NCBI GenBank assembly: GCA_964473105.1
Contig: CAYYNQ010000038.1
Span: forward strand, 6,806 to 70,805
Length of the DNA stretch: 64,000 bases
Reading direction: 5' to 3'
DNA from: an uncultured Candidatus Sumerlaeota bacterium
Lineage (GTDB): Bacteria > Sumerlaeota > Sumerlaeia > MVZB01
The position numbers were made by a program, and so were the translations under genes. Shown piece after piece: positions 1 to 64,000 of this stretch (within the stretch, counting starts at the first letter, position 1; each line of letters opens with the position of its first letter). Below the pieces are notes generated by a model, which worked only from the letters and a program-made list of their open reading frames with translations, was not told the origin of the DNA and did no database searches.

Positions 1-870
1 AGTCAGGCCATACCGGATGTGGTGTACGATTGCCAGCACCGGCATGTAGCCCCGCCAGAACTGCTGTTGGTCTACCGTGAAAAGCATCTCACCGTCCCGG
101 ATTGCCTCGAGCGTTGGCAGGTCGAGGTCGAAGCCCGCCAGCAGCAGGTCGGTGCGTTGCATCCTCTTGCGCGCAGCGCGTGATGAAGCGCTCATCCTTG
201 AATCCAGCGTTACGATCGCTCCGGTATCGGGGTTGCGTCTTAGGTAACTGGCTAGGTATTCCTCGGCCTGGCCCGGTTCAAAAGGGATTTCCGCAATATC
301 AGTCCTGATGCCTTCTTCCGCCAGCCTGTCTTTGAGGCCCTGACTCCTTCGTACCAATGTTCCGTCGCCCGGCATGTGGACCCCGCAGAACACTCGGCCC
401 CCGACCCCTGCCTCGATCAGGCCCTCCCCGGTCAGTCGGCCCGCCGAGTATTCATCCGACCCGACCCGGCTGATGTAGATGTCATCCGGATTCCGCACGG
501 GGTGTTCCCTGACGGGCGGGGCAGGATTAAAGGCCAGCACGATTCCTTTTTCTCTGGCCTGTTGGGCAACCGATTCGGTCGCCTTTTCATCGATTCCGAC
601 AAGCACCATCCCGTCGGGGCGTGCCGCAATGGCCTGTTCGACCCGGTTGATATACTGGGGAAGCGTCAGCTTGTCCGGAAAAATATAGACGACCCTGCCC
701 CCCAGGTCCTTTCCGGCCTGTTCGGCGCCACGTGCGATCACCCCGTGGAACAGCTCCCTTGGTGCCGCGATGCCGACGTAGTAAATGCTCAGGTCGTCAG
801 TCTGTATAGTTTCGGTATGGTGTTTCTTCGGGCTGCAACCCAGGAAATAAACGCCGGCTAGGACTGCCAT
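1..870 (-). CDS. periplasmic sugar-binding protein, type-1 PBP fold (RbsB/MocB-like ABC substrate-binding component); 3' end runs off the window
   Basis: This ORF is absent from the supplied ORF track because it has no stop codon in the window. My hand translation of the minus strand from ATG 870-868 stays open to nt 1 (290 codons; no TTA/CTA/TCA in plus frame 1). The N-terminus MAVLAGVYFLGCS is lipobox-like. It is followed by IYYVGIAAP..GAEQAGKDLG..ARPDGMVLVGIDE..AREKGIVLAFN..LLLAGFDLDLPTLEAIRDGEMLFTVDQQQF, which is typical of ribose/inositol-type binding proteins. The true start could lie upstream. Confidence 0.7.
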   Translation of the reverse strand, partial: MAVLAGVYFLGCSPKKHHTETIQTDDLSIYYVGIAAPRELFHGVIARGAEQAGKDLGGRVVYIFPDKLTLPQYINRVEQAIAARPDGMVLVGIDEKATESVAQQAREKGIVLAFNPAPPVREHPVRNPDDIYISRVGSDEYSAGRLTGEGLIEAGVGGRVFCGVHMPGDGTLVRRSQGLKDRLAEEGIRTDIAEIPFEPGQAEEYLASYLRRNPDTGAIVTLDSRMSASSRAARKRMQRTDLLLAGFDLDLPTLEAIRDGEMLFTVDQQQFWRGYMPVLAIVHHIRYGLT

Positions 871-937
871 TAGGAGGTGGGAATGGAAACCGGTCCGGTG
901 ACCGGGTGCCTCCTGGCGGCCTTGTCCGTTCAAGGCA

Positions 938-1915
938 TCACCCCCCACAGTAAATGGATCCGCCCTTCCATCGGCGGACCAGATGTGCGCGTGTCCCGGC
1001 CATCCATGTCCGCTTGTCGAGCCATCGCCTGACAATGGTATCGTGGTCGCTGTCCACCGTCTCCGGGTCCGCCTGGCTGCGAGCCACGAAGTCGGGCCAC
1101 TCAGGGCGGCCGGTCGCCTCAGATGTGGGGTTGTAGCGCAGGTCATAGCTCCAGCGCACCTGGTCTGTGGTTTCATTCGGCGCGGAATCGTGTTTTACCA
1201 GCTTGTGAAGGAAGAGCACGTCCCCCGCATCGACCGGGACGGTCACGATGTCACCCCGGCGGTACTCGGGTGGGATCTCGATATCCCCGTCGGTTCGGGG
1301 GCAGTGCTCGACCAGGGGGTCGCGATGGCTTCCCGGGATCATCCGCAGGCTGCCGTTCTTCAGGGTCGAGTCATAGATGGGGATCCATACGGTCAACAGG
1401 TTGGTGTTGTTGGCTTCCTCGATCGTGACCCCCAGGTCCTGATGCCAGTTGGTTCTTGCAATCAAGGCATGCTGTTCTTCCCTTGCGAACATTGCCTGAG
1501 GAGGTTTGATCCGCACATGCTGGATTGGGTTGGCCGTGATTTCCGGCCCGATGAACATTTCGATCTTGTCCAGCAGTTGTGGCTTGGTCATGATGTTGAA
1601 AAGGGCCCTTGGAAAGTGGAACGGCGTTTCCTCCGTGACATCCCAGAGGGGGAGGGAGAAATTGAAGTAATCAATCCATGGCCGACTCGTTTCGTTGATG
1701 ACCCGAATCAGTTTTTGGTCGAATGGCAGGCCCTCAAATGCCGAGGTCAGGGTTCCCTCCCTGTGCCATTGCTCGGCAATTTCGCCGAGCCGTTCCGTGT
1801 AGTCATCCATCAGCGGCTGGAAGTCGGCGATGGGGTCAAAGACGCCCCTGATGATGACATAGCCATTCTCGTTGAATTCATCGAGAAGAGGCTGGGCTGT
1901 ACATGTAGATGTCAT
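938..1915 (-). CDS. phytanoyl-CoA dioxygenase (PhyH) family Fe(II)/2-oxoglutarate dioxygenase
   Basis: 325-aa ORF. The N-terminus LLDEFNENGYVIIRGVF is typical of PhyH proteins. WHQDLG supplies the HxD iron ligands, and FLHKLVKHDSAPN carries a candidate distal His. Confidence 0.85.
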   Translation of the reverse strand: MTSTCTAQPLLDEFNENGYVIIRGVFDPIADFQPLMDDYTERLGEIAEQWHREGTLTSAFEGLPFDQKLIRVINETSRPWIDYFNFSLPLWDVTEETPFHFPRALFNIMTKPQLLDKIEMFIGPEITANPIQHVRIKPPQAMFAREEQHALIARTNWHQDLGVTIEEANNTNLLTVWIPIYDSTLKNGSLRMIPGSHRDPLVEHCPRTDGDIEIPPEYRRGDIVTVPVDAGDVLFLHKLVKHDSAPNETTDQVRWSYDLRYNPTSEATGRPEWPDFVARSQADPETVDSDHDTIVRRWLDKRTWMAGTRAHLVRRWKGGSIYCGG

Positions 1916-2154
1916 TGATTCAGGATAACTTTCCGGATCAAAACGACTTTGAGTTTCTGGGGCCGAAGATCCTGCGACGGATGCGAGGCCGGTTCCCGCG
2001 GGAACTTCCTTAGGGTCCGTTTAATGGCTCATTCTATAAAATGGGCTTTTGGGTTTACAAGGTAAAAGGGCATATGCATGCCGGGCGTCACGTGCCTGTC
2101 CGGGTTCCTTGAAACGGTTTTCTGCAGGCACGGCCGCGACGCCGGCTTGCCGTG

Positions 2155-2874
2155 TCATTCGATGCCAAACCCGCACATGCCGTTTCCGTTGGGTCCCAGG
2201 TCATAGCCGATGCAGCTAACCGTCATCTGTTCTCCCAGATAGGATGCGCCGAGACAGACGACCCTTGCCCGTTTCTGCTCCACACCTTCAAAACAGTTAA
2301 GGAAGGGCTTCCTTGGATAATGGGCAGCAAGTTCCGTGAGCAGTTGCGCTTGTTCTGGGCCACCCGCAAGGGCTCTGACGACCGGGTGTTTGCCCAGGTC
2401 TTCAGCCTCCATTTCGCCCGCACGAAATCCGAACGGGACAAATCTTACGCCGGGATTCCCCCCCGCAAGTTCCGTGGCCAGTTCTTGCTCATCCAGTTCG
2501 ATGCCCTTTCCCGACATTTCCGTCAGCATTGGCTCCTCAACGGGCTTCAGACGTGGGTGGTCCCGGATGTAGAGGCCCTTGTCCGGAACATACAGGATGG
2601 CCGTGTCGGTCCAAAGCCAGCGTCGCTGCATGGCCTCGATGATGGCTGCGAAGGGTTCATGTCCGGGTTCGTCCCACACGGTGCGGGCCAGCAGCAGCGC
2701 CTGTGCACATGTCGGGCATTGCAGTCCTGCTTTCCGGATTCCATGGGCCACAACGGAAAAATCACCGAACCCCTTTTGGTCGGAATGGAAGACCAGGGTT
2801 TCGCCTGTGGCGGGATCGATAACCTCCAGCCTGTTGCTGTTCGGGGTGGATTTTTGTTCGGTCATGTCCTGCAT
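2155..2874 (-). CDS. hypothetical protein (no recognisable family)
   Basis: 239-aa ORF with normal-looking composition. It starts 14 nt after the stop of the upstream dehydrogenase gene, so it is probably co-transcribed. The overlapping plus-strand ORF (2152-2958) is Arg/Gly/Ser-rich antisense noise. Confidence 0.6.
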   Translation of the reverse strand: MQDMTEQKSTPNSNRLEVIDPATGETLVFHSDQKGFGDFSVVAHGIRKAGLQCPTCAQALLLARTVWDEPGHEPFAAIIEAMQRRWLWTDTAILYVPDKGLYIRDHPRLKPVEEPMLTEMSGKGIELDEQELATELAGGNPGVRFVPFGFRAGEMEAEDLGKHPVVRALAGGPEQAQLLTELAAHYPRKPFLNCFEGVEQKRARVVCLGASYLGEQMTVSCIGYDLGPNGNGMCGFGIE

Positions 2875-2888
2875 CCCGGGCTGGTTCT

Positions 2889-3929
2889 TCAGGCTGTTCC
2901 CGCGAACGGGTCATTCGGCAGCAGTTTCCGCCGCGGGTTGACGGATGGATTGACATAGGATTTCGGCATGTATCCGTTTGCGACATCCGCGATTGTCTCG
3001 ATCGAGAACTTCCAGAAGCGGTCGAGATGTTTTTCGACAAAGCCCGCCATGTGGGGCGTGACAATCACGTTGTTGAATTCATAGAGCGGGTGGGTCTTGC
3101 CGTTGTCCGGTATATTTTCAAGCACATCCAGGCCGACTCCCCCCAGTCGGTCCCCGTGCAGGATCTCCAGCAGGGCTGCCTCGTCGATGACGGCCCCCCG
3201 TGAAGTGTTGATCAGGCATGCCCCCTCTTTCATCATGGCCAGGCGTTCTGCGTTTATCAGGTGAAACGTGTCATCTTTCAGGGGAATGTGGAGCGAGACG
3301 GTGTCCGATTCACCGAGCAGCGTTTCCAGGGCGACCGGCCGGACGCCATGATGGTTTAACACCGCCTCATCGACAAAAGGATCAAACGCCAGGTAACGGA
3401 GTCTGAACCCGGCGAGCTTTGCAATCATGCGCTGGGGGATATTGCCGAAGCCGACAAACCCGAACGTCTGGCCGTCGATTTGCCGGGGTGGATCGGTTGC
3501 ACGGAAGTCGAAAAGGCCGTTTCTGACGTTATGCCCCTGGAGTGCGATCTTCCGCATAATATTCATGAAGAGTGCAATCGCGTGTTCGGCGACCGCATCC
3601 GCGGACACGGCGGGGGTATTGGCCACGATGATTCCAAGCTCGGTTGCCCTCGGGACGGGTATATTGTCCGTGCCGCTTCCGGAACGCATGACCACGAAGC
3701 AGTCGGGTAACTGGTCCAGGGTCTCAGGTTTCAGGACCTTTGGACCTCCCAAGACCCAGATAAACCCGGCCCCCGCAGCTGTCTCCAACACCTCGTCCTG
3801 GGTGGTGCATTGCCTGGAAACAAATCCAATGTCCAGGCTTTGGAGTTGATCTGTGACCCATCCCGGGACTTCGGGGGCATCGTAGGCAACCAGTGCGACC
3901 TTGAGTTGATTCATCGGTGCTGACCTCAT
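2889..3929 (-). CDS. D-isomer-specific 2-hydroxyacid dehydrogenase family, NAD-binding
   Basis: 346-aa ORF. GFVGFGNIPQRMIAKL is a GxGxxG Rossmann motif, and the C-terminal VTPHMAG is typical of the family. An alternative start, MNQLKVALVAY, lies at 3914. Confidence 0.85.
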   Translation of the reverse strand: MRSAPMNQLKVALVAYDAPEVPGWVTDQLQSLDIGFVSRQCTTQDEVLETAAGAGFIWVLGGPKVLKPETLDQLPDCFVVMRSGSGTDNIPVPRATELGIIVANTPAVSADAVAEHAIALFMNIMRKIALQGHNVRNGLFDFRATDPPRQIDGQTFGFVGFGNIPQRMIAKLAGFRLRYLAFDPFVDEAVLNHHGVRPVALETLLGESDTVSLHIPLKDDTFHLINAERLAMMKEGACLINTSRGAVIDEAALLEILHGDRLGGVGLDVLENIPDNGKTHPLYEFNNVIVTPHMAGFVEKHLDRFWKFSIETIADVANGYMPKSYVNPSVNPRRKLLPNDPFAGTA

Positions 3930-3937
3930 TTTCCGGT

Positions 3938-4765
3938 CTAGATTCTGCAGCCCGCCTCACGCAGCAGTTTTTTGGAGCGTTCCTTCAACTCGCGGGCAAG
4001 GATTTCCGGGTCCCATTCCCAGTGTTCGTGACTCAGCATTTCGACCGACCAGGTACCTTCATACCCTGTCGCCATGACCGCCTGGATCCCCTCGACGAGC
4101 GGCAAGACCCCGTCGCCGGGCAGTGCTGTCCTGTCGTCATCATGCCAGGCATCACCCTGCATTGGATTGGTGTCGCTGAGGTGCGCGCCGTGAATCAGGC
4201 CCGAATCGAGTGCTGCGACGTCCTCCCATGGCACGCCTGCCGTCCAGATGTGCCAGGTATCGACGACGATCGATATGTTGTCACGGCCTGCTTCCTCATG
4301 AACCTCGAGGAACTGCCTGATGGTGTTGAAGGGCGAGAAGACAACGGGTTCAACGGCAAGCTTCAGGCCATGCTGCTTCGCGATATCCGCCAGTTCCGCC
4401 AGTGACGCGGCGATCAACCTGCGTTGCTCCGGCCATTTCATTCCCTTGAGTGAGTCGAGCACGATCATCTGCAGGGCACCGCAGTTCAGCTTCTCGGCGG
4501 CATGGCACAATCGCTCAAAATCCGCGATCAGTTCCTTCCTGAAACCCGGGTCCTGCTTCTCGACATGGAGCACACAGTTGAGCATCGTGACACTGAGGTT
4601 CCCCAGTTTCGGCACCAGTTCTTCGGCGGTGAACCCGTTGTCAAGGTAACGCCGGAGCTTGGTGATCCACAGTTCAATGGCATCATAACCGGTCTCCTGG
4701 GCGATTCGAATGTCGGTCACCACGTTGGTGTTCATGATACAGCCGGCATGCAGTCCAAGTTCCAT
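3938..4765 (-). CDS. sugar phosphate isomerase/epimerase (xylose-isomerase-like TIM barrel; IolE/IolI/MocC-like fold)
   Basis: The ORF spans 3938-4801. I moved the start to M13 (MELGLHAG, 4765) so that it clears the upstream gene's stop at 4777. Motifs: GYDAIELW, VDTWHIW, GAHLSDTN. Confidence 0.8.
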   Translation of the reverse strand: MELGLHAGCIMNTNVVTDIRIAQETGYDAIELWITKLRRYLDNGFTAEELVPKLGNLSVTMLNCVLHVEKQDPGFRKELIADFERLCHAAEKLNCGALQMIVLDSLKGMKWPEQRRLIAASLAELADIAKQHGLKLAVEPVVFSPFNTIRQFLEVHEEAGRDNISIVVDTWHIWTAGVPWEDVAALDSGLIHGAHLSDTNPMQGDAWHDDDRTALPGDGVLPLVEGIQAVMATGYEGTWSVEMLSHEHWEWDPEILARELKERSKKLLREAGCRI

Positions 4766-4776
4766 CGCGCCATCCT

Positions 4777-5799
4777 CTACCCCGTCATCAGATTGACACA
4801 CTCGCCCGTTTTGGCTGAGCGGTAGGCTGCCTGCATCACCTGGATACCGGTGATGGCCTGGCGGCCGCTGCAGACCGGTTCGGTGTCATTCACGATGCAG
4901 TCGACAAAGTTCTGCATCTGGTCGACATACATCTCAAAATAAATATGTTCCGGCCGTGGGGTTGCCGGTGTCTCGACAGCCCATTCCCCATTGATCTCGG
5001 AGTGAACCTCCGCAGGCAGCATGCGGGCATAACCACACGTGCCGAAGATTTCCAGTGCCCCGTGCGGGCTGTTGATTGTCCGGCTGTACCATCCCGCGTC
5101 GGTGACGCATGTCATCCCGTTGTCATATTCCACCACGATCGTCGCCGTGTCCTCGACCGTAAATTTGTGGTAGTGGTTTGCCGTCGTTGCGAAAACCCTG
5201 CGGGGCCGGATGCCATCGCCGAACACGAAATGCAGTGCATCGATCCCGTGGATGGCGACATCAGCGACCGGTCCGCCGCCCGACTGTGCCTTGTCGGCCC
5301 GCCAGCTTTCGGGGTCGGGTCCCCAATTTTGTGACACACCGTGAATCCGTGCCCGGCAAGGCTGCCCCAGCCGTCCCGCGAGGATATTTTTACGAAGCCA
5401 GTTCATCTCTGCATCGGACCGCCAGACGTGTGCGATCATCAGCTTTCGGCCTGTCCGGTCCGCGGCTTCAATCATCGATTCAGCCTCGCTGACCGTCACG
5501 GCCATGGGTTTTTCGCACAGCACATGTTTACCCGATTCGAGCATCATCCTTGCCAGCCTGGCGTTCATGCAGTTGGCCACGCCGATCACGACGGCATCGA
5601 CGTCCGGGTCGGCCGCGATGTCCTCGAACCTTGTCGTGGTTTTTGGGATGTTGCTTCCCGACGCCATCACATCCAGCGACTCCCGCCGGTGATTGGCGGC
5701 AGCGGTGATCTCAACCCCGGGAATCTTCAACAGTGCCTGCAGGTGGTAATCCCTGACGATCAGCCCTGAACCAAGCAGTGCAAACCTCAGGTTCATCAT
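4777..5799 (-). CDS. Gfo/Idh/MocA family NAD(P)-dependent oxidoreductase (inositol dehydrogenase-like)
   Basis: 340 aa. LRFALLGSGLI is the N-terminal Rossmann motif, and HVLCEKPMA carries the EKP signature. Confidence 0.85.
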   Translation of the reverse strand: MMNLRFALLGSGLIVRDYHLQALLKIPGVEITAAANHRRESLDVMASGSNIPKTTTRFEDIAADPDVDAVVIGVANCMNARLARMMLESGKHVLCEKPMAVTVSEAESMIEAADRTGRKLMIAHVWRSDAEMNWLRKNILAGRLGQPCRARIHGVSQNWGPDPESWRADKAQSGGGPVADVAIHGIDALHFVFGDGIRPRRVFATTANHYHKFTVEDTATIVVEYDNGMTCVTDAGWYSRTINSPHGALEIFGTCGYARMLPAEVHSEINGEWAVETPATPRPEHIYFEMYVDQMQNFVDCIVNDTEPVCSGRQAITGIQVMQAAYRSAKTGECVNLMTG

Positions 5800-5851
5800 G
5801 GTCGTTGATTTCCGGTATTCATCAGGACGATGCCGCGGGTCAGGGCCCGGC

Positions 5852-7108
5852 TCACTTCAGGTATTTCCCCGCTGCATTGCGCAGGGCAGCCGCACGTTGC
5901 TCGACGACGTCCAGGCCGTCGGTGATCTTGACCCCGAAGGCCGAACTCAATCCCGGATCCGAGACGCCGATGCTGATATTCAGTGCACGGTTCAGGAGTT
6001 CATCGGTTTTGGGCAGCATTCCCTGGCTGTATTTCATCTCGCCACCCCGGTCCTTGTAGAAGGGGCAGGTGAACGGGCACTGCTCGGGCGTGACTGTCCG
6101 TTGCTCAAGAATATGCTCCATGTTGTTGTAGACATGCCATCCGGCCTCGGCTGTGACCTTGGTCCCCAGATCCTTCGCAATCCTCTGCGCGATCTCAGCG
6201 GTCGGCATGAAGATGGTCATTACCGTTGCAGCATCCCCCCCCGGGTCCAGAATCTCACGAAACTCCAGCCCCGGCAGGTCGGCGATCAGCTCCTTGTAGC
6301 GAGCCTTGTTTCGTCGCAGTGTCCCTAGGATGGTGTCCATTTTTTTCAACTGTGCAAGCATAATGGCACCCTGGATCTCGGTCATCCTGAAATCCAGCCC
6401 GATGAACGGCCGGTTTCCCTGTTCAACGCCGCTGCGCAGCGGTGAATGGCCCTGGTCGTGGAATGCAAACGCCCTGCGGTAGAGCTCTTCATCGTCGGTG
6501 ACCGCCATGCCCCCATCGCCGCAGGTGATCATCTTGTATACGTTGAAACTATAGGTTCCCATATGGCCGAACGTGCCTAGCTTTCTGCCTTTGTAGGATC
6601 CGCCGAATGCCTGGGCGACATCCTCGATCAGAATCAGGTTATGCTTGTCGGCGATCGCCTTGAGTTCCTCGATCCGGGCCTGGTTGCCCATCATGTGGAC
6701 AACCATCATGGCCTTGGTGCGTGGCGTGATCTTGGATTCCGCATCAGCCGGATCCATGTTGAGTGTCCGGTCGATTTCGCACAATACCGGGACGGCGCGT
6801 GCATAGACGACCGACGAAATGCTGGCCACGAAGGTGTAGCCCGGGACGAGGACCTCGTCGCCTGGCCCGATTCCCAGCGCACTGAGCGCGGTCAGCAGTG
6901 CCGAGGTGCCGGAATTGACGGCCACGCCATACTGGCATCCCAGATACTTGGGTACTTCGTCCTCAAGTTGGAAGACCTTGGCCTTGAATCGTGGGTCGAC
7001 TTCATCTCCCACGGAGATCCCATAGCGGAACAGGAACCCTGATTCCAGCACCTCCATGGCTGCATCCATCTCTTCCTGTCCGATCAACTCCATTCCCGGT
7101 CCGGGCAT
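5852..7108 (-). CDS. DegT/DnrJ/EryC1/StrS family PLP-dependent aminotransferase (long, ~420-aa type)
   Basis: 418 aa. Motifs: GIGPGDEVLVPGYTF, and TYSFNVYKMITCGDGG, which is the SFxxxK PLP-lysine context followed by GxGG. Confidence 0.85.
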   Translation of the reverse strand: MPGPGMELIGQEEMDAAMEVLESGFLFRYGISVGDEVDPRFKAKVFQLEDEVPKYLGCQYGVAVNSGTSALLTALSALGIGPGDEVLVPGYTFVASISSVVYARAVPVLCEIDRTLNMDPADAESKITPRTKAMMVVHMMGNQARIEELKAIADKHNLILIEDVAQAFGGSYKGRKLGTFGHMGTYSFNVYKMITCGDGGMAVTDDEELYRRAFAFHDQGHSPLRSGVEQGNRPFIGLDFRMTEIQGAIMLAQLKKMDTILGTLRRNKARYKELIADLPGLEFREILDPGGDAATVMTIFMPTAEIAQRIAKDLGTKVTAEAGWHVYNNMEHILEQRTVTPEQCPFTCPFYKDRGGEMKYSQGMLPKTDELLNRALNISIGVSDPGLSSAFGVKITDGLDVVEQRAAALRNAAGKYLK

Positions 7109-7339
7109 TGTCCATACCTCTGTAAATCTATAGTTTGAAAGGGTTCAGCGCTGAATAAACCGTAGTCAGCCCATCCTATTGATCCAGCTGTGATTGTCCA
7201 TTGAAAAATGCCTTTTCCGGTTCAAGGAACGTTGACTGTGAACGGAGAACACACTGAGATCATGAAGGGGGACGCGGACGAGAAATTAAAGATCCGGGTT
7301 CAGGTAGGTCGTGACTTCACGGCATCGATTTTCCCAGCT

Positions 7340-7975
7340 CTATGGATATCCGGCGTATTTGTTGTTGTGTCCGCCAACAAAACCAAACTGGTGCAGGTAG
7401 TGGATGTCACCGGGGCTGATGATGCCGTTCGTCGGGTCATAGATCGTTGTCGTATCATGCGCCCAGATCAGGTAGTTCGGGCCCGGGCTGGTAAAGAAGA
7501 ATTCATACAGGTCGGGTGCGATGAGGGGTTGGGTGTATCCGAACCCGCCCGGTGTCTGGGTGGTGACCAGTACGCTGGACTGGGCAACGCCATACAGCGC
7601 CGGGGCGGCGGCCGACCAGAATTCGTCATAGGGTATCGACGTGATGTATTCGACAGGGGATGTCAATTGATGACCATATCCGCCAGTCGTGCCATTAAAG
7701 TTTTCTATGAGCAGATATCCCCCGTGGCCGATGTGGGGCGGGGGCATCGGGTTGGGCCAGTTCGAATTGGGATAATCGTTGTTGTCCGTGCGGTACATCT
7801 CCATGGCCCCGCCAAGTGTCCGCATGTCCGAGAACAGCCTAGAGACCTTTGACCGGGTCTGGGCCTCCAGGAAATTGGGTACAGCGATCGCCGCTAGGAT
7901 GGAGATGATTGCAACCACGATCAACAGTTCAATCAGGGTAAATCCCTGAAGGTTTTTCTTTGGGGTCATTTTCAT
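7340..7975 (-). CDS. prepilin-type N-terminal cleavage/methylation domain protein (GspG-like pseudopilin with long C-terminal extension)
   Basis: MKMTPKKNLQGFTLIELLIVVAIISILAAIAVPNFLEAQTRSKVSRLFSDMRTLGGAMEMYRTDNNDYPN is a classic G/FTLIELL pilin leader followed by a GspG-like helix. I placed the start at MKM (7975). The ORF extends up to 8035. Confidence 0.8.
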   Translation of the reverse strand: MKMTPKKNLQGFTLIELLIVVAIISILAAIAVPNFLEAQTRSKVSRLFSDMRTLGGAMEMYRTDNNDYPNSNWPNPMPPPHIGHGGYLLIENFNGTTGGYGHQLTSPVEYITSIPYDEFWSAAAPALYGVAQSSVLVTTQTPGGFGYTQPLIAPDLYEFFFTSPGPNYLIWAHDTTTIYDPTNGIISPGDIHYLHQFGFVGGHNNKYAGYP

Positions 7976-8218
7976 GGCTGTTTGACTCTTCCGCTCTGTA
8001 GTTGCGCATGATCCAAGCTGTCTGCCGTCTTGCAATCATTTCCGTTGGGGATCCTTGGGCGGTCCTGCTTTATCAGGAAACATCCCCCACGGCCGGACTC
8101 ACCCGTAACTTCGGGATCTCAAGGGATACATCAGGTCTCGACATGCACCGGATGATGCAAGACTAGTGCCGACAAGTCAATTCCCAAGTTTGGGACCCGG
8201 ATGATATCGGGCCGTATT

Positions 8219-9193
8219 TCAAAGATAAAAGTTGCGGGTCCAACGGTGTGGCCTGAGAGCCTCTGTCAACCCAGGGGGGAAAGGCTGGCCGTCCGAGCAG
8301 GCGATGTTCAGTTGTACCTCTTTGCGGGTCCTCATCCCGGGGATCACCACCGATACCGCCGGATCGCTCAGGCAGAACCGCATCGCGGTCTCGGCCAGCG
8401 TTGGATAGTGCGGACGACATAACTCCTTGAGTTTCTCCACTCTGCGGTAACATTTCTGGAACCGGTCGCCGCGGAAGAAATATCTGCGCACATCATCCCC
8501 GTCCCAGTCATCATAGGTGTCCCCGGTCCAGTTGCCGATCAGCGAACTGGAATCGAACGGGACACGTGCGACAAATGCTGTCCCGGTCTTTTCGCCTTCA
8601 CGGAAAAGCCGGTCCATGGGTCGCTGGTCGAAAAGGTTGAAGATGACCTGGTGAGAATCAACCAGGCCGAAGCGCGCAAGGTCGATTCCCTCGTCGGGCC
8701 GGTCGTCACGCAGTGAGACCCCGATGCGGTCGATCTTGCCCTCGAGTCGCAATTTGTTAAGTGCCTCAAGCCAGTCCGTCTCCACCAGCCCCGCAGGGAA
8801 CCATCCATGAAGTTGAAACAGGTCAAGCCGGTCAACCCCGAGCCTTTTCAGGTTCCCCTCGATTCCCTCCCTGAGATACCATTCGGGATAGCGGCCGCGC
8901 ATCATGGGGTCATCATCCAGGAACGAGGGCCACTCCTGGGGCCAGAGTTTGGTCGCGACGTAAATCTTCCCCCCGCTCCACTCACGCAGTGCCCGGCCGA
9001 TAATTTTCTCCGCGTGACCGTCACCGTAGCTGGCTGCGGTATCCACGTAATTGACACCGTTCTCGAATGCGTGCAGCAGGGTCTCGACCGACTCCTGGTC
9101 ATCGAGCGGCCCCCAGCCGCCACCGATTCCCCAGGTGCCGACACCGATCTCGCTGACGCTCCAGCCAGTCCTCCCAAATGTCCTGTATTCCAT
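8219..9193 (-). CDS. aldo/keto reductase
   Basis: MEYRTFGRTGWSVSEIGVGTWGIGGGWG..VNYVDTAASYGDGHAE is a typical AKR N-terminus. I placed the start at M8 of the ORF (9193). Confidence 0.85.
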   Translation of the reverse strand: MEYRTFGRTGWSVSEIGVGTWGIGGGWGPLDDQESVETLLHAFENGVNYVDTAASYGDGHAEKIIGRALREWSGGKIYVATKLWPQEWPSFLDDDPMMRGRYPEWYLREGIEGNLKRLGVDRLDLFQLHGWFPAGLVETDWLEALNKLRLEGKIDRIGVSLRDDRPDEGIDLARFGLVDSHQVIFNLFDQRPMDRLFREGEKTGTAFVARVPFDSSSLIGNWTGDTYDDWDGDDVRRYFFRGDRFQKCYRRVEKLKELCRPHYPTLAETAMRFCLSDPAVSVVIPGMRTRKEVQLNIACSDGQPFPPGLTEALRPHRWTRNFYL

Positions 9194-9231
9194 ACGGTTC
9201 TTCCTGCCTTGCAAGGATTTGGTCCGGTGGC

Positions 9232-10116
9232 CTACCTCTGGTAGAACCGTGCCGGATCCTTCAGCCGGTCCTGGACTTCCTTGACCGCCCTGCCGACGAT
9301 TAGGCCCACGGCCTCTTCACCAAATTCAGCACTGGCCTCACGGACCGGTCGACTCGAGTTCAGGACTCCCTGAAGCTTTTTTTCATCCGCCGGCAATTCA
9401 TTCAAATCCACCAACTCCGGGAATAGCGCCATCAGGAGACTTGTTTCCCAGAATCCCGCATGGTCCTCGATGTCCGGGTGAACATCCGTCACTAGTTCAT
9501 AATCGCTGAATGAAAAAGTCGCGGGGATAAACCGGCTCGGGTCACTCCGGCGACATTCCTGGTGGAAGACACGGCATGCCGCATCAGCACATCGCAGCAG
9601 CGGGTAATGACCGGCGACAAAGACGATGACCCTGAACCCGAGGCTGCGCGCCTGGTACAGGATGTGAAGAAGCAGGTCCCTGTAGGCTGCTGATTGTTCA
9701 CTGAATTTCCGCCCCATGTATCCGGTCGCAAAACCTGCGGGGTCCAGTCCCATGGTCTCACAGATCGCCGGCTGGTATTCATCGAAGAGCTCGATCAGTT
9801 CGCCTTCACGGTTCTCCCCGTAATACAGCGTCGGGAAAACCAGTCCGCCGCCCTCCCTTGTGCAGCGTTCGGCAAGCCCCTGTGCCTTGAGGCCGTCCAG
9901 GCCCAGGGGGTCATGCTTTTCGTGCCACTCAAGTGTGGCAATCGGGACATAGACTGCCGGACAAGCCTCCCGGGCAGTGCGGATCTGTGTGGGCCGCATG
10001 CGTTCATAATAGACTTCAGGCGTAGATGGATTGATTTCAGGTGTCACCGCCGGCCAGAACCTCCGACTGTAATTTGCTTGCCCGTGGTAATACCAAGAAA
10101 CCACCGGTTCCCTCAA
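9232..10116 (-). CDS. creatininase (creatinine amidohydrolase/MftE-like) family protein
   Basis: Motifs: VYVPIATLEWHEKHDPLGLD, VIVFVAGHYP, HAGFWETSLLMA. The annotated ORF starts at a TTG. An internal ATG at 9999 is an alternative start. Confidence 0.8.
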   Translation of the reverse strand: MREPVVSWYYHGQANYSRRFWPAVTPEINPSTPEVYYERMRPTQIRTAREACPAVYVPIATLEWHEKHDPLGLDGLKAQGLAERCTREGGGLVFPTLYYGENREGELIELFDEYQPAICETMGLDPAGFATGYMGRKFSEQSAAYRDLLLHILYQARSLGFRVIVFVAGHYPLLRCADAACRVFHQECRRSDPSRFIPATFSFSDYELVTDVHPDIEDHAGFWETSLLMALFPELVDLNELPADEKKLQGVLNSSRPVREASAEFGEEAVGLIVGRAVKEVQDRLKDPARFYQR

Positions 10117-10261
10117 GTGATATCCATTTGACTGGAACCGATGGGCGGGATCCCGGTTCCGGCATGTGGATATTTTTTCAGGTATGACAATTCCCTCGTT
10201 GTCATGCCCGAATCACATCTTGAAAATCCTCCCAACACCGGAGATGATGGGCCGAATGTAA

Positions 10262-11074
10262 ATGGGACGGGATAGGATTCGGTTTGCATCCGCAGGGATG
10301 GGGCGTCACATGGACGGATTGGAATTTTTTGACTGCAGCTGCGAGTTCGGGCCTTACCGCACGCATGTCTACCGCGCGGCCCGTACCGCTCCCGAGTTGC
10401 TCGACGACATGGACTTTGTGGGGATTGAACGGGCGCTGGTCTGGCATACGGCTTCGCGGTTTGATGCCCCGGGCATCGGCAACTGCCGCCTGCTCGAGGA
10501 AATCCAGGATCAGGATGGAAACCGTTACCCCCGGCTTGAACCGAGCTGGACGCTTCTGCCGAGCCACACGCGCGAGTTGCCGCCATTGCCTGAAATGCTG
10601 GTCCAGATGAGGGCAATGCGGGTCCGTTCGCTGCGCCTCTTCCAGAACGAGCACCGCTATTTCATGGACGAGATGACCTGGGGTGACCAGATGGCCGAAC
10701 TCGAGGCCAGGAAAATCCCGCTGTTCATCAGGGCACGGCTCGACGAGATCAGTCTTCTGCTGAAATCCTTTCCCAGCCTGACGGTGGTGACCGGCACCCA
10801 GGGTTTTAATCCGATGGATCGATATGCCTGGCCGCTGATAGAGCGATATCCCAACCTTCATTACGAGACTTCGAGTTATCTGGCAGACTCCATTCTTGAG
10901 GAATTTTGCAGGCACTGGCCGGTGTCTAGGCTGGTTTACGGTTCGGGTTACCCGGAGAACGCATACGGGGCCGCCCTGTTCAGGTTGATCCGTGCGGAGC
11001 TGGAGGATGATCAGCGGCGCATGATCGCCGCAGGCAACCTGGATCGGCTGCTCGGGGAGGCGGACTTATCATGA
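10262..11074 (+). CDS. amidohydrolase-2 (PF04909-like TIM-barrel hydrolase) paralogue with non-canonical N-terminal metal motif
   Basis: The call rests on adjacency and translational coupling to the downstream amidohydrolase-2 gene, comparable length, and FFDCSCEFG aligning by eye with its IIDLHGHIG. The protein ends with an ATGA overlap onto that gene. It has FFDCSCEFG where family members carry D-x-H-x-H. Alternative starts lie at 10298 and 10310. Confidence 0.65.
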   Translation: MGRDRIRFASAGMGRHMDGLEFFDCSCEFGPYRTHVYRAARTAPELLDDMDFVGIERALVWHTASRFDAPGIGNCRLLEEIQDQDGNRYPRLEPSWTLLPSHTRELPPLPEMLVQMRAMRVRSLRLFQNEHRYFMDEMTWGDQMAELEARKIPLFIRARLDEISLLLKSFPSLTVVTGTQGFNPMDRYAWPLIERYPNLHYETSSYLADSILEEFCRHWPVSRLVYGSGYPENAYGAALFRLIRAELEDDQRRMIAAGNLDRLLGEADLS

Positions 11075-11952
11075 ACCCATCACCCATTGTCCGCGAATAT
11101 CTCAAGAAGGGCTATTCCGAAACCTGTCCGATCATTGATCTTCACGGCCATATCGGCTGCTTCCATGGCGCTTACCTGCCCGCCGCCCTGTCGGTCGATC
11201 GCATGCTTCAGAGCATGGATCGCGCCGGCGTCAGGCTGTTGGTCTGTTCGCACCACACCGCGTTGGCGTATGATGTTGAACGCGGCAATGGACTGATGCA
11301 GGATGTGCTGCGGGAACATCCGACCCGTTTCCTGGGTTACTGGGTGATCAACCCGAACCACCCGGGCATCATCCGCAGGGACCTGGAGAATTACGACAGC
11401 CTTCAGGGATTTGTGGGCCTCAAGTTCTGGGCGGATTATCATCTCATACCGATCACCTCGGATAAATATGCAGCTGCGCTGGAGTTTGCGAATGAGCGGG
11501 AACTGTTGATGAAGGTCCACACGTTCGGCGGAAGCCCGTTCAATGCCCCGGAGATGCTCGGCGAAATAGCGGCTAAATATCCGCAGGCGAACTATCTCAT
11601 GGCGCACTGTGGTTACGGTGACTGGGAGACCTCGGTTGCGGTCGCGCGTGATCTGCCCAATGTCTACCTTGACCTGACAAGCGTTGTCCAGGCGCTTGAC
11701 TTTTCATTGATGCCGGGGGGCAGTTTCATGCCATCGGCGGGGTGCAGTTCGATCATGATCAACGGGCTGCTGGAATACATGGTCGAGACGGCGGGTTCGG
11801 AGAAGATCGTCTTCGGCAGCGACCTTCCGTGGTATAGCCAGGCCTACCATGCCGGCGCGATTCTCTTCGCCCGGATCAGTGACGAGGACCGGCACAACAT
11901 CCTGCATCGCAATGCCGAACGACTACTGGGTAGTCACCTGGACAGGATTTAG
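11071..11952 (+). CDS. amidohydrolase-2 family metal-dependent hydrolase
   Basis: 293 aa. IIDLHGHIG is the HxH metal motif. LMAHCGYGDW and IVFGSDLPW are typical of the family. Confidence 0.8.
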   Translation: MNPSPIVREYLKKGYSETCPIIDLHGHIGCFHGAYLPAALSVDRMLQSMDRAGVRLLVCSHHTALAYDVERGNGLMQDVLREHPTRFLGYWVINPNHPGIIRRDLENYDSLQGFVGLKFWADYHLIPITSDKYAAALEFANERELLMKVHTFGGSPFNAPEMLGEIAAKYPQANYLMAHCGYGDWETSVAVARDLPNVYLDLTSVVQALDFSLMPGGSFMPSAGCSSIMINGLLEYMVETAGSEKIVFGSDLPWYSQAYHAGAILFARISDEDRHNILHRNAERLLGSHLDRI

Positions 11953-12184
11953 CTGTGCTCGTTAGTCATGGCGACATGATGACGCATCATTCCGCATTCT
12001 TGACATTTGGATGGCTGCAGATTAGGTTGACCCCCGTAAGTATTCCGGCATATCCCGCTGAATTTTCAGCGTTTTGAGCCGACTGGGGGCGGGGGTGACC
12101 CAAACTAATGGCCATCGTCCGTCGGTAAGGCATGTGCGGGAATGTGTGGATACGGTTTTTTGTGGGGGAGGTTAGGCACTCAGG

Positions 12185-13693
12185 ATGAATTCTTCCAGTA
12201 AACTCCGGGACCCCGAAAAAAAATCCAGCGTGATCTATGTTTACCTGATCGCGATGATTGCGGCCGCGGGTGGATTTATCTGGGGTTATGATCTGGTGAT
12301 CATGTCCAGCGTTATTCTTTACCTGGAACCGCATTTTGACCTGAGTTCCACATGGGTTGGCTGGGCAATGACCAGTGCAACCTTTGGAATCTGGGTCGGG
12401 ATCCTGATGGGTGGTTACGTTTCGGACTGGATCGGGCGAAAGCGAACGCTGATCCTTGCCGCTGTTCTTTTTGCTGTTTCTGCTGTCTGGACAGCCATTC
12501 CCCGGACGTTTTTTGACTGGAATGTCTTTCGGATTGTGGGCGGGATCGGCGGCGGCCTGGCCATGATGGTTTCCCCAATGTATATCGCGGAAATCGCGCC
12601 TGCAGATCGCCGTGGTCAACTTGTGACCCTGAATCAACTGGCTATTGTGCTGGGTGCGTTTCTTTCCGCGGTTGTGGCATACCTGATCGCGGAAAACGTC
12701 AAAGCCACGGCAATCCTGGAAATCACCGGCCAGACCGCAGCCGCGCCGGGAACCAGCCTGACTGCTGAGGGAAACCTGCTTGTCGACGAGCATCTGAATG
12801 CCACGGCATGGCGCTGGATGCTTGGGTCTGAATGTATCCCGATCATCCCGTTTGTCATTGGTTTGTTGTTTGTGCCGCGTAGCCCGCGCTGGCTGGTCCA
12901 GCAGAATCGCGAGGACGAGGCGCGTCGGGTGCTGACCCGGATCGGCGGCCCTGAATATGCCGAGCGTGAGCTCGTGGATATCAGCGCCACTCCCCATAAG
13001 GAAAAAGGGCAATTAAGGGAGCTGTTCCAGCCCGGTATCCGCTGGGCCCTGCTGATTGCCGTCGGCCTGTCCATCTACCAGCAGCTGGGTGGCCAGAGTT
13101 CGATGACCCTTTATGCCCCCACCCTCTTTGAAGATGCGGGTGTCGGTTCCAAGGAAAAAGCCATCCTGTATACCGTGATCCTTCGAATCTGGAACACAGC
13201 CTGCACCATCCTTGCCCTGTTAATGGTGGACAAATTGGGCCGCAGGCCACTTCTGATATGGGGCCTGGCAGGCATGTCGCTCAGTCATTTCCTGTATGGG
13301 ATCGGTTTCCAGAACGATATGGATGCGAAGTTTTTGCTGGGGGTGCTGTTTCTTGGCGAGGCTGCCTATATCATGAGCATCGCGCCGATTGCCTGGCTGG
13401 TCATCTCTGAGATATTTCCGACCCGTCTGAGGGCGAAGGGGGTCATGGTTTCGGCCCTCTTTCTCCAGGTTTTCGCCTACCTCGTCAACTTCCTGTTTCC
13501 GATCGTGAAGGATTATTTCGAGGAAAGAAGTCTTCCGGGAGGACTGTTCTGGGCCTTTTCATTCATTTGTTTCACAGCCGTCCTGTTCTCATGGAAGTTT
13601 GTCTTTGAAACCAAGGGTAAGTCACTGGAGGAGATCACGGACATCCTCCGCCATGAGGACCGTGGCAGCAGGAGGGGGGAATCTCATCCATGA
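12185..13693 (+). CDS. MFS sugar porter family transporter (sugar/inositol:H+ symporter-like)
   Basis: 502 aa. Motifs: GRKRTL, PMYIAEIAPADRRGQLVTLNQL, PRSPRWL, ETKGKSLEEI. The TM5-TM6 loop is longer than usual. Confidence 0.9.
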   Translation: MNSSSKLRDPEKKSSVIYVYLIAMIAAAGGFIWGYDLVIMSSVILYLEPHFDLSSTWVGWAMTSATFGIWVGILMGGYVSDWIGRKRTLILAAVLFAVSAVWTAIPRTFFDWNVFRIVGGIGGGLAMMVSPMYIAEIAPADRRGQLVTLNQLAIVLGAFLSAVVAYLIAENVKATAILEITGQTAAAPGTSLTAEGNLLVDEHLNATAWRWMLGSECIPIIPFVIGLLFVPRSPRWLVQQNREDEARRVLTRIGGPEYAERELVDISATPHKEKGQLRELFQPGIRWALLIAVGLSIYQQLGGQSSMTLYAPTLFEDAGVGSKEKAILYTVILRIWNTACTILALLMVDKLGRRPLLIWGLAGMSLSHFLYGIGFQNDMDAKFLLGVLFLGEAAYIMSIAPIAWLVISEIFPTRLRAKGVMVSALFLQVFAYLVNFLFPIVKDYFEERSLPGGLFWAFSFICFTAVLFSWKFVFETKGKSLEEITDILRHEDRGSRRGESHP

Positions 13694-14424
13694 AAAAAAA
13701 TCACGATGCGACTGCGCTTAAACAGGAAATCGAGGAATATGGATACCTTGTCGTGCGTGACCTGATCCCACCCGAACAGGCCCGCACCGTCAGCGAACGC
13801 CTCAAGGCGATCATGTCCGGTCAACCCAATGCAGATCAGCCCGAAGTTCACATCCGTGCGCTCATGAATCACTGTGATTCCGCCGATGATGGAATGTTTC
13901 TCCCACTGATCGCGCATCCGTTGATCCTGGAATTGTCCGGACTGTTGATGGGACGCGATTACCAGTTGGCCGAGGTCGGCGCACGCTGGCGTCGTGGTAA
14001 TTCCCCGTCGTTGCCCCTGCATGTCGGGGCGCCGCTGGATCATTTCACGGGTTCCAGCCTGCCCATTCCGGCTGCTTTCTTTGTTCTGACCTTCTCTTGG
14101 ATCCTCGATGATATGAACGCGGACAATGGCGAACGTCTCTTCATGCCGTTCAGTCATCACTCGCAGGATGTCCCTCGGGATGGGTTTGATTACCATTCAC
14201 TGGCAACTATCCATGCAGGTGCCGGTTCACTGGTTCTCTTCAACAGTGCCTGTTGGCATGTGATTGCGGAAAACAAGCCTGTGTGTGAGGAACGTGTCGA
14301 ACTGGCCAGTGCGTATCATGCGGCCTGGCTGGACCCGCACGCTGTCGGCTGGCAGTTGATGTCCCCCGATGTTCTGGAACGCATGCCTGAGTCGGTCAGG
14401 AAAATGCATAGTTCCGCCCATTGA
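13690..14424 (+). CDS. phytanoyl-CoA dioxygenase (PhyH) family protein
   Basis: 244 aa. IEEYGYLVVRDLI at the N-terminus and LVLFNSACWH near the C-terminus fit the family. The gene starts in an ATGA overlap with the MFS stop codon. Confidence 0.75.
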   Translation: MKKNHDATALKQEIEEYGYLVVRDLIPPEQARTVSERLKAIMSGQPNADQPEVHIRALMNHCDSADDGMFLPLIAHPLILELSGLLMGRDYQLAEVGARWRRGNSPSLPLHVGAPLDHFTGSSLPIPAAFFVLTFSWILDDMNADNGERLFMPFSHHSQDVPRDGFDYHSLATIHAGAGSLVLFNSACWHVIAENKPVCEERVELASAYHAAWLDPHAVGWQLMSPDVLERMPESVRKMHSSAH

Positions 14425-14559
14425 GTTCTTAACTCGTAATCGCAATCGTGCCCACAATCGACCCCGCTTCTCGCCTTGTTCCCTTGTCTCCCAAGACCCC
14501 TCTCCACCCATCCTTGCCCGGGGTTCATCGCCGAATGTAGCCTGACTTCCCGAAAAGTG

Positions 14560-14588
14560 TTGGAATTCATGTTATTTTTACCTATCTT
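14560..14588 (+). promoter_or_regulatory. putative sigma-70-like promoter for the CoA-transferase..iolD operon
   Basis: TTGGAA (14560-14565), a 17-nt spacer and TATCTT (14583-14588) sit in the only AT-rich stretch of the 222-nt intergenic gap, about 58 nt upstream of ATG 14647. This is a consensus match only, and the promoter rules for this lineage are unknown to me. Confidence 0.2.
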
Positions 14589-14646
14589 GTTTGTTTTCAT
14601 GTTTAGGAGACTGGTTTCCTGACCGGGAAATTGGGGAAAGATCAAG

Positions 14647-15342
14647 ATGAGCAAGCTGGTTGAAAATGCCCAAGAGGCAATTGCAGACATTGAGGATGGG
14701 GCCGTTCTGGCCCTTGGCGGATTTGGCCTTTGCGGTATCCCGGAGCACACAATTCTTGCCCTGCGCGACAAGGGCGGCAAGGACCTGACATGCATTTCAA
14801 ATAACGCCGGTGTCGATGGTTTTGGCATCGGGCTTCTGCTGGAGAAACGACAGGTCAAAAAAATGATCGCCAGTTATGTCGGTGAAAACGAGCTGTTCGA
14901 GCAGTTGATGCTCTCGGGTGAAATGGAGGTTGAACTGACACCCCAGGGTACCTTGGCAGAAAAACTGCGCGCGGGTGGCGCAGGAATTCCGGCATTCTAC
15001 ACGCCAACGGGGGTGGGCACGCTGATCGCCGATGGGAAGGAGATCCGCCAGTTCAACGGGCGGGATTTCGTGCTGGAGGAATCGTTCTCGGCGGATTTTG
15101 GGATCGTCAAGGCCTGGAAGGGGGATGAACTGGGCAACCTCGTCTATCGTGGCACGGCACAGAACTTCAATCCCCACTGCGCAGCAGCGGGAAAAATCAC
15201 GATCGCCGAGGTCGAGGAACTGGTTCCCGTCGGCACATTCGCTCCCGATCATATCCACACTCCCGGCGTTTATGTACAGAGGATCTTCGGGGGTGACAAT
15301 TTTGAGAAACGCATCGAACGCAGGACAACGCGTGAAGGATGA
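14647..15342 (+). CDS. 3-oxoacid CoA-transferase, subunit A
   Basis: 231 aa. IEDGAVLALGGFGLCGIPE and SYVGEN are typical of the ScoA/AtoD/PcaI family. Confidence 0.9.
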   Translation: MSKLVENAQEAIADIEDGAVLALGGFGLCGIPEHTILALRDKGGKDLTCISNNAGVDGFGIGLLLEKRQVKKMIASYVGENELFEQLMLSGEMEVELTPQGTLAEKLRAGGAGIPAFYTPTGVGTLIADGKEIRQFNGRDFVLEESFSADFGIVKAWKGDELGNLVYRGTAQNFNPHCAAAGKITIAEVEELVPVGTFAPDHIHTPGVYVQRIFGGDNFEKRIERRTTREG

Positions 15343-15379
15343 TCATAAGATTAATCAATAAAGGGGAGCGGAACCCAGC

Positions 15380-16042
15380 ATGGCTTTGACACGTGAACAG
15401 ATTGCCCAGCGGATTGCACAGGAACTACGCGATGGCTATTATGTGAACCTGGGCATCGGGATACCGACACTAGTGGCCAACTATATCCCTCAGGGCATGA
15501 CCGTCACGCTGCAAAGCGAGAACGGCCTGTTGGGTATCGGGCCTTACCCGGTCGACCAAGAGGTTGACGCGGACGTCATCAATGCCGGGAAGGAAACCGT
15601 GACGGCCCAGCCGGGTGCATCGTTCTTTTCCAGTGCCGATTCATTCGCGATGATCCGTGGTGGCCATGTTGATCTCAGCGTGCTTGGCGCGATGGAGGTT
15701 GATGAAAAAGGGAATATTGCCAACTGGATGATTCCGGGAAAACTCGTCAAGGGGATGGGCGGTGCCATGGACCTGGTTGCAGGCGCCCGGAATTTCGTCG
15801 TCGCGATGCAGCATGTTTCCAAGAAGGGGCAGAGCAAGATCCTCAAGGATTGCACGCTTCCCCTGACCGGTGTCGGTGTCGTGAGGAAGGTCGTGACGGA
15901 ACTGGCTGTCTTGGAGGTTACGGGGGAATCCGTGGTCCTACTCGAACGCGCGCCCGGGGTTTCCATTCAGGCGGTCCAAGACGCAACCGAGGCAACGCTG
16001 GTGGCCGGGGATGATGTGCCCGAAATGAAGTTGGCGGGTTGA
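15380..16042 (+). CDS. 3-oxoacid CoA-transferase, subunit B
   Basis: 220 aa. [12 protein letters not shown] contains the catalytic-Glu SENG motif, and GMGGAMDLV is also typical. Confidence 0.9.
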
Positions 16043-16072
16043 TGAACAAGGATTGAAGTCAAGGAACGGATT

Positions 16073-17257
16073 ATGGGTAACACGAGGGAAATTGTGATTG
16101 TCGGTGCGGCACGGACGGCACAGGGAAGTTTTCAGGGTTCGCTGGCCGGGGTGCCCGCACCCCAACTGGGCGCGACTGCTATTCGTGGCGCTGTCAGCCG
16201 TGCCGGTATCGATGCCGGGGATGTGGATGAGGTGATCATGGGCAATGTGCTTGCTGCGGGCATGGGCCAGGCCCCGGCGCGTCAGGCCGCGATCGGTGCC
16301 GGGATCCCCGATACAAAGCACGCCATGACCGTCAACAAGGTCTGCGGCAGCGGGATGATGTCCATCATCCTGGGTGCCCGGTCCATTCTGCTTGGTGAAA
16401 GCGAGGTCGTGGTCGCAGGCGGCATGGAGAACATGAGCCAAGTGCCCTATATCCTTCCGCGTGCACGTGAGGGTTACCGTCTGGGACACCAGCAGGCTCT
16501 TGACCTGATGGTTCACGACGGATTGTGGGATCCCTACCACGACCAGCACATGGGCCTATGTGCGGAGGAATGTGCGAAGAGGCACGATCTGTCTCGCGAA
16601 GATCAGGACGCCTATGCCATCGAGAGCTTCAAGCGTGCGCAGGCCGCACAGGCATCGGGCAAGTTTGCCCCCGAGATTGAACCCGTTGAGATCAAGGGAC
16701 GCAGGGGAGGGGTGACGGTTGTTGATCAGGATGAGGGTCCGGGCAAGGCGAATTTTGAGAAGATGCCCAAGCTTCGTCCGGTATTTGACAAGGAGGGCAC
16801 AATTACGCCGGCCAATGCCTCGACGATCAATGACGGGGCGGCGGCTTTGGTCCTGATGAGTGCTGAAAAGGCCGGGCAGCATGGCTGCAAACCCCTGGCA
16901 CGGATTGTGTCCTGGGGACTGCATTCGCATGAACCCGTCTGGTTCACGACCGCACCCATCCAAGCCGTCCGCAACGCGTCGGAACGTGCGGGCTGGAGCC
17001 TTGCCGATGTGGAACTGTTCGAGATCAACGAGGCGTTTGCCGCCGTGTCGATGGCTGCACAGAAGGAACTGGAGATTCCCCCGGAACGGTTGAACATCTG
17101 GGGCGGCGCGATTGCCCTGGGTCATCCCATTGGGGCATCCGGCGCCCGTATAGTCGTGACACTCCTTTCCCAGCTTGCCGATCGTGGGCAGGGAAAAGGG
17201 ATCGCCGGGCTTTGCATTGGCGGGGGTGAAGGGTCGGCTGTTTGCCTGGAAAGGTAG
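16073..17257 (+). CDS. acetyl-CoA C-acetyltransferase / 3-oxoacyl-CoA thiolase
   Basis: 394 aa. VNKVCGSGM carries the nucleophilic Cys. NEAFA, GHPIGASGARI and CIGGGEG are also present. Confidence 0.9.
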   Translation: MGNTREIVIVGAARTAQGSFQGSLAGVPAPQLGATAIRGAVSRAGIDAGDVDEVIMGNVLAAGMGQAPARQAAIGAGIPDTKHAMTVNKVCGSGMMSIILGARSILLGESEVVVAGGMENMSQVPYILPRAREGYRLGHQQALDLMVHDGLWDPYHDQHMGLCAEECAKRHDLSREDQDAYAIESFKRAQAAQASGKFAPEIEPVEIKGRRGGVTVVDQDEGPGKANFEKMPKLRPVFDKEGTITPANASTINDGAAALVLMSAEKAGQHGCKPLARIVSWGLHSHEPVWFTTAPIQAVRNASERAGWSLADVELFEINEAFAAVSMAAQKELEIPPERLNIWGGAIALGHPIGASGARIVVTLLSQLADRGQGKGIAGLCIGGGEGSAVCLER

Positions 17258-17331
17258 ACGGTTCTTTTTGTCGATCACCGCGTCGTTGATAACGATCAAC
17301 TATTGAACCAGCCGGAAGAGGAAAACCGCCC

Positions 17332-18750
17332 ATGGAGATGTACATTGCCGGAAGTTGGACCGGTTCGACGGAGACAATCCCCGTCATCTCGCCCTACAGC
17401 GGTGAGACGTTCGACGAGGTTCCCGCCGCATCCGCGGATCAGGTCGAGAAGGTGATTGCCGCCGCGGTCGACGGGGCTGCCGCGATGCGCGCACTGACGG
17501 CGCATGATCGCTGTGCCATCCTCACCCGTGCCGCCGACTTGATTGCCGGCCAGGTTGATGACTTGGCAAGGACCGTGACGATGGAGATGGGGAAACCTCT
17601 CCCGGAAGCAACGGGAGAGGTTTCAAGGCTGGCCGACCTGTTTCGCCTGTGTGCGTTTGAGGGATCACAGATTCGCGGCGAAACCTTGCCGATAGATGCC
17701 CAGGCGGGGGCGGCGGGGAAACTGGGATTCACCTGGCGCGAACCCTGTGGGGTCGTGCTTGCCATTACACCCTTCAACTTCCCCATGCTGCTGGCCCTTC
17801 ACAAAATCGGACCGGCCCTTGCCGCCGGAAACTCCGTGATTTTCAAGCCGGCCAGTGCCACGTCGGTCTCATCGCTCAAATTGACGAGGATCCTGCTCGA
17901 GGCCGGTCTGCCTGAAAATGGGCTGCAATGTGTTACCGGTTCGGGTTCGTCCGTGGGCATGCGCCTATGCTCGGACAAGCGCATCCGCAAGATATCCTTC
18001 ACCGGCAGCACCGATGTCGGTGAGGCCATCACCAAGGCCGCGGGGGTCAAGAAGCTCTCACTTGAACTGGGTTCGAATGCTCCCGTGGTGATCCTGCCCG
18101 ACGCCGATCTCGACCAGGTTGCCGATGCCACGGCGATCGGGGGCTATATCAATGCTGGGCAGGTATGCATTTCGACCCAGCGCGTGATTGCCAGCCATGA
18201 GGTTTATTCCGACCTGCTTGATGCCCTGAAGTCCAGGGTCGAGGCCCTCAAGACGGGTGATCCGTTGCAGGAGGGGACCAAGGTCAGCGCCATGGTGACG
18301 GAAAAGGAGGCCATGCGTGTTGAGAAGTGGATCAACGAGGCGTGTAGCAATGGTGCCCGCCTGGTCACGGGCGGCGGTCGCGACAAGGCCGTCTATGAGC
18401 CAACCATTGTGGCTGATGTCAAACCCTCCATGAAGATTTCATGCATGGAGCTGTTCGGTCCTGCCGTGGCTGTGACGCCGGTTGACGACATTGATCAGGC
18501 AATCTCGGTCGTGAATGATTCCAGCTATGGGCTGGGTGCGGGGATCTTCACGCGTGATATCAACAATGCGATGCGCTTTGCCCGTGAGGCGGAATCGGGT
18601 AATGTCATGATCAACTGGACCCCGCTTTTTCGGGCTGACTTTATGCCCTACGGCGGTTGCAAGCAGAGCGGATTCGGCAAGGAAGGGCCCCGTTACGCCA
18701 TCGATGAGATGACCGAGATCAAGACAGTCGTGATGCACGGCATGGGATGA
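17332..18750 (+). CDS. NAD(P)-dependent aldehyde dehydrogenase
   Basis: 472 aa. Motifs: ITPFNFP, FTGSTDVG, LELGSNAP (catalytic Glu) and NAGQVCIS (catalytic Cys). Confidence 0.9.
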   Translation: MEMYIAGSWTGSTETIPVISPYSGETFDEVPAASADQVEKVIAAAVDGAAAMRALTAHDRCAILTRAADLIAGQVDDLARTVTMEMGKPLPEATGEVSRLADLFRLCAFEGSQIRGETLPIDAQAGAAGKLGFTWREPCGVVLAITPFNFPMLLALHKIGPALAAGNSVIFKPASATSVSSLKLTRILLEAGLPENGLQCVTGSGSSVGMRLCSDKRIRKISFTGSTDVGEAITKAAGVKKLSLELGSNAPVVILPDADLDQVADATAIGGYINAGQVCISTQRVIASHEVYSDLLDALKSRVEALKTGDPLQEGTKVSAMVTEKEAMRVEKWINEACSNGARLVTGGGRDKAVYEPTIVADVKPSMKISCMELFGPAVAVTPVDDIDQAISVVNDSSYGLGAGIFTRDINNAMRFAREAESGNVMINWTPLFRADFMPYGGCKQSGFGKEGPRYAIDEMTEIKTVVMHGMG

Positions 18751-18871
18751 CCGCCCGGTCCCTCCTTGCTGAATTAATCAAGCGGGGATTGAAGCGACCG
18801 AAAGTCCTGAACGGGACGGGAAAATTTCCTGATTCAAGAGGATCCAAAACTCATAGAGGGGGAGTGGTGTC

Positions 18872-20794
18872 ATGGCTAAGAGGAGAAAAGAGAAAACAAT
18901 CAGGCTGACGATGGCACAGGCGATCTGCCGATTTCTGGTTGCGCAATACAGTGAAAGGGACGGGAAGGTTCAGCGTTTCATCCCTTCCATCTTCGGGATC
19001 TTCGGTCACGGCAATGTTGCGGGCCTCGGTCAGGCCATCCTTGAATACTCGAAGGATCTGACCTACTGCCAAGGGCACAACGAGCAGTCCATGGTGCATG
19101 CGGCCGCGGCATTTGCGAAGGAGAAGCAGCGCCTGCAGACCTTCGCCTGTACATCCTCCGTGGGGCCGGGAGCAACCAACATGATCACCGGGGCGGCTGC
19201 TGCAACCATCAACTGCCTGCCCGTCCTTCTTCTTCCCGGCGACTACTATACAACACGACACCAGGGCCCCGTGCTGCAGCAGATTGAAAACCCGACCGCC
19301 GCCGACATCAGCGTCAATGACTGTTTCCGTCCCGTAAGCCGTTATTTCGACCGTGTGACCCGTCCCGAGCACCTGCTGACATGCCTACCCGAGGCAATGC
19401 GCGTGATGACAAGTCCGGCCGAGACCGGGGCTGTTGTGATTGCCATTCCGCAGGATATACAGGCCCATGCCTGGGATTATCCGGCCAACTTCTTCGAGCA
19501 GCGTATCTGGCGGATCGAAAGGCCTCTTCCCCAGCCGCAGCGCATCCGCGAGGCCATCAGGCTCCTGCAGGATGCCCGGCGGCCCATGGTGATAGCGGGT
19601 GGTGGTGTACATTACTCCCAGGCATGGAAGGAACTACAGGATTTCTGTGATCGGTATGGGATTCCGGTTGCCGAGACTTTCGCGGGCAAGGGGGCGATAC
19701 GTAAGAATTCCCCGATGCTGCTCGGCGGCTTCGGGATGGCCGGCAGTACACCATCGCACCCCATTGCCGAGGAAGCCGACCTGGTGCTTCATGTCGGGAC
19801 CCGTCTGACTGACTTCACGACCGGGTCGCAATCGGCCTGGGGCAACCCTGACGTCAGGTTCATCGGGATCAATATCAGTGGTTACCATGCTTTCAAGCAG
19901 GGGGCATTGCCCATTGTTGCTGATGCACGCGAGACCCTCCGCGCGCTGATTGATGCAGGCCGGCGCGGCCGGATCAACACGTCACTGGCATACCAGAAAA
20001 AAATCGGGTCGGTGCTCAGGGCATGGGAACGGGAGAAAAGGGACATCATCTTCGCGGATTACCCCGGTGAGCCGATGAGTCAGGTACAGGTGCTTCAGGC
20101 GCTTAATCAATCGGTTAAATCAGGCGACACGGTGGTCTCGGCCGCGGGTACACCCCCGGCCGATTTCCTCAAACTGTGGGATGCCACGGGTGGGCGGGAC
20201 TGCCACATTGAGTTCGGGTATTCCTGCATGGGCTATGAGTTGCCGGGTGGCGTGGGTACACGCATGGCCCGCAAAAAGGGCGAGGTTTATGTCTTCATTG
20301 GTGACGGTACCTACCTGCTGCTGCCGACAGACTTGATTGTGGCGCTGCAGGAAGGGCTCAAGATGACCGTGATCTTGTCCGAGAATCATGGTTACCAGTC
20401 GATCCACGCCCTGCAGCGTCACCGGGTGCGGCGGAGTTTTGGCAACGAGTTCAGACACCGCAAGCAGACCTCAGACCGGTTGGACGGGAAGTTCATCAAT
20501 ATTGATCTCGCAAAGAACGCGGAGAGCATGGGCGCCCGATCATGGAATGTCGGCACCATCCCCGAGTTCGAGCAGGCTCTGGCCGAGGCACGTCGTGTCA
20601 AGGAGTCCTGTGTGATTGTCTGCGAGGTGGATACCTACCGTCAGTTCCCGGGATCGGGTATTTGGTGGGATGTCGCGGCCGCGGAAGTCAGCCGTGATGC
20701 GGTGACACGCCAGAGCCGTAGGGAATACGAGCGGGAACGCGCAAAATTTCAGCGTTACTACTACCACACGCCCGTTCCTGAAAAGAGGAAATAA
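18872..20794 (+). CDS. iolD: 3D-(3,5/4)-trihydroxycyclohexane-1,2-dione acylhydrolase (ThDP-dependent ring-cleaving enzyme)
   Basis: 640 aa. The N-terminus RLTMAQAICRFLVAQY..IFGIFGHGNVAGLGQA..GHNEQSMVHAA..TSSVGPGATN tracks the Bacillus IolD sequence as I remember it. GYSCMGYELPG and IGDGTYLLL form the ThDP motif region. A GGAG-rich Shine-Dalgarno (SD) sequence precedes the ATG. Confidence 0.85.
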   Translation: MAKRRKEKTIRLTMAQAICRFLVAQYSERDGKVQRFIPSIFGIFGHGNVAGLGQAILEYSKDLTYCQGHNEQSMVHAAAAFAKEKQRLQTFACTSSVGPGATNMITGAAAATINCLPVLLLPGDYYTTRHQGPVLQQIENPTAADISVNDCFRPVSRYFDRVTRPEHLLTCLPEAMRVMTSPAETGAVVIAIPQDIQAHAWDYPANFFEQRIWRIERPLPQPQRIREAIRLLQDARRPMVIAGGGVHYSQAWKELQDFCDRYGIPVAETFAGKGAIRKNSPMLLGGFGMAGSTPSHPIAEEADLVLHVGTRLTDFTTGSQSAWGNPDVRFIGINISGYHAFKQGALPIVADARETLRALIDAGRRGRINTSLAYQKKIGSVLRAWEREKRDIIFADYPGEPMSQVQVLQALNQSVKSGDTVVSAAGTPPADFLKLWDATGGRDCHIEFGYSCMGYELPGGVGTRMARKKGEVYVFIGDGTYLLLPTDLIVALQEGLKMTVILSENHGYQSIHALQRHRVRRSFGNEFRHRKQTSDRLDGKFINIDLAKNAESMGARSWNVGTIPEFEQALAEARRVKESCVIVCEVDTYRQFPGSGIWWDVAAAEVSRDAVTRQSRREYERERAKFQRYYYHTPVPEKRK

Positions 20795-21056
20795 GGCCGG
20801 ATTTCTTCGTGTCAAGTCTGGTCGCGATATGGACCACATCACGGCCCGGTGTCCCGGCCTCGTCTTTCAAACCTATCGGGCCCGGGCATTAAGTGAATCG
20901 GAGGCGTGCTGTATGATCGGTTTTGGCAGCGGATGACAACATTACAGTGGACCCTCAACATCCTTTCTGCCAATCAGGTTTATTTTGGCCGTCGAGATGG
21001 GTTGCCATACCGGGTCGTGTCGGCCTGTAGACTGAAAAGTATTCGGATTTTCCAGA

Positions 21057-22808
21057 ATGAAAACACAAATAGCACAACTTCTCGTGTTTCTTCTCCTGGC
21101 TGACTGGGTTTCAGCCGAACCCTCCATCGGTTCCATGGTGCCCCGGGCGGCTCAGAGAGGGACCACCGTCACCCTTGAGCTTTGGGGCGGCGGTCTCGAA
21201 CATGTCCATTCCGTCTGGGTCGAAGATACGGATCTGGATTTCCGGATTGTTCCTGATGTGCCGAAACCCGAATTGAGAATCGAGGTTGGCATTCCCGCGG
21301 ACCATGCTCCCAAGACATACGGCATTCGACTCGTCTCACATGCCGGGGTATCCGCCTTGGCGGAGTTTCGCGTGACCGGTGAGCCCTGTGTCCTTGAAAC
21401 CGATACCACCCATGATTTGGCTGCGAACGCCCAGTTGCTGGAGGTGCCCTCGATCATCCAGGGCACTGTTGGCGAGGCGGGTGCGCGCGACCTTTACGCC
21501 ATTGATGTCGAGGCCGGTCAGGAACTGTTGATCGAAGGCCTGACCATCGGTCGCGGCGCCACATCGGGATTCTCACTCAGTGCCGGATTCAGGATGGTCT
21601 TTGCGCTTTATCGTCAGGCTGAGAACTGGTTTGAGGGGAAACGCATCGTTCGTCTGGGGGAGGGAAACAGCCCGCCACGACTTCGATACCATTTTGAGGA
21701 AAGCGGACGTTATTATATCGCCGTTTGGGGGTTTCTAGGCGAGGGCAAGCAGGATATGCACTATATGTTGCGCATCACGGATCAACCATCTGCACCCGGC
21801 GCGTTCATCCCGGAATATGTGACCTGGGGGGGTGAATTCCAGCGCAATCTTCCGGTTTCCCGTCTGCGTGACCTCTGGAATGGGATTGTTTATGTCGCCG
21901 CCTCGCCTCCTCAAGAGGATGAGGAGGAAAAGGGGGAGCCTCGCAAGGGCTGGGAGATGCCCACTGATGAGGATGTCCCGGTTCTACTGGAGTCCAGTCC
22001 CGACACGGGCACGCTGGTTGCATCCGTTCAGATTCCAACCCTGATGGAGGGGACGATCGGTTCGCCCGGCGATGTCGATGAATATGCGTTCAGTGCGGCC
22101 AAAGGTGATCGGATTGCCATTGAGATTCAGGCTCCCAAGGCCCGTCCGGCTTATTTCAACCCCTACATTCGGGTCCTTGCCGATGACGAAAGTGAGGTGT
22201 GCTCGAACCTCTACAAGAAGGTCGAGGGGGATGGTGATGACTGGGTGCGTCACCTGCAGAATAGAATCATCTATACCTTCCGGTTGGGTGGACAATACCG
22301 TCTACAGGTTCGCGACGTCACGTTTCGCGAGGGTGCGGATGATTTTGTCTATCGGGTGTTATTGAGACCTCAGGTGCCGCACATCAGTTCGATTGCGGTC
22401 GAAGGCGACCGGCTGAATCTGCATCGGGATCGAGCCACGAAAATCAAGATGACTGTTCACCAGGAGGAGGGTTTCAAGGGGGATGTTGCATTTATCGTCG
22501 AGAACCTTCCCGAGGGTGTGATTGCCCTTCCTGCCGCCGATGTCGAACCGGACAAGGGAGTCCCCTTCCCGACAGTCCATCCGGAGTGGTATGAGGGTAA
22601 AAAGCGCGAAGTCGCGTTACAGCTGCTGGTTGGTCCCGATGCCCCTCCAACCGACAGCCCCCGGTGGATTGAAATCAAGGCCCGGCAGATTGCACACGGC
22701 CAGGTCGGCGAGCCGTATTCCGTCCGTAAAATCCTTGCAACGGTGACCGGGCCCGCGCCTGCGAAACAGGATCCCGTTGTCGATGCATCAGGAGGGGAGG
22801 CGCCATGA
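21057..22808 (+). CDS. secreted multi-beta-sandwich protein of unknown function ('A1'; two pre-peptidase-C-terminal-like modules flanked by Ig-like modules)
   Basis: 583 aa. Signal peptide MKTQIAQLLVFLLLADWVSA. Two modules have the pattern IQGT(V/I)G..G(D)xDxYA(I/F)..(A)G(Q/D)..I(E).. followed by YY/YR-rich strands. It is a clear paralogue of the protein at 33129-34961. Its stop overlaps the next gene's start (ATGA). Confidence 0.8.
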   Translation: MKTQIAQLLVFLLLADWVSAEPSIGSMVPRAAQRGTTVTLELWGGGLEHVHSVWVEDTDLDFRIVPDVPKPELRIEVGIPADHAPKTYGIRLVSHAGVSALAEFRVTGEPCVLETDTTHDLAANAQLLEVPSIIQGTVGEAGARDLYAIDVEAGQELLIEGLTIGRGATSGFSLSAGFRMVFALYRQAENWFEGKRIVRLGEGNSPPRLRYHFEESGRYYIAVWGFLGEGKQDMHYMLRITDQPSAPGAFIPEYVTWGGEFQRNLPVSRLRDLWNGIVYVAASPPQEDEEEKGEPRKGWEMPTDEDVPVLLESSPDTGTLVASVQIPTLMEGTIGSPGDVDEYAFSAAKGDRIAIEIQAPKARPAYFNPYIRVLADDESEVCSNLYKKVEGDGDDWVRHLQNRIIYTFRLGGQYRLQVRDVTFREGADDFVYRVLLRPQVPHISSIAVEGDRLNLHRDRATKIKMTVHQEEGFKGDVAFIVENLPEGVIALPAADVEPDKGVPFPTVHPEWYEGKKREVALQLLVGPDAPPTDSPRWIEIKARQIAHGQVGEPYSVRKILATVTGPAPAKQDPVVDASGGEAP

Positions 22809-25681
22809 ATCCGCGTTTCCGGATCATCAATCCCGTCATGTTCAAGATCACGGTCGCGATCGTGCTTGCGCTTGCTGTGCTTTGGCCGGTGAATGGGGAT
22901 CATCATGTTTCCCTGGCCCCGGACATGGAGGAAGCGGAACTTCTTTATGAAGACCGCTGCTCGATTTGTCACGAGGAGGACGGCAACTCGGATATCGAGA
23001 AGCTGAACCTTGTCGATCACCTCTGGAAACACGGGGGCTCACTTGAACAGATCGGGAAGACGATCAGCGAGGGGATCCCCGGGACCAAGATGAAGCCCCA
23101 GCGCGACAAGTTGACCGCCGAACAGATTCGCGGGCTGGCCGCTTTTGTCAAGCATCTGGAGAAGACCATGCATGGGAAAACCACAGGACCTGTGGATAGT
23201 CCCGATGCATCCGGTATCGATGACAGAGTCAGGCGTGATGTCCCCGATCTGGACATGTTACCCAAATTGGAGTTACTTCGCCTGCTGCCTGCGACGTTCG
23301 AGCTCAACGGCCCGCAAGCCGCCCAGGAGTTGATCGTGATGGGTATCTTCGCCGACGGGATTGAACGCGATCTGACCGCGGCCAGCCGGTTCTCCGTCTC
23401 GGATCCGGAACTGGCAGATGTTCATCCCTCGGGCCGGTTGGCCGCGAAATCGGATGGTGAAACGAGCCTGCGGGCCGAGGTTGCCGGCCGGTTTATCGAA
23501 CACCCTGTTCGTATACGGGGCACAGGGGAGGAACGGCCCTTCAATTTTGGCCGCGAAATCGGCGGCGTCTTGACGCGCAACGGCTGCAACGCCTATGACT
23601 GCCACGGCGGGATCAAGGGCCGTGCAGGTTTCAAGTTGTCATTTAATGGACTGCGTCCCGCAGAAGACTATGAATGGATTGTGCAGGGCGGCGGCTTCCA
23701 GGTCTTGACCGATGAAATTCTCGGCGAACGCATGCCACGGGTGAATACCGGGGACCCGGGGGAAAGCCTGATCCTGCTGAAGCCGACGATGCAACTCGAT
23801 CATGAGGGCGGAAAACGTCTCTATAAGGATAGCCCCCAGTATCGCATCCTGCTGGAATGGATCCGTGCCGGTGCCCCTGATTCGGACCCGGAAGCCGTCC
23901 AGTATCAGATCAGGAACCTGATCGTGCATCCGGCCGAGTCCGTCCTGCTGCCCGACCAGACCCAGAAGATCGTCGTCATGGCCGAGCTGGCTGACGGTAG
24001 TATCGAGGACATCACCGACCAGGTCTATTTCAGGTCTAACAACAAGGATATCGCAAGGATGATTGCCCCGGGCATCGTGCAGGCCCGAATTGCCGGCGAG
24101 GCCGACATCATTATCCGTGCCGTTGGCCGTTCCGGCAGCGCGCGAATCGGTGTCATCCGGAAACCTGTCCCTGAAATCGCTCTCCCACCCGCGAACAATC
24201 TCATTGATGAAAACGTGTTCGCGAAGCTTCAGAAGTTTCACCTGGTCCCTTCGGACCTGTCCTCGGACGGCGAGTTCCTGCGAAGGATCTGCCTTGACCT
24301 GACCGGGCGGCTCCCACCTGCCCATCGTGCACGGGAGTTCCTGGAGGACCCTGATCCCGCCAAACGTGAGGAACTGATCGACATCCTTCTGGAATCACCG
24401 GAATACGATGATTTCTGGACATACCGATTCGCGGACCTGTTCCGTGTCGCCCTCTACACCGGAAATGCATATCCGGCTTTCACCAAGTGGTACCATGAAT
24501 GGATTCGTGAGAACATCGAGACCAATAAATCCTGGGACCAGGTCGCCCGTGAGAGGCTGAGCGCGCAGGGCATGTTCGGGCCGTCCCGTCATTATTTCAT
24601 CGATCGGCCGGCGCAGGATTCCATGGCCGAACAGATTCGTGTGTTCATGGGACGTCGTTTCGATTGTGCACAATGTCATGACCACCCGTTTGAGATCTGG
24701 AGTCAGGACCAGTTCTGGGGACTCACTGCATTCTTCGGCCGGATCGTCGAGATCGGCAAGTACGGCGCCGGCCTGTTCGCCGATCTTCCAGGCGGACATG
24801 GAGACCGTGGCAAGGGAGGCGATATCATCCACCCGAGAAACAAGAAGGTGGTGATCCCCGCTTACCTCGACGGCCATGCCCTGCCTGGGGAAAAACATGA
24901 GGATCCACGCAGGTATTTGGCAGACTGGGTCACAGGGCACTCCTTCTTCTCCGAGGCGATTGTCAACAGGGTCTGGAGCAACTTCTTCGGGCGGGGCATT
25001 GTTGATCCCATCGATGATTTCGGAACGACCAATCCGCCCAGTCACCAGGAATTGCTTGATGAACTCGCCCGTGATTTTGTCGAGAACGGCCATGATATCA
25101 AACAACTTATCCGGCGGATTGTCTCATCGCGCACCTACCAGTTGTCGGGTCGGCCCAACGAGACTAACAGGCATGACCGGGTCAACTACTCCCATGCGAT
25201 CAACCGGCCGCTGGATGCCGAGGTGCTGCTCGACGCGATTGTCGATGTCACCCAGGTTGGAGAGGTCTTCAACCGGCTGCGGGGTGGGATTGCACCCGGT
25301 GGTACACGTGCCATCCAGCTCCGTGAGACCGATGCATATCCCTCCATATTCATGGATGCCTGGGGACGGCCCGACCGGCTGATGATCCCTGAACGTGATG
25401 GCCTGCCCAATATTCAGCAGGCGATGCATGCATTTGCGGGAAAAACTTTCACGGAGAAGCTCGAAACGGAATCAGGTCGCATCGGCAGGCTTGTTGAGAA
25501 CAATGCGACCAACCGGCAGGTGATCGATGAATTCTGCCTGGCTGCACTTACACGTTACCCGACCGAACGCGAGGTGACCGCGCTGGAAAACCTGATTAAC
25601 AGCAGGCCATCACGTCGCGAAGCCATCGAGGACATGGTCTGGGGGTTGATTAATTCGCGCGAATTTTCGTATAATCACTAG
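22805..25681 (+). CDS. planctomycete cytochrome-c domain + Big_2-like + DUF1549 (PSCyt2) + DUF1553 (PSD1) protein ('B1')
   Basis: 958 aa with a hydrophobic Sec-type N-terminus. Motifs: CSICH (nt 22958-22972), GCNAYDCHGG (23585-23605), the DUF1549-type FLRRICLDLTGRLPP..REELIDILLESPEY, and the DUF1553-type FDCAQCHDHPFE (24665-24679). Confidence 0.9.
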   Translation: MNPRFRIINPVMFKITVAIVLALAVLWPVNGDHHVSLAPDMEEAELLYEDRCSICHEEDGNSDIEKLNLVDHLWKHGGSLEQIGKTISEGIPGTKMKPQRDKLTAEQIRGLAAFVKHLEKTMHGKTTGPVDSPDASGIDDRVRRDVPDLDMLPKLELLRLLPATFELNGPQAAQELIVMGIFADGIERDLTAASRFSVSDPELADVHPSGRLAAKSDGETSLRAEVAGRFIEHPVRIRGTGEERPFNFGREIGGVLTRNGCNAYDCHGGIKGRAGFKLSFNGLRPAEDYEWIVQGGGFQVLTDEILGERMPRVNTGDPGESLILLKPTMQLDHEGGKRLYKDSPQYRILLEWIRAGAPDSDPEAVQYQIRNLIVHPAESVLLPDQTQKIVVMAELADGSIEDITDQVYFRSNNKDIARMIAPGIVQARIAGEADIIIRAVGRSGSARIGVIRKPVPEIALPPANNLIDENVFAKLQKFHLVPSDLSSDGEFLRRICLDLTGRLPPAHRAREFLEDPDPAKREELIDILLESPEYDDFWTYRFADLFRVALYTGNAYPAFTKWYHEWIRENIETNKSWDQVARERLSAQGMFGPSRHYFIDRPAQDSMAEQIRVFMGRRFDCAQCHDHPFEIWSQDQFWGLTAFFGRIVEIGKYGAGLFADLPGGHGDRGKGGDIIHPRNKKVVIPAYLDGHALPGEKHEDPRRYLADWVTGHSFFSEAIVNRVWSNFFGRGIVDPIDDFGTTNPPSHQELLDELARDFVENGHDIKQLIRRIVSSRTYQLSGRPNETNRHDRVNYSHAINRPLDAEVLLDAIVDVTQVGEVFNRLRGGIAPGGTRAIQLRETDAYPSIFMDAWGRPDRLMIPERDGLPNIQQAMHAFAGKTFTEKLETESGRIGRLVENNATNRQVIDEFCLAALTRYPTEREVTALENLINSRPSRREAIEDMVWGLINSREFSYNH

Positions 25682-25701
25682 ATAACCATGGATGGACACG
25701 A

Positions 25702-27060
25702 ATGAAGAACAAACAGAAGACCAGAACGTTCGGCTGCCTGAGCTGCACTGAGGAACAGGTTCGACGGCGTGATTTTCTGCGCATCGGTTCGCTCGGGCTG
25801 CTCGGTATCAGTCTGGGGCAGTTCCTGCAGGCCCGGTCAGTCATGGCTGCCGCGAAAGAGGCCGTCAGGCAGGGCAAGGCCGAGGCCTGTATCCTGATCT
25901 GGCTCGAGGGTGGCGCGAGCCAGATCGATACCTGGGATCCCAAGCCCAACAGCAACTTTCGTGCGATTTCAACCAACGTGCCGGGAATCCAGGTCTCGGA
26001 ACTTCTGCCCCAGTGTGCGAGACACATGGATAAACTCTCCATCATCCGCACGATGCAGACCGAGGAACAAAACCATCCGGCGGCAACCCACTATGCTGTC
26101 ACCGGTCACCGGCCCAATCCCGCCATGCAGTTTCCGGGATTTGGTGCGGTGATCAGTCGCGAGAAGGGCAGGCGGGGTGTCATTCCGCCCCACGTCCTTG
26201 TCCCGGAGTGGGAAAGGGAACGCCAGTATGAAAAATATTTTGGCTCGGCCTTCATCGGTGCCGAGTTCAACCCGATGGTGATCCCTGATCCCAGCGCGGA
26301 GGATTTCGAGGTGGCCGACTTGCGGCTTCCCAAGTCGATCACCCCTGAAAGAATCGAGGACCGCCGCACATTCATGGAGATTTGGGACAGTTTTCACCGT
26401 GAAAAAGCCGAGATGGCCGAGTATGGCGCCATGGATGATTTTCGACAACGCGCGCTGGACATGCTGACTACCCGGGCTGTTCGGGATGCGTTCGACCTCT
26501 CGCAGGAACCGGACACGGTGAGGGATCGTTACGGGCGGGACGGCGTCGGCCAGAGCGTCTTGATGGCCCGAAGACTTGTCGAGGCCGGCAGCCGGTTCGT
26601 GACGGCAGCCGGTTACGGCACCAACCAGTGGGATGCCCACTCGGATAATGACAAAAAACATCGCGATCTCCTTGTTCCGCCGCTCGATATTTCCCTGTCG
26701 GCGCTGCTCGATGACCTTGAGGAACGCGGCATGCTGGATTCGACGGTCGTAATCTCGATGGGTGAATTCGGACGCACCCCGCACATCAATCCCAACCTCG
26801 GTCGTGACCACTGGCCCGACTGCTGGTCGCTGGTGATTGGCGGAGGCGGCATCCGCGGGGGTCAGGTTATCGGTGAAAGCGATGAGAGGGGAGCCTATAT
26901 CGCGGATCGCAGGGTGACGATGGGTGATGTTTACGCCACGATCTACAAGGCGCTCGGGATCGACTGGACCAAGGAATACATGCACCCGATCGGGCGCCCG
27001 GTCAAGATTGCCAACTCGATCGATGACGAGACCGGTCGTCCAATTGAGGAGCTTCTCTGA
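25702..27060 (+). CDS. DUF1501 protein, Tat-exported, alkaline-phosphatase/sulfatase-like superfamily ('C1')
   Basis: 452 aa. RRRDFLRIGSLGLLG is a twin-arginine signal. Other motifs: LEGGASQIDTWDPKP, MGEFGRTPHINPNLGRDHWPDCWS. Confidence 0.9.
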   Translation: MKNKQKTRTFGCLSCTEEQVRRRDFLRIGSLGLLGISLGQFLQARSVMAAAKEAVRQGKAEACILIWLEGGASQIDTWDPKPNSNFRAISTNVPGIQVSELLPQCARHMDKLSIIRTMQTEEQNHPAATHYAVTGHRPNPAMQFPGFGAVISREKGRRGVIPPHVLVPEWERERQYEKYFGSAFIGAEFNPMVIPDPSAEDFEVADLRLPKSITPERIEDRRTFMEIWDSFHREKAEMAEYGAMDDFRQRALDMLTTRAVRDAFDLSQEPDTVRDRYGRDGVGQSVLMARRLVEAGSRFVTAAGYGTNQWDAHSDNDKKHRDLLVPPLDISLSALLDDLEERGMLDSTVVISMGEFGRTPHINPNLGRDHWPDCWSLVIGGGGIRGGQVIGESDERGAYIADRRVTMGDVYATIYKALGIDWTKEYMHPIGRPVKIANSIDDETGRPIEELL

Positions 27061-28046
27061 TGAACCGGAGAAAATTTCTGGGTTCGACCGTGATGGCTGG
27101 CGCCGCACTGCCATTCACAGGGTGCAGCAGACTGATGGACTGGAAAGGTGGAAGCATGTCCATAGACAACATCAGGCTCCTCGACGAGGCTGAGCTGATT
27201 GTGGATGCCGGGGCAACACTGGGGGAGGGGCCCATCTGGGATGAAGCCAACCGTGTTCTCTACTGGCTGGACATCGAGTCCTCCGAACTGCACGAATTTG
27301 ATCCCGCGACGGGAGAGGATCGTTTCTGGAATCTTGGCCAGCAGATCGGGACCGTCGTGCCCTGCCAGTCCGGGGGTGTGATGCTTGCGCTTCACGAGGG
27401 CTTCGCCCATTTTGACACGGACGTCGAAAAACTGACTCTGATTAGCAACCCCGAAGCCCACATGCCCACGACGCGATTCAATGACGGGAAGTGCGATCCG
27501 GCGGGGAGGTTCTGGGCCGGGACATTATCCATGGAGAATGAGGGCAACATCGCCAGCCTCTACATGATGGCCGGGGACCGGTCGGTTCGTCGCATGCTGG
27601 GCGACATCACCTGTTCCAACGGGATCAACTGGAGTCCGGACAACAAGACGATGTACTTTATCGACACGCCGACACACAAGGTCGACGCCTTTGATTATGA
27701 CATTGAAACCGGGAATATCTCCAACCGCAGGCCCGTGATCGAGATGCCTGTCGAGATCGGTTATCCCGATGGGATGACCATCGACACCGAGGGTATGTTA
27801 TGGATAGCTCCGTGGGGTGCGGGCAAGGTCATTCGTTGTAATCCGAAAACCGGTGAATATCTCGCGGCGGTTCCGTGCCGGGCGCTGCAGACCACGGCTT
27901 GTGCATTTGGTGGCCCGGATCTGCGTGACCTTTACATCACAACTGCCGCCGTTGAGGCGGGAATGCCGAGGGGTGAAAACGCTGGCGGGCTGTTTCGTGC
28001 CCGTCCCGGTTCACAGGGGCATCCCATGCCGCCTTTCGCCGGATAG
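27060..28046 (+). CDS. SMP-30/gluconolactonase/LRE family beta-propeller protein, exported (Tat/lipoprotein-like signal)
   Basis: 328 aa. The N-terminus is MNRRKFLGSTVMAGAALPFTGCS. Family motifs: GEGPIWDEANRVLYWLDI, SNGINWSPDNKTMYFIDT, YPDGMTID. The start ATG shares one base with the TGA stop of the DUF1501 gene. Confidence 0.85.
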   Translation: MNRRKFLGSTVMAGAALPFTGCSRLMDWKGGSMSIDNIRLLDEAELIVDAGATLGEGPIWDEANRVLYWLDIESSELHEFDPATGEDRFWNLGQQIGTVVPCQSGGVMLALHEGFAHFDTDVEKLTLISNPEAHMPTTRFNDGKCDPAGRFWAGTLSMENEGNIASLYMMAGDRSVRRMLGDITCSNGINWSPDNKTMYFIDTPTHKVDAFDYDIETGNISNRRPVIEMPVEIGYPDGMTIDTEGMLWIAPWGAGKVIRCNPKTGEYLAAVPCRALQTTACAFGGPDLRDLYITTAAVEAGMPRGENAGGLFRARPGSQGHPMPPFAG

Positions 28047-28051
28047 GCGTT

Positions 28052-29296
28052 TCATCCCGTCCATACCGGACCTGACCGGTCCTGCCCGAACAGGGGTTCG
28101 CAACCCGTTTTCGTGACGATGAATGTCTTCTCGAGCTGCAGTCCGCCCGCGTCCGGGATCATCACCGGTGTCTCGAGGTTGAACACCATCCCTGTTTCCA
28201 GTTCAAGGTCCGACGGGATGTCGATGCAGTCGTCGTGCAGGAGTTTCCCGCTGTCGGGCATGATCATCGGGTATTCTCGCATGTCCAGGCCGAGGCCGTG
28301 TCCGATTGTGGAAATGATCCATTCAGGATGATCATCCACGACTTCCTGCATGGATTTCTGAACGGTTGAGGATCTTACACCGGGACGTGCTGCCGCCCGT
28401 CCCGCCTCAACTGCGTCCTGCAGGATCGGGAAAATTCTTTGGTATTGATCCTCCACCCCGGGCGTCATCAGCGTTGTGCCGCTGTCGGAATAATGATGGC
28501 CCGCGATACAGCCCGTGTCGATAAATAGGAACTCGCCGGGTTGGATGACATGCTCGGGTCCGGATGCGATCCCGTATCCCCGGATACTGTAGGAGAAATG
28601 TTCGGATTCCGCGCCGGCCTTTGCGACCTCAACCCGGAAATGTTCACGTAGTTCGGACATCCTTGTACCGGGTCGGGCGACTTGCAGGAAATTCATCATG
28701 GCCTGCTCATTGATAAGTCCGCTGTGACTCAGGGATTCGATCTCGTCGGGAGACTTCACCGCCCGAATCAGCCTCAATAGATTTGAACAGTCCATAAGTT
28801 GTGCATCGGGCAGTGCCTCCGATAGAAATCGACGTGCCGGTCCCGATATACCGTCCATCTCAAGACCGATCACCGACCGGTCAAACTTGTGGTCCTTCAG
28901 CATGTGGGCCAGGGCCTCGTGTGGTGAGGATGGATGATCGTCCCTTGAAAACAGGGCATGAAAGCCCGCAAGGCCGGGTTCCGGCGACTTGGGTTCGGGA
29001 ACCAGGTTTATCTTGGGCTTTCCTGCCAGATAGACTTCACTGTTGCAGCCCATCGTGTTGACGGCAAAATTGGGCCTCACGACAAGCAAGGGATCACCGC
29101 CGGCCGGCCGGGCGGCATATGTTGGCACGAGGTCCGCGGATGAACCGGGCATGGCCATGTACTCTCTGAGACGCGAATCCATCCAGCAGGCGTAGCCGGT
29201 CAGGTATGTGACAGTGGACGGTATGGCGGCAACCACGACGTCCAGACCGTGGTCCCGCATGAATTGGTCCGCGCGTGTTTTGTTGAACAACACCAT
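28052..29296 (-). CDS. M24 family metallopeptidase (Xaa-Pro peptidase/creatinase-like)
   Basis: Motifs: FLFIDTGCIAGHHYSDSGTT, IGHGLGLDMREYP, MVFNLETP (the D-D-H-E-E ligand pattern). I placed the start at MVLFNKTRADQF (29296). The ORF extends to 29416. Confidence 0.8.
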   Translation of the reverse strand: MVLFNKTRADQFMRDHGLDVVVAAIPSTVTYLTGYACWMDSRLREYMAMPGSSADLVPTYAARPAGGDPLLVVRPNFAVNTMGCNSEVYLAGKPKINLVPEPKSPEPGLAGFHALFSRDDHPSSPHEALAHMLKDHKFDRSVIGLEMDGISGPARRFLSEALPDAQLMDCSNLLRLIRAVKSPDEIESLSHSGLINEQAMMNFLQVARPGTRMSELREHFRVEVAKAGAESEHFSYSIRGYGIASGPEHVIQPGEFLFIDTGCIAGHHYSDSGTTLMTPGVEDQYQRIFPILQDAVEAGRAAARPGVRSSTVQKSMQEVVDDHPEWIISTIGHGLGLDMREYPMIMPDSGKLLHDDCIDIPSDLELETGMVFNLETPVMIPDAGGLQLEKTFIVTKTGCEPLFGQDRSGPVWTG

Positions 29297-29551
29297 TCCA
29301 GACCCGGCCTTTCCCGATTCATCTTCCGGTTCATGCATGAGCCCCCATTGAAACCCAATCGGGGAAAATCTTCCATGGAAACCGCCGTCAGTTCGGGGTT
29401 GCCTTACAGGTTGCATCGGTTAGAATTGGTGCGGACTCAACCGGACAGGGAATGGATCAAGGCTGTAGGGGGCTGTGCCGAGGTCCGTCAAATCCGGGAC
29501 AACCGGGGATCCGACCCCACCAGGGTGTCGGCTGAACCCCTCGATATTATC

Positions 29552-30337
29552 ATGGAGGCATGCAATTCAATGCTTTTAGAGAACAGGGTGGCATTGATTA
29601 CCGGGGGAACCAACGGGATCGGCCGCGCATCGGCGGAGCGTTTTGCAGAGGAGGGTGCGAAAGTTGTTATCTGCGGCCGAAACGACGAACGTGGTCAGGA
29701 TGTCGTGAGGACGATCGAGGAGAACGGGGGTGAAGCACTCTACCTCCGGATTGATGTCGGCCAGATGTCGGGCATCAAAAATCTCATTGATGCCACGTAC
29801 GACCGGTTTGGCAAGCTCGATGTCATATTCAGCAACGCGGGAATCTATGGCATGAAGGGTAGCGCCGTGGATATCACGGAGGAGGATTTCGATCGGGTCC
29901 TCTCGGTCAACCTGAAGGCTGCCTGGATGCTAGCTCACAATGCCTTCCCCCGCATGCTTGGGGACGGAGGCGGTGTGATGATCATCTGCGGATCGCCCCA
30001 CTCGAAGCGTGGTTATGCGAACTACTGTGCATACCAGACAACCAAGGGAGGCCTGGCTGCGCTGACACGGTCGCTGGGGGCGGATTTCGCGCCCGATATC
30101 CGTGTCAACTGCCTGATCCCCGGCGCCTTTATCACGGGATTGTGGGATGATGTCCCTCGGGAAACCATCGACATGAGCGCGAAGTTCTGCATCATGCAGC
30201 GAAATGGGGAGCTTCGGGAGATCGCTGACGCGGCGCTGTTTCTGGCGTCGGACATGTCTTCATTCATGACCGGGGCGGACCTGGTTGTCGACGGAGGCCT
30301 GATCAACATCATCAACAAATACAAGAAAAAAGAATGA
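29552..30337 (+). CDS. short-chain dehydrogenase/reductase (SDR)
   Basis: VALITGGTNGIGRA is the TGxxxGxG motif, NAG is present, and YCAYQTTK is the YxxxK motif. The ORF track extends to 29249, which would overlap the divergent M24 gene. I placed the start at 29552, with 29570 as an alternative. Confidence 0.85.
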   Translation: MEACNSMLLENRVALITGGTNGIGRASAERFAEEGAKVVICGRNDERGQDVVRTIEENGGEALYLRIDVGQMSGIKNLIDATYDRFGKLDVIFSNAGIYGMKGSAVDITEEDFDRVLSVNLKAAWMLAHNAFPRMLGDGGGVMIICGSPHSKRGYANYCAYQTTKGGLAALTRSLGADFAPDIRVNCLIPGAFITGLWDDVPRETIDMSAKFCIMQRNGELREIADAALFLASDMSSFMTGADLVVDGGLINIINKYKKKE

Positions 30338-30396
30338 TCGCTGGAATTCGGCAGGAAGGGGTGCAGTTCATCCTGTGATGGACTGCCGTGGTCAAT

Positions 30397-31176
30397 ATGG
30401 CACCGATGACAGTCAAGGAGATGCTGGCCTGCAAGGGCAAGAGGAAGCTGACCATGATCGCGGTCAATGGCTTTGATGATGCGCAGGCTTGTGAAATGGC
30501 CGGGATCGACATGCTTGCATTGAGGGCCTCGAACCTTCCCCCGGTTCGTGAGGGTGCACCAAACTGTTTTGTGCGGCCAGCCGCGACAAGGGCGAATTAC
30601 CGGCCCAGCAATGAGGCTGCGATCCGTGAATGTTTCTCGTTGATCGAGCAGGGGGCTGATGCGATCCATATGGTTCCGGGCCTGGAACGGGTCCGTGCCG
30701 TTGCACAGATGAAGATCCCGGTTTTCAGCCATGTCGGGTTCTGCCCGGACTTTATGTCATGGACCGGGGGTTACAGGGCGGTTGGCAAGACGGCCGATGA
30801 GGCCATGCAGGTTTACCGTGAGACGCTGCAGATCCAGGATGCCGGTGCGGTTGGCGTGGAGATGGAGGTTGTGCCCGAGAAGATAGCCGCAGAGATTACC
30901 AAACGGGTCGAGATCCATGTCTCCTCGCTTGGGAGTGGATCCGGATGCGACAGCGAGATGTTGTTTGCCGTCGACATGTTGGGAACCCACAACAAGCATT
31001 ACCCACGTCATGCCAAGCGCTACCGAAATTACTTTGAGGACTCCGTCGAGGTGTTCAGGCAGTTCAGGCAGGAGGTTGAGGACGGGATTTTCCCGACCGA
31101 GGAGCATACCGTCAGGATCAAGGATGACGAGTTCGACAAGTTTATGGATCAGGTGGATAAGGGGAAATGGGCATGA
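30397..31176 (+). CDS. PanB (ketopantoate hydroxymethyltransferase)-like protein with degenerate active-site motifs
   Basis: REGAPNC, GADAIHMVPG, IPVFSHVGFCP, GGYRAVGK, VEMEVVPEKIAAEITKRV and SSLGSGSGCDSEMLF align by eye with E. coli PanB (RRGAPNC, GANMVKIEGG, VPVCGHLGLTP, GGYKVQGR, LVLECVPVELAKRIT, IGIGAGNVTDGQILV). I used the ATG at 30397. The ORF track starts at GTG 30388. Confidence 0.75.
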   Translation: MAPMTVKEMLACKGKRKLTMIAVNGFDDAQACEMAGIDMLALRASNLPPVREGAPNCFVRPAATRANYRPSNEAAIRECFSLIEQGADAIHMVPGLERVRAVAQMKIPVFSHVGFCPDFMSWTGGYRAVGKTADEAMQVYRETLQIQDAGAVGVEMEVVPEKIAAEITKRVEIHVSSLGSGSGCDSEMLFAVDMLGTHNKHYPRHAKRYRNYFEDSVEVFRQFRQEVEDGIFPTEEHTVRIKDDEFDKFMDQVDKGKWA

Positions 31177-32966
31177 GACTTCCATGGAAACATCGGGGCC
31201 GCTGGTTCCTTCGTGGATGCATGGGAATATTCATTCATCAATATCTCGGCATGGTCATGATCTTGCCGATTCTTGTGATCATGGCCGGGTTGCCCGTTGC
31301 CACGGCGGCCACTGCAGATCTGGTGGTCATGGAACCCACCATGGTACCGATGCGCGACGGCACGCGACTGGCAACGAATATTTACAGGATTGCCGGGGAG
31401 ACCGGACCTGCCCCGGTGCTGCTGCTGAAGACCGGTTACGGCCGGACCGGGTTCGATGATCAGGCACGTCGGATCGCCGCCCGGGGTTATGTTGCCGTCA
31501 CGCAGGACAGTAGCGGACGGTTTGGCTCCGAGGGTGAATACATGGTTTACTGGGGCGAACCTCCCGACGGTTTCGACACCGTGACCTGGATTCGCGAACA
31601 ACCCTGGTGCGATGGACAGGTCGGGATGTGGGGAGGGTCCTACATGGGCTCGATCCAGTGGCTGACCGCTACTACGGGTGTTCCACTGGGGGCGCTTGCC
31701 CCCACCGCATCGTGCAGTTATTTCTACCACAATGTCTATAATCAGGGCGGGGTGATTATACTGTCTTTGGTCCGCGCGGGATTTGGGGCGAATGTCTACG
31801 GCCCCCCGCCCGAGGCCGGGGCTTCACCCAAATGGCCTGAGTGGTATCTGACCCTTCCGTTGATGGATTTTGATGATGTTGTGGGCTATCCCGCGCCCAT
31901 GCAGATGAACATGATCAAGCATCATACCCCGGACGGCTTCTGGCGTGAGACCGATGCACGTAACTTTGAAGTCATGGATTTCCCGGCACAGCATATCGTC
32001 GGTTATTACGACTTCTTGTGCTGGGGGTCGGTTTATGCCTATCAGGGGATGCGGCATCGCTCCGCCTCGGCCCGTTCAAGGAACAACCAGCAGCTGGTTC
32101 TTGGCCCATGGGATCACGGGTCACTGAGCAATTCCAAGACCGGTGATGTGGAATTCGGTGAATATTCAGGGATCGACGTGTTTGAGGAGAACATGAAATG
32201 GTATGACCGCTGGTTCAGGGGGGTCGATGCAGACAAGTCTTATCCACGCGTGCGTTATTTCATGATGGGAACGAACGAGTGGCGTGAGTCGACAGACTGG
32301 CCGCCCGGGGAATCCTTGCTGTCCCCCTTTTATCTTCATTCCGGCGGTGGGGCCAACACGCGGGGCGGCGATGGCAGGATCAGCCTGCGCCCGCCGACCA
32401 TCCACCAGCCGCCCGATCGCTTTGAAGCGGATCCTGCCGATCCCGTCCCGTCTGCGCCGGCACATAAGACAAAATATTTTGACGGGTTCGGGCCGTATGA
32501 CCAGCAGGTTGCGCATGACCGGCAGGATGTATTGGTTTTCCAGACCGAGCCGCTTGAGGAGCCGGTCAGTTTTGCCGGGGCGCTCAGTGCGGAGTTGTAC
32601 ATCACGACAAACACGCCGGATGCCGATTTTGTCGTTAAAGTGGTCGATGTTCATCCCGACGGGTTCTCTCACCCCCTCGCCCATGGCATTCTCAGGGCCA
32701 GTGCACGTGAATCACTTGTGGAGCGCAAACCGCTGGTACCGGGGGAAGTTTACCTGTTGAACATTGACCTGGGTCATTCTGCGGCGACCGTGGTGGCTGG
32801 TCACCGGCTTGCGTTTCAGATTCAGGGCAGCCACTTCCCGGTCTGGGAACGAAATACAAATACCGGTGAGGGCCCGTTCGGCCGGGAGGTTTTGGTTTCA
32901 ACCCAGACGGTGTATCACGATCCCGGCCGACCCTCGCGAATTCTGCTGCCGCTGCTGAATGATTGA
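31173..32966 (+). CDS. CocE/NonD family (S15 X-Pro dipeptidyl-peptidase-like) alpha/beta hydrolase, secreted
   Basis: GMWGGSYMGSIQW carries the GxSYxG nucleophile elbow. The N-terminus has a hydrophobic signal (ILPILVIMAGLPVATAATA), and the C-terminal beta-sandwich region is typical. ATG 31173 overlaps the PanB-like stop (ATGA). Alternative starts lie at 31167, 31221 and 31251. Confidence 0.85.
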   Translation: MRLPWKHRGRWFLRGCMGIFIHQYLGMVMILPILVIMAGLPVATAATADLVVMEPTMVPMRDGTRLATNIYRIAGETGPAPVLLLKTGYGRTGFDDQARRIAARGYVAVTQDSSGRFGSEGEYMVYWGEPPDGFDTVTWIREQPWCDGQVGMWGGSYMGSIQWLTATTGVPLGALAPTASCSYFYHNVYNQGGVIILSLVRAGFGANVYGPPPEAGASPKWPEWYLTLPLMDFDDVVGYPAPMQMNMIKHHTPDGFWRETDARNFEVMDFPAQHIVGYYDFLCWGSVYAYQGMRHRSASARSRNNQQLVLGPWDHGSLSNSKTGDVEFGEYSGIDVFEENMKWYDRWFRGVDADKSYPRVRYFMMGTNEWRESTDWPPGESLLSPFYLHSGGGANTRGGDGRISLRPPTIHQPPDRFEADPADPVPSAPAHKTKYFDGFGPYDQQVAHDRQDVLVFQTEPLEEPVSFAGALSAELYITTNTPDADFVVKVVDVHPDGFSHPLAHGILRASARESLVERKPLVPGEVYLLNIDLGHSAATVVAGHRLAFQIQGSHFPVWERNTNTGEGPFGREVLVSTQTVYHDPGRPSRILLPLLND

Positions 32967-33128
32967 AGTCTTTCTGCGGACGAACGTCACATGCAGGGGG
33001 GACATGACCCCGCTCAAAAGAAATGGCGCAGCTCGTTCGTGAGTCCAGCATCGGTCCGTTTTTGTCCAGTGCTGTACGCCGTGTATGGACGGGCTGATCG
33101 GTCAACGTACGCATGAACTGATGAACGA

Positions 33129-34961
33129 TTATTCGGCCGCAAGCACCATGACAAGTTTTTCACCGGCCGCATGGGGTAGGCTGGTTTTTCCGTCCAGGAT
33201 CGAGCGCCAGGAAAACCGGACCTTTCGTGGCGAAGGGGTTGGGGGGGCATCTGCATCGGCATACAGGATGATTTCCGCCTCGCGTGTAACCGTCAGAAAC
33301 CTTTCCTTGAAACCCTCGTCAGGGTTGATTCCGGTCTCGGGATTGTAATCGCTTGCGGTCCAGGCGTGTAATCCTTGGGGGAGGTCCTCCACCGAGATGG
33401 CGATCTCACCGCTGTATCCCTCCTCCTGCTGCATCATCACGGTCAGCTTGTGTGCATTCCCCTGCCGCAGGTTGACCCGGTCGCCTGTAATCCAGACGGC
33501 TCCGACGTGCGGGATCTGCCGGCGGACCAACAACCGGTAATGGAAATCCGGGTCTCCGTTACGTGAGGTGATATCACGCATTTCCAGTAAATATTCACCC
33601 TCCAGTTTGAAGGTGTACAGGGTGCGTGGCTGGATGTCCTTGGCATAGAATGTAAAGTTGCGGACCAGCCGTTTGTAGATGTTCGTCAGGAACTCGTTGC
33701 CATCCATGTCACGGATTCCTATGCGTGGGTTGAACAGCGGTGGCCCCTTGACCGGGGTTTCAATTTCAAACACCAGTGGCTCGTCCTTGAAGGCATGGAA
33801 CCGGTAATAATCGACATCATCGGGGCGGTCGATGAAGCCTTCGATAATGACCGGCGGGCTGATCTCTTGTGCCTTCTCCATGGAGTCATTGTCGTCGGTT
33901 TTTTCGGCAACCATGGGGATATCATCCAAAATCACTGTCCCGGCGGGGTCGGCGACTGGCATCGCGGGCTCCGGGTTTTCCCGTTGGGGGCTGCCCGGAG
34001 CTTTCCCGTCCTGTTTCCCAACGGTTCGGGTTGAATCGGGGGAGGCAACGGTCAGGTCCCAGAGCTGCCTGATACGACCGGGTGGCAGGCCGCGTTTCCA
34101 GTGTCCGTAGGCCAGCGCTACAGCCTGGGTGTCATCGGCGGAATGCCTGATTGAAATCATGTAAACCGAGGTTTCCGCACCGGGTTTTCGGCCTGGATGT
34201 GATTCCATCGACTCAATGCGCAGCAGATACTGTCCGGCCTCTTCAAACCGATATTCCAGTCTGGGATCGCGGGACAAGTGAGGGCTGACCGGTTCATCGT
34301 TCCGGGCCAGGCGCCTGATTTGGCCTGCATCGAACCAGCTGCCTGTTGGCGCAAAGAGGCTTAACTGCGGGTCGAAGTCCGGGCCTGTCGACTTGACCTG
34401 GAAGACCAGTTGCTCCCCTGCATCCACTTCGAATGAGTAATAGTCCAGCTGGTTGATTTCGATGATGCGCCCGCAGATCACCGACGGGAATGTGACCGGC
34501 TGTGCGTTGGACGGGAGATCATGCGGCCCGGCCATCTCTGTGATGATCGGTTGATCCACCACATCGAAGGATACGCTGTTTGTCAGGCCATCGGAATTGA
34601 TGAAACGTATGCTATGGGACCCGATGCGTGCATCGCCCGCAATACACAACTGCAGCGTGGGGGAGGCATCCCCTTCCGTATGGAGAATCTGTGCAGTCAA
34701 TCCCTGCAAATCATCGGACATTGTCCCGGTAGTCGAATGATCGCCATCGGGTGGTGTTTCGGGTGACTTTTTAACCGGGCCGGAGGGGAACCAGACGGTG
34801 CTTGAGGGTTCGGTGATGACTCCTCCGCCAACTTCCGCCAGCACGACCTGGCCCGGTTCACCACAGGGGGGATAAATAAAGGTGGCATCCTTTGCCCATG
34901 TGCCGTTGCCGCATACAATCAGCAAGGCTGTGAGGAGGAAAGAGGTCCAGCTTGTATTCAT
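33129..34961 (-). CDS. secreted multi-beta-sandwich protein of unknown function ('A2', paralogue of 21057-22808)
   Basis: 610 aa. Signal peptide MNTSWTSFLLTALLIVCGNGTWA. It is collinear with A1. Example: A2 PHDLPSNAQPVTFPSVICGRI..DYYSFEVDAGEQLVFQV versus A1 THDLAANAQLLEVPSIIQGTV..DLYAIDVEAGQELLIEG. Second example: A2 YRLLVRRQIPHVGAV..GDRVNL..QQEEGYSGEIAISVEDLPQG versus A1 YRVLLRPQVPHISSI..GDRLNL..HQEEGFKGDVAFIVENLPEG. Confidence 0.8.
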   Translation of the reverse strand: MNTSWTSFLLTALLIVCGNGTWAKDATFIYPPCGEPGQVVLAEVGGGVITEPSSTVWFPSGPVKKSPETPPDGDHSTTGTMSDDLQGLTAQILHTEGDASPTLQLCIAGDARIGSHSIRFINSDGLTNSVSFDVVDQPIITEMAGPHDLPSNAQPVTFPSVICGRIIEINQLDYYSFEVDAGEQLVFQVKSTGPDFDPQLSLFAPTGSWFDAGQIRRLARNDEPVSPHLSRDPRLEYRFEEAGQYLLRIESMESHPGRKPGAETSVYMISIRHSADDTQAVALAYGHWKRGLPPGRIRQLWDLTVASPDSTRTVGKQDGKAPGSPQRENPEPAMPVADPAGTVILDDIPMVAEKTDDNDSMEKAQEISPPVIIEGFIDRPDDVDYYRFHAFKDEPLVFEIETPVKGPPLFNPRIGIRDMDGNEFLTNIYKRLVRNFTFYAKDIQPRTLYTFKLEGEYLLEMRDITSRNGDPDFHYRLLVRRQIPHVGAVWITGDRVNLRQGNAHKLTVMMQQEEGYSGEIAISVEDLPQGLHAWTASDYNPETGINPDEGFKERFLTVTREAEIILYADADAPPTPSPRKVRFSWRSILDGKTSLPHAAGEKLVMVLAAE

Positions 34962-35115
34962 GATTTCATGTTTGTGCCCGGCGTCATGGTCATCGCGGGA
35001 TGGACGATCAGCCTTCGGGAATATGGCGGGCTCGAGTGTAATGACCGGGCTGAAGATCGGTCGGTTCCATCCTCCCTGCAGAATTTCATGTTGGGCACGA
35101 CTGGAAATGATTCCA

Positions 35116-36450
35116 TCAGATCAACTCATGGATTGGGATTCCGGTCTGGTCGTCAAGAGCATTGGCAATCTTGACGGGGCGCCCCAGCGGAGACATGATT
35201 TCCTTGGTCCAGTCGATTCCCATGGCTTTGTAAATCGTGGCGTGCAGGTCACCAATACTGACTAGGCGGTCTGCAATGTGGGTCCCCTTCTCGTCACTGG
35301 CGCCGACCACATGTCCGCCCTTGATGCCGCCTCCACCGATAGCCATGGACCAGCAATGGGGCCAGTGGTCGCGCCCGCCGTCAGGATTGAAGTGGGTTGT
35401 CCTCCCGAATTCACCCATCACAGCGACGATTGTGGATTCGAGCAGTCCTCGTTGATCAAGGTCTTCCATCAATGCGGCCAGGGCCTGGTCGAACGGCGGC
35501 ATGCCTTCATCGCGGATACTTTCATCGTGATTTCTGTGGGTATCCCAGTTGAACCCGCCCGTTGCCGTCACGAACCGGCAACCGGCCTCCACCAGCCGTC
35601 GCGACAGGAGGAAACTCTGGCCGAATCCATTGCGGCCGTAGGCGTCGCGTGTCCCGCCAGATTCCTTTGACAGGTCAAATGCATGCTTGACTTCGGGTGA
35701 GAGGATCATCTCCAGCGCCTGTGTGCTGTAGGTGTCCAGTGAGTCCATTTCAGCAAGAGGCCTCTTCCGGCGATAGAGGCGGGTCACGACTTCCTGAAAA
35801 GATCTGCGGTCCTCTATACGCTCAATCGGGATGTCCTCGGGAAGCGAGAGGTCGGGCAGCCTGAAATCCCCCTCATCCGGTTTCGGGATCTGAAGCGGTT
35901 CATATTCGGGCCCGAGGAATGCGGATCCAAAATGATAGGAGTTGGTGTCCGGCACATTCACATAGGGGGGGATTCTGTTATTTGAGCCCAGTTCGCTCGC
36001 AATCATGGACCCGATGCTCGGAAACTTCAACGCGGGGTTCTGTCGATGACCCGTGATCGCGTAATGGATTGCCTCGGGGTGGTCGATTTCCTCGGAGTGC
36101 ATCGAGCGAATCAGTGAAAGCTTGTCCATATGATGTGCGACCCTCGGGAGGAGTTCGGAAATCTGGACCCCGTCTGCCCGGGTTGATATTGCACGAAATG
36201 AGCTGGTGGGTTTGGGATCCCAGGAATCAACCTGGCTTGGAGCACCCTTGAGGAACACGAGAATACACGACTGTGCCCGGGAGCGGTTGAATTCACCCTG
36301 AAGACCTTTTACGGCCATGACATCACGGGCTCGAAACCAGTCACTGAGGCCAAACCCGAGCAGGCTCAGCGAGCCCGCGCGCAGGAAGGATCTGCGGTCC
36401 ATCCCCACTTTTCGGTAGGAATCGCAGCAGGTGTCGTGGGTGTTTTTCAT
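35116..36450 (-). CDS. DUF1501 protein, Tat-exported ('C2')
   Basis: 444 aa. MDRRSFLRAGSLSLLGFG is the twin-arginine signal. Other motifs: LKGAPSQVDSWDPKP, MGEFGRTTHFNPDGGRDHWPHCWS. It starts 8 nt after the B2 stop. Confidence 0.9.
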   Translation of the reverse strand: MKNTHDTCCDSYRKVGMDRRSFLRAGSLSLLGFGLSDWFRARDVMAVKGLQGEFNRSRAQSCILVFLKGAPSQVDSWDPKPTSSFRAISTRADGVQISELLPRVAHHMDKLSLIRSMHSEEIDHPEAIHYAITGHRQNPALKFPSIGSMIASELGSNNRIPPYVNVPDTNSYHFGSAFLGPEYEPLQIPKPDEGDFRLPDLSLPEDIPIERIEDRRSFQEVVTRLYRRKRPLAEMDSLDTYSTQALEMILSPEVKHAFDLSKESGGTRDAYGRNGFGQSFLLSRRLVEAGCRFVTATGGFNWDTHRNHDESIRDEGMPPFDQALAALMEDLDQRGLLESTIVAVMGEFGRTTHFNPDGGRDHWPHCWSMAIGGGGIKGGHVVGASDEKGTHIADRLVSIGDLHATIYKAMGIDWTKEIMSPLGRPVKIANALDDQTGIPIHELI

Positions 36451-36458
36451 CCGTGGCC

Positions 36459-39026
36459 TCAGTTGTTGAATGTAAACTCGGGGGAAGTCAGGACTGCCCA
36501 GAGAAGATCCTCGGTGGCTCGTTCACGGTCAGGATGTTGTGTGATCATGGACTGTAACTCGGAACTCTCTTCATCCCGGGGATAGCGTGCCAGGGCTGTA
36601 AGATAAAATTCATCAATGATCTCCCGATCTGTAAAGCCGCTATCCAGATAATCTGCGAGCCGACCTTTCTGGCTGCTGATCTTCTCACGGTAGGTGGAAC
36701 CCGTCAACTTGTGTAAGGCCTGCTTGAGGTTGAGATCATTGCGTCGACAGGTCACGACGGTTCGGTCAATCTGGTTGTTGATGTCGAGAAACCATAAGCG
36801 ATGCAGATCGGGGCAAACCAGGTTGATCGCTCTTTGATACGTGTGCGCCTCGCCAAAGTCGCCGTAGACACCGGTGACGTTTGAAATGGCATCGAAAAGG
36901 ACCTCCGCGTCCAATCCGCGCGGCCGGGACCAGGAGTAGTTCAGTTGGTCATCAATATTGGAGTCATTCGGGACACCGGACATTTGGTAAGTGCTCGAAC
37001 GGCAGATTAATCGCATCAGGTGTTTCAGGTCATGGCCACTCCTCCTGAAATCTTCCGCCAGTTCCTCGAGTAGTTCCGGATGTGTCGGCATGTTCGCAAG
37101 CCGGAAGTCATCAACCGGCTCAACGATCCCCCTCCCAAAGAAATTTCCCCAGATCCTGTTTGCGACCGCCTCCGCAAAGAAAGGATGGCCGGTCATCCAT
37201 GTGGCCAGGCTGCGGCGAGGATCGTGCTGTGAGTCGCTTGTAGGCCTGTCACCATTAAAAAAGGCCGGTTGAACCTCCCTGTCCCGGCGTGGATGAATCG
37301 TTTTCTCCCCCTGGCCGTACTCCCCGTGCCCCTCCGGGTCATCGAAATGGATCATCATGGATCCGGTCCAGCCCAGCCTGGTCAGCCGACCAAAAAAAGC
37401 CGTCATGTTCCAGAACTGGTCTTGGGTCCAGGTTTCATAGGGATGATCGTGACATTGGGCGCAATCGAGGCGACGTCCCATGAACAGCACGACGTTCTCG
37501 GTCATTTCGTTGGGTGGCAGGGGCATCTCGCCGCCCCCGTGGTGATAGTGCCGGGTCGGGCCGTTGAAGCCCTGCCCGGAGATTCGTTCCCTTGCCATCA
37601 GGTCAAAGGGTTTGTTGTCTGCCACGGAATCCCGGATCCAGTTCCAGTATTTCTCCGCACGCTTGTTGCTGCTCTGCAGAAAATAGGAGACCCGAAAGAT
37701 GTCCGAGATCCGGTAGGTCCAATAGTCGACAAATTCCGGCGTGTCGAGGAGGGTATCAACCAGTTCATCACGTTTGGAGGGGTTGGGATCGGCGAGAAAC
37801 CCCTTGACCCGGCTCGCTGGTGGCAGGGTTCCGGTCAGGTCAAGGCAGACCCGGCGCAGGAATTCCTCATCAGAACAGATTCCGGACGGCATAATGTTGA
37901 ACCTGCGGAGTTTTGCGAGGACATGCCGGTCTACGAGGTTGCGCTCCTCAAGTTCCGGGAACCCGACGGGTTGTCTGCTGATCACGCCGATCCGGGCATT
38001 GACGGCAATGCCTGCGGCGCGCACCAGCAGGGTGGTTTCACCCTTGTCTCCAGCCCGAATCTGTCCGTTACGGTCAACCCGTGCCACCCCCTTGTCCAGG
38101 ACCTCATAGGAGACCCGGCCGGTCATGTCCTCCCGGCGTCCGTCTGCAAGGTGGGCCGTCACCAGCAGCTGCTGGCGGCTGCCGGGTGTCAGCAGGGTCA
38201 TCTGGGGGAACACTTCTAGTTGTTCGACCTGATATGGCTCCGGGTTTCCCGCTTGACGTGGTGCCCCCCGGCGGATCCATTCAAGGAGGGTGTTATAATC
38301 GTCCGAGTCCTTCGTGAACCTTTCCCCCCCCTCGTGTTCCAGCTGGTAGGTTGGTTTGAGCAGGATCAGGCTCTGTTCCGGATGCTGCAGATTAATGCGC
38401 GGGGTTCGTTCGCCCTCAACTTTTTCGGTCAATACGGGGTAAGTGCCGCCGATGGTGATCCATTCATGATCCAGATCGGGGTTCATGGCGTTGAGCGATA
38501 TCTTGAAACCACCCCTGCCCTTGATGCTGCCGTGACAGTCAGCCATGTTGCATCCCCGACGGGTCAGGACCCCGCCGATATCGCGTGTGAAATTGAACGG
38601 GGGTGTTGCCTGGGAGCCCTGGATCAGGATTTCCCTGCGGGCAGAAATGTTTTCGTAAGCCGCATGGATTTTAAGTGCTCCGTCCGCCGTCACCACCAAC
38701 CGACCCGTCGCATCCATGGAGGCAATGTCGGGATTGTTAATCTTGAGTTGAGCCTCGCGTGTCAGGTCCCGTTCATGCCCATCGTTATACCGGCCCATCA
38801 CGACAAACTGCTGTGATCGTGCGGAAATGACCCGTCCGTCATCGTCCGGCAGGATTCGCAGTGACACCGGTTTGCCGATGGATTTTTCAGTTGCCGGGGT
38901 TTCAGCCGATATTCCCGCCGATTGAAGCAGCATGATGCCGTGAATCGTGGCAGCAACGATGACCAGGATCACCGCCGCCGGGTTTGCTGGATGTGTCAGG
39001 GATGATTTATTCATCGTGTCAGGCAT
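36459..39026 (-). CDS. Big_2-like + DUF1549 (PSCyt2) + DUF1553 (PSD1) protein without N-terminal cytochrome-c module ('B2')
   Basis: 855 aa with a hydrophobic N-terminus. Motifs: GCNMADCHGS (nt 38532-38552), FLRRVCLDLTGTLPP..RDELVDTLLDTPEF, and LDCAQCHDHPYE (nt 37449-37463). An alternative start, MNKSSL, lies at 39014. Confidence 0.9.
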   Translation of the reverse strand: MPDTMNKSSLTHPANPAAVILVIVAATIHGIMLLQSAGISAETPATEKSIGKPVSLRILPDDDGRVISARSQQFVVMGRYNDGHERDLTREAQLKINNPDIASMDATGRLVVTADGALKIHAAYENISARREILIQGSQATPPFNFTRDIGGVLTRRGCNMADCHGSIKGRGGFKISLNAMNPDLDHEWITIGGTYPVLTEKVEGERTPRINLQHPEQSLILLKPTYQLEHEGGERFTKDSDDYNTLLEWIRRGAPRQAGNPEPYQVEQLEVFPQMTLLTPGSRQQLLVTAHLADGRREDMTGRVSYEVLDKGVARVDRNGQIRAGDKGETTLLVRAAGIAVNARIGVISRQPVGFPELEERNLVDRHVLAKLRRFNIMPSGICSDEEFLRRVCLDLTGTLPPASRVKGFLADPNPSKRDELVDTLLDTPEFVDYWTYRISDIFRVSYFLQSSNKRAEKYWNWIRDSVADNKPFDLMARERISGQGFNGPTRHYHHGGGEMPLPPNEMTENVVLFMGRRLDCAQCHDHPYETWTQDQFWNMTAFFGRLTRLGWTGSMMIHFDDPEGHGEYGQGEKTIHPRRDREVQPAFFNGDRPTSDSQHDPRRSLATWMTGHPFFAEAVANRIWGNFFGRGIVEPVDDFRLANMPTHPELLEELAEDFRRSGHDLKHLMRLICRSSTYQMSGVPNDSNIDDQLNYSWSRPRGLDAEVLFDAISNVTGVYGDFGEAHTYQRAINLVCPDLHRLWFLDINNQIDRTVVTCRRNDLNLKQALHKLTGSTYREKISSQKGRLADYLDSGFTDREIIDEFYLTALARYPRDEESSELQSMITQHPDRERATEDLLWAVLTSPEFTFNN

Positions 39027-39066
39027 TCAAGGGCATGGCGTTTAACCGGGCATGGTATCACCGAAC

Positions 39067-39101
39067 GTAAAACCTCTCCAATGGTAAAACCTCTCCAATG
39101 G
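39067..39101. repeat. perfect 17-bp tandem direct repeat (TAAAACCTCTCCAATGG x2) in the upstream region of B2
   Basis: Read directly from the sequence: 39068-39084 is identical to 39085-39101, and the preceding G at 39067 matches too. The repeat lies 41-75 nt upstream of the B2 start codon at 39026. It is flanked by direct copies of CCGGGCAT at 39046-39053 and 39116-39123. Confidence 0.9.
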
Positions 39102-39570
39102 CAAATTATGCGTGTCCGGGCATCATTCTGATTGAGTCATCATGCTTATTGGAGGATTTGTCGGGCCGTGAGGCGTGACAGTCTGTGGGGGCGGACTCCT
39201 GTTCCTCCCGCATGCTTTGTTGTCATCCGAATTTCCCGTTCACCTGTGCGAAAGGATAGTCAACTTGTTCCCGACACCGATCATCCTTCCCCGCATAAAA
39301 AAGCTCCCGCATGGTTCTTGATTGTCCCCCGAGATTCTTATGGTTGAAGGGTTATGGGTTGTGACCACGATTAGGGTTTTGGGCGGAGATCCTGTCCGTG
39401 TAAAATATCGCCCGAATTGCTTCGTGCCAGGCCTCCAATTTTATCTTGTAACCTTGGTTTTATCCGGGGATAATCTCCACCCTGATTAACGGACATTCAG
39501 ACAGATCCAGAGTCCCTTGCCGGGTCCCCGGAAGATGGCGGGGTCCGGTCACGTCCCCATGGAGGTTTCG

Positions 39571-40056
39571 ATGCCCTCAGTCAACCAGGATTTCAACCAT
39601 TCTTTCGTGATCGAGGCGCCGCCCGCACTGGTCTGGAAATTCCTCTGGGATATCCAGGCCATGGCCGGATGTATTCCCGGCTGCGAAGAGGTCATCACCC
39701 GGGTGGAAAACAAGACATACCTGGCGAAGATGCGGCGCAAGGTAGGCCCTTTCGTGATCCGGATGGAAATGGATATTGAGGTCACCGAATGCGTCGAGCC
39801 CGAGCGTGTTGCGGTGGTCGTAGCCGGTCGGGACAAGAAGCTCAGGAGCAAGCTCTCACAGACGGTTGCTGTCGCGCTGGGGGGTGAGCCCGAGGGCCCG
39901 AGTTGTATCGAGGTCAACACCCATTTTGAACTGAGCGGTGTCCTTGCCTCGCTGGGTGCAATCCTGCTCAAGGGTCATATCCAGCATGAAATGGACACCT
40001 TTGTGAAGAATATCCAGGCCGGGATCGAGGAGTTCAAGGCCGGACAGGCCCCGTGA
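39571..40056 (+). CDS. SRPBCC-fold protein, CoxG (carbon monoxide dehydrogenase subunit G)-like
   Basis: FVIEAPPALVWKFLWDIQAMAGCIPGCEEV..YLAKMRRKVGPF is a CoxG/PF06240-like pattern. ATG 39571 is preceded by GGAGG (39561-39565) with a 5-nt spacer. The ORF track start at 39517 is probably too far upstream. Confidence 0.7.
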   Translation: MPSVNQDFNHSFVIEAPPALVWKFLWDIQAMAGCIPGCEEVITRVENKTYLAKMRRKVGPFVIRMEMDIEVTECVEPERVAVVVAGRDKKLRSKLSQTVAVALGGEPEGPSCIEVNTHFELSGVLASLGAILLKGHIQHEMDTFVKNIQAGIEEFKAGQAP

Positions 40057-40138
40057 CCATGTTTGTGAGTGTCATGGTGCAATTTTTGTTTTCTATTTCA
40101 ATATCATGCCCGGTCCGGCCGGGCTGGGAGGCGTGAAA

Positions 40139-42088
40139 ATGGCATATGATCTGCTCCTTCGTGAGGGAAAAATCAACGGGATGACGACCAAGAACCGGTT
40201 TCACATGGGACCGGCGGAGAAAAGTTACGCAAACCGTGACGGTTCGATGAACCAGGGATATATCGATTATCTGGTTGCACGGGCAAAGGGCGGGGCCGCC
40301 CTGATGTCCATCGAGTCCACCTATGTCGATGTCCGCGGGATGGGACATCATTACCAGGTCGGGGCCCACGGGGATCATGTCATTCCCGGCCTGCGCCGCA
40401 CGGCTGAGGCTGTACATGCTGTCAACAGCCGGGTTGGGCTTGAACTCTACATGGGTGGACGGCAGTCACCTGCCTACATGACCCAGCGCCAGCCGGTCGC
40501 CCCCTCGGTCGTCAAGTGCGAGGTTCTGGACCCTCCCGCCGTCCCGCATGAGCTTACGAAGGAGGAGATCGCCGAGATCGTCCAGTTTTTTGCCGATGGA
40601 GCACGACGAACCCAGGAGGCCGGGATGGATTATGTCCTGCTGCATGGTGCCCACGGATACCTTTTGTGCCAGTTTCTTTCGCCGTATTCAAACAGGCGGA
40701 CGGATGAGTACGGTGGTTCACCCGAAAACAGGGGGCGCTTTGGCCTGGAAATTGTCAGGGCCGTCCGCGAGACATGTGGTGACGACTTCCCGATCGGTTT
40801 CCGTATCACAGCCGAGGAATACATCGACGGTGGCCTGACCATTGATGACACGACGAAATACTGCCGCAAGCTGGTCGATGCCGGTGTGGACTGGATCGAT
40901 ACATCCGGGGGGATTTATGAATCCTTCTACATGATTCTGCAGGGAACCGAGGCACCCAAGGGCGGGTTTGTCGACAACGCCGCGGCGATCAAGGAGACGG
41001 TGGGCAATGATGCGATGGTCAGCGCGACCCAGCGCCTCAGCGACCCGGATTTCGCCAGCGAGGTCATGCGCAGACACGGCCTGGATTATGTCTCGGTCAC
41101 CCGCGCATTTCACTCCGACCCGCTTTACGGAACCAAGGTGGCCGAGGGTCGGGTCGACGAGATCAATTTCTGCATCTCCTGCCACCAGTGCGTGAATCTT
41201 CTTGAGATGAACGAGCGTGCCGACTGTGCGATCAATCCCACGACGGGATATGAGAGTGAGCGAAAACTTTGCAAGGTTTCGAAACCGCGCAATGTGATGG
41301 TTGTCGGGGGGGGGCCGGGTGGCATGGAGGCTGCCCGTCTGCTTGCCGAGCAGGGCAACAAGGTTACCCTCTATGAAAAGGGATCGGAATTGGGCGGCCA
41401 GTTCCGTTACTCGTCGAAGGCGGCCGACGACTATGCAAGCTTCCCCCGTTACCTGATCGGCCAGATCAAGAAACTCAATGTCGACATCCACATGAACACG
41501 GCGGTGGACTATGACCTGATTCGGAAGGAGGACCCCGATGCGGTCATCATCGCGACGGGCATCCTGCCCGGGATCCAGTTCTGCCCGGTCGTCGGCAATG
41601 CGAAGACATTCAACCTCTTCACCTCGATCGACCGTGATGATGACGAGTGGGAAGACGAGGTCGTCATCATCGGCGGGGATTTCGCAATCTGTTTTGCGGC
41701 GTTGTATGTCGCGGGTCGCGGCGCCGAGGTGACGATTGTTGAGCCCAACAGCACGATCGCATTTGACAAGCATTCCCCCGCCAAGGACCTGCTGATCAAG
41801 GCGCTGACCGACCTGCCGACAGTCCATGTCCGGACAGAATCGAGCGTCGAGGAGGTTGGGGAGGGTTATGTCCTGATCCAGCATGACGGGAAAATCGAGC
41901 GCAAGGAATGCGGCAGCGCCGTCTTCGGCGGACGTGTGCCCAACAATCACCTTTATGATGAAATCAAGCAGCGGGCCCCGGAACTTGAAGTCTACAACAT
42001 CGGCGACTCGGTACTCCCGCGACTGGTCTACGAAGCCACGCAGGAAGCCTGGAAGGCTGTCGAGCGGATCTGCCTCAAGGCCTGCTGA
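40139..42088 (+). CDS. Old-Yellow-Enzyme-type NADH:flavin oxidoreductase fused to an FAD/NAD(P)-binding domain (2,4-dienoyl-CoA reductase FadH-like)
   Basis: The OYE TIM barrel is indicated by LHGAHGYLLCQFLSP..NRRTDEYGGS. CISCHQCVNLLEMNERADC is a CxxCxxC..C 4Fe-4S pattern, as in FadH and TMADH. VMVVGGGPGGMEAA is a dinucleotide-binding motif. I placed the start at MAYDLL (40139). Confidence 0.85.
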   Translation: MAYDLLLREGKINGMTTKNRFHMGPAEKSYANRDGSMNQGYIDYLVARAKGGAALMSIESTYVDVRGMGHHYQVGAHGDHVIPGLRRTAEAVHAVNSRVGLELYMGGRQSPAYMTQRQPVAPSVVKCEVLDPPAVPHELTKEEIAEIVQFFADGARRTQEAGMDYVLLHGAHGYLLCQFLSPYSNRRTDEYGGSPENRGRFGLEIVRAVRETCGDDFPIGFRITAEEYIDGGLTIDDTTKYCRKLVDAGVDWIDTSGGIYESFYMILQGTEAPKGGFVDNAAAIKETVGNDAMVSATQRLSDPDFASEVMRRHGLDYVSVTRAFHSDPLYGTKVAEGRVDEINFCISCHQCVNLLEMNERADCAINPTTGYESERKLCKVSKPRNVMVVGGGPGGMEAARLLAEQGNKVTLYEKGSELGGQFRYSSKAADDYASFPRYLIGQIKKLNVDIHMNTAVDYDLIRKEDPDAVIIATGILPGIQFCPVVGNAKTFNLFTSIDRDDDEWEDEVVIIGGDFAICFAALYVAGRGAEVTIVEPNSTIAFDKHSPAKDLLIKALTDLPTVHVRTESSVEEVGEGYVLIQHDGKIERKECGSAVFGGRVPNNHLYDEIKQRAPELEVYNIGDSVLPRLVYEATQEAWKAVERICLKAC

Positions 42089-42357
42089 AATCCCGGGTCC
42101 TGCTCGGTTTCAAGAGCTGTTGTTCACATAAATCATTGCTCATCAGAGGATCGCGGGGATCCGGTCAGGGGGTTCTGAGGTTGTTTCGGAGCCCATACGG
42201 AAATACGTCAGGTCAGGTGCAGGTGGGATTATGCTTGATCACTTGCACGCTCTGCCATATATTCGACCCATTGGATATTTAATGGCTTTTCGGGATACGG
42301 CCTTTGAATTGGTGGTTTTCGGATCGTCAAATTTTTCTTTTTGGGAGGGGTCTTACA

Positions 42358-44007
42358 GTGCAAGCAATCAGGCCAGCAATAATCATCCTGACGGGGGTCC
42401 TGTTATCCCTGTATACGGCCCCAGAGGCTCATAGCTACACGTTTGATATGGATGAAGGGGACACACTGGATTGGTTCGAGGATTTTGATGACAATAGCAA
42501 CGGATGGTATTTCTGGAATGACTCCATGGCGATCAGCGATACCTCCCGGACCGGCTTGACCAGCGATGGCAATTCCTGCGGGGCTGCAGCTGTGGGTGCC
42601 ATGGAGGGTACGCTGCACCTGAATGAGGATGACGGCCAGCATAGTTATACAGCGCCCGGTCAGGGTGGTCTTGCCTGGATCGATCTGGAGGAAATAGTCG
42701 ACCTTTCCGGGGGGCCGATGACCCTTTACATGGCTCTTCAGAATCCGCCGACTCCGGGGGAGGGGGTCGGCACCCGGACTGCCGTCCGGCTTGTGACCCT
42801 TGACAGCGGCCCGCACAGGAATATCAGTGTCGAGTGGATGAACGGGTTCATGACCCAGGTTGCGGTCAATGCCAATGGCCGCGGTGGTTGCTGCGGCGCA
42901 CGCAAGGCCTGTGGCCCGGCTCCCGGTGGATCAACCAGTTGTCCCAATGGCGTGACCGGCGATGACTGCACTCCCATGCAATTCCTTTTCAGCGTCAACG
43001 CCGAGGGAGGCTTTGAAGTCAAGGAAAGAGACTTGGCGGGTAACCCGGGCGAGTGGCGGACTCTACTTAGGCTTAACAAAAATTCGTCACACCCACAGAC
43101 CTATAACCGGGTTTATGTTTATTTGGAATCGAATGAGAATGGGGGTAACCGTATCGATGCAATTGGTGGAACGCAAGGTGGTTCCCTGACCCCATCCACC
43201 GAGATTACCGGCTTTGATTTCCATATTGACGGAGATGACGTGCTCGTTTGGGAGGAAGAGTTCGATGATAACGCCAATGGCTGGGAGTTTGTTCACGGTA
43301 CAGAAATCAGTAACCCCGCCCTGATAGGCCAAGTCGACCGAGGCGGGACGCTTTGTCGGCCTCCCGATGAGGTGGGCGCCATGGTGGGGAGCCTGCATCT
43401 GGACGAGGATGACACCACCGACAGTTACTACGAGGCTGCTAGTGCGGGCGTTGCCACGCTTGATCTTTCAACCCCCATTGACCTCTCCAATGGGCCCATG
43501 GCCCTTTACATGGCTTACAATGCTGCAACCGGTGGTAGCCAGCGGTTGGCAGTCAGGCTGCTGGATACGACTGCACCATCTGCGGACAACATCACTTTTT
43601 CGATGTTGATGGGTTTCAGGATGCGGTTGATGGTTGATGCAGACGGCATCCCGGGATGCTGTGGACCCTTATTTGCTGAGTGTGGCAAGGTGGGACCCCT
43701 CGATGGTCCCTGTCCGAACAACCCGGAGGTGGCCGCGGGTGTCTGCACCCCCATTCAATTCGTGCTCCGGCTTGATGCCGCGGGTAATGTCGCGCTGCGT
43801 GAACGCAGCATGAAACTCAACCCGGGGCTCTGGCGGGACATGATGGTCAAGTCCGGGTCGGGACATCCAACATATATGGACCAGATTTATGTTCATTTGG
43901 AGTCGGACTGGAACGGGGGCAACCGTCTCGAGGGACTTGCCGGGACACAGGGTGTCCTTTATGCACCTGTCAGTGCCGTCGAGCATTTCAATCTGTATTC
44001 GGAATAA
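42358..44007 (+). CDS. secreted hypothetical protein made of two tandem ~250-aa Cys-containing repeats (unknown family)
   Basis: The ORF track gives 42304-44007 (TTG start). I prefer GTG 42358, preceded by GGGAGGGG (42343-42350), which yields the signal peptide (M)QAIRPAIIILTGVLLSLYTAPEAHS. The internal duplication is visible by eye. The repeat spans below are numbered from the track start at 42304; details are in the findings. A strong terminator follows the gene. Confidence 0.75.
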   Translation: MQAIRPAIIILTGVLLSLYTAPEAHSYTFDMDEGDTLDWFEDFDDNSNGWYFWNDSMAISDTSRTGLTSDGNSCGAAAVGAMEGTLHLNEDDGQHSYTAPGQGGLAWIDLEEIVDLSGGPMTLYMALQNPPTPGEGVGTRTAVRLVTLDSGPHRNISVEWMNGFMTQVAVNANGRGGCCGARKACGPAPGGSTSCPNGVTGDDCTPMQFLFSVNAEGGFEVKERDLAGNPGEWRTLLRLNKNSSHPQTYNRVYVYLESNENGGNRIDAIGGTQGGSLTPSTEITGFDFHIDGDDVLVWEEEFDDNANGWEFVHGTEISNPALIGQVDRGGTLCRPPDEVGAMVGSLHLDEDDTTDSYYEAASAGVATLDLSTPIDLSNGPMALYMAYNAATGGSQRLAVRLLDTTAPSADNITFSMLMGFRMRLMVDADGIPGCCGPLFAECGKVGPLDGPCPNNPEVAAGVCTPIQFVLRLDAAGNVALRERSMKLNPGLWRDMMVKSGSGHPTYMDQIYVHLESDWNGGNRLEGLAGTQGVLYAPVSAVEHFNLYSE

Positions 44008-44042
44008 CTTCACGCAAGATTCCTTATCACGTATGCCTGATC

Positions 44043-44080
44043 AACCCCGGTGGGGGGGAGCCCCCGCCGGGGTTTCTGTT
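44043..44080 (+). terminator. Rho-independent terminator after the repeat protein gene
   Basis: AACCCCGGTGGGGG-GGAG-CCCCCGCCGGGGTT forms a 14-bp stem with one G-U pair and a 4-nt loop, followed by TCTGTT. A second, weaker hairpin (CCCGGGAT-CGC-ATCCGGG, then TTTT) lies at 44085-44106. Confidence 0.6.
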
Positions 44081-44264
44081 GTCCCCCGGGATCGCATCCG
44101 GGTTTTCCCTGGCCCGAAAATGAAATGAAGAAAGGTATGTTCCCGCGGGGCATTCTCCCTCATTTCGTTATATTGTACTGGATCAAATCCCTCCCGTCTG
44201 GCATTGGTGTTGGTTATACCGACATGATCATGTCCGTTGAATTCGTCTGCCGGGGAGGTCTTGG

Positions 44265-45293
44265 ATGAAAGCCATCTATATGGAATCCGCGTCGAGCTAT
44301 GGGCTGACTGAACGGCCGATGCCCGAGCCGCGCGGGGATGAGGTTCTTGTCAGGGTCAGTCACGCCGGACTCTGTCATACCGACGTCATCATTCGCAGCG
44401 GCAAGGCTGATCACGTACTCTACCCGTTTATCCCCGGCCATGAATTTTCCGGTGTTGTCGAGGCATGCGGGGACCTGGTTTATCACCTCAAGCCGGGCGA
44501 TCGGGTGGCGATGCACAGCATCCTCGGTTGTGGGCTATGCCCATCCTGCCACGAGGGCGACATCTGTAGTTGCATGCATTACGACGAGCTGGGTTCACGC
44601 CGTGACGGTGGATTTGCCGAGTATTGCAGTGTCCCCGCCCGCTGGGCGATGAAACTGCCCGAAAATGTCTCCCTGGAGGAGGGTGCGTTGGCCGAGCCGT
44701 TGGCCAATGCCTGTGCGGTTGTCCGCAATTGCAGGATTCAGGAGGGTGACCGGGTCGTGATCATTGGTCCCGGACCGATCGGTATCCTTGCTGTCCAGGT
44801 TGCGTTGTTGCAACAGCCGTCGTCGGTGGTTCTCCTGGGAACCCGTGACTCCCGGCTGGAGATCGGCCGCAAGGCCGGGGCTACGCATGTCGTCAACATC
44901 CGTCATGACGGCGCGATGGGGCAGCTGGATGAGATTCTTGGGGGTAGGGGAGCCGATGTCGTGATGGAATGCGCGGGTGTTCCCGACGCACTGGAGATGG
45001 CGATCGAGATTGCCGGCCGTAACGGTCGTGTTGCCATCGAGGGTTCGATGGGCAACGACGAGACAATCAGGATCTATCCGCGGCGTGTCCTGGTCAAGGC
45101 ACTGCAGTTGATTGGGATCTGCGGCTGGAGGACCGAGGACTTCAACCGCGCAATCTGCCTGATGGGGGCCTCCAAGGTTGATGTCGGCCTGATCATCACA
45201 CAGCACTATGGACTGGACGACTGGGAGCAGGCTTTCAGTATGGCGACAACCCGCAAGGACGAGTCCATCAAGGTCGAATTCAGCCTCTCCTGA
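44265..45293 (+). CDS. zinc-binding medium-chain alcohol/polyol dehydrogenase (sorbitol/threonine dehydrogenase-like)
   Basis: 342 aa. Motifs: GLCHTDV, GHEFSGVV, the structural-zinc cluster CGLCPSCHEGDICSC, and the Rossmann motif VIIGPGPIG. Confidence 0.9.
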   Translation: MKAIYMESASSYGLTERPMPEPRGDEVLVRVSHAGLCHTDVIIRSGKADHVLYPFIPGHEFSGVVEACGDLVYHLKPGDRVAMHSILGCGLCPSCHEGDICSCMHYDELGSRRDGGFAEYCSVPARWAMKLPENVSLEEGALAEPLANACAVVRNCRIQEGDRVVIIGPGPIGILAVQVALLQQPSSVVLLGTRDSRLEIGRKAGATHVVNIRHDGAMGQLDEILGGRGADVVMECAGVPDALEMAIEIAGRNGRVAIEGSMGNDETIRIYPRRVLVKALQLIGICGWRTEDFNRAICLMGASKVDVGLIITQHYGLDDWEQAFSMATTRKDESIKVEFSLS

Positions 45294-45372
45294 TCCTCCG
45301 GGTGCTTTTTTGTCATGGTTGTTTCGGGGGCGATTTTGCCCCACCCGCATCACAGGGGTGTGCAGATCCCGA

Positions 45373-46992
45373 TTATTGATCGTCGGTCATGCGCCTCGAC
45401 TTCCGTCCGTAGGGTTCCCGCAGGGTTTGTCCCGGCATGGCACCCGTTGGCGCACCATTTTCCAGGACAAGTATTCCGTTCACGGCAACATGGTCCACCC
45501 CGACCGGGTGTGACACGGGGTTTTCGTATGTGGCTGTGTCCCTTAATGTCTCGGGGTTGAAGACAACCAGATCAGCCTTCATCCCCGGTCGCAGGACCCC
45601 GCGGTCCATACAGCCGATGCGTCGCGCCGGTGAGGAGGTCATCTTTCGGATCCCTTCCTCCCAGGTCAGCAGCCCCAGGTCCCGTACATAATGCGACAGG
45701 AACTTTGCGTGGGATCCCCATCCCCGCGGATGGGGACGATCACCCACCAGTATTCCGTCGCTGCTTACCATGAAGTTGGGGTGCTTCAGGATCGACCGGA
45801 CATTTTCCTCGTTGCCGATATGGGCCAGGCAGGAGACGCCCAGGCTGCTTTCCATCAGCAGGTCGACAAAGAATTCATAGCAGGACTTCCCGGCACGTTC
45901 TGCTGCATCGGGGAGGAACATCCCGACAATCTGCGGATCATGTTCGCCCTCGACACCGCCGATCTGCAGCATCTCCCACCCCATGGGAACGCTCCCGAAC
46001 CCTTCCGAGCCGGTGACCTCCATGTCGTGCCTGAGGCGGTCATGAATATCCGCCGACTTCAGCCGTTCAAGGATCGCCTCGCTTCCGCCCTCTTGCATCC
46101 AGTATGGAAGGAACGCGTGAAGATAGGTGTTCCCGGCCAGGTATGGATAACTGTCCATCGTGATCTCGATCCCGTCGGTCAGGGCCCTGTCCATTGCGGT
46201 CAGCAGTTCCGGGGCACGTCCCCTGTTCATGGGGTAGCCGACGTGACAATGTGTCAGGTGCAGCGAGACACCCGCACGGCGGGCAATCTCGATGGTGTCG
46301 TAGTTTGCCTGGAGTACGTCACGGCCGTAACTGCGGTGGTGCGGGCAGTAGAATCCGTTATAGGGTTTCAGGGCCCGGCACAGTTCCACCATCTCGTCAT
46401 CGCTGGCATACATGCAGGGTGAATAGGTCAGGCCGGGCGACAGGCCGATACATCCCTCGGCCATGCAGCGGTCGACCAGGCTCTTCATTTGTTTCATCTC
46501 GTCATTTTCGGGCGTTCGGTCTTCAATACCCATCACCAGCATCCGAATTGTGCCATGGGGAGCCAGCATCGCGACATTGACCGCCACGTTATTCTCAAAC
46601 CGGTCAAGGTATGTGGTGATGTTCGTCCAGTCCCATTCCAGGTCCGGGCAACCATTCCAGGCGGACAACTGGTCCTGTAGGATGGCGGCCGTTTTCCTTG
46701 TCACCGGCGCCAGCCCGAGCCCGTCATGGCCAATGACGTCGGTTGTTACCCCCTGGTGGATTTTGCATTCATGAATCGGGTTGGCCAGCAGTTGCAGGTC
46801 GGAATGGGTGTGAAGGTCAATAAAACCCGGGCAGACAAAACCCCCATCGGCATGGATCACCTGTCTTGCAGATGCACTTTTCAGTTTCCCGACATCGGTA
46901 ATCCGGTCACCGACGACAGCGATATCACCGTGATACCAAGGTGTGCCAGTCCCGTCATGGACCCTGCCATCCAGAATTAAGAGATCGTACAT
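45373..46992 (-). CDS. N-acyl-D-amino-acid deacylase (D-aminoacylase) family amidohydrolase
   Basis: Motifs: MYDLLILDGRVHDGTG..GDIAVVGDRITDVG, PGFIDLHTHSD, MVSSDGI. I placed the start at 46992. The ORF extends to 47082. Confidence 0.85.
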   Translation of the reverse strand: MYDLLILDGRVHDGTGTPWYHGDIAVVGDRITDVGKLKSASARQVIHADGGFVCPGFIDLHTHSDLQLLANPIHECKIHQGVTTDVIGHDGLGLAPVTRKTAAILQDQLSAWNGCPDLEWDWTNITTYLDRFENNVAVNVAMLAPHGTIRMLVMGIEDRTPENDEMKQMKSLVDRCMAEGCIGLSPGLTYSPCMYASDDEMVELCRALKPYNGFYCPHHRSYGRDVLQANYDTIEIARRAGVSLHLTHCHVGYPMNRGRAPELLTAMDRALTDGIEITMDSYPYLAGNTYLHAFLPYWMQEGGSEAILERLKSADIHDRLRHDMEVTGSEGFGSVPMGWEMLQIGGVEGEHDPQIVGMFLPDAAERAGKSCYEFFVDLLMESSLGVSCLAHIGNEENVRSILKHPNFMVSSDGILVGDRPHPRGWGSHAKFLSHYVRDLGLLTWEEGIRKMTSSPARRIGCMDRGVLRPGMKADLVVFNPETLRDTATYENPVSHPVGVDHVAVNGILVLENGAPTGAMPGQTLREPYGRKSRRMTDDQ

Positions 46993-47204
46993 GATCGTGT
47001 CCGTATTCTTCCCAAGGGATTCCGATACCCGTGCCCTGTCCGAGGCATCTTCAATATTGAAGGATCCGGTTGATTTTCGCATCCATGACCGCTTCCGGCA
47101 TGGCCAGGTCGATTACGAATGCCAGCCTGTTCTGCTCTGGTCGTGATATGCTCAATGTTCACCGCATGGCCTGGCCATATATGCACAAGGTGGGGGCGCG
47201 GCCG

Positions 47205-48584
47205 TTATTGCGTCCGCGGGCGATCCTTCCTGGTCATCACCAGCAATTGTTTGAATGCCTCCGTGGTGATCGCGATATCATCCTCGGTGTGGATTCCCGA
47301 TACCCAGCCGCCGGGCCAGGCAACAACGTCCACCCCGCCCAGGATCATCCCCACCCGGATCTTCCATATCAGGTGCGCAGGTGTGCCGCCTTTCAGGGCC
47401 CGGTAATGCACCCTTCCGGCATAGATGCTGTCGATGGTGATCTGGATGTCCTCATGGTTGGGAAAAATATGAAACCCGGAATATTCCCCGTAGACCAGCC
47501 AGTTTGAATCCTGTTCCCGGATTACATCATTGAGCGCGTTCCTAAGCATTTCCCCGTTTTTGGAAGCCTTTTCCGTGATGTCTGTCGTGGCGATCAATTT
47601 CAGTGTCGCCAGTCCGGCGGCGGCGGAGATGGGATTGGCATTGAATGTCCCCTGGTGTGCGACACGGGACTTGTAGTTCCAGTCCGGGTCGTCCCTTGCC
47701 GTCAGGACATCCATGACGTCGGCACGTCCTGCAACCGCGCCGCCCGGGTATCCCCCTGCAAGGGTCTTTGCAAGCAGGGTAAGATCGGGGAACACGCCCA
47801 GTATTTCCTGTGCTCCGCCGGGGGCCACGCGGAATCCCGTGATCACCTCGTCAAATACCAGCAGGATTTTGTATTCATCCGCAATTTTTCTCAACTCGGC
47901 AATTACTTCAGGGCCTGTCGGGACCTGTCCGTAGGTTGAACCTGTCGGCTCGATGAATATCGCGCCGATTTCATCATCATCTGCCAGGATCTGCCTGACC
48001 TGCTTCACGTTGTTCGGTTCACATAATATGATATTTTTCGTGGTTTCAGCCGGGATTCCCGCAGGGATTGTCCCGTCAAAGTGGGATGCGGCGGCGTAGG
48101 CGACCTGATCGTGCCATCCGTGGAAATGACTCTCGAACCGGATGATCCTGTCTTTTCCCGTGAAGGCCCGGGCCATTCGAATGGCCAGCAGGCTTGATTC
48201 GGTCCCGGAGCTGGTGAACCGGACCTTCTCGGCACTGGGAACCATTCGGCAGATCAACTCGGCCCATTCCAATTCCAGCTCATGCGATGATCCGAAGTGT
48301 GTCCCCTTCTCCAGTTGCCGGCGTACGGCCTCGACAACGGCGGGATGATTGTGGCCGAGCAGGAACGCGCCGTGCCCCCCGAAATAATCGACGTATTCAT
48401 TGCCGTCCACGTCCCATTTTCTGGAACCTTGTGCGCGTTCCATTGAAATCGGGTATGGTTTCAGGACACGGACGTCATGCGTCACGCCGCCGGGGATGAC
48501 CTTTTGAGCCCGCTCATATAAAGCCCGGGAGTTCGGGGTTTTTCCGACATAATGGTTTTCGATGACCGAGCCAACCGTTTCCAT
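47205..48584 (-). CDS. class-III PLP-dependent aminotransferase (glutamate-1-semialdehyde aminomutase-like)
   Basis: 459 aa. Motifs: VIPGGVTHDVR, RFTSSGTES, LLVFDEVITGFRVAPGG. Confidence 0.9.
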   Translation of the reverse strand: METVGSVIENHYVGKTPNSRALYERAQKVIPGGVTHDVRVLKPYPISMERAQGSRKWDVDGNEYVDYFGGHGAFLLGHNHPAVVEAVRRQLEKGTHFGSSHELELEWAELICRMVPSAEKVRFTSSGTESSLLAIRMARAFTGKDRIIRFESHFHGWHDQVAYAAASHFDGTIPAGIPAETTKNIILCEPNNVKQVRQILADDDEIGAIFIEPTGSTYGQVPTGPEVIAELRKIADEYKILLVFDEVITGFRVAPGGAQEILGVFPDLTLLAKTLAGGYPGGAVAGRADVMDVLTARDDPDWNYKSRVAHQGTFNANPISAAAGLATLKLIATTDITEKASKNGEMLRNALNDVIREQDSNWLVYGEYSGFHIFPNHEDIQITIDSIYAGRVHYRALKGGTPAHLIWKIRVGMILGGVDVVAWPGGWVSGIHTEDDIAITTEAFKQLLVMTRKDRPRTQ

Positions 48585-48923
48585 TCATATCCTCGATTTC
48601 ACGCCGGGTGGCCGGGAGGAAAATGGATCCTCGAGACCTTCCCGTTCGATGCAAAACCACCGGGCGACCCGGTTATCCACGATGGCTTGATCATAGCCTG
48701 CCGGGGTGATGAAGTCTAATGGTCTGTCGATGTCCATGCATGAGATTTCGTTGCAGCCGCAGGTTGATATATCATTCAAAGTTGGCCGGCTGAATGATGA
48801 AATCACTTCTATCAGGTATGGGTTTGGGGTAGTATTCAGGCCGCCTCCCATCGATTGAAGGCGTGGACTTGGTGGTCATGTGCCGCCACCTCCTGAATTT
48901 TGAGGGAAGGGACATCTGCTTGC

Positions 48924-49748
48924 ATGCAACTCCCGGCCATTCAGCAATTCCGTCAGAAACTCGCTGACGACGAGCCTGTTTTTGGGCTCTGGGTCACGCT
49001 GGAATCTGCCAGTATCACGGAGATGGCGGTTGCCCTTGGGATGGACTGGGTTGTGATTGACGCGGAACACGGGCACCTCGACTGGAGGGATATCATCGGG
49101 CATGTCCGCGCGGCAGTTCGCAGTCGGACTGTTGTCGTTGTTCGTGTCGCTGAACTGAACAGGGGGGTCATCAAGCGGGTGCTGGACATCGGTGCGGACG
49201 GGGTGATTGTCCCGTGGGTCGAGACGGCTGACCAGCTTGGCGAAGCTGTTGCCTGCGCCCGTTATCCAACCGAAGGTGTTCGTGGGATTGGCGCTGAACG
49301 GGCCACCGGTTGGGGGGAATGTGTCGGCGAACATGTGTCGGATGCAAATGGGAACATCCTGGTCATTCCCCTGATTGAATCGGTGAAGGCGGGGGATAAC
49401 ATCGACGAGATGCTCGGGGTTCCGGGCGTCGATCTTTTTTTCATCGGGCCCAGCGATTTCTCGGCCACTGCAGGGTATCGTGGGCAATGGGAGGGCCCCG
49501 GCGTGGCTGATAAGATCCTGGCGGTCAAGGACAGGATCCGGGCTGCAGGCAAGCAATGCGGCCTGCTGGCAACCAGCAACGAGAACCTGATCGCCCGTGG
49601 TGATGCAGGTTTCCGGATGCTTGGGATCGGGATCGACGGCAGCCTTTTGTTGAGGGGCATCCATGGCGCCCTCGCCGCCATCGGCCGTGACCGGAAGATA
49701 ACGCCCACGCTGGATCCAAATGACCCTGCAGGCAGTCAGTCTGGATAA
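48924..49748 (+). CDS. HpcH/HpaI family class-II aldolase (2-keto-3-deoxy-acid aldolase)
   Basis: Motifs: FGLWVTLESASITEMAVALGMDWVVIDAEHG, VVRVAELNRGVIKRVLDIGADGVIVPWVET, IPLIES, DLFFIGPSD. I used ATG 48924. The track begins at TTG 48900. Confidence 0.85.
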   Translation: MQLPAIQQFRQKLADDEPVFGLWVTLESASITEMAVALGMDWVVIDAEHGHLDWRDIIGHVRAAVRSRTVVVVRVAELNRGVIKRVLDIGADGVIVPWVETADQLGEAVACARYPTEGVRGIGAERATGWGECVGEHVSDANGNILVIPLIESVKAGDNIDEMLGVPGVDLFFIGPSDFSATAGYRGQWEGPGVADKILAVKDRIRAAGKQCGLLATSNENLIARGDAGFRMLGIGIDGSLLLRGIHGALAAIGRDRKITPTLDPNDPAGSQSG

Positions 49749-49773
49749 ATCACATCACGGATTCACCGGTAGG

Positions 49774-50850
49774 TTATTCTTCTGGAGGCAGCTGGTAGCC
49801 GGGAGTGGCCAGCCGGGTGCGGTATAATGCATTTCCTGCCGTGATATAAAGGATATCAGCATCCTGGCCGCGGCCGAACCCGACATTGGTCGGTGGTTCG
49901 GGGGTCGGGATATGGCCGACTTTCTCCCCATCAGGGGTGTAGATATAAATTCCGGGGTCGGTCTTGTGCATCAACGCCACATAGATGTTCCCCAAGGTAT
50001 CCGCCACAAGCCCGTCGGGGCCGTGCTCGAATTCGACCAGGATTTCCCTAAACTCCACGTTCCCGTCCTCGGCTAGGTCGTAGGCCCTCAGTGAACGGTC
50101 AACCACCTGGGTCACGGAATCCGGCTGCAGGCGGTCAAAGGCGATGGCTCCGTTGTCGCTGTTGATCACATACAGGGTCTTCTGGTCGGGGGATATGCAC
50201 ACTCCGTTGGGTTTGGACATATTCGTGATGATCCGGTGGACCGAGCCGTCGGGATCAATCCGGTAAACACCCATCACGGGCTGGCCCATGGGCTCATGCC
50301 CAAGATACTTGGGGTCGCTGAAATAAATCCTGCCCCTTTCGTCAATCGTGATGTCATTGGGCGCATTGAAGGGGACACCCTCATACAGTCCCGCAATGAT
50401 GTGGCTTTTCCCGGTTTTGACATCGGTGCGGATGACTCTGCGGCCGCCGTAGTCCGCTCCCTCCGCGACGACCATGTTCCCCTGTGCATCGAACTTGATG
50501 CCGTTTGACATGCCACTGGGCGAACGAAATATCCTTGTTTCATCAGTTGCGGGGTCGTATTGCCAAAGGTGACCGGCCTCGAGGGCCCCTTTGGCGTCGC
50601 GACACTTGAAGGTGAATGTAATGTCGCTGAAATAGACCATCCCATCGTGTCCGACGGCAACGCCCTCGGTCAGCACACACCCGCCGTCAAACAGTTTTTC
50701 GAGCTTCAGGTCTTGAGGAACAATTTGATCGGGAATGCCAACCCTGCCGCTGGATTTACAGCCTGTTGCGAGGATGACAAGGATCATTGCCGCACGGAGT
50801 GCTGCAGGGAAGGGGCCGGATTGCCCCGGGATTTTTGTTCTGGTTTTCAT
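49774..50850 (-). CDS. SMP-30/gluconolactonase/LRE family beta-propeller lipoprotein
   Basis: MKTRTKIPGQSGPFPAALRAAMILVILATGCKSS is a lipobox signal. Family motifs: LTEGVAVGHDGMVYFSDI, SNGIKFD, PNGVCISPDQKTLYV. I placed the start at 50850. The ORF extends to 50943. Confidence 0.8.
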   Translation of the reverse strand: MKTRTKIPGQSGPFPAALRAAMILVILATGCKSSGRVGIPDQIVPQDLKLEKLFDGGCVLTEGVAVGHDGMVYFSDITFTFKCRDAKGALEAGHLWQYDPATDETRIFRSPSGMSNGIKFDAQGNMVVAEGADYGGRRVIRTDVKTGKSHIIAGLYEGVPFNAPNDITIDERGRIYFSDPKYLGHEPMGQPVMGVYRIDPDGSVHRIITNMSKPNGVCISPDQKTLYVINSDNGAIAFDRLQPDSVTQVVDRSLRAYDLAEDGNVEFREILVEFEHGPDGLVADTLGNIYVALMHKTDPGIYIYTPDGEKVGHIPTPEPPTNVGFGRGQDADILYITAGNALYRTRLATPGYQLPPEE

Positions 50851-50989
50851 CCGTGAAAACTTACTCTGGTATTCCCCGGAGCTTTCATTGCTGCATGGAG
50901 TCAGCACGACAAGTGTAGCACAGCAGGTCGTGTCCGTAATCAAAATTCAGGCCATGCCCCCGGTGGTCATGACCAACAGCAGCGATCCG

Positions 50990-52093
50990 TCAGATTTTGG
51001 GTGAATCCATCAGGCTTCTTCCGGTCGTTCTTTCAAACAGGTGCAGCTTGTCAGGCCTGAACTGGACGGGGATCCGGTCGCCGGGAACAAACCGGTCCGT
51101 GGGGCTTGTGCGTGCCTTGAAGGTCGATCCGTTCAGCTCCAGTGTCAGGAACAGGTCGCTGCCCATGGGTTCCCGCACCAGGACCGTCGGGCTGGCGGTC
51201 GGTGCCCCGTCCATCCCGACCTCGATGTCCTCAGGCCGGATGCCGAGCTGGATTTCGGCAGGTGTATCTGCACGCAGGCGGCCGGATGTCTGTGTGCCCA
51301 GTTCGCAGACAAAACCGTTTCCGATCATCTCCCATCGACCTTCCCCCGAATTTCGAAGCGTCCCGTCAAACAGGTTCATCGGGGGTGCGCCCACAAACCC
51401 GGCGACGAAGGCGTTCGCGGGCTGATTGTAGATTTCATCGGGTGTTCCGAGCTGCTGGATTTTCCCCCCGTTAAGGACGGCGATCCTGTCGGACATGACC
51501 AGTGATTCAGCCTGGTCATGGGTGACATAGATAAAGGTCTTCTTCAGCTCGCCGTGGAGCCGCTTGAGTTCGGTACGCATGGAGTCACGCAGCTTCGCGT
51601 CCAGGTTGGAGAGCGGTTCATCCAGCAGGAACAGCCGCGGATTACGCACGATTGCACGGGCTAGGGCCACGCGTTGACGCTCACCCCCGCTCAGTTCCCG
51701 GGGTTTTCGATCCAGGAGCGGGCCAATCAGCATCTTTTTCGCGGCATTCCGGACCCGGCGCTCAACTTCGTGTGGCGGGGTTTTTCGCATCCGTAGTCCA
51801 AAGGCGATATTCTCACGGACCCTCATGTGGGGATACAGCGCGTAGGTCTGGAAGACCATCGCCACGTCCCTGCGCTCGGGCGGAAGTTCCGTTACGTCAT
51901 CCTCATCGAACCAGACCCGCCCGCTGGATGTGGACTCGAGTCCGGCAATGATGTTCAGCGTGGTGGATTTACCGCAGCCCGAGGGCCCCAGGAGTGTCAG
52001 GAATTCATTTTGGGCTGTTTCCAGGGAAATATCGTCCACGGCGCTAACGCCGCCGAAGTTTTTTGTGATGTTTTTAAGGACTATTCTTGCCAC
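50990..52093 (-). CDS. ABC transporter ATP-binding protein (MalK/UgpC-type carbohydrate importer ATPase)
   Basis: 367 aa. GPSGCGKST is Walker A, LSGGERQRVALARA is the ABC signature, and LFLLDEPLSNLD is Walker B. The C-terminal regulatory domain is MalK-like. Confidence 0.9.
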   Translation of the reverse strand: MARIVLKNITKNFGGVSAVDDISLETAQNEFLTLLGPSGCGKSTTLNIIAGLESTSSGRVWFDEDDVTELPPERRDVAMVFQTYALYPHMRVRENIAFGLRMRKTPPHEVERRVRNAAKKMLIGPLLDRKPRELSGGERQRVALARAIVRNPRLFLLDEPLSNLDAKLRDSMRTELKRLHGELKKTFIYVTHDQAESLVMSDRIAVLNGGKIQQLGTPDEIYNQPANAFVAGFVGAPPMNLFDGTLRNSGEGRWEMIGNGFVCELGTQTSGRLRADTPAEIQLGIRPEDIEVGMDGAPTASPTVLVREPMGSDLFLTLELNGSTFKARTSPTDRFVPGDRIPVQFRPDKLHLFERTTGRSLMDSPKI

Positions 52094-52192
52094 GGCTCTT
52101 CTACCATTCTGTATCCTTGCATGTTTTCACTCCTTATGCCCCCTGTCGGGGATTGGGTTGTGGGTTTTCCGCCCGTCACGCACCAGTTTGTT

Positions 52193-53050
52193 TCATCCCG
52201 TTACCGAACCTCCGATTCCATGGACAATAAAACGCTGGAGGATGAAGGCGAGCACGATCGGTAAAAGTATCACCAGGACTCCCGCGGCGGCGATGATCGT
52301 GAAAGAAACCTGCAACTCCTGAGTGAAATCTGAAATGAGGACCGTCACGGGCATGGCATGAATCGTCGACGTGAACAGCAGCGGGTAAAGGAAGTCTCCC
52401 CATGACGTGATGAACGAGAAGATCCCGATGCCGATCATGCCCGGTGCCGTTACGGGCAGGAAAACGCGAAAAAGAGCCCCGAGGCGTGTACACCCATCCA
52501 TTCGAGCGGCCCTTTCCAGATCGATGGGTACGGTCTGAAAATAACCCTTCAGGATCCAGATGGTAAAGGGAAGCGTGAAGGTGGATTGTGCGAGGATCAC
52601 GGCCAGATGCGTATCCAGCAGGCCGTAGCTCCGTATGACCAGGTACATCGGGACCATGATCGCAACTCCGGGAACACTGCGGGAACCCAGGTAGAGGAAA
52701 AGCAGCAACAGGCTGCCCCTGAACCGCACCCGGGCCAGCGAGTAAGCTGCCATGGACCCAAAGAACAGGTTGATGGTCATGACAAAGGTCGCGATCAGCA
52801 GGCTGTTGAGGATGGCCCTGGGGATTTGTCGTGCCGCAGCCTTCCCGACTTCCGCGGACCGCCCCTCTTGTGTAAAGAACATCCGGTAGTTCTCGAGCGT
52901 GGGTTTTCGGGGAATCCAGTGCATCTGAACGGCCTCGTTATCCTGCATGAAACTGACCGATGCCACCCAGAAGAACGGCGTCAGGACATAGAACATGGCA
53001 ACGATTACGAGCAGATGCAGGATGATTTTGCGGGTGGGTGTGTCTTGCAT
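52193..53050 (-). CDS. carbohydrate ABC transporter permease (MalG/UgpE-like)
   Basis: 285 aa from MQDTPTRKIILHLLVIVAMFY. DLERAARMDGCTRLGALFRVFLP is the EAA loop. The 541-aa ORF in the track (to 53818) is an out-of-frame upstream extension that overlaps the neighbouring permease. Confidence 0.9.
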   Translation of the reverse strand: MQDTPTRKIILHLLVIVAMFYVLTPFFWVASVSFMQDNEAVQMHWIPRKPTLENYRMFFTQEGRSAEVGKAAARQIPRAILNSLLIATFVMTINLFFGSMAAYSLARVRFRGSLLLLFLYLGSRSVPGVAIMVPMYLVIRSYGLLDTHLAVILAQSTFTLPFTIWILKGYFQTVPIDLERAARMDGCTRLGALFRVFLPVTAPGMIGIGIFSFITSWGDFLYPLLFTSTIHAMPVTVLISDFTQELQVSFTIIAAAGVLVILLPIVLAFILQRFIVHGIGGSVTG

Positions 53051-53064
53051 TGTGTATTCCCCCG

Positions 53065-54006
53065 TCAACCCTGGACCGATCCCCGGCGATACAACAGACG
53101 TATGTATACGACGGCAAGTCCCATTGTGATCAGCGTGATCAGGTATGAGTAAGCATTGGCCCCCCCGAAGTTGAGCCGGGAGAACGCCTCCTTGTAGGTC
53201 TGCCATGCGATCAGGTTCGTCGCGTCGCCCGGGCCGCCCCCGGTCAGCGTGAAGATCAGGTCGAATGCGCGGAACGCATTCATGGTCTCGAAGATGGCGA
53301 CCACCTTGATGGGGTGGACCAGCCATGGCAGCGTGATGTTTCGAAACCGGTTCCAGGCATTGGCGCCGTCCACGCGTGATGCACGATACTGTTCCGAGGG
53401 TATGGCCTGAAGTGCGGCCAGGAAAATGATCGTCGCGAATGGAACACTTCTCCACACGTAGGCCGCAACCGCAACATTCAGGGCAATGGTGGGGGAAGCC
53501 ATTCCCAGATAGTCTGTCCCCGACCCCGTCATTCCGCTGAAAATCTGATGACCACGTCCCAGTAACTGGTTGAATGCCCCCTTGTCCGAGAAGAGTCCCA
53601 TCCACATTAGCCCGTTGACAACACCCGGTACAGCCCATGGAACCAGGAGCAGTGCCCGCGCGATGCCGCGACCGGCGAACTTCTCGTTGAAGAGGGTGGC
53701 GATCGCAATCGCGATCATGATCACGAGGGCAACCGAGAGGCCCGTGAAGTAGAGGGTGATCCCGATGGAATGCCAGAACTTGGGGCTGGCCAGGATTTCG
53801 GCATAATTTTGCAGCCACACGAAGTCAAAGATCTCCGGGCGGCGCAGGTTGTAGTGGTGCAGGCTGTACCAGAAGGACACCAGGACAGGATATGCAACCA
53901 GTACCAGAATCAGTCCTGTCGTGGGTACATTGATGAGAAGGGCAAACCGTCGGTCACCCCTTTCTATCGCATTCTCGGATCTGTGGCCTGCGCGGTCTGT
54001 CATCAT
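53065..54006 (-). CDS. carbohydrate ABC transporter permease (MalF/UgpA-like)
   Basis: 313 aa with multiple TM segments. The EAA-like loop is SEQYRASRVDGANAWNRFRNITLP. Confidence 0.9.
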   Translation of the reverse strand: MMTDRAGHRSENAIERGDRRFALLINVPTTGLILVLVAYPVLVSFWYSLHHYNLRRPEIFDFVWLQNYAEILASPKFWHSIGITLYFTGLSVALVIMIAIAIATLFNEKFAGRGIARALLLVPWAVPGVVNGLMWMGLFSDKGAFNQLLGRGHQIFSGMTGSGTDYLGMASPTIALNVAVAAYVWRSVPFATIIFLAALQAIPSEQYRASRVDGANAWNRFRNITLPWLVHPIKVVAIFETMNAFRAFDLIFTLTGGGPGDATNLIAWQTYKEAFSRLNFGGANAYSYLITLITMGLAVVYIRLLYRRGSVQG

Positions 54007-54041
54007 TCAGTCCAGGAGCGTGTCCCGTCGGCCGGGAAACC

Positions 54042-55478
54042 TCACCCCCACTCCTTTTTCAGTTCACGGCAACGTTTGGCAATCCTCGCCAGTCCGTCTC
54101 TCGGCGTTTGCTGCCCCATCAGTATCTTCTGGATCTCGGGTTGGTAGAACACATTGAAGTCGGCAAACCACGGCGCCTTGATGTTTTCCCGTGCCCGCAC
54201 GTGCCTTGCCTGTTCCTTGATAATATCAATGTCCCCCCATTGCTGCGTCTGTCCAATGATTTCAGGATCATCGAGCAGGGACTTGTAGGCAAACCCTAGT
54301 CCCACGGACTTGAACCAGCGTCGTGCGGTGTAATAATCGCCGTTCTTGTCCCGGCCGCCGAGGAATTTCATCAACATCCAGGCATCGGCAAGCTTTTCGT
54401 CACGGCAGTGCGATGTCAGGCCATACATGCGTGTCCATCCCAGTGTTCCGTTGAGTCCGGGTTCAAGGCTCGGCACGGGTGCCATACGGTTGATCCTGGC
54501 ATACCTGCCCTGATCAGGCGTGATGCCCCGGGAACTGAGTTGTTCCTCGGCCAGGATGGATTTGTCCCGGTCGTTGATCCATGAGAGGTCATACTTGATG
54601 ATAAGTGCAAAGGCCTGTGAGCCCGCAGCCATTCCGTCACGCACGTCGCGGTAGCCGGTGTTGAGTGAACCGGGGGAGATGATGCCGTGTTTATGGATAC
54701 CGTCGACGAGCCACTGGAGGATTTTCTCCGCGCGGTTTCCCTCATCATCGGGAAACACCGGGTCAAGTTCCTTGTCGAACAGATTGATACCGCTTCCGTA
54801 GTTCAGGGCCCACCAGTCGTTCAGCCCGATGTCGAGTTGACGGAACCCGAAGACCAGCGGATATTCAATCACGTCACCGCCGGGTGTGCGAACGCGTTTT
54901 TCCTTGATCCGGATTGCCTGGTCGGTGACCTCGTCCAGTGTCCGTGCGGGCTTGTCGATGTTGGCTTGCTGAAGAAGCCTGCTGTTGTAGGTCCATACCA
55001 GGAAATCCGTGTAATAGGGCAGGCCGTAGGATTTTCCGCCGTAACTCATCGCGTCGAGGTTGTAGTCAAATATATTGGCGTTGTCCTCACCAGCGCCGGG
55101 CAGGTCATCGATGGGGCGCAGCCAGCCTGCTTCCACCCATTCACCCAGGTGGTCATCACGGACGTAACAGCAGTCCAGAGGGGTTTTGCCGATGAAGAGC
55201 GGAACCATTTTGTCGTGGTAGTTTCCCGAGATGGCTGCGTAGTCGACCTGGATGCCTGCCTGGCGTCGGAAGGCATCGATATTTTCCTGGACGAGGTCCG
55301 GTTCAAATGACCATCCCTTGAAGATCACGCCGGTATCGGTACGTTGCATGCAACCTGTCCCGAGGCCGAGACCGAGCGCGGCAGACGATTTGAGGAATGT
55401 TCGACGGTTGATTCGTGTCACGGCTTGATTCCCTGGCTTGGATGGGGGGCTCAACGGTTTAGAAGATATCTCGATCAT
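54042..55478 (-). CDS. ABC transporter extracellular solute-binding protein (family 1), Tat-type signal plus lipobox
   Basis: I placed the start at MIEISSKPL (55478). INRRTFLKSSAALGLGLGTGCMQ is followed by a ~450-aa sugar-binding-protein-like body. The track ORF extends to 55592. Confidence 0.85.
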   Translation of the reverse strand: MIEISSKPLSPPSKPGNQAVTRINRRTFLKSSAALGLGLGTGCMQRTDTGVIFKGWSFEPDLVQENIDAFRRQAGIQVDYAAISGNYHDKMVPLFIGKTPLDCCYVRDDHLGEWVEAGWLRPIDDLPGAGEDNANIFDYNLDAMSYGGKSYGLPYYTDFLVWTYNSRLLQQANIDKPARTLDEVTDQAIRIKEKRVRTPGGDVIEYPLVFGFRQLDIGLNDWWALNYGSGINLFDKELDPVFPDDEGNRAEKILQWLVDGIHKHGIISPGSLNTGYRDVRDGMAAGSQAFALIIKYDLSWINDRDKSILAEEQLSSRGITPDQGRYARINRMAPVPSLEPGLNGTLGWTRMYGLTSHCRDEKLADAWMLMKFLGGRDKNGDYYTARRWFKSVGLGFAYKSLLDDPEIIGQTQQWGDIDIIKEQARHVRARENIKAPWFADFNVFYQPEIQKILMGQQTPRDGLARIAKRCRELKKEWG

Positions 55479-55678
55479 GGCCCGTTCTCCAGTTGAAAGA
55501 AGGAGTTTCGGGGGGAATGGCAGGCAGGATTGCCCGGGGCGTTTTTCCCGTGTCGGGGTGCCGTTTGTGGGTGGAGGATCCGTACAAGACAATACTATCG
55601 TTGCAGTTTTGTGGATGGGTGATAGATTATGACGCGTTCAGTCAATTAATTCAGCCAGCGAAAGTGGGAGTTGCGCTC

Positions 55679-56683
55679 ATGAAAAAGCTAATCCGTGTCA
55701 TTCAATATGGTTTGGGGCCGATTGGGGTTGCAGCGGCTCGACTGGTCATGTCCAGGCCCGGCCTCAAACTGGTGGGCGTGGTGGATGTCGACCCTGAGAT
55801 GGTCGGAAAGGATCTGGGGAATATTCCGGGCATGGGGGGCAGGAGAACGGGAATCAAGGTGGTCGACTCGATTGGCAAGTGCAGGAAGGCCGATGTCGCG
55901 GTCCATTGTGCCGGATCCCGGATGCCTGGGATCTATGAGCAGCTCGGCGAACTGGCCCGGCATGGCCTTGACGTCGTCTCGTCGGCCGAGGAATTGCTTT
56001 ATCCGTGGTTTGCCCACCCTGGACTCGCCCGGAAACTTGCAAAGTTGTGTCTTGGGAATAAGGTCACCATGCTCGGTACGGGTGTCAACCCGGGCTTTGT
56101 CATGGACACTATGGCCCTTGCTGCGACAGGGGTCTGTCACGAAGTGCGTGGCATCAGGGTGACGCGGATCGTGAACGCAGCGACCCGTCGCAAACCCCTG
56201 CAGTTGAAGGAGGGGGCGGGCAACACCCTGCCGGAATTCAGGGCGAAGGTAAAAAATCAGCAACTGGGTCATGTCGGGCTGCTCGAGTCGATCGCCCTTA
56301 TCGGCCACGGGCTGGGCCTGAAACTGGACATTACCGATCGTATTCGTCCCAAGGTTGCCCCCAGAAGATTCAGGACAAGGCACCTGACGGTGCAGAAAGG
56401 ACAGGCCGCAGGGATTGAGCACCGGGGTTGGGGCAAGATCGACGGGAAGACATTCATTCACCTGCATCTTGAAATGTTTGTCGGCGATCATGAGTCCTAT
56501 GACGAGATTATTGTCAAGGGGACCCCCCCCATGCATGTACGGTTTGAGGGGGGCACTGCGGGTGACCCGGCAACGGTGGGCGTGCTTGTCAACGGGATTT
56601 CGAAGGTTTATGAGGGAAACCCTGGCTTGATCACGATGGTCGACGGCCCGGTTCACCGTGCATTCGGGTCCATTTTGCCCTGA
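55679..56683 (+). CDS. DapB-N-terminal-fold NAD(P)H-dependent amine dehydrogenase family protein (2,4-diaminopentanoate dehydrogenase-like)
   Basis: MKKLIRVIQYGLGPIGVAAARLV is the Rossmann motif. LGTGVNPGFVMDTM and QQLGHVGLLESIALI are also present. I placed the start at 55679. The track ORF from 55493 would overlap the divergent binding-protein gene. Confidence 0.75.
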   Translation: MKKLIRVIQYGLGPIGVAAARLVMSRPGLKLVGVVDVDPEMVGKDLGNIPGMGGRRTGIKVVDSIGKCRKADVAVHCAGSRMPGIYEQLGELARHGLDVVSSAEELLYPWFAHPGLARKLAKLCLGNKVTMLGTGVNPGFVMDTMALAATGVCHEVRGIRVTRIVNAATRRKPLQLKEGAGNTLPEFRAKVKNQQLGHVGLLESIALIGHGLGLKLDITDRIRPKVAPRRFRTRHLTVQKGQAAGIEHRGWGKIDGKTFIHLHLEMFVGDHESYDEIIVKGTPPMHVRFEGGTAGDPATVGVLVNGISKVYEGNPGLITMVDGPVHRAFGSILP

Positions 56684-56841
56684 AACCGTACGGCTGGGAG
56701 GGGAGGTTCAGCCCGGTATATCTGTCCTTGTTTCACCTGTGACATTACGGCTCTTTTGGACAGCATTGCCCGAGTCCCTGGCAAGTTTTCCGTCTTGCAG
56801 CTCGAGGGGATGTCCCGGTTTCTTGTGTAAGACAATGCAAT

Positions 56842-59397
56842 TTGACTTCCGTAACCAATCATGTCGATAATGACCACGGCATGAGATATCGTAAACACTC
56901 CAATATCAGAATTTACGTCGATCATATTTTTCGTCATCTCGTGCTGCTCCTACTGCTTTGGGGCTTGATCACCCCGTCTGCTGCGAATGGGGCAACAGAT
57001 AGTGAATCCGGTCTGACAACGGACACGGTGACGGAACCGGATGTTGTCGCAGCCCCGGCGACCGGGGATGAAACAGCTTCGGGGGCAGAGTTGGAAGGCT
57101 CGCGACTGGAGGAGGCGGCCGTCCTATTTGAATCCGAATGTTCACTCTGTCACGGGCCCGACGGCGGTGGGCAGGGTGAAGACAATCTGGATCTCACCGA
57201 TGGATTCTGGAATCACGGGGGCAGTCTCCAGGACATTATCGGGACGATTACGGAAGGGGTGCCGGACACCCTGATGAAGCCGCAGGAGGGCAGGCTGACC
57301 GTCGAGCAGATCGGGGACATGGCCCGTTATGTCAGGCGGCTGGCCTTGGATAAGCACGCTGAGACTGAAGAATCAAAACGGGATGCGGTCACCGAGCTGA
57401 CCGACGCGGTCGCCGGTAGTCTGCCCACGGCCCTTGTGATACCCGTTATGGACAGAAAAAATTTCATCGATGAGTTCATCTTCGGTAAAATGGAGGCTGG
57501 GGGGATTCCTCATGCCGGTTTGTGCACTGATGCCGAGTTCATGCGCAGGGTCTATCTGGACCTTTGGGGCCGTCTGCCTGACGCGGATGCCGTCCGCAGG
57601 TTTGTCACCGACGACAATCCGGGGAAACGGGACAGGCTGATCGATCAACTGCTGGCCTGTGACCACGAGGAATTGCGGGCCGTGATTGTGGACCTAGCAG
57701 AAAAAAACCCGACTTGGGACTCCAAGCGAGTCTACGAGGAGCTGATCAACACGGGTGGCCGCTTCAAGCCCGCGACCGAGGAGGATCAGAAGAACTTGGA
57801 ACGGGTCACCAGTGGTATCACGCGCGCGCTGAGACGCCAGAAAGAGCCTTACAAGGGCCCACTTTACTGGCTTGTCGAGAAGCCTTTCCTCAGCAAGTGG
57901 TCGTTCTTCTTCGAGGACCTCTTCAGGAACGGCCTGGACGGCAACGGAAACAACCGGGCTCTTTTCCATGAATATCTCGTTTCGTTTCTACGGCACAATC
58001 TTCCTTACGATTATGTCGTGCGTGAAATGCTGACGGTATCCACCCCCAACAGCGAGGCCTCGGGCGCCTCGGGACTGCTGGCTAGGCATGGAGTGATGCG
58101 TAACATCGGGGCCGTTTACCCGGAGCACGAGGATCTTTGTGATGAGGTTGCCGTTAACGTATCGAGATGCTTCCTCGGGATTGATCTGGGCTGCATCTCC
58201 TGCCACGACGGAAAGGATCATCTTGAAAACGTCAACCTTTGGCTTTCAAGCAGGACTCGCGAGGATTTCTGGAAACATGCCGCGTTCTTCGGAAACACTC
58301 GGATTTTTCGTCCGGCTCCGACTGGCCCAAAGGGCCATCAATTCGCGGTACTCGATACAACCTCGATGCGGACTGGAAAATCCGTGGGGATGGCCGATTA
58401 CCCCTTTGATTCACCTGAGACAGGGAATGAAACAAACGGCTATGATACCGCCACCACCAGCGTGCTGCGGGTGGCCCGTAACGGGAAGGCTCCGGTTCGG
58501 CCAACCTTCATCCTCAGCGGTGAAAAACCCTCGGTAGAATCGGGTCTTCGGGACGAATATGCACGAATGATCACGTCCAATGTCCAGTTTGCAAGGCACA
58601 CCGTCAACCTCATCTGGGCGCAGTTCATGACCGTGGGGATCGTTGATCCGCCATTCAGCTGGGACCTTTTGCGCCAGGATCCGGACAACCCGCCGCCTGC
58701 CCCATGGGATCTTCAACCCTCTCATCCGGAACTGCTTGCAGCTTTGGCGGAGGATTTTGTGAGTAGCGACCACGACCTGCGAAGGCTGATGCGGACAATC
58801 TGCCGGTCCAACGCCTACCAGCTCTCCAGCAGGTTTGATGGTGAATACAAGGCCGAATATGACCGTTATTACGCCCGTAAGCTGGTTCGCCGCCTGTCGG
58901 CTGAGGAGATTTACGATGCCATCGCCAAGGCGACCAATGTTTTCGGCCACGGGACGGACAAACTTCCCGACTGGTCCGGTTACACGATGGAGTTGCCCAG
59001 CCCCGATAATCAGTATGCCAAGCACGGCATGAAGGAGTTGATGTACCTGCTGGGTCGAGGCGACCGCAATACCAAGATGCCCGATACGAATATGTCAATC
59101 GTTGTGTCGTCGCTGCTCTTATACAGCGACATCATCAGGGAGAAGGTGCTGGCTGCGACCGAGGATAGCCGCACCGGTTTTCTGCTCAACGAGATCCCTG
59201 TCTGGCAATGGCGGGACATGGAGGGGGGTGGGGCGCGGAAGGTTGTCGAGGAGTTGTATTTGTGGACGCTGTCACGGTTTCCCTCCGATGCTGAGATGGC
59301 AAGCGCGGTCGGGCACCTGGAGAATTACCGGGACCTGGGGGTTGAGGATCTCCAGTGGGCGCTGATCAACCAGCCGGAGATGATGCTGAACTACTAG
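56842..59397 (+). CDS. planctomycete cytochrome-c domain + DUF1549 + DUF1553 protein ('B3', divergent)
   Basis: 851 aa. CSLCHGPDGGG (nt 57139-57153) sits in a mono-heme cytochrome-c-like module (..GVPDTLMKPQ..). FMRRVYLDLWGRLPD..RDRLIDQLLA is the DUF1549 signature. GCISCHDGKDH (58192-58206) is the DUF1553-type motif. The track start is a TTG, and ATG 56881 (MRYRKHS..LLLLLWGLITPSAANG) is an equally good start. Confidence 0.85.
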   Translation: MTSVTNHVDNDHGMRYRKHSNIRIYVDHIFRHLVLLLLLWGLITPSAANGATDSESGLTTDTVTEPDVVAAPATGDETASGAELEGSRLEEAAVLFESECSLCHGPDGGGQGEDNLDLTDGFWNHGGSLQDIIGTITEGVPDTLMKPQEGRLTVEQIGDMARYVRRLALDKHAETEESKRDAVTELTDAVAGSLPTALVIPVMDRKNFIDEFIFGKMEAGGIPHAGLCTDAEFMRRVYLDLWGRLPDADAVRRFVTDDNPGKRDRLIDQLLACDHEELRAVIVDLAEKNPTWDSKRVYEELINTGGRFKPATEEDQKNLERVTSGITRALRRQKEPYKGPLYWLVEKPFLSKWSFFFEDLFRNGLDGNGNNRALFHEYLVSFLRHNLPYDYVVREMLTVSTPNSEASGASGLLARHGVMRNIGAVYPEHEDLCDEVAVNVSRCFLGIDLGCISCHDGKDHLENVNLWLSSRTREDFWKHAAFFGNTRIFRPAPTGPKGHQFAVLDTTSMRTGKSVGMADYPFDSPETGNETNGYDTATTSVLRVARNGKAPVRPTFILSGEKPSVESGLRDEYARMITSNVQFARHTVNLIWAQFMTVGIVDPPFSWDLLRQDPDNPPPAPWDLQPSHPELLAALAEDFVSSDHDLRRLMRTICRSNAYQLSSRFDGEYKAEYDRYYARKLVRRLSAEEIYDAIAKATNVFGHGTDKLPDWSGYTMELPSPDNQYAKHGMKELMYLLGRGDRNTKMPDTNMSIVVSSLLLYSDIIREKVLAATEDSRTGFLLNEIPVWQWRDMEGGGARKVVEELYLWTLSRFPSDAEMASAVGHLENYRDLGVEDLQWALINQPEMMLNY

Positions 59398-59516
59398 GAG
59401 ACCTTTTCAGGAATGCCCCTTCGACGGGATCATGCATTCATGTTGATCCATGTTACGGCTGCCGCGGGCCAATATCCGGTTTGACCGAAAATGATTCAGC
59501 GGGTAGAATTCGAGCC

Positions 59517-60911
59517 ATGATAAAGAATCCGCATATCCCCGTTCTTTCGCGCAGGGATTTCATGCGTGTCGGCGGAGTCGGGGTTGCCGGCTATTCACTG
59601 CTGCCGATGCTCATGCCGCTGAACGTGCAGGCCCGGGGGAAAGTCGAGCCTCGCGGCGGCGCTGAGATCTGCATCTTCATCATGCTGCAGGGTGCGGCCA
59701 GCCAGATGGACACTTTTGATGTCAAGGAGGGGCCGGATACCCCGGGGGATTTTGATATCCGCACCGTCAGGGATGGCCTGCGCATGCCGGTTGGCACGTT
59801 GCCGATGCTCTCCGAGCGTTTCCAGAAATACACGATCGTACGTTCGATGGGGGCTTGGGACCTGAACCATGACCGCAGCACATATCATCTGCAGTCGGGG
59901 CGTGAATTCCAGATTGCCCGGGCCGGCGAGATCCCCTCGATCGGGTCGGTCATTGCATATGAGATGCGCGACCGGCGCAGGGACTCTGATATCCTGCCTT
60001 CCTTCATCTCCTTTGATGTCCAGACATCCATCCTGGTCAACTGCGGGTTTCTGCCTTCATATACCGCGCCGATGAACCTCAAGCAGGGGACGCCTCTCAC
60101 ATTCGTGATGTCTGAGGAAGAAAAGCAGACTTTTGAAAGAAGGCAGCAACTCGCCATGACCCTCAACCGGGAGTGGCATGAGACCCCTGGCGACCGGTCC
60201 CGGATATTCAGGGACCTGGATGAATACCGCAGGTCCGCCACGCTGTTGAGCGACCCCCGTTGTGCGGAGGTTTTCACCCTGTCCGACGAAGACAAGGAAA
60301 GGTACGGTGAGCACAACAGTGGATTCGGTCCCCTGGGAAATGCCTGTGCGATGGCCCGAAATATCGTGGAGGCGGACCTGGGCACGAAGTTCATCCTGAT
60401 CAATCATGGTAGCTGGGACCTGCATACCGATATTTATAAAAAGGACACCCATTGGAGCCAGTATACGATGAACGCCCAGCTGGACCGGGGGCTGGCCAGC
60501 CTGCTGGATGATCTGGAGTCGAGGACCGACAAGGAGGGACGGCGCCTGATCGACAAGACGCTGGTCGCTTGCGTGGGAGAATTCGGCCGCACCCCGGGAG
60601 TGCTGAACGAGTTGAACGGCAGGGACCACCATCTCGATGCCGGGATCGCGGTCTTTGCCGGCGCCGGTGTCAAAGGCGACCAGGTGCTGGGCGCGACGGA
60701 TAATGTTGGGGGGAAGATCATCGACCCGGGATGGCACAAGCAGAGGCCCGTTTATCCTGAGGATGTCTTGGCAACGATCTATTCAGTCATGGGTATCGAC
60801 TGGACCAAGAAGATTACCCAGACCCCCTCGGGCCGGGCATTTGAATACACCGAATATATTGCGCCGAAAGGCCTGATGGATTTTGGTGAAATAAGCGAGC
60901 TGTTTGCCTGA
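59517..60911 (+). CDS. DUF1501 protein, Tat-exported ('C3', divergent)
   Basis: 464 aa from MIKNPHIPVLSRRDFMRVGGVGVAGYSL. Motifs: LQGAASQMDTFDVKE, VGEFGRTPGVLNELNGRDHHLDAG. The track ORF (59355) overlaps the end of B3. Confidence 0.85.
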   Translation: MIKNPHIPVLSRRDFMRVGGVGVAGYSLLPMLMPLNVQARGKVEPRGGAEICIFIMLQGAASQMDTFDVKEGPDTPGDFDIRTVRDGLRMPVGTLPMLSERFQKYTIVRSMGAWDLNHDRSTYHLQSGREFQIARAGEIPSIGSVIAYEMRDRRRDSDILPSFISFDVQTSILVNCGFLPSYTAPMNLKQGTPLTFVMSEEEKQTFERRQQLAMTLNREWHETPGDRSRIFRDLDEYRRSATLLSDPRCAEVFTLSDEDKERYGEHNSGFGPLGNACAMARNIVEADLGTKFILINHGSWDLHTDIYKKDTHWSQYTMNAQLDRGLASLLDDLESRTDKEGRRLIDKTLVACVGEFGRTPGVLNELNGRDHHLDAGIAVFAGAGVKGDQVLGATDNVGGKIIDPGWHKQRPVYPEDVLATIYSVMGIDWTKKITQTPSGRAFEYTEYIAPKGLMDFGEISELFA

Positions 60912-61273
60912 TTGGCAAAGTTCCCGGATTCATACGGCACCCGGTTTGCTTTGCACCCGTCCTGAATGAACAAACCCCGTCCGTTTCCATGCGGTGGGTT
61001 CATGTCGGGATGCCTGTGCCTGTCCCGGGGTGCCGAGGTCGGGAAGGTTGTGCCGGGTGGGCGGCATTGACTCCGTTCGGGCCGGTGCTACCGGTGTTGT
61101 GCGGACTAACTTTCTATTTGACACTACAAGCCGAAAAGTTGTATGGGTGTTTCCGATTGCGGACAGCCGTTCAGGGCCCACGGTGGTCGGTATGCCCAAC
61201 TGATATCGGGCCGGCGGGTTCAGGTGCCGTGGCATGCACTTTAAAATATGTTGCACGAAAGGTATGGGGTATC

Positions 61274-62791
61274 ATGAGGCGCAATATTCTTGAGGCTACG
61301 TCATTGAAAAACCTTGGTCTGGGCCAGTTCCATGGATTATTGACCGGTCCGGCTTTGTTCATGCTCGTCCTGTGCTGGATCCAGCCGGTATGGGTTCATG
61401 GCGAGGAGCTGGTTGGGGTTGCGCCGTCGACCGGTGGAGTTGTCGCGACCTATGAGGACCTGGTGGTCACCGAGGACGAATTTTACATCCGTGCAAATTC
61501 GCTCATTCGCACGCGGACGCTGCATGACCCCGACCAGTTCCAAGCGGAGGCCTGGCTGCGACACCTAGTGGAACTCGAGCTCATCCCCAAGTGGATTCGG
61601 CGTGAGGCGACAGCGCGTGGTGTCGAGGATGACGAGCGGTTCCAATGGTACATCGGTTACATCAAGGACTATGGCGTTGCCAGATCGGTGAAGGAACGGG
61701 TCATGGCATCACTCCCGCCGGAAGATATGATCGACAAGAGCAGGGTTGAAGAACCGGAGATGCGCGAGCATTTTGAAAAATTTGTTTTCAATGTCCGGGG
61801 CATGGAAAAATTACGCATCCACTACATCTTTTTTCCCAAGGCCGGGGATGACGGGGACAAGAATCAGGCTCAGCGTGAGAAGGCCGAGAAGGCGTTGTCC
61901 CGGGTCCGAGCGGGTGAGGATTTTGTTGACGTGATGATGGATGTCACTGAATCAGAGGATGGCATCACGACCGAGCCGTTCCAGCTGTCACGTCGTTACC
62001 CGCCCCACAAGAGCATGCGTGATGTGGTCGAAAGGATGAAGCCCGGCGACATTACGGGTGTCCTTGATGCCACAGCCGGTTTTTATATCATCTATTATCT
62101 TCCCTATCAGGTCCTGACCGAACTCAGCAGTTTTGAGGCTGCGTATGCAGTCCCTCACACCCGACAGAGAATCGTCAATTTTGTGCTTGCAAAGCGGCAG
62201 CGTACGTATCCCTACGGTGAGTATCTCGATTCCATCGCACAGTCGCATGATCTCCAGTTATTTGATGCCAGCCAATTGGCCCAAGGTGAACACCCTCCAC
62301 CCGAGACCGTGCTGATCAGGCTTAATGACGTTGCATACACCATGGACGACCTGTATAACTTGGCGGATTACACGGTCATGAGCTCGAGGAATATTGGGGT
62401 GGGTTTCTGGGTGGAACAGACCCGTGAGCATATGCTGCTGGCCCGGGCGGTTTATGACGGCAAGGTCGAGTATGACGATGTCGATGATCTGGGCTGGCGT
62501 AAAAAGGAAAATGAATCCTATGAACACTGGTTGAAGGTCAATCTGCGCAACTCGATCATGGATGAGGATCCCGAGCTGGACGTCAACAGCAAGGAGGATC
62601 GGTCCGAGATCATGGAGATAGCCGAGGGAAGCCTTCATCAACTCGAGCACTCGGTTCGAGCCGGCTACACCCTGCTCATCACCCCCGACCAGGTCGATAT
62701 GACCCGGCTTGATACCGAGACGTTGAATCTGCCTTTTGATCATGCGGCGCCATCTGGCGGGGGAATGAACGTCAAGGTTGGAGGACAGTGA
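61274..62791 (+). CDS. PpiC/parvulin-type peptidyl-prolyl isomerase domain protein (SurA/PrsA-like chaperone), N-terminal signal anchor
   Basis: I placed the start at MRRNILEATSLKNLG..ALFMLVLCWIQPVWVHG. The central region RIHYIFFPK..AEKALSRVRAGEDFVDVMMDVTES..MKPGDITGVLDATAGFYIIYYLP resembles a parvulin domain. The functional call is tentative. Confidence 0.6.
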   Translation: MRRNILEATSLKNLGLGQFHGLLTGPALFMLVLCWIQPVWVHGEELVGVAPSTGGVVATYEDLVVTEDEFYIRANSLIRTRTLHDPDQFQAEAWLRHLVELELIPKWIRREATARGVEDDERFQWYIGYIKDYGVARSVKERVMASLPPEDMIDKSRVEEPEMREHFEKFVFNVRGMEKLRIHYIFFPKAGDDGDKNQAQREKAEKALSRVRAGEDFVDVMMDVTESEDGITTEPFQLSRRYPPHKSMRDVVERMKPGDITGVLDATAGFYIIYYLPYQVLTELSSFEAAYAVPHTRQRIVNFVLAKRQRTYPYGEYLDSIAQSHDLQLFDASQLAQGEHPPPETVLIRLNDVAYTMDDLYNLADYTVMSSRNIGVGFWVEQTREHMLLARAVYDGKVEYDDVDDLGWRKKENESYEHWLKVNLRNSIMDEDPELDVNSKEDRSEIMEIAEGSLHQLEHSVRAGYTLLITPDQVDMTRLDTETLNLPFDHAAPSGGGMNVKVGGQ

Positions 62792-62995
62792 AGGATGGGC
62801 GGAGGACACCCCGCCCTGATCGGTCATTCCTGAGCCCGGGTGGAGATTGTTGTTTGGCCTGAACGCCAGTTTCGTCGGGAATGGGGGATCGAGTGCACTG
62901 GCCGTTTGTCCGGGTTCGTTCCTGTGATCGGGGCTGTGGCCGGTTCTGCTGTTTAATTACCGGAAAAATACGTTTCGATGCTCAGGAGGTTTCGC

Positions 62996-64000
62996 ATGAA
63001 ATTCACGGCGAGGACCGCGCTCTTTCTCAATCACTGCTTGGCCGGTATCCACGGGTTGATCGTTTTCTGCTATTCAGTGGCCTATGTCGGCGCGGGCGTG
63101 CCGAACCCGTCGGATGTCCTCGATCTTGAGGCCATCCGGCCCGCCGGTGAATTCAGGGAATCGCTTGCCCCTGACACGCTGGATCTTGCACAGCATGCTG
63201 CATGGTCTGTCAATGCGCTCACGGGGAATGTCAACCCCGACAAGTTTTATGCGGTGCTCTACATGCACTTTTTGGCGGACAAGTTCAAGGTGGAGGAGGG
63301 CGGAAACTGGGATATCCTCCCCAAGAACATCCGGGCGTTGCCTTACATGCGTAACATGTGCGGCAGTTCGCAGGCCCTTGACGTGGAACTCGAGATGATG
63401 CGTGCCATGCTTGAACAGGTGCGTGAGGACGGCCAGATCTATTACCCGGCCGATGGTTTTCATCACCCCAAGAACACATCGCTTCCCTGGTTCAACGGGA
63501 TTGCCGTGCTCGCCATGATGAATTGGTATGAACGCGACGGCAAACCGGGTTGGAAGGACTGGATCAGCCTGGTCTGCGGGGGGCTTAAGGATGCCGTGAT
63601 CCGTGTCGAGGACCGGGCCTATTACCCCCCCGAGTCCAGCCGGAACCCTGATGGGACCTGGAACTGGACGCTTCGTCACAAGCCCTTCTATCCCTACAAC
63701 CCGCCCGACGAGTTTGATTTCGACCAGCAGGGCTATGAGGGGTCCGCCAAGTTCGAGCAGTCCTACTCATTCCGTGCGCTGGTCTGGAACTATCTGATGC
63801 AGGGTGACCGGGAATCTCTGGAGACGGCCAGGGCGGTTGCCAATTTCGTGCTCAAGCCCTCGATGTGGGAGGACACCTCGATGGAGGGTTACCCCGGTTA
63901 TGAACACGGGATCTGGGCCGGGCACGTCCACGGCAACATCGCCAGTCACCATGCCCTGCTTAACCTGGCCGTTGCCGACGACAACAACTGGCTGAAACAG
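62996..64000 (+). CDS. hypothetical protein with N-terminal signal/anchor; 3' end runs off the window
   Basis: This ORF is absent from the ORF track because it has no stop codon in the window. ATG 62996 is preceded by AGGAGG (62984-62989). My hand translation gives 335 codons without a stop: MKFTARTALFLNHCLAGIHGLIVFCYSVAYVGAG..YYPADGFHHPKN..YYPPESSRNPDGTWNWTLRHKPFYPYNPPDEF... The opposite-strand ORF 63074-63679 is Arg/Pro/Gly-rich antisense noise. Confidence 0.65.
   Translation, partial: MKFTARTALFLNHCLAGIHGLIVFCYSVAYVGAGVPNPSDVLDLEAIRPAGEFRESLAPDTLDLAQHAAWSVNALTGNVNPDKFYAVLYMHFLADKFKVEEGGNWDILPKNIRALPYMRNMCGSSQALDVELEMMRAMLEQVREDGQIYYPADGFHHPKNTSLPWFNGIAVLAMMNWYERDGKPGWKDWISLVCGGLKDAVIRVEDRAYYPPESSRNPDGTWNWTLRHKPFYPYNPPDEFDFDQQGYEGSAKFEQSYSFRALVWNYLMQGDRESLETARAVANFVLKPSMWEDTSMEGYPGYEHGIWAGHVHGNIASHHALLNLAVADDNNWLKQ

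What the first reader, a model, noticed from the sequence alone, without database searches (positions are those of the whole stretch)
21057..60911. Three paralogous DUF1549/DUF1553 + DUF1501 gene pairs within 40 kb: a recurrent, functionally uncharacterised periplasmic two-protein system
The three pairs are:
- B1/C1 at 22805-25681 and 25702-27060 (plus strand)
- B2/C2 at 39026-36459 and 36450-35116 (minus strand)
- B3/C3 at 56842-59397 and 59517-60911 (plus strand)

In every pair the large protein (851-958 aa) has a Sec-type hydrophobic N-terminus. It also carries the DUF1549 signature F(L/M)RR(I/V)(C/Y)LDL(T/W)G(R/T)LP and the DUF1553 signature C-x-x-C-H-D. The ~445-465-aa partner carries a twin-arginine signal (RRRDFLRIG, DRRSFLRAG, SRRDFMRVG). 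The order large-then-small and close spacing (8, 20 and 119 nt) are conserved.

As far as I know, these families (the PSCyt/PSD nomenclature from the Rhodopirellula genome analyses) are hugely expanded in Planctomycetes. They have no experimentally established function.

The different export routes imply that the DUF1501 partner folds or acquires a cofactor in the cytoplasm. It would then meet a heme-motif protein in the periplasm. That is the logic of a periplasmic redox or hydrolytic enzyme complex. All three copies sit among catabolic and transport genes, which suggests substrate-specific paralogues of one system.
Basis: partly seen in the sequence, partly recalled or inferred. Interest (0 to 1): 0.8.

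Follow-up and report, generated by a model that had tools for sequence, protein, structure and literature searches.

The report
Known cytochrome-like plus DUF1501 gene modules
The three gene pairs are real, but they belong to a gene module first described in 2012 whose function is still unknown; two of the three are actually three-gene sets, and the smaller protein is a sulfatase-like metal enzyme that has lost the usual catalytic residue.

Summary
Pfam assigns B1-B3 to PSCyt2/DUF1549 + PSD1/DUF1553 and C1-C3 to DUF1501, and all quoted motifs and spacings are correct.

Corrections:
- The CxxCH lies in DUF1549, not DUF1553.
- B2 has no N-terminal class-I cytochrome c domain.
- Clusters 1 and 2 are triads. 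A third secreted PPC-type protein (A1, A2; 31% identical) flanks each pair.

The pairing is already published, including the PPC protein (Kamneva 2012, PMC3542564; He 2017). No paper found assigns a function.

New here:
- In 80 species-representative genome loci, C1-like genes have B directly upstream in 55/57 and A upstream of B in 45/49, across Acidobacteriota, Planctomycetota and others.
- C has a sulfatase/alkaline-phosphatase fold. However, an invariant His aligns with the formylglycine position, and Glu-Phe replaces the Asp-His/Asn metal motif. No Ser/Thr/Cys is universally conserved.
- B carries two heme-type motifs in 69 of 70 full-length orthologues. Its PSCyt2+PSD1 core models confidently (pLDDT 90) and has no fold relative in the PDB.

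Most likely it is a periplasmic enzyme complex: a Tat-exported metal enzyme wired to a Sec-exported c-type cytochrome. This is inferred, not shown. Interest is moderate and novelty is low.

The parts
21057..22808 (+). A1: secreted 583-aa beta-rich accessory protein (PPC-type family, no Pfam hit itself). Its stop overlaps the B1 start by 4 nt (ATGA).
   Evidence: ORF. No Pfam or NCBIfam hit. Paralogue of A2 (31% identity, E 1e-80). 73 homologues, all 'hypothetical', about half with PF04151 PPC. Lies upstream of B in 45/49 C1-like loci. Junction sequence.
22805..25681 (+). B1: Sec-signal 958-aa protein. Domain order is class-I cytochrome c, Big_2, PSCyt1-like (CX4CH), Big_2, PSCyt2/DUF1549, PSD1/DUF1553.
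   Evidence: Pfam. Motifs. Two Big_2 regions from the profile search against PDB. Homologues.
22922..23158 (+). B1 N-terminal class-I cytochrome c domain (residues 40-118; CSICH at residue 52). It is optional in the family.
   Evidence: Cytochrome_CBB3 8e-11 and Cytochrom_C 2e-5. Matches CcoP and cytochrome c-552 in PDB. Absent from B2 and from most homologues, which cover only 84% of B1.
23525..23887 (+). B1 divergent PSCyt1-like domain with the GCNAYDCH (CX4CH) motif at nt 23585-23605.
   Evidence: Motif nearly invariant in B1/B2-type proteins (58 of 63). hhalign against canonical PSCyt1 domains gives prob 96.4%, E 1e-9. Pfam PSCyt1 scores only E 0.19.
24203..24745 (+). B1 PSCyt2/DUF1549 domain, with FLRRICLDLTG and the invariant CAQCHDH (nt 24665-24679).
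   Evidence: Pfam 1e-37. CxxCHxH present in 70/70 B ORFs from other genomes.
24908..25594 (+). B1 PSD1/DUF1553 domain. Together with PSCyt2 it forms one all-alpha globule.
   Evidence: Pfam 2e-39. AlphaFold2 model of residues 455-958: pLDDT 90.2, pTM 0.91. No PDB fold match at E<0.001.
25702..27060 (+). C1: Tat-signal DUF1501 protein (452 aa) with a sulfatase/alkaline-phosphatase-superfamily fold. The twin-arginine RRRDFLRI is at nt 25762-25785. A conserved GCLSC precedes it at nt 25732-25746.
   Evidence: Pfam 1e-98. Model pLDDT 77.5. Foldseek top hits are sulfatases and LtaS. Profile matches. Invariant residues. N-terminal Cys motif.
27060..28046 (+). SMP-30/gluconolactonase-family beta-propeller with a Tat-like lipoprotein signal (MNRRKFLG...FTGC). 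Its start overlaps the C1 stop by 1 nt. It is a lineage-specific fourth operon member.
   Evidence: Pfam SGL 2e-85. Junction and N-terminus. In the same position only in the near relative L001.
33129..34961 (-). A2: secreted 610-aa PPC-type accessory protein, downstream of C2 (154-nt gap).
   Evidence: Weak PPC 5e-4. Paralogue of A1. A-family HMM score 975.
35116..36450 (-). C2: Tat-signal DUF1501 protein (444 aa).
   Evidence: Pfam 5e-100. DRRSFLRAG. 54% identical to C1.
36459..39026 (-). B2: Sec-signal 855-aa protein with domain order Big_2, PSCyt1-like, Big_2, PSCyt2, PSD1. CX4CH is at nt 38532-38552 and CAQCH at nt 37449-37463. It has no class-I cytochrome domain.
   Evidence: Pfam. Motifs. 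46% identical to B1 over residues 56-855.
56842..59397 (+). B3: divergent partner with domain order class-I cytochrome c, PSCyt2, PSD1, and no Big_2 or PSCyt1. CSLCH at nt 57139-57153 and CISCH at nt 58192-58206. The probable true start is ATG 56881.
   Evidence: Pfam. Motifs and N-terminal sequence. 26% identical to B1 and B2.
59517..60911 (+). C3: divergent Tat-signal DUF1501 protein (464 aa).
   Evidence: Pfam 6e-58. SRRDFMRVG. 29-31% identical to C1 and C2. Keeps D79, K81, R116, H125, D311, H313, GEFGR and GRDH.

Best explanation
The window carries three members of the known PSCyt2/PSD1 + DUF1501 module. Two are the A-B-C three-gene subtype (PPC-type protein, then PSCyt1*/Big_2/PSCyt2/PSD1 protein, then DUF1501). 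One is a plain B-C pair.

Shown:
- C is a Tat-signal protein with a sulfatase-like alkaline-phosphatase-superfamily fold and a rebuilt active site. Its invariant residues are three His (125, 313, 370), acidic residues (76, 79, 311, 355, 369) and four basic residues (K81, R116, R358, R368).
- The invariant H125 aligns with the position of the sulfatase formylglycine nucleophile.
- B is a Sec-signal protein that almost always carries two heme-c-type motifs. One is in an exchangeable N-terminal cytochrome domain. The other is in a PSCyt2+PSD1 helical core with no solved relative.
- A, B and C are inherited as one unit across phyla.

Inferred mechanism:
- C is loaded with metal in the cytoplasm and exported folded by Tat. 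In the periplasm it docks on B.
- C's probably binuclear His/carboxylate centre acts on an anionic organic substrate.
- B's hemes link that centre to the periplasmic cytochrome c pool. This is the same logic as periplasmic dehydrogenases built from a Tat-exported catalytic subunit and a Sec-exported cytochrome c subunit.
- A, the fastest-evolving partner, and the Ig-like domains of B supply substrate or partner binding.
- The paralogues differ in specificity.
For: Identity:
- Pfam hits far above the gathering thresholds.
- The module is published.

Unit of inheritance:
- B lies upstream of C in 55/57 C1-like loci, and A upstream of B in 45/49.
- The same A-B-C order occurs in Bryobacter aggregatus.
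- Start/stop overlaps or short gaps link the genes.
- B and C distance matrices correlate at r=0.94 (0 of 999 permutations reach this).
- The paralogue identities are congruent.

C as a metal enzyme:
- Foldseek hits to sulfatases, LtaS and AP-superfamily proteins at prob 1.0.
- The profile aligns GEFGR with the GDHG/GDNG metal motif of sulfatases and LtaS.
- hhalign against sulfatases gives prob 85%. It places H125 on the CxPxR cysteine, with the same +9/+10 Thr-Gly spacing.
- The invariant residues all lie in loops after core strands.
- RR is 99% conserved.

B as an electron carrier:
- CxxCHxH is present in 70/70 orthologues, and 69/70 have exactly two heme-type motifs.
- The N-terminal cytochrome module is class-I in B3, CX4CH-PSCyt1 in B1/B2 and canonical PSCyt1 in other subfamilies. 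The cytochrome function is therefore kept while the domain is swapped.
- B1 adds a third cytochrome domain.

Conservation gradient: mean identity is C 0.57 > B 0.50 > A 0.33. This fits a catalytic subunit, a scaffold and a specificity subunit.
Against: - No heme binding, metal content, complex formation or activity has been measured for any member.
- I could not run a multimer prediction.
- To my knowledge every characterised alkaline-phosphatase-superfamily enzyme is a hydrolase, transferase or mutase, not an oxidoreductase.
- Solo DUF1501 genes without an adjacent B exist (also stated in PMC3542564).
- In Proteobacteria DUF1501 pairs with DUF1800 (PMC5122149). As far as I recall DUF1800 has no heme motif, so the conserved partnership may not need heme.
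- The residue-level confidence of the H125-to-formylglycine alignment is low.
- The C1 model is only moderately confident (pLDDT 77.5; TM to PDB hits 0.3-0.4).
- The distance correlation is also expected from shared genome history alone.
Confidence: 0.4

Rival explanations
1. A purely hydrolytic system. C is a metal-dependent esterase or transferase for phospho-, sulfo- or similar anionic esters that uses a metal-activated water. B is a non-redox scaffold or substrate-binding partner whose Cys/His motifs are structural or sensory. A helps bind polymeric substrate.
For: - C has an AP-superfamily fold, closest to sulfatases and LtaS.
- Four invariant basic residues suit an anionic substrate.
- Some DUF1501 proteins are fused to a Laminin_G_3 lectin-like domain.
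- B-type proteins elsewhere carry carbohydrate-binding modules and neighbour sulfatases (PMC3542564; PMC5615132).
- Sulfatase genes flank the module in 5 of 80 loci.
- Solo DUF1501 genes exist.
Against: - The canonical nucleophile and the DD and DH/DN metal ligands of sulfatases are all replaced.
- This reading does not explain why B keeps exactly two heme-type motifs. It also does not explain why different cytochrome domains are swapped into the same N-terminal position.
- There is no phosphate- or sulfur-starvation context in the window.
Confidence: 0.28
2. B is the enzyme. The 500-residue PSCyt2+PSD1 core would be a novel heme-dependent catalyst (peroxidase- or oxygenase-like, or a dehydrogenase). 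C would be a non-catalytic or auxiliary partner, for example supplying metal, binding substrate or helping assembly.
For: - The core is large and confidently folded, carries one invariant CxxCHxH and has no solved relative.
- Many invariant charged residues lie in PSCyt2.
- An N-terminal cytochrome domain is always available as an electron relay.
Against: - C is the most conserved of the three proteins, at 60-70% identity between phyla.
- C has a full set of invariant His/Asp/Arg/Lys residues typical of an active site.
- The DUF1501 family is very large, with 32,308 50%-identity clusters, and it also occurs without B.
Confidence: 0.12
3. There is no complex. B and C (and A) are merely co-regulated periplasmic proteins acting at separate steps. 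Alternatively, the module serves cell compartmentalisation or intracellular membranes, as first proposed.
For: - Adjacency and co-inheritance prove a shared function, not physical contact.
- Kamneva et al. reported a correlation of 0.852 with intracellular membranes.
Against: - The fixed B-then-C order, with 8-20 nt gaps or overlaps, holds across phyla.
- The module is abundant in Acidobacteriota (Bryobacterales), Sumerlaeia and Aminicenantes. These groups are not known for such compartments.
- The neighbours are catabolic and transport genes, not envelope genes.
Confidence: 0.12

Closest known systems
DUF1501 + PSCyt1/PSCyt2/PSD1 genetic module of PVC bacteria (Kamneva et al. 2012, PMC3542564; He et al. 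2017, PMC5615132)
   Same: - The same Pfam families, the same adjacency, a Tat motif on DUF1501 and a signal peptide on the cytochrome-like partner.
- Clusters 1 and 2 match three of the four genes of their 'most complex' cluster: DUF1501, a weak-PPC protein and a PSCyt1/Big_2/PSCyt2/PSD1 protein.
   Different: - No PSCyt1/WD40 gene was found among the window ORFs scanned.
- In cluster 1 an SGL beta-propeller lipoprotein follows C instead.
- The PSCyt1 domain here has CX4CH rather than CxxCH.
- The nearest relatives are mostly Acidobacteriota, so the module is not PVC-specific.
DUF1800-DUF1501 operons of Proteobacteria (Goncalves et al. 2016, PMC5122149)
   Same: - A Tat-motif DUF1501 protein encoded next to a larger helical partner.
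- PSD1 gives weak, recurrent hits to the C-terminal half of DUF1800. B2 residues 606-851 hit at E 0.009. Several B homologues carry precomputed PF08811 hits.
   Different: - B here is PSCyt2+PSD1 with heme-type motifs plus extra cytochrome and Ig-like domains.
- The DUF1800 score is below the Pfam threshold.
- I did not examine DUF1800 sequences themselves.
Type I (formylglycine) sulfatases and LtaS-type enzymes of the alkaline phosphatase superfamily
   Same: - The core alpha/beta fold.
- The helix-strand-loop carrying the metal motif aligns.
- The helix after the second core strand keeps the Thr-Gly at +9/+10.
   Different: - The Cys/Ser of CxPxR is an invariant His.
- The DD after strand 1 is not conserved.
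- DH/DN is replaced by Glu-Phe.
- There are new invariant motifs: DxxDPK, WDxH and GRDH.
- No universally conserved Ser/Thr/Cys exists.
- C is therefore not a sulfatase.
Periplasmic dehydrogenases with a Tat-exported catalytic subunit and a Sec-exported cytochrome c subunit (e.g. sulfite dehydrogenase SorAB, flavocytochrome c sulfide dehydrogenase FccAB; from my own knowledge)
   Same: - Adjacent genes, split export routes and a c-type cytochrome partner.
- This is the functional analogy behind the best explanation.
   Different: - Those catalytic subunits carry molybdenum cofactor or FAD.
- C has no recognisable redox cofactor domain and has a hydrolase-type fold.
- The resemblance is an analogy only, not homology.
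Cbp2D/CjX183 c-type cytochrome domain of Cellvibrio japonicus that reduces lytic polysaccharide monooxygenases (PMC8981238)
   Same: A c-type cytochrome domain embedded in a secreted multidomain protein, together with binding modules and a Planctomycete-type DUF (DUF1587). It serves as an electron donor to a metalloenzyme.
   Different: - A different domain family, and a different partner enzyme (a copper LPMO).
- There is no DUF1501 in that system.

Membership tests
Pfam DUF1501 (PF07394) | HMM score above the gathering threshold (27 bits) over the full domain | tested here: met
   C1 scores 331 bits, C2 336 bits and C3 197 bits, covering about 380 of 390 model positions.
Pfam PSCyt2/DUF1549 (PF07583) and PSD1/DUF1553 (PF07587) | HMM scores above the gathering thresholds (29.8 and 28.5 bits) | tested here: met
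   B1 scores 130/136 bits, B2 137/129 bits and B3 95/86 bits.
Pfam PSCyt1 (PF07635) | HMM score above the gathering threshold (22 bits) | tested here: not met
   B1 residues 264-292 score only 12.8 bits (E 0.19). B2 has no hit.
Pfam PSCyt1 (PF07635) | Homology of the CX4CH region to canonical PSCyt1 domains by profile-profile comparison | tested here: met
   hhalign gives prob 96.4%, E 1e-9 over 95 columns. CNxxxCH aligns with CxxCH plus a 2-residue insertion.
Four-gene DUF1501 cluster of Kamneva et al. 2012 | DUF1501 + signal-peptide protein with weak PPC + PSCyt1/Big_2/PSCyt2/PSD1 protein | tested here: met
   Clusters 1 and 2 have all three components. Cluster 3 has only B and C.
Four-gene DUF1501 cluster of Kamneva et al. 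2012 | A fourth gene encoding a PSCyt1/WD40 protein | tested here: not met
   No WD40 hit in any scanned window ORF. Such a gene does occur near a module in Prosthecobacter locus L073.
Alkaline phosphatase superfamily | Core alpha/beta fold | tested here: met
   108 PDB matches at E<=0.001. The top 50 listed are sulfatases, LtaS/LtaP and one AP-superfamily protein, all at prob 1.0 with TM 0.3-0.45. hhalign against sulfatases gives prob 85%.
Alkaline phosphatase superfamily | Ser/Thr/formylglycine nucleophile at the N-terminus of the helix after the second core strand (definition from my own knowledge) | tested here: not met
   An invariant His125 aligns at that position. No Ser/Thr/Cys is universally conserved: S73 76%, T/S77 78%, S/T117 89%.
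Alkaline phosphatase superfamily | Acidic/His metal ligands directly after a late core strand (the DH/DN motif) | tested here: inconclusive
   GEFGR aligns with GDHG/GDNG, so the acid is kept (E/D 99%) but the His/Asn is Phe. An invariant GRDH lies 13 residues downstream in the same loop. No coordinates were available to check the geometry.
Type I sulfatase | C/S-x-P-x-R formylglycine motif | tested here: not met
   The motif is absent at the aligned position (H-P-x-x-x) in C1-C3. The pattern occurs only sporadically elsewhere in the family.
Tat substrates | Twin-arginine consensus (S/T-R-R-x-F-L) followed by a hydrophobic stretch | tested here: met
   RRRDFLRIG, DRRSFLRAG and SRRDFMRVG are present. 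RR is 99% conserved in 144 representatives. The Pfam TAT_signal model is sub-threshold for C3 only (E 0.035).
Tat substrates | Tat-dependent export of the folded, cofactor-loaded protein | not testable with these tools
   This needs export assays in tat mutants.
c-type cytochromes | CxxCH motif in a Sec-exported protein; class-I domain HMM | tested here: met
   Motifs. Cytochrome_CBB3 and Cytochrom_C are above threshold for B1 and B3. B2 has only the PSCyt-type motifs.
c-type cytochromes | Covalently bound heme | not testable with these tools
   No biochemical data were found for any PSCyt2 protein.
Pfam DUF1800 (PF08811) | HMM score above the gathering threshold (26.1 bits) | tested here: not met
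   B2 scores 15.7 bits (E 0.009) over PSD1. It is related but not a member.

The most novel reading that the evidence does not exclude
DUF1501 would be a sulfatase-fold protein in which the formylglycine nucleophile and the canonical metal ligands have been replaced by an invariant His/Asp centre. Wired to a c-type cytochrome with a previously unsolved fold (PSCyt2+PSD1), it would form a new class of periplasmic redox enzyme. That would be the first oxidoreductase built on the alkaline-phosphatase scaffold. It would be deployed in dozens of substrate-specific copies per genome in Planctomycetota, Verrucomicrobiota and Acidobacteriota.
Probability: 0.2. Interest if true: 0.8.

Novelty: already known. 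Interest (0 to 1): 0.4.

Why it matters
DUF1501 is a very large family. It has 32,308 clusters at 50% identity in public data. PSCyt2 and PSD1 each occur 41 times in Rhodopirellula baltica alone. Even so, no member has a known reaction.

These modules make up a visible share of the secreted proteome of abundant soil, freshwater and marine heterotrophs. Knowing their chemistry would therefore change how carbon, sulfur or phosphorus turnover by these phyla is read from genomes.

The window itself adds nothing a specialist would find surprising, because several copies per 40 kb is normal for such genomes. What this analysis adds is a sharper and testable picture:
- a three-protein A-B-C unit conserved across phyla;
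- a catalytic subunit that cannot be a sulfatase or a classical phosphatase;
- a partner that almost always carries two heme-type motifs on a fold with no solved relative.

Tried and rejected
- **Teneurin-like PDB hits.** B1 and the B profile match teneurin-like proteins (E 3e-20 and 9e-50). Only the Big_2 Ig-like repeats match, so this says nothing about function.
- **Phycobilisome-linker similarity.** The Foldseek matches of the B core to phycobilisome linker domains cover about 60 residues at E>4 and prob 0.5-0.7. This is not significant.
- **A conserved pathway around the module.** Clustering of 1,204 flanking ORFs from 80 loci gave no neighbour in more than 10 loci. The most frequent were a TonB-dependent-type outer-membrane barrel (10 loci), an aldolase-like ORF that I did not scan against Pfam (6), a sulfatase (5) and an S9 peptidase (4).
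- **Lineage-specific neighbours.** The SGL lactonase coupled to C1 recurs in the same position only in the near relative L001. The PPIase-domain gene after C3 was not found in any of the 82 loci searched.
- **Sulfatase identity for C.** Rejected.
- **Sequence-only PDB search with C1.** Nothing meaningful came back.
- **NCBIfam.** It has no model for A, B (beyond the cytochrome domain) or C.
- **Organism identity.** The window proteins sit on a 72,102-bp public contig, but no name could be retrieved. The genome is not among the species representatives at more than 68% identity for C1.
- **DUF1800.** Its sequences were not examined directly.
- **Literature.** Five literature searches were run. 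The four aimed at these families found no functional characterisation.

Full report
**1. The observation**

The six ORFs are present at the stated coordinates.

Pfam places B1 (22805-25681+), B2 (39026-36459-) and B3 (56842-59397+) in PSCyt2/DUF1549 and PSD1/DUF1553. It places C1 (25702-27060+), C2 (36450-35116-) and C3 (59517-60911+) in DUF1501. All scores are far above the gathering thresholds.

The quoted FLRR...LDL.G strings, the CxxCH motifs, the twin-arginine strings and the 20, 8 and 119 nt gaps are all correct. My own HMMs find exactly three B, three C and two A genes in the window.

Four details need correction:
- The CxxCH(D) motif lies in the PSCyt2/DUF1549 envelope, not in DUF1553.
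- B2 has no N-terminal class-I cytochrome c domain. Neither do most homologues.
- B3 probably starts at ATG 56881.
- Two of the three 'pairs' are triads.

**2. The third protein**

- A1 (21057-22808+) lies directly upstream of B1 and overlaps its start by ATGA.
- A2 (34961-33129-) lies downstream of C2.
- A1 and A2 are paralogues (31% identity, E 1e-80).
- A1 has 73 homologues in the large protein collection. All are unnamed or 'hypothetical' apart from one marginal hit (E 7.5e-4) labelled 'serine protease', and about half carry a PPC domain.
- A2 itself has a weak PPC hit.
- Cluster 3 has no A gene. A PPIase-domain gene follows C3.
- In cluster 1 the C1 stop overlaps the start of an SMP-30/gluconolactonase-family beta-propeller with a Tat-like lipoprotein signal. 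That gene recurs in the same position only in the closest relative.

**3. Anatomy of C**

- An AlphaFold2 model of C1 (pLDDT 77.5) matches sulfatases, LtaS/LtaP and one other alkaline-phosphatase-superfamily protein in the PDB (prob 1.0, E about 1e-5, TM 0.3-0.45).
- A DUF1501 profile aligns 'vvialGEfGRt' with the GDHG/GDNG metal-ligand motif of sulfatases and LtaS.
- A profile-profile alignment to sulfatases encoded near some modules gives prob 85%, E 7.5e-7. It puts the invariant His125 on the cysteine of the sulfatase CxPxR motif. The Thr-Gly at +9/+10 is identical in spacing, although the per-residue confidence is low.

Conservation across 144 DUF1501 representatives that are at most 50% identical to each other:
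- 100%: R116, H125, D311, H313.
- 99%: D79, K81, R358, R368, H370 and the twin arginines.
- Position 76 is always acidic, 355 is 99% acidic and 369 is 94% acidic.
- No Ser, Thr or Cys is universal: S73 76%, T/S77 78%, S/T117 89%.

All these residues lie in loops that follow core strands of the model. In this superfamily that is where the active site sits.

C is therefore a sulfatase-fold protein with a wholly rebuilt, His/carboxylate-rich and probably binuclear centre. Four invariant basic residues suit an anionic substrate. It is not a formylglycine sulfatase.

An unexplained extra is the extreme N-terminus, before the twin arginines. It is conserved as M-(K/R)-x-x-G-C-L-x-C in most C1-like proteins.

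**4. Anatomy of B**

- B1 and B2 share the order Big_2, PSCyt1-like, Big_2, PSCyt2, PSD1. B1 adds a class-I cytochrome c domain at the front.
- The PSCyt1-like region carries a nearly invariant GCNxxxCHGG.KG.GGFKLS motif, a CX4CH.
- Pfam's PSCyt1 model misses it (E 0.19). Profile-profile comparison with canonical PSCyt1 domains from other modules gives prob 96.4%.
- B3 instead has a class-I cytochrome c domain in front of PSCyt2-PSD1.
- In 70 full-length B ORFs from other genomes, CxxCHxH in PSCyt2 is present in 70, and 69 have exactly two heme-type motifs. A cytochrome-type domain in front of PSCyt2-PSD1 is therefore kept while its family is exchanged.
- The PSCyt2+PSD1 region of B1 (residues 455-958) models as one all-alpha globule with high confidence (pLDDT 90.2, pTM 0.91).
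- It has no PDB fold match at E<0.001 and no sequence-profile match in the PDB.
- PSD1 gives weak, recurrent hits to DUF1800.

**5. Conservation elsewhere**

- The nearest relative is a 57-kb metagenome contig. It is syntenic from the TPP enzyme through A, B, C, SGL, the M24 peptidase, SDR, the PanB-like gene and the S15 peptidase.
- Bryobacter aggregatus has A-B-C preceded by a second PSCyt1/PSCyt2/PSD1 + DUF1501 pair.
- A scan of species-representative genomes with the C profile returned 80 loci. They are mostly Bryobacterales and other Acidobacteriota. Planctomycetia, Sumerlaeia, Aminicenantes and Verrucomicrobia are also present. The sample is biased towards C1-like sequences.
- Among loci at 51% identity or more, B is immediately upstream of C in 55 of 57 with room to see it. 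A is upstream of B in 45 of 49.
- Among the 39-41% identity group the figures are 7/16 and 4/6, and solo DUF1501 genes occur.
- Flanking genes vary. No neighbour family is seen in more than 10 loci.
- B and C distance matrices over 48 triads correlate at r=0.94, and at 0.84 within the C1-like core. Mean identity rises from A (0.33) through B (0.50) to C (0.57).
- Within the window the B and C paralogue identities are congruent (46/26% and 54/31%). The pair therefore duplicated as a unit.

**6. Literature**

- Kamneva et al. 2012 (PMC3542564) described the DUF1501 + PSCyt1/PSCyt2/PSD1 module and the Tat motif. They also described the two-gene form and a four-gene form: DUF1501, a weak-PPC protein, a PSCyt1/Big_2/PSCyt2/PSD1 protein and a PSCyt1/WD40 protein. 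They suggested electron transport with unknown function.
- He et al. 2017 noted that PSCyt2 genes sit next to a conserved unknown gene, and that they neighbour sulfatases and carry carbohydrate-binding modules.
- Goncalves et al. 2016 noted DUF1800-DUF1501 operons with a Tat motif.
- Wecker et al. 2009 counted 41 copies each of PSD1 and PSCyt2 in R. baltica.
- No paper found reports a function, heme binding or a structure.

**7. Mechanism**

Shown: family membership, export signals, operon structure, co-inheritance, the fold of C, the loss of the canonical nucleophile, and the conserved heme-type motifs of B.

Inferred:
- C is metallated in the cytoplasm and exported folded by Tat. From my own knowledge, Tat export is a known way to control metal loading, as for MncA.
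- C docks on B in the periplasm.
- B's hemes connect C's metal centre to the periplasmic cytochrome pool.
- A, together with the Ig-like domains of B, binds substrate.

The closest working analogy is the class of periplasmic dehydrogenases with a Tat-exported catalytic subunit and a Sec-exported cytochrome c subunit (SorAB, FccAB; my own knowledge).

I put 0.4 on this reading. The rivals are:
- A purely hydrolytic enzyme with a non-redox partner: 0.28.
- B as the real enzyme: 0.12.
- No complex, or a role in compartmentalisation: 0.12.

The main counter-arguments:
- No oxidoreductase is known on this fold.
- Solo DUF1501 genes exist.
- The DUF1800 partners probably lack heme (not checked here).
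- There is no direct evidence for heme, metal or a complex.

**8. Verdict**

The finding is accurate but describes a module that has been in the literature since 2012. Several copies within 40 kb are ordinary for genomes rich in these families.

The open question of what this very large family does (32,308 clusters at 50% identity) is real. This window does not by itself make it more testable.

The additions made here give concrete experiments: the A-B-C unit across phyla, His in place of formylglycine, the two-heme rule and the unsolved fold of the B core.

Noticed in passing
window 25732-25746 (C1 residues 11-15, GCLSC); also C2 residues 8-9 (CC); loci L001-L064: The extreme N-terminus of C1-like DUF1501 proteins, before the twin arginines, is conserved as M-(K/R)-x-x-G-C-L-x-C or CxxC. 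Tat n-regions are normally variable. It could be a chaperone recognition site or a cysteine cap on the metal centre.
   Followed up: partly
window 27060-28046 (+): An SMP-30/gluconolactonase-family beta-propeller with a Tat-like lipoprotein signal (MNRRKFLG...FTGC). Its start overlaps the C1 stop codon by 1 nt. It is conserved in that position only in the near relative L001. A second SGL lipoprotein lies at 49774-50943 (-).
   Followed up: partly
window 42304-44007 (+): A 567-aa protein with a hydrophobic N-terminus and two internal repeats, each containing a GCCG...C...C cysteine cluster. It has no Pfam or NCBIfam hit.
   Followed up: no
window 60989-62791 (+): A 600-aa protein with a weak PPIC-type PPIase (rotamase) domain, 77 nt downstream of C3. 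It could be a periplasmic folding helper. It was not found next to any module in the 82 loci searched.
   Followed up: partly
window 1-20800: A dense catabolic island. It holds two PhyH-type dioxygenases, creatininase, two Amidohydro_2 genes, a sugar MFS transporter, CoA-transferase A/B, thiolase, aldehyde dehydrogenase, a TPP enzyme, a DegT aminotransferase and GFO/IDH/MocA and aldo-keto reductases. A prepilin N-methylation-motif protein lies at 7340-8035.
   Followed up: partly
window 49774-55592 (-): An ABC sugar-type uptake operon upstream of cluster 3, read divergently. It comprises a solute-binding protein with a Tat signal, two permeases and a MalK-like ATPase, plus an SGL lactonase.
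   Followed up: no
loci L029, L032, L033, L063 (about 10.5-15.3 kb) and L002, L004, L021: In Bryobacterales an A-B-C triad lies next to a convergent B-C-C array, with two tandem DUF1501 genes after one PSCyt-type gene. Other loci carry two complete modules in tandem.
   Followed up: no
proteins P0359 and P0373 (DUF1501 representatives): These are DUF1501 proteins fused at the C-terminus to other domains. P0359 carries a Laminin_G_3 lectin-like domain. P0373 carries an EF-hand. The lectin fusion hints at glycan substrates.
   Followed up: partly
window 25570-25678 (B1 C-terminus) and B orthologues in L003-L064: B1-like proteins end at a fixed position. Most of the 61 ORFs tallied end in ...x-N-H (52 of 61 end in NH), and B1 itself ends ...REFSYNH. 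In the window, B2 ends in NN and B3 in NY. The conserved free C-terminus may be functional.
   Followed up: no
B1 residues 455-958 model (window 24167-25678): The only weak structural echoes of the PSCyt2+PSD1 core in the PDB are about 60-residue stretches of phycobilisome linker domains (prob 0.5-0.7, E>4). A 2026 paper made a similar remark about DUF1800 proteins (PMC12981691). This is probably a small shared helical motif.
   Followed up: no
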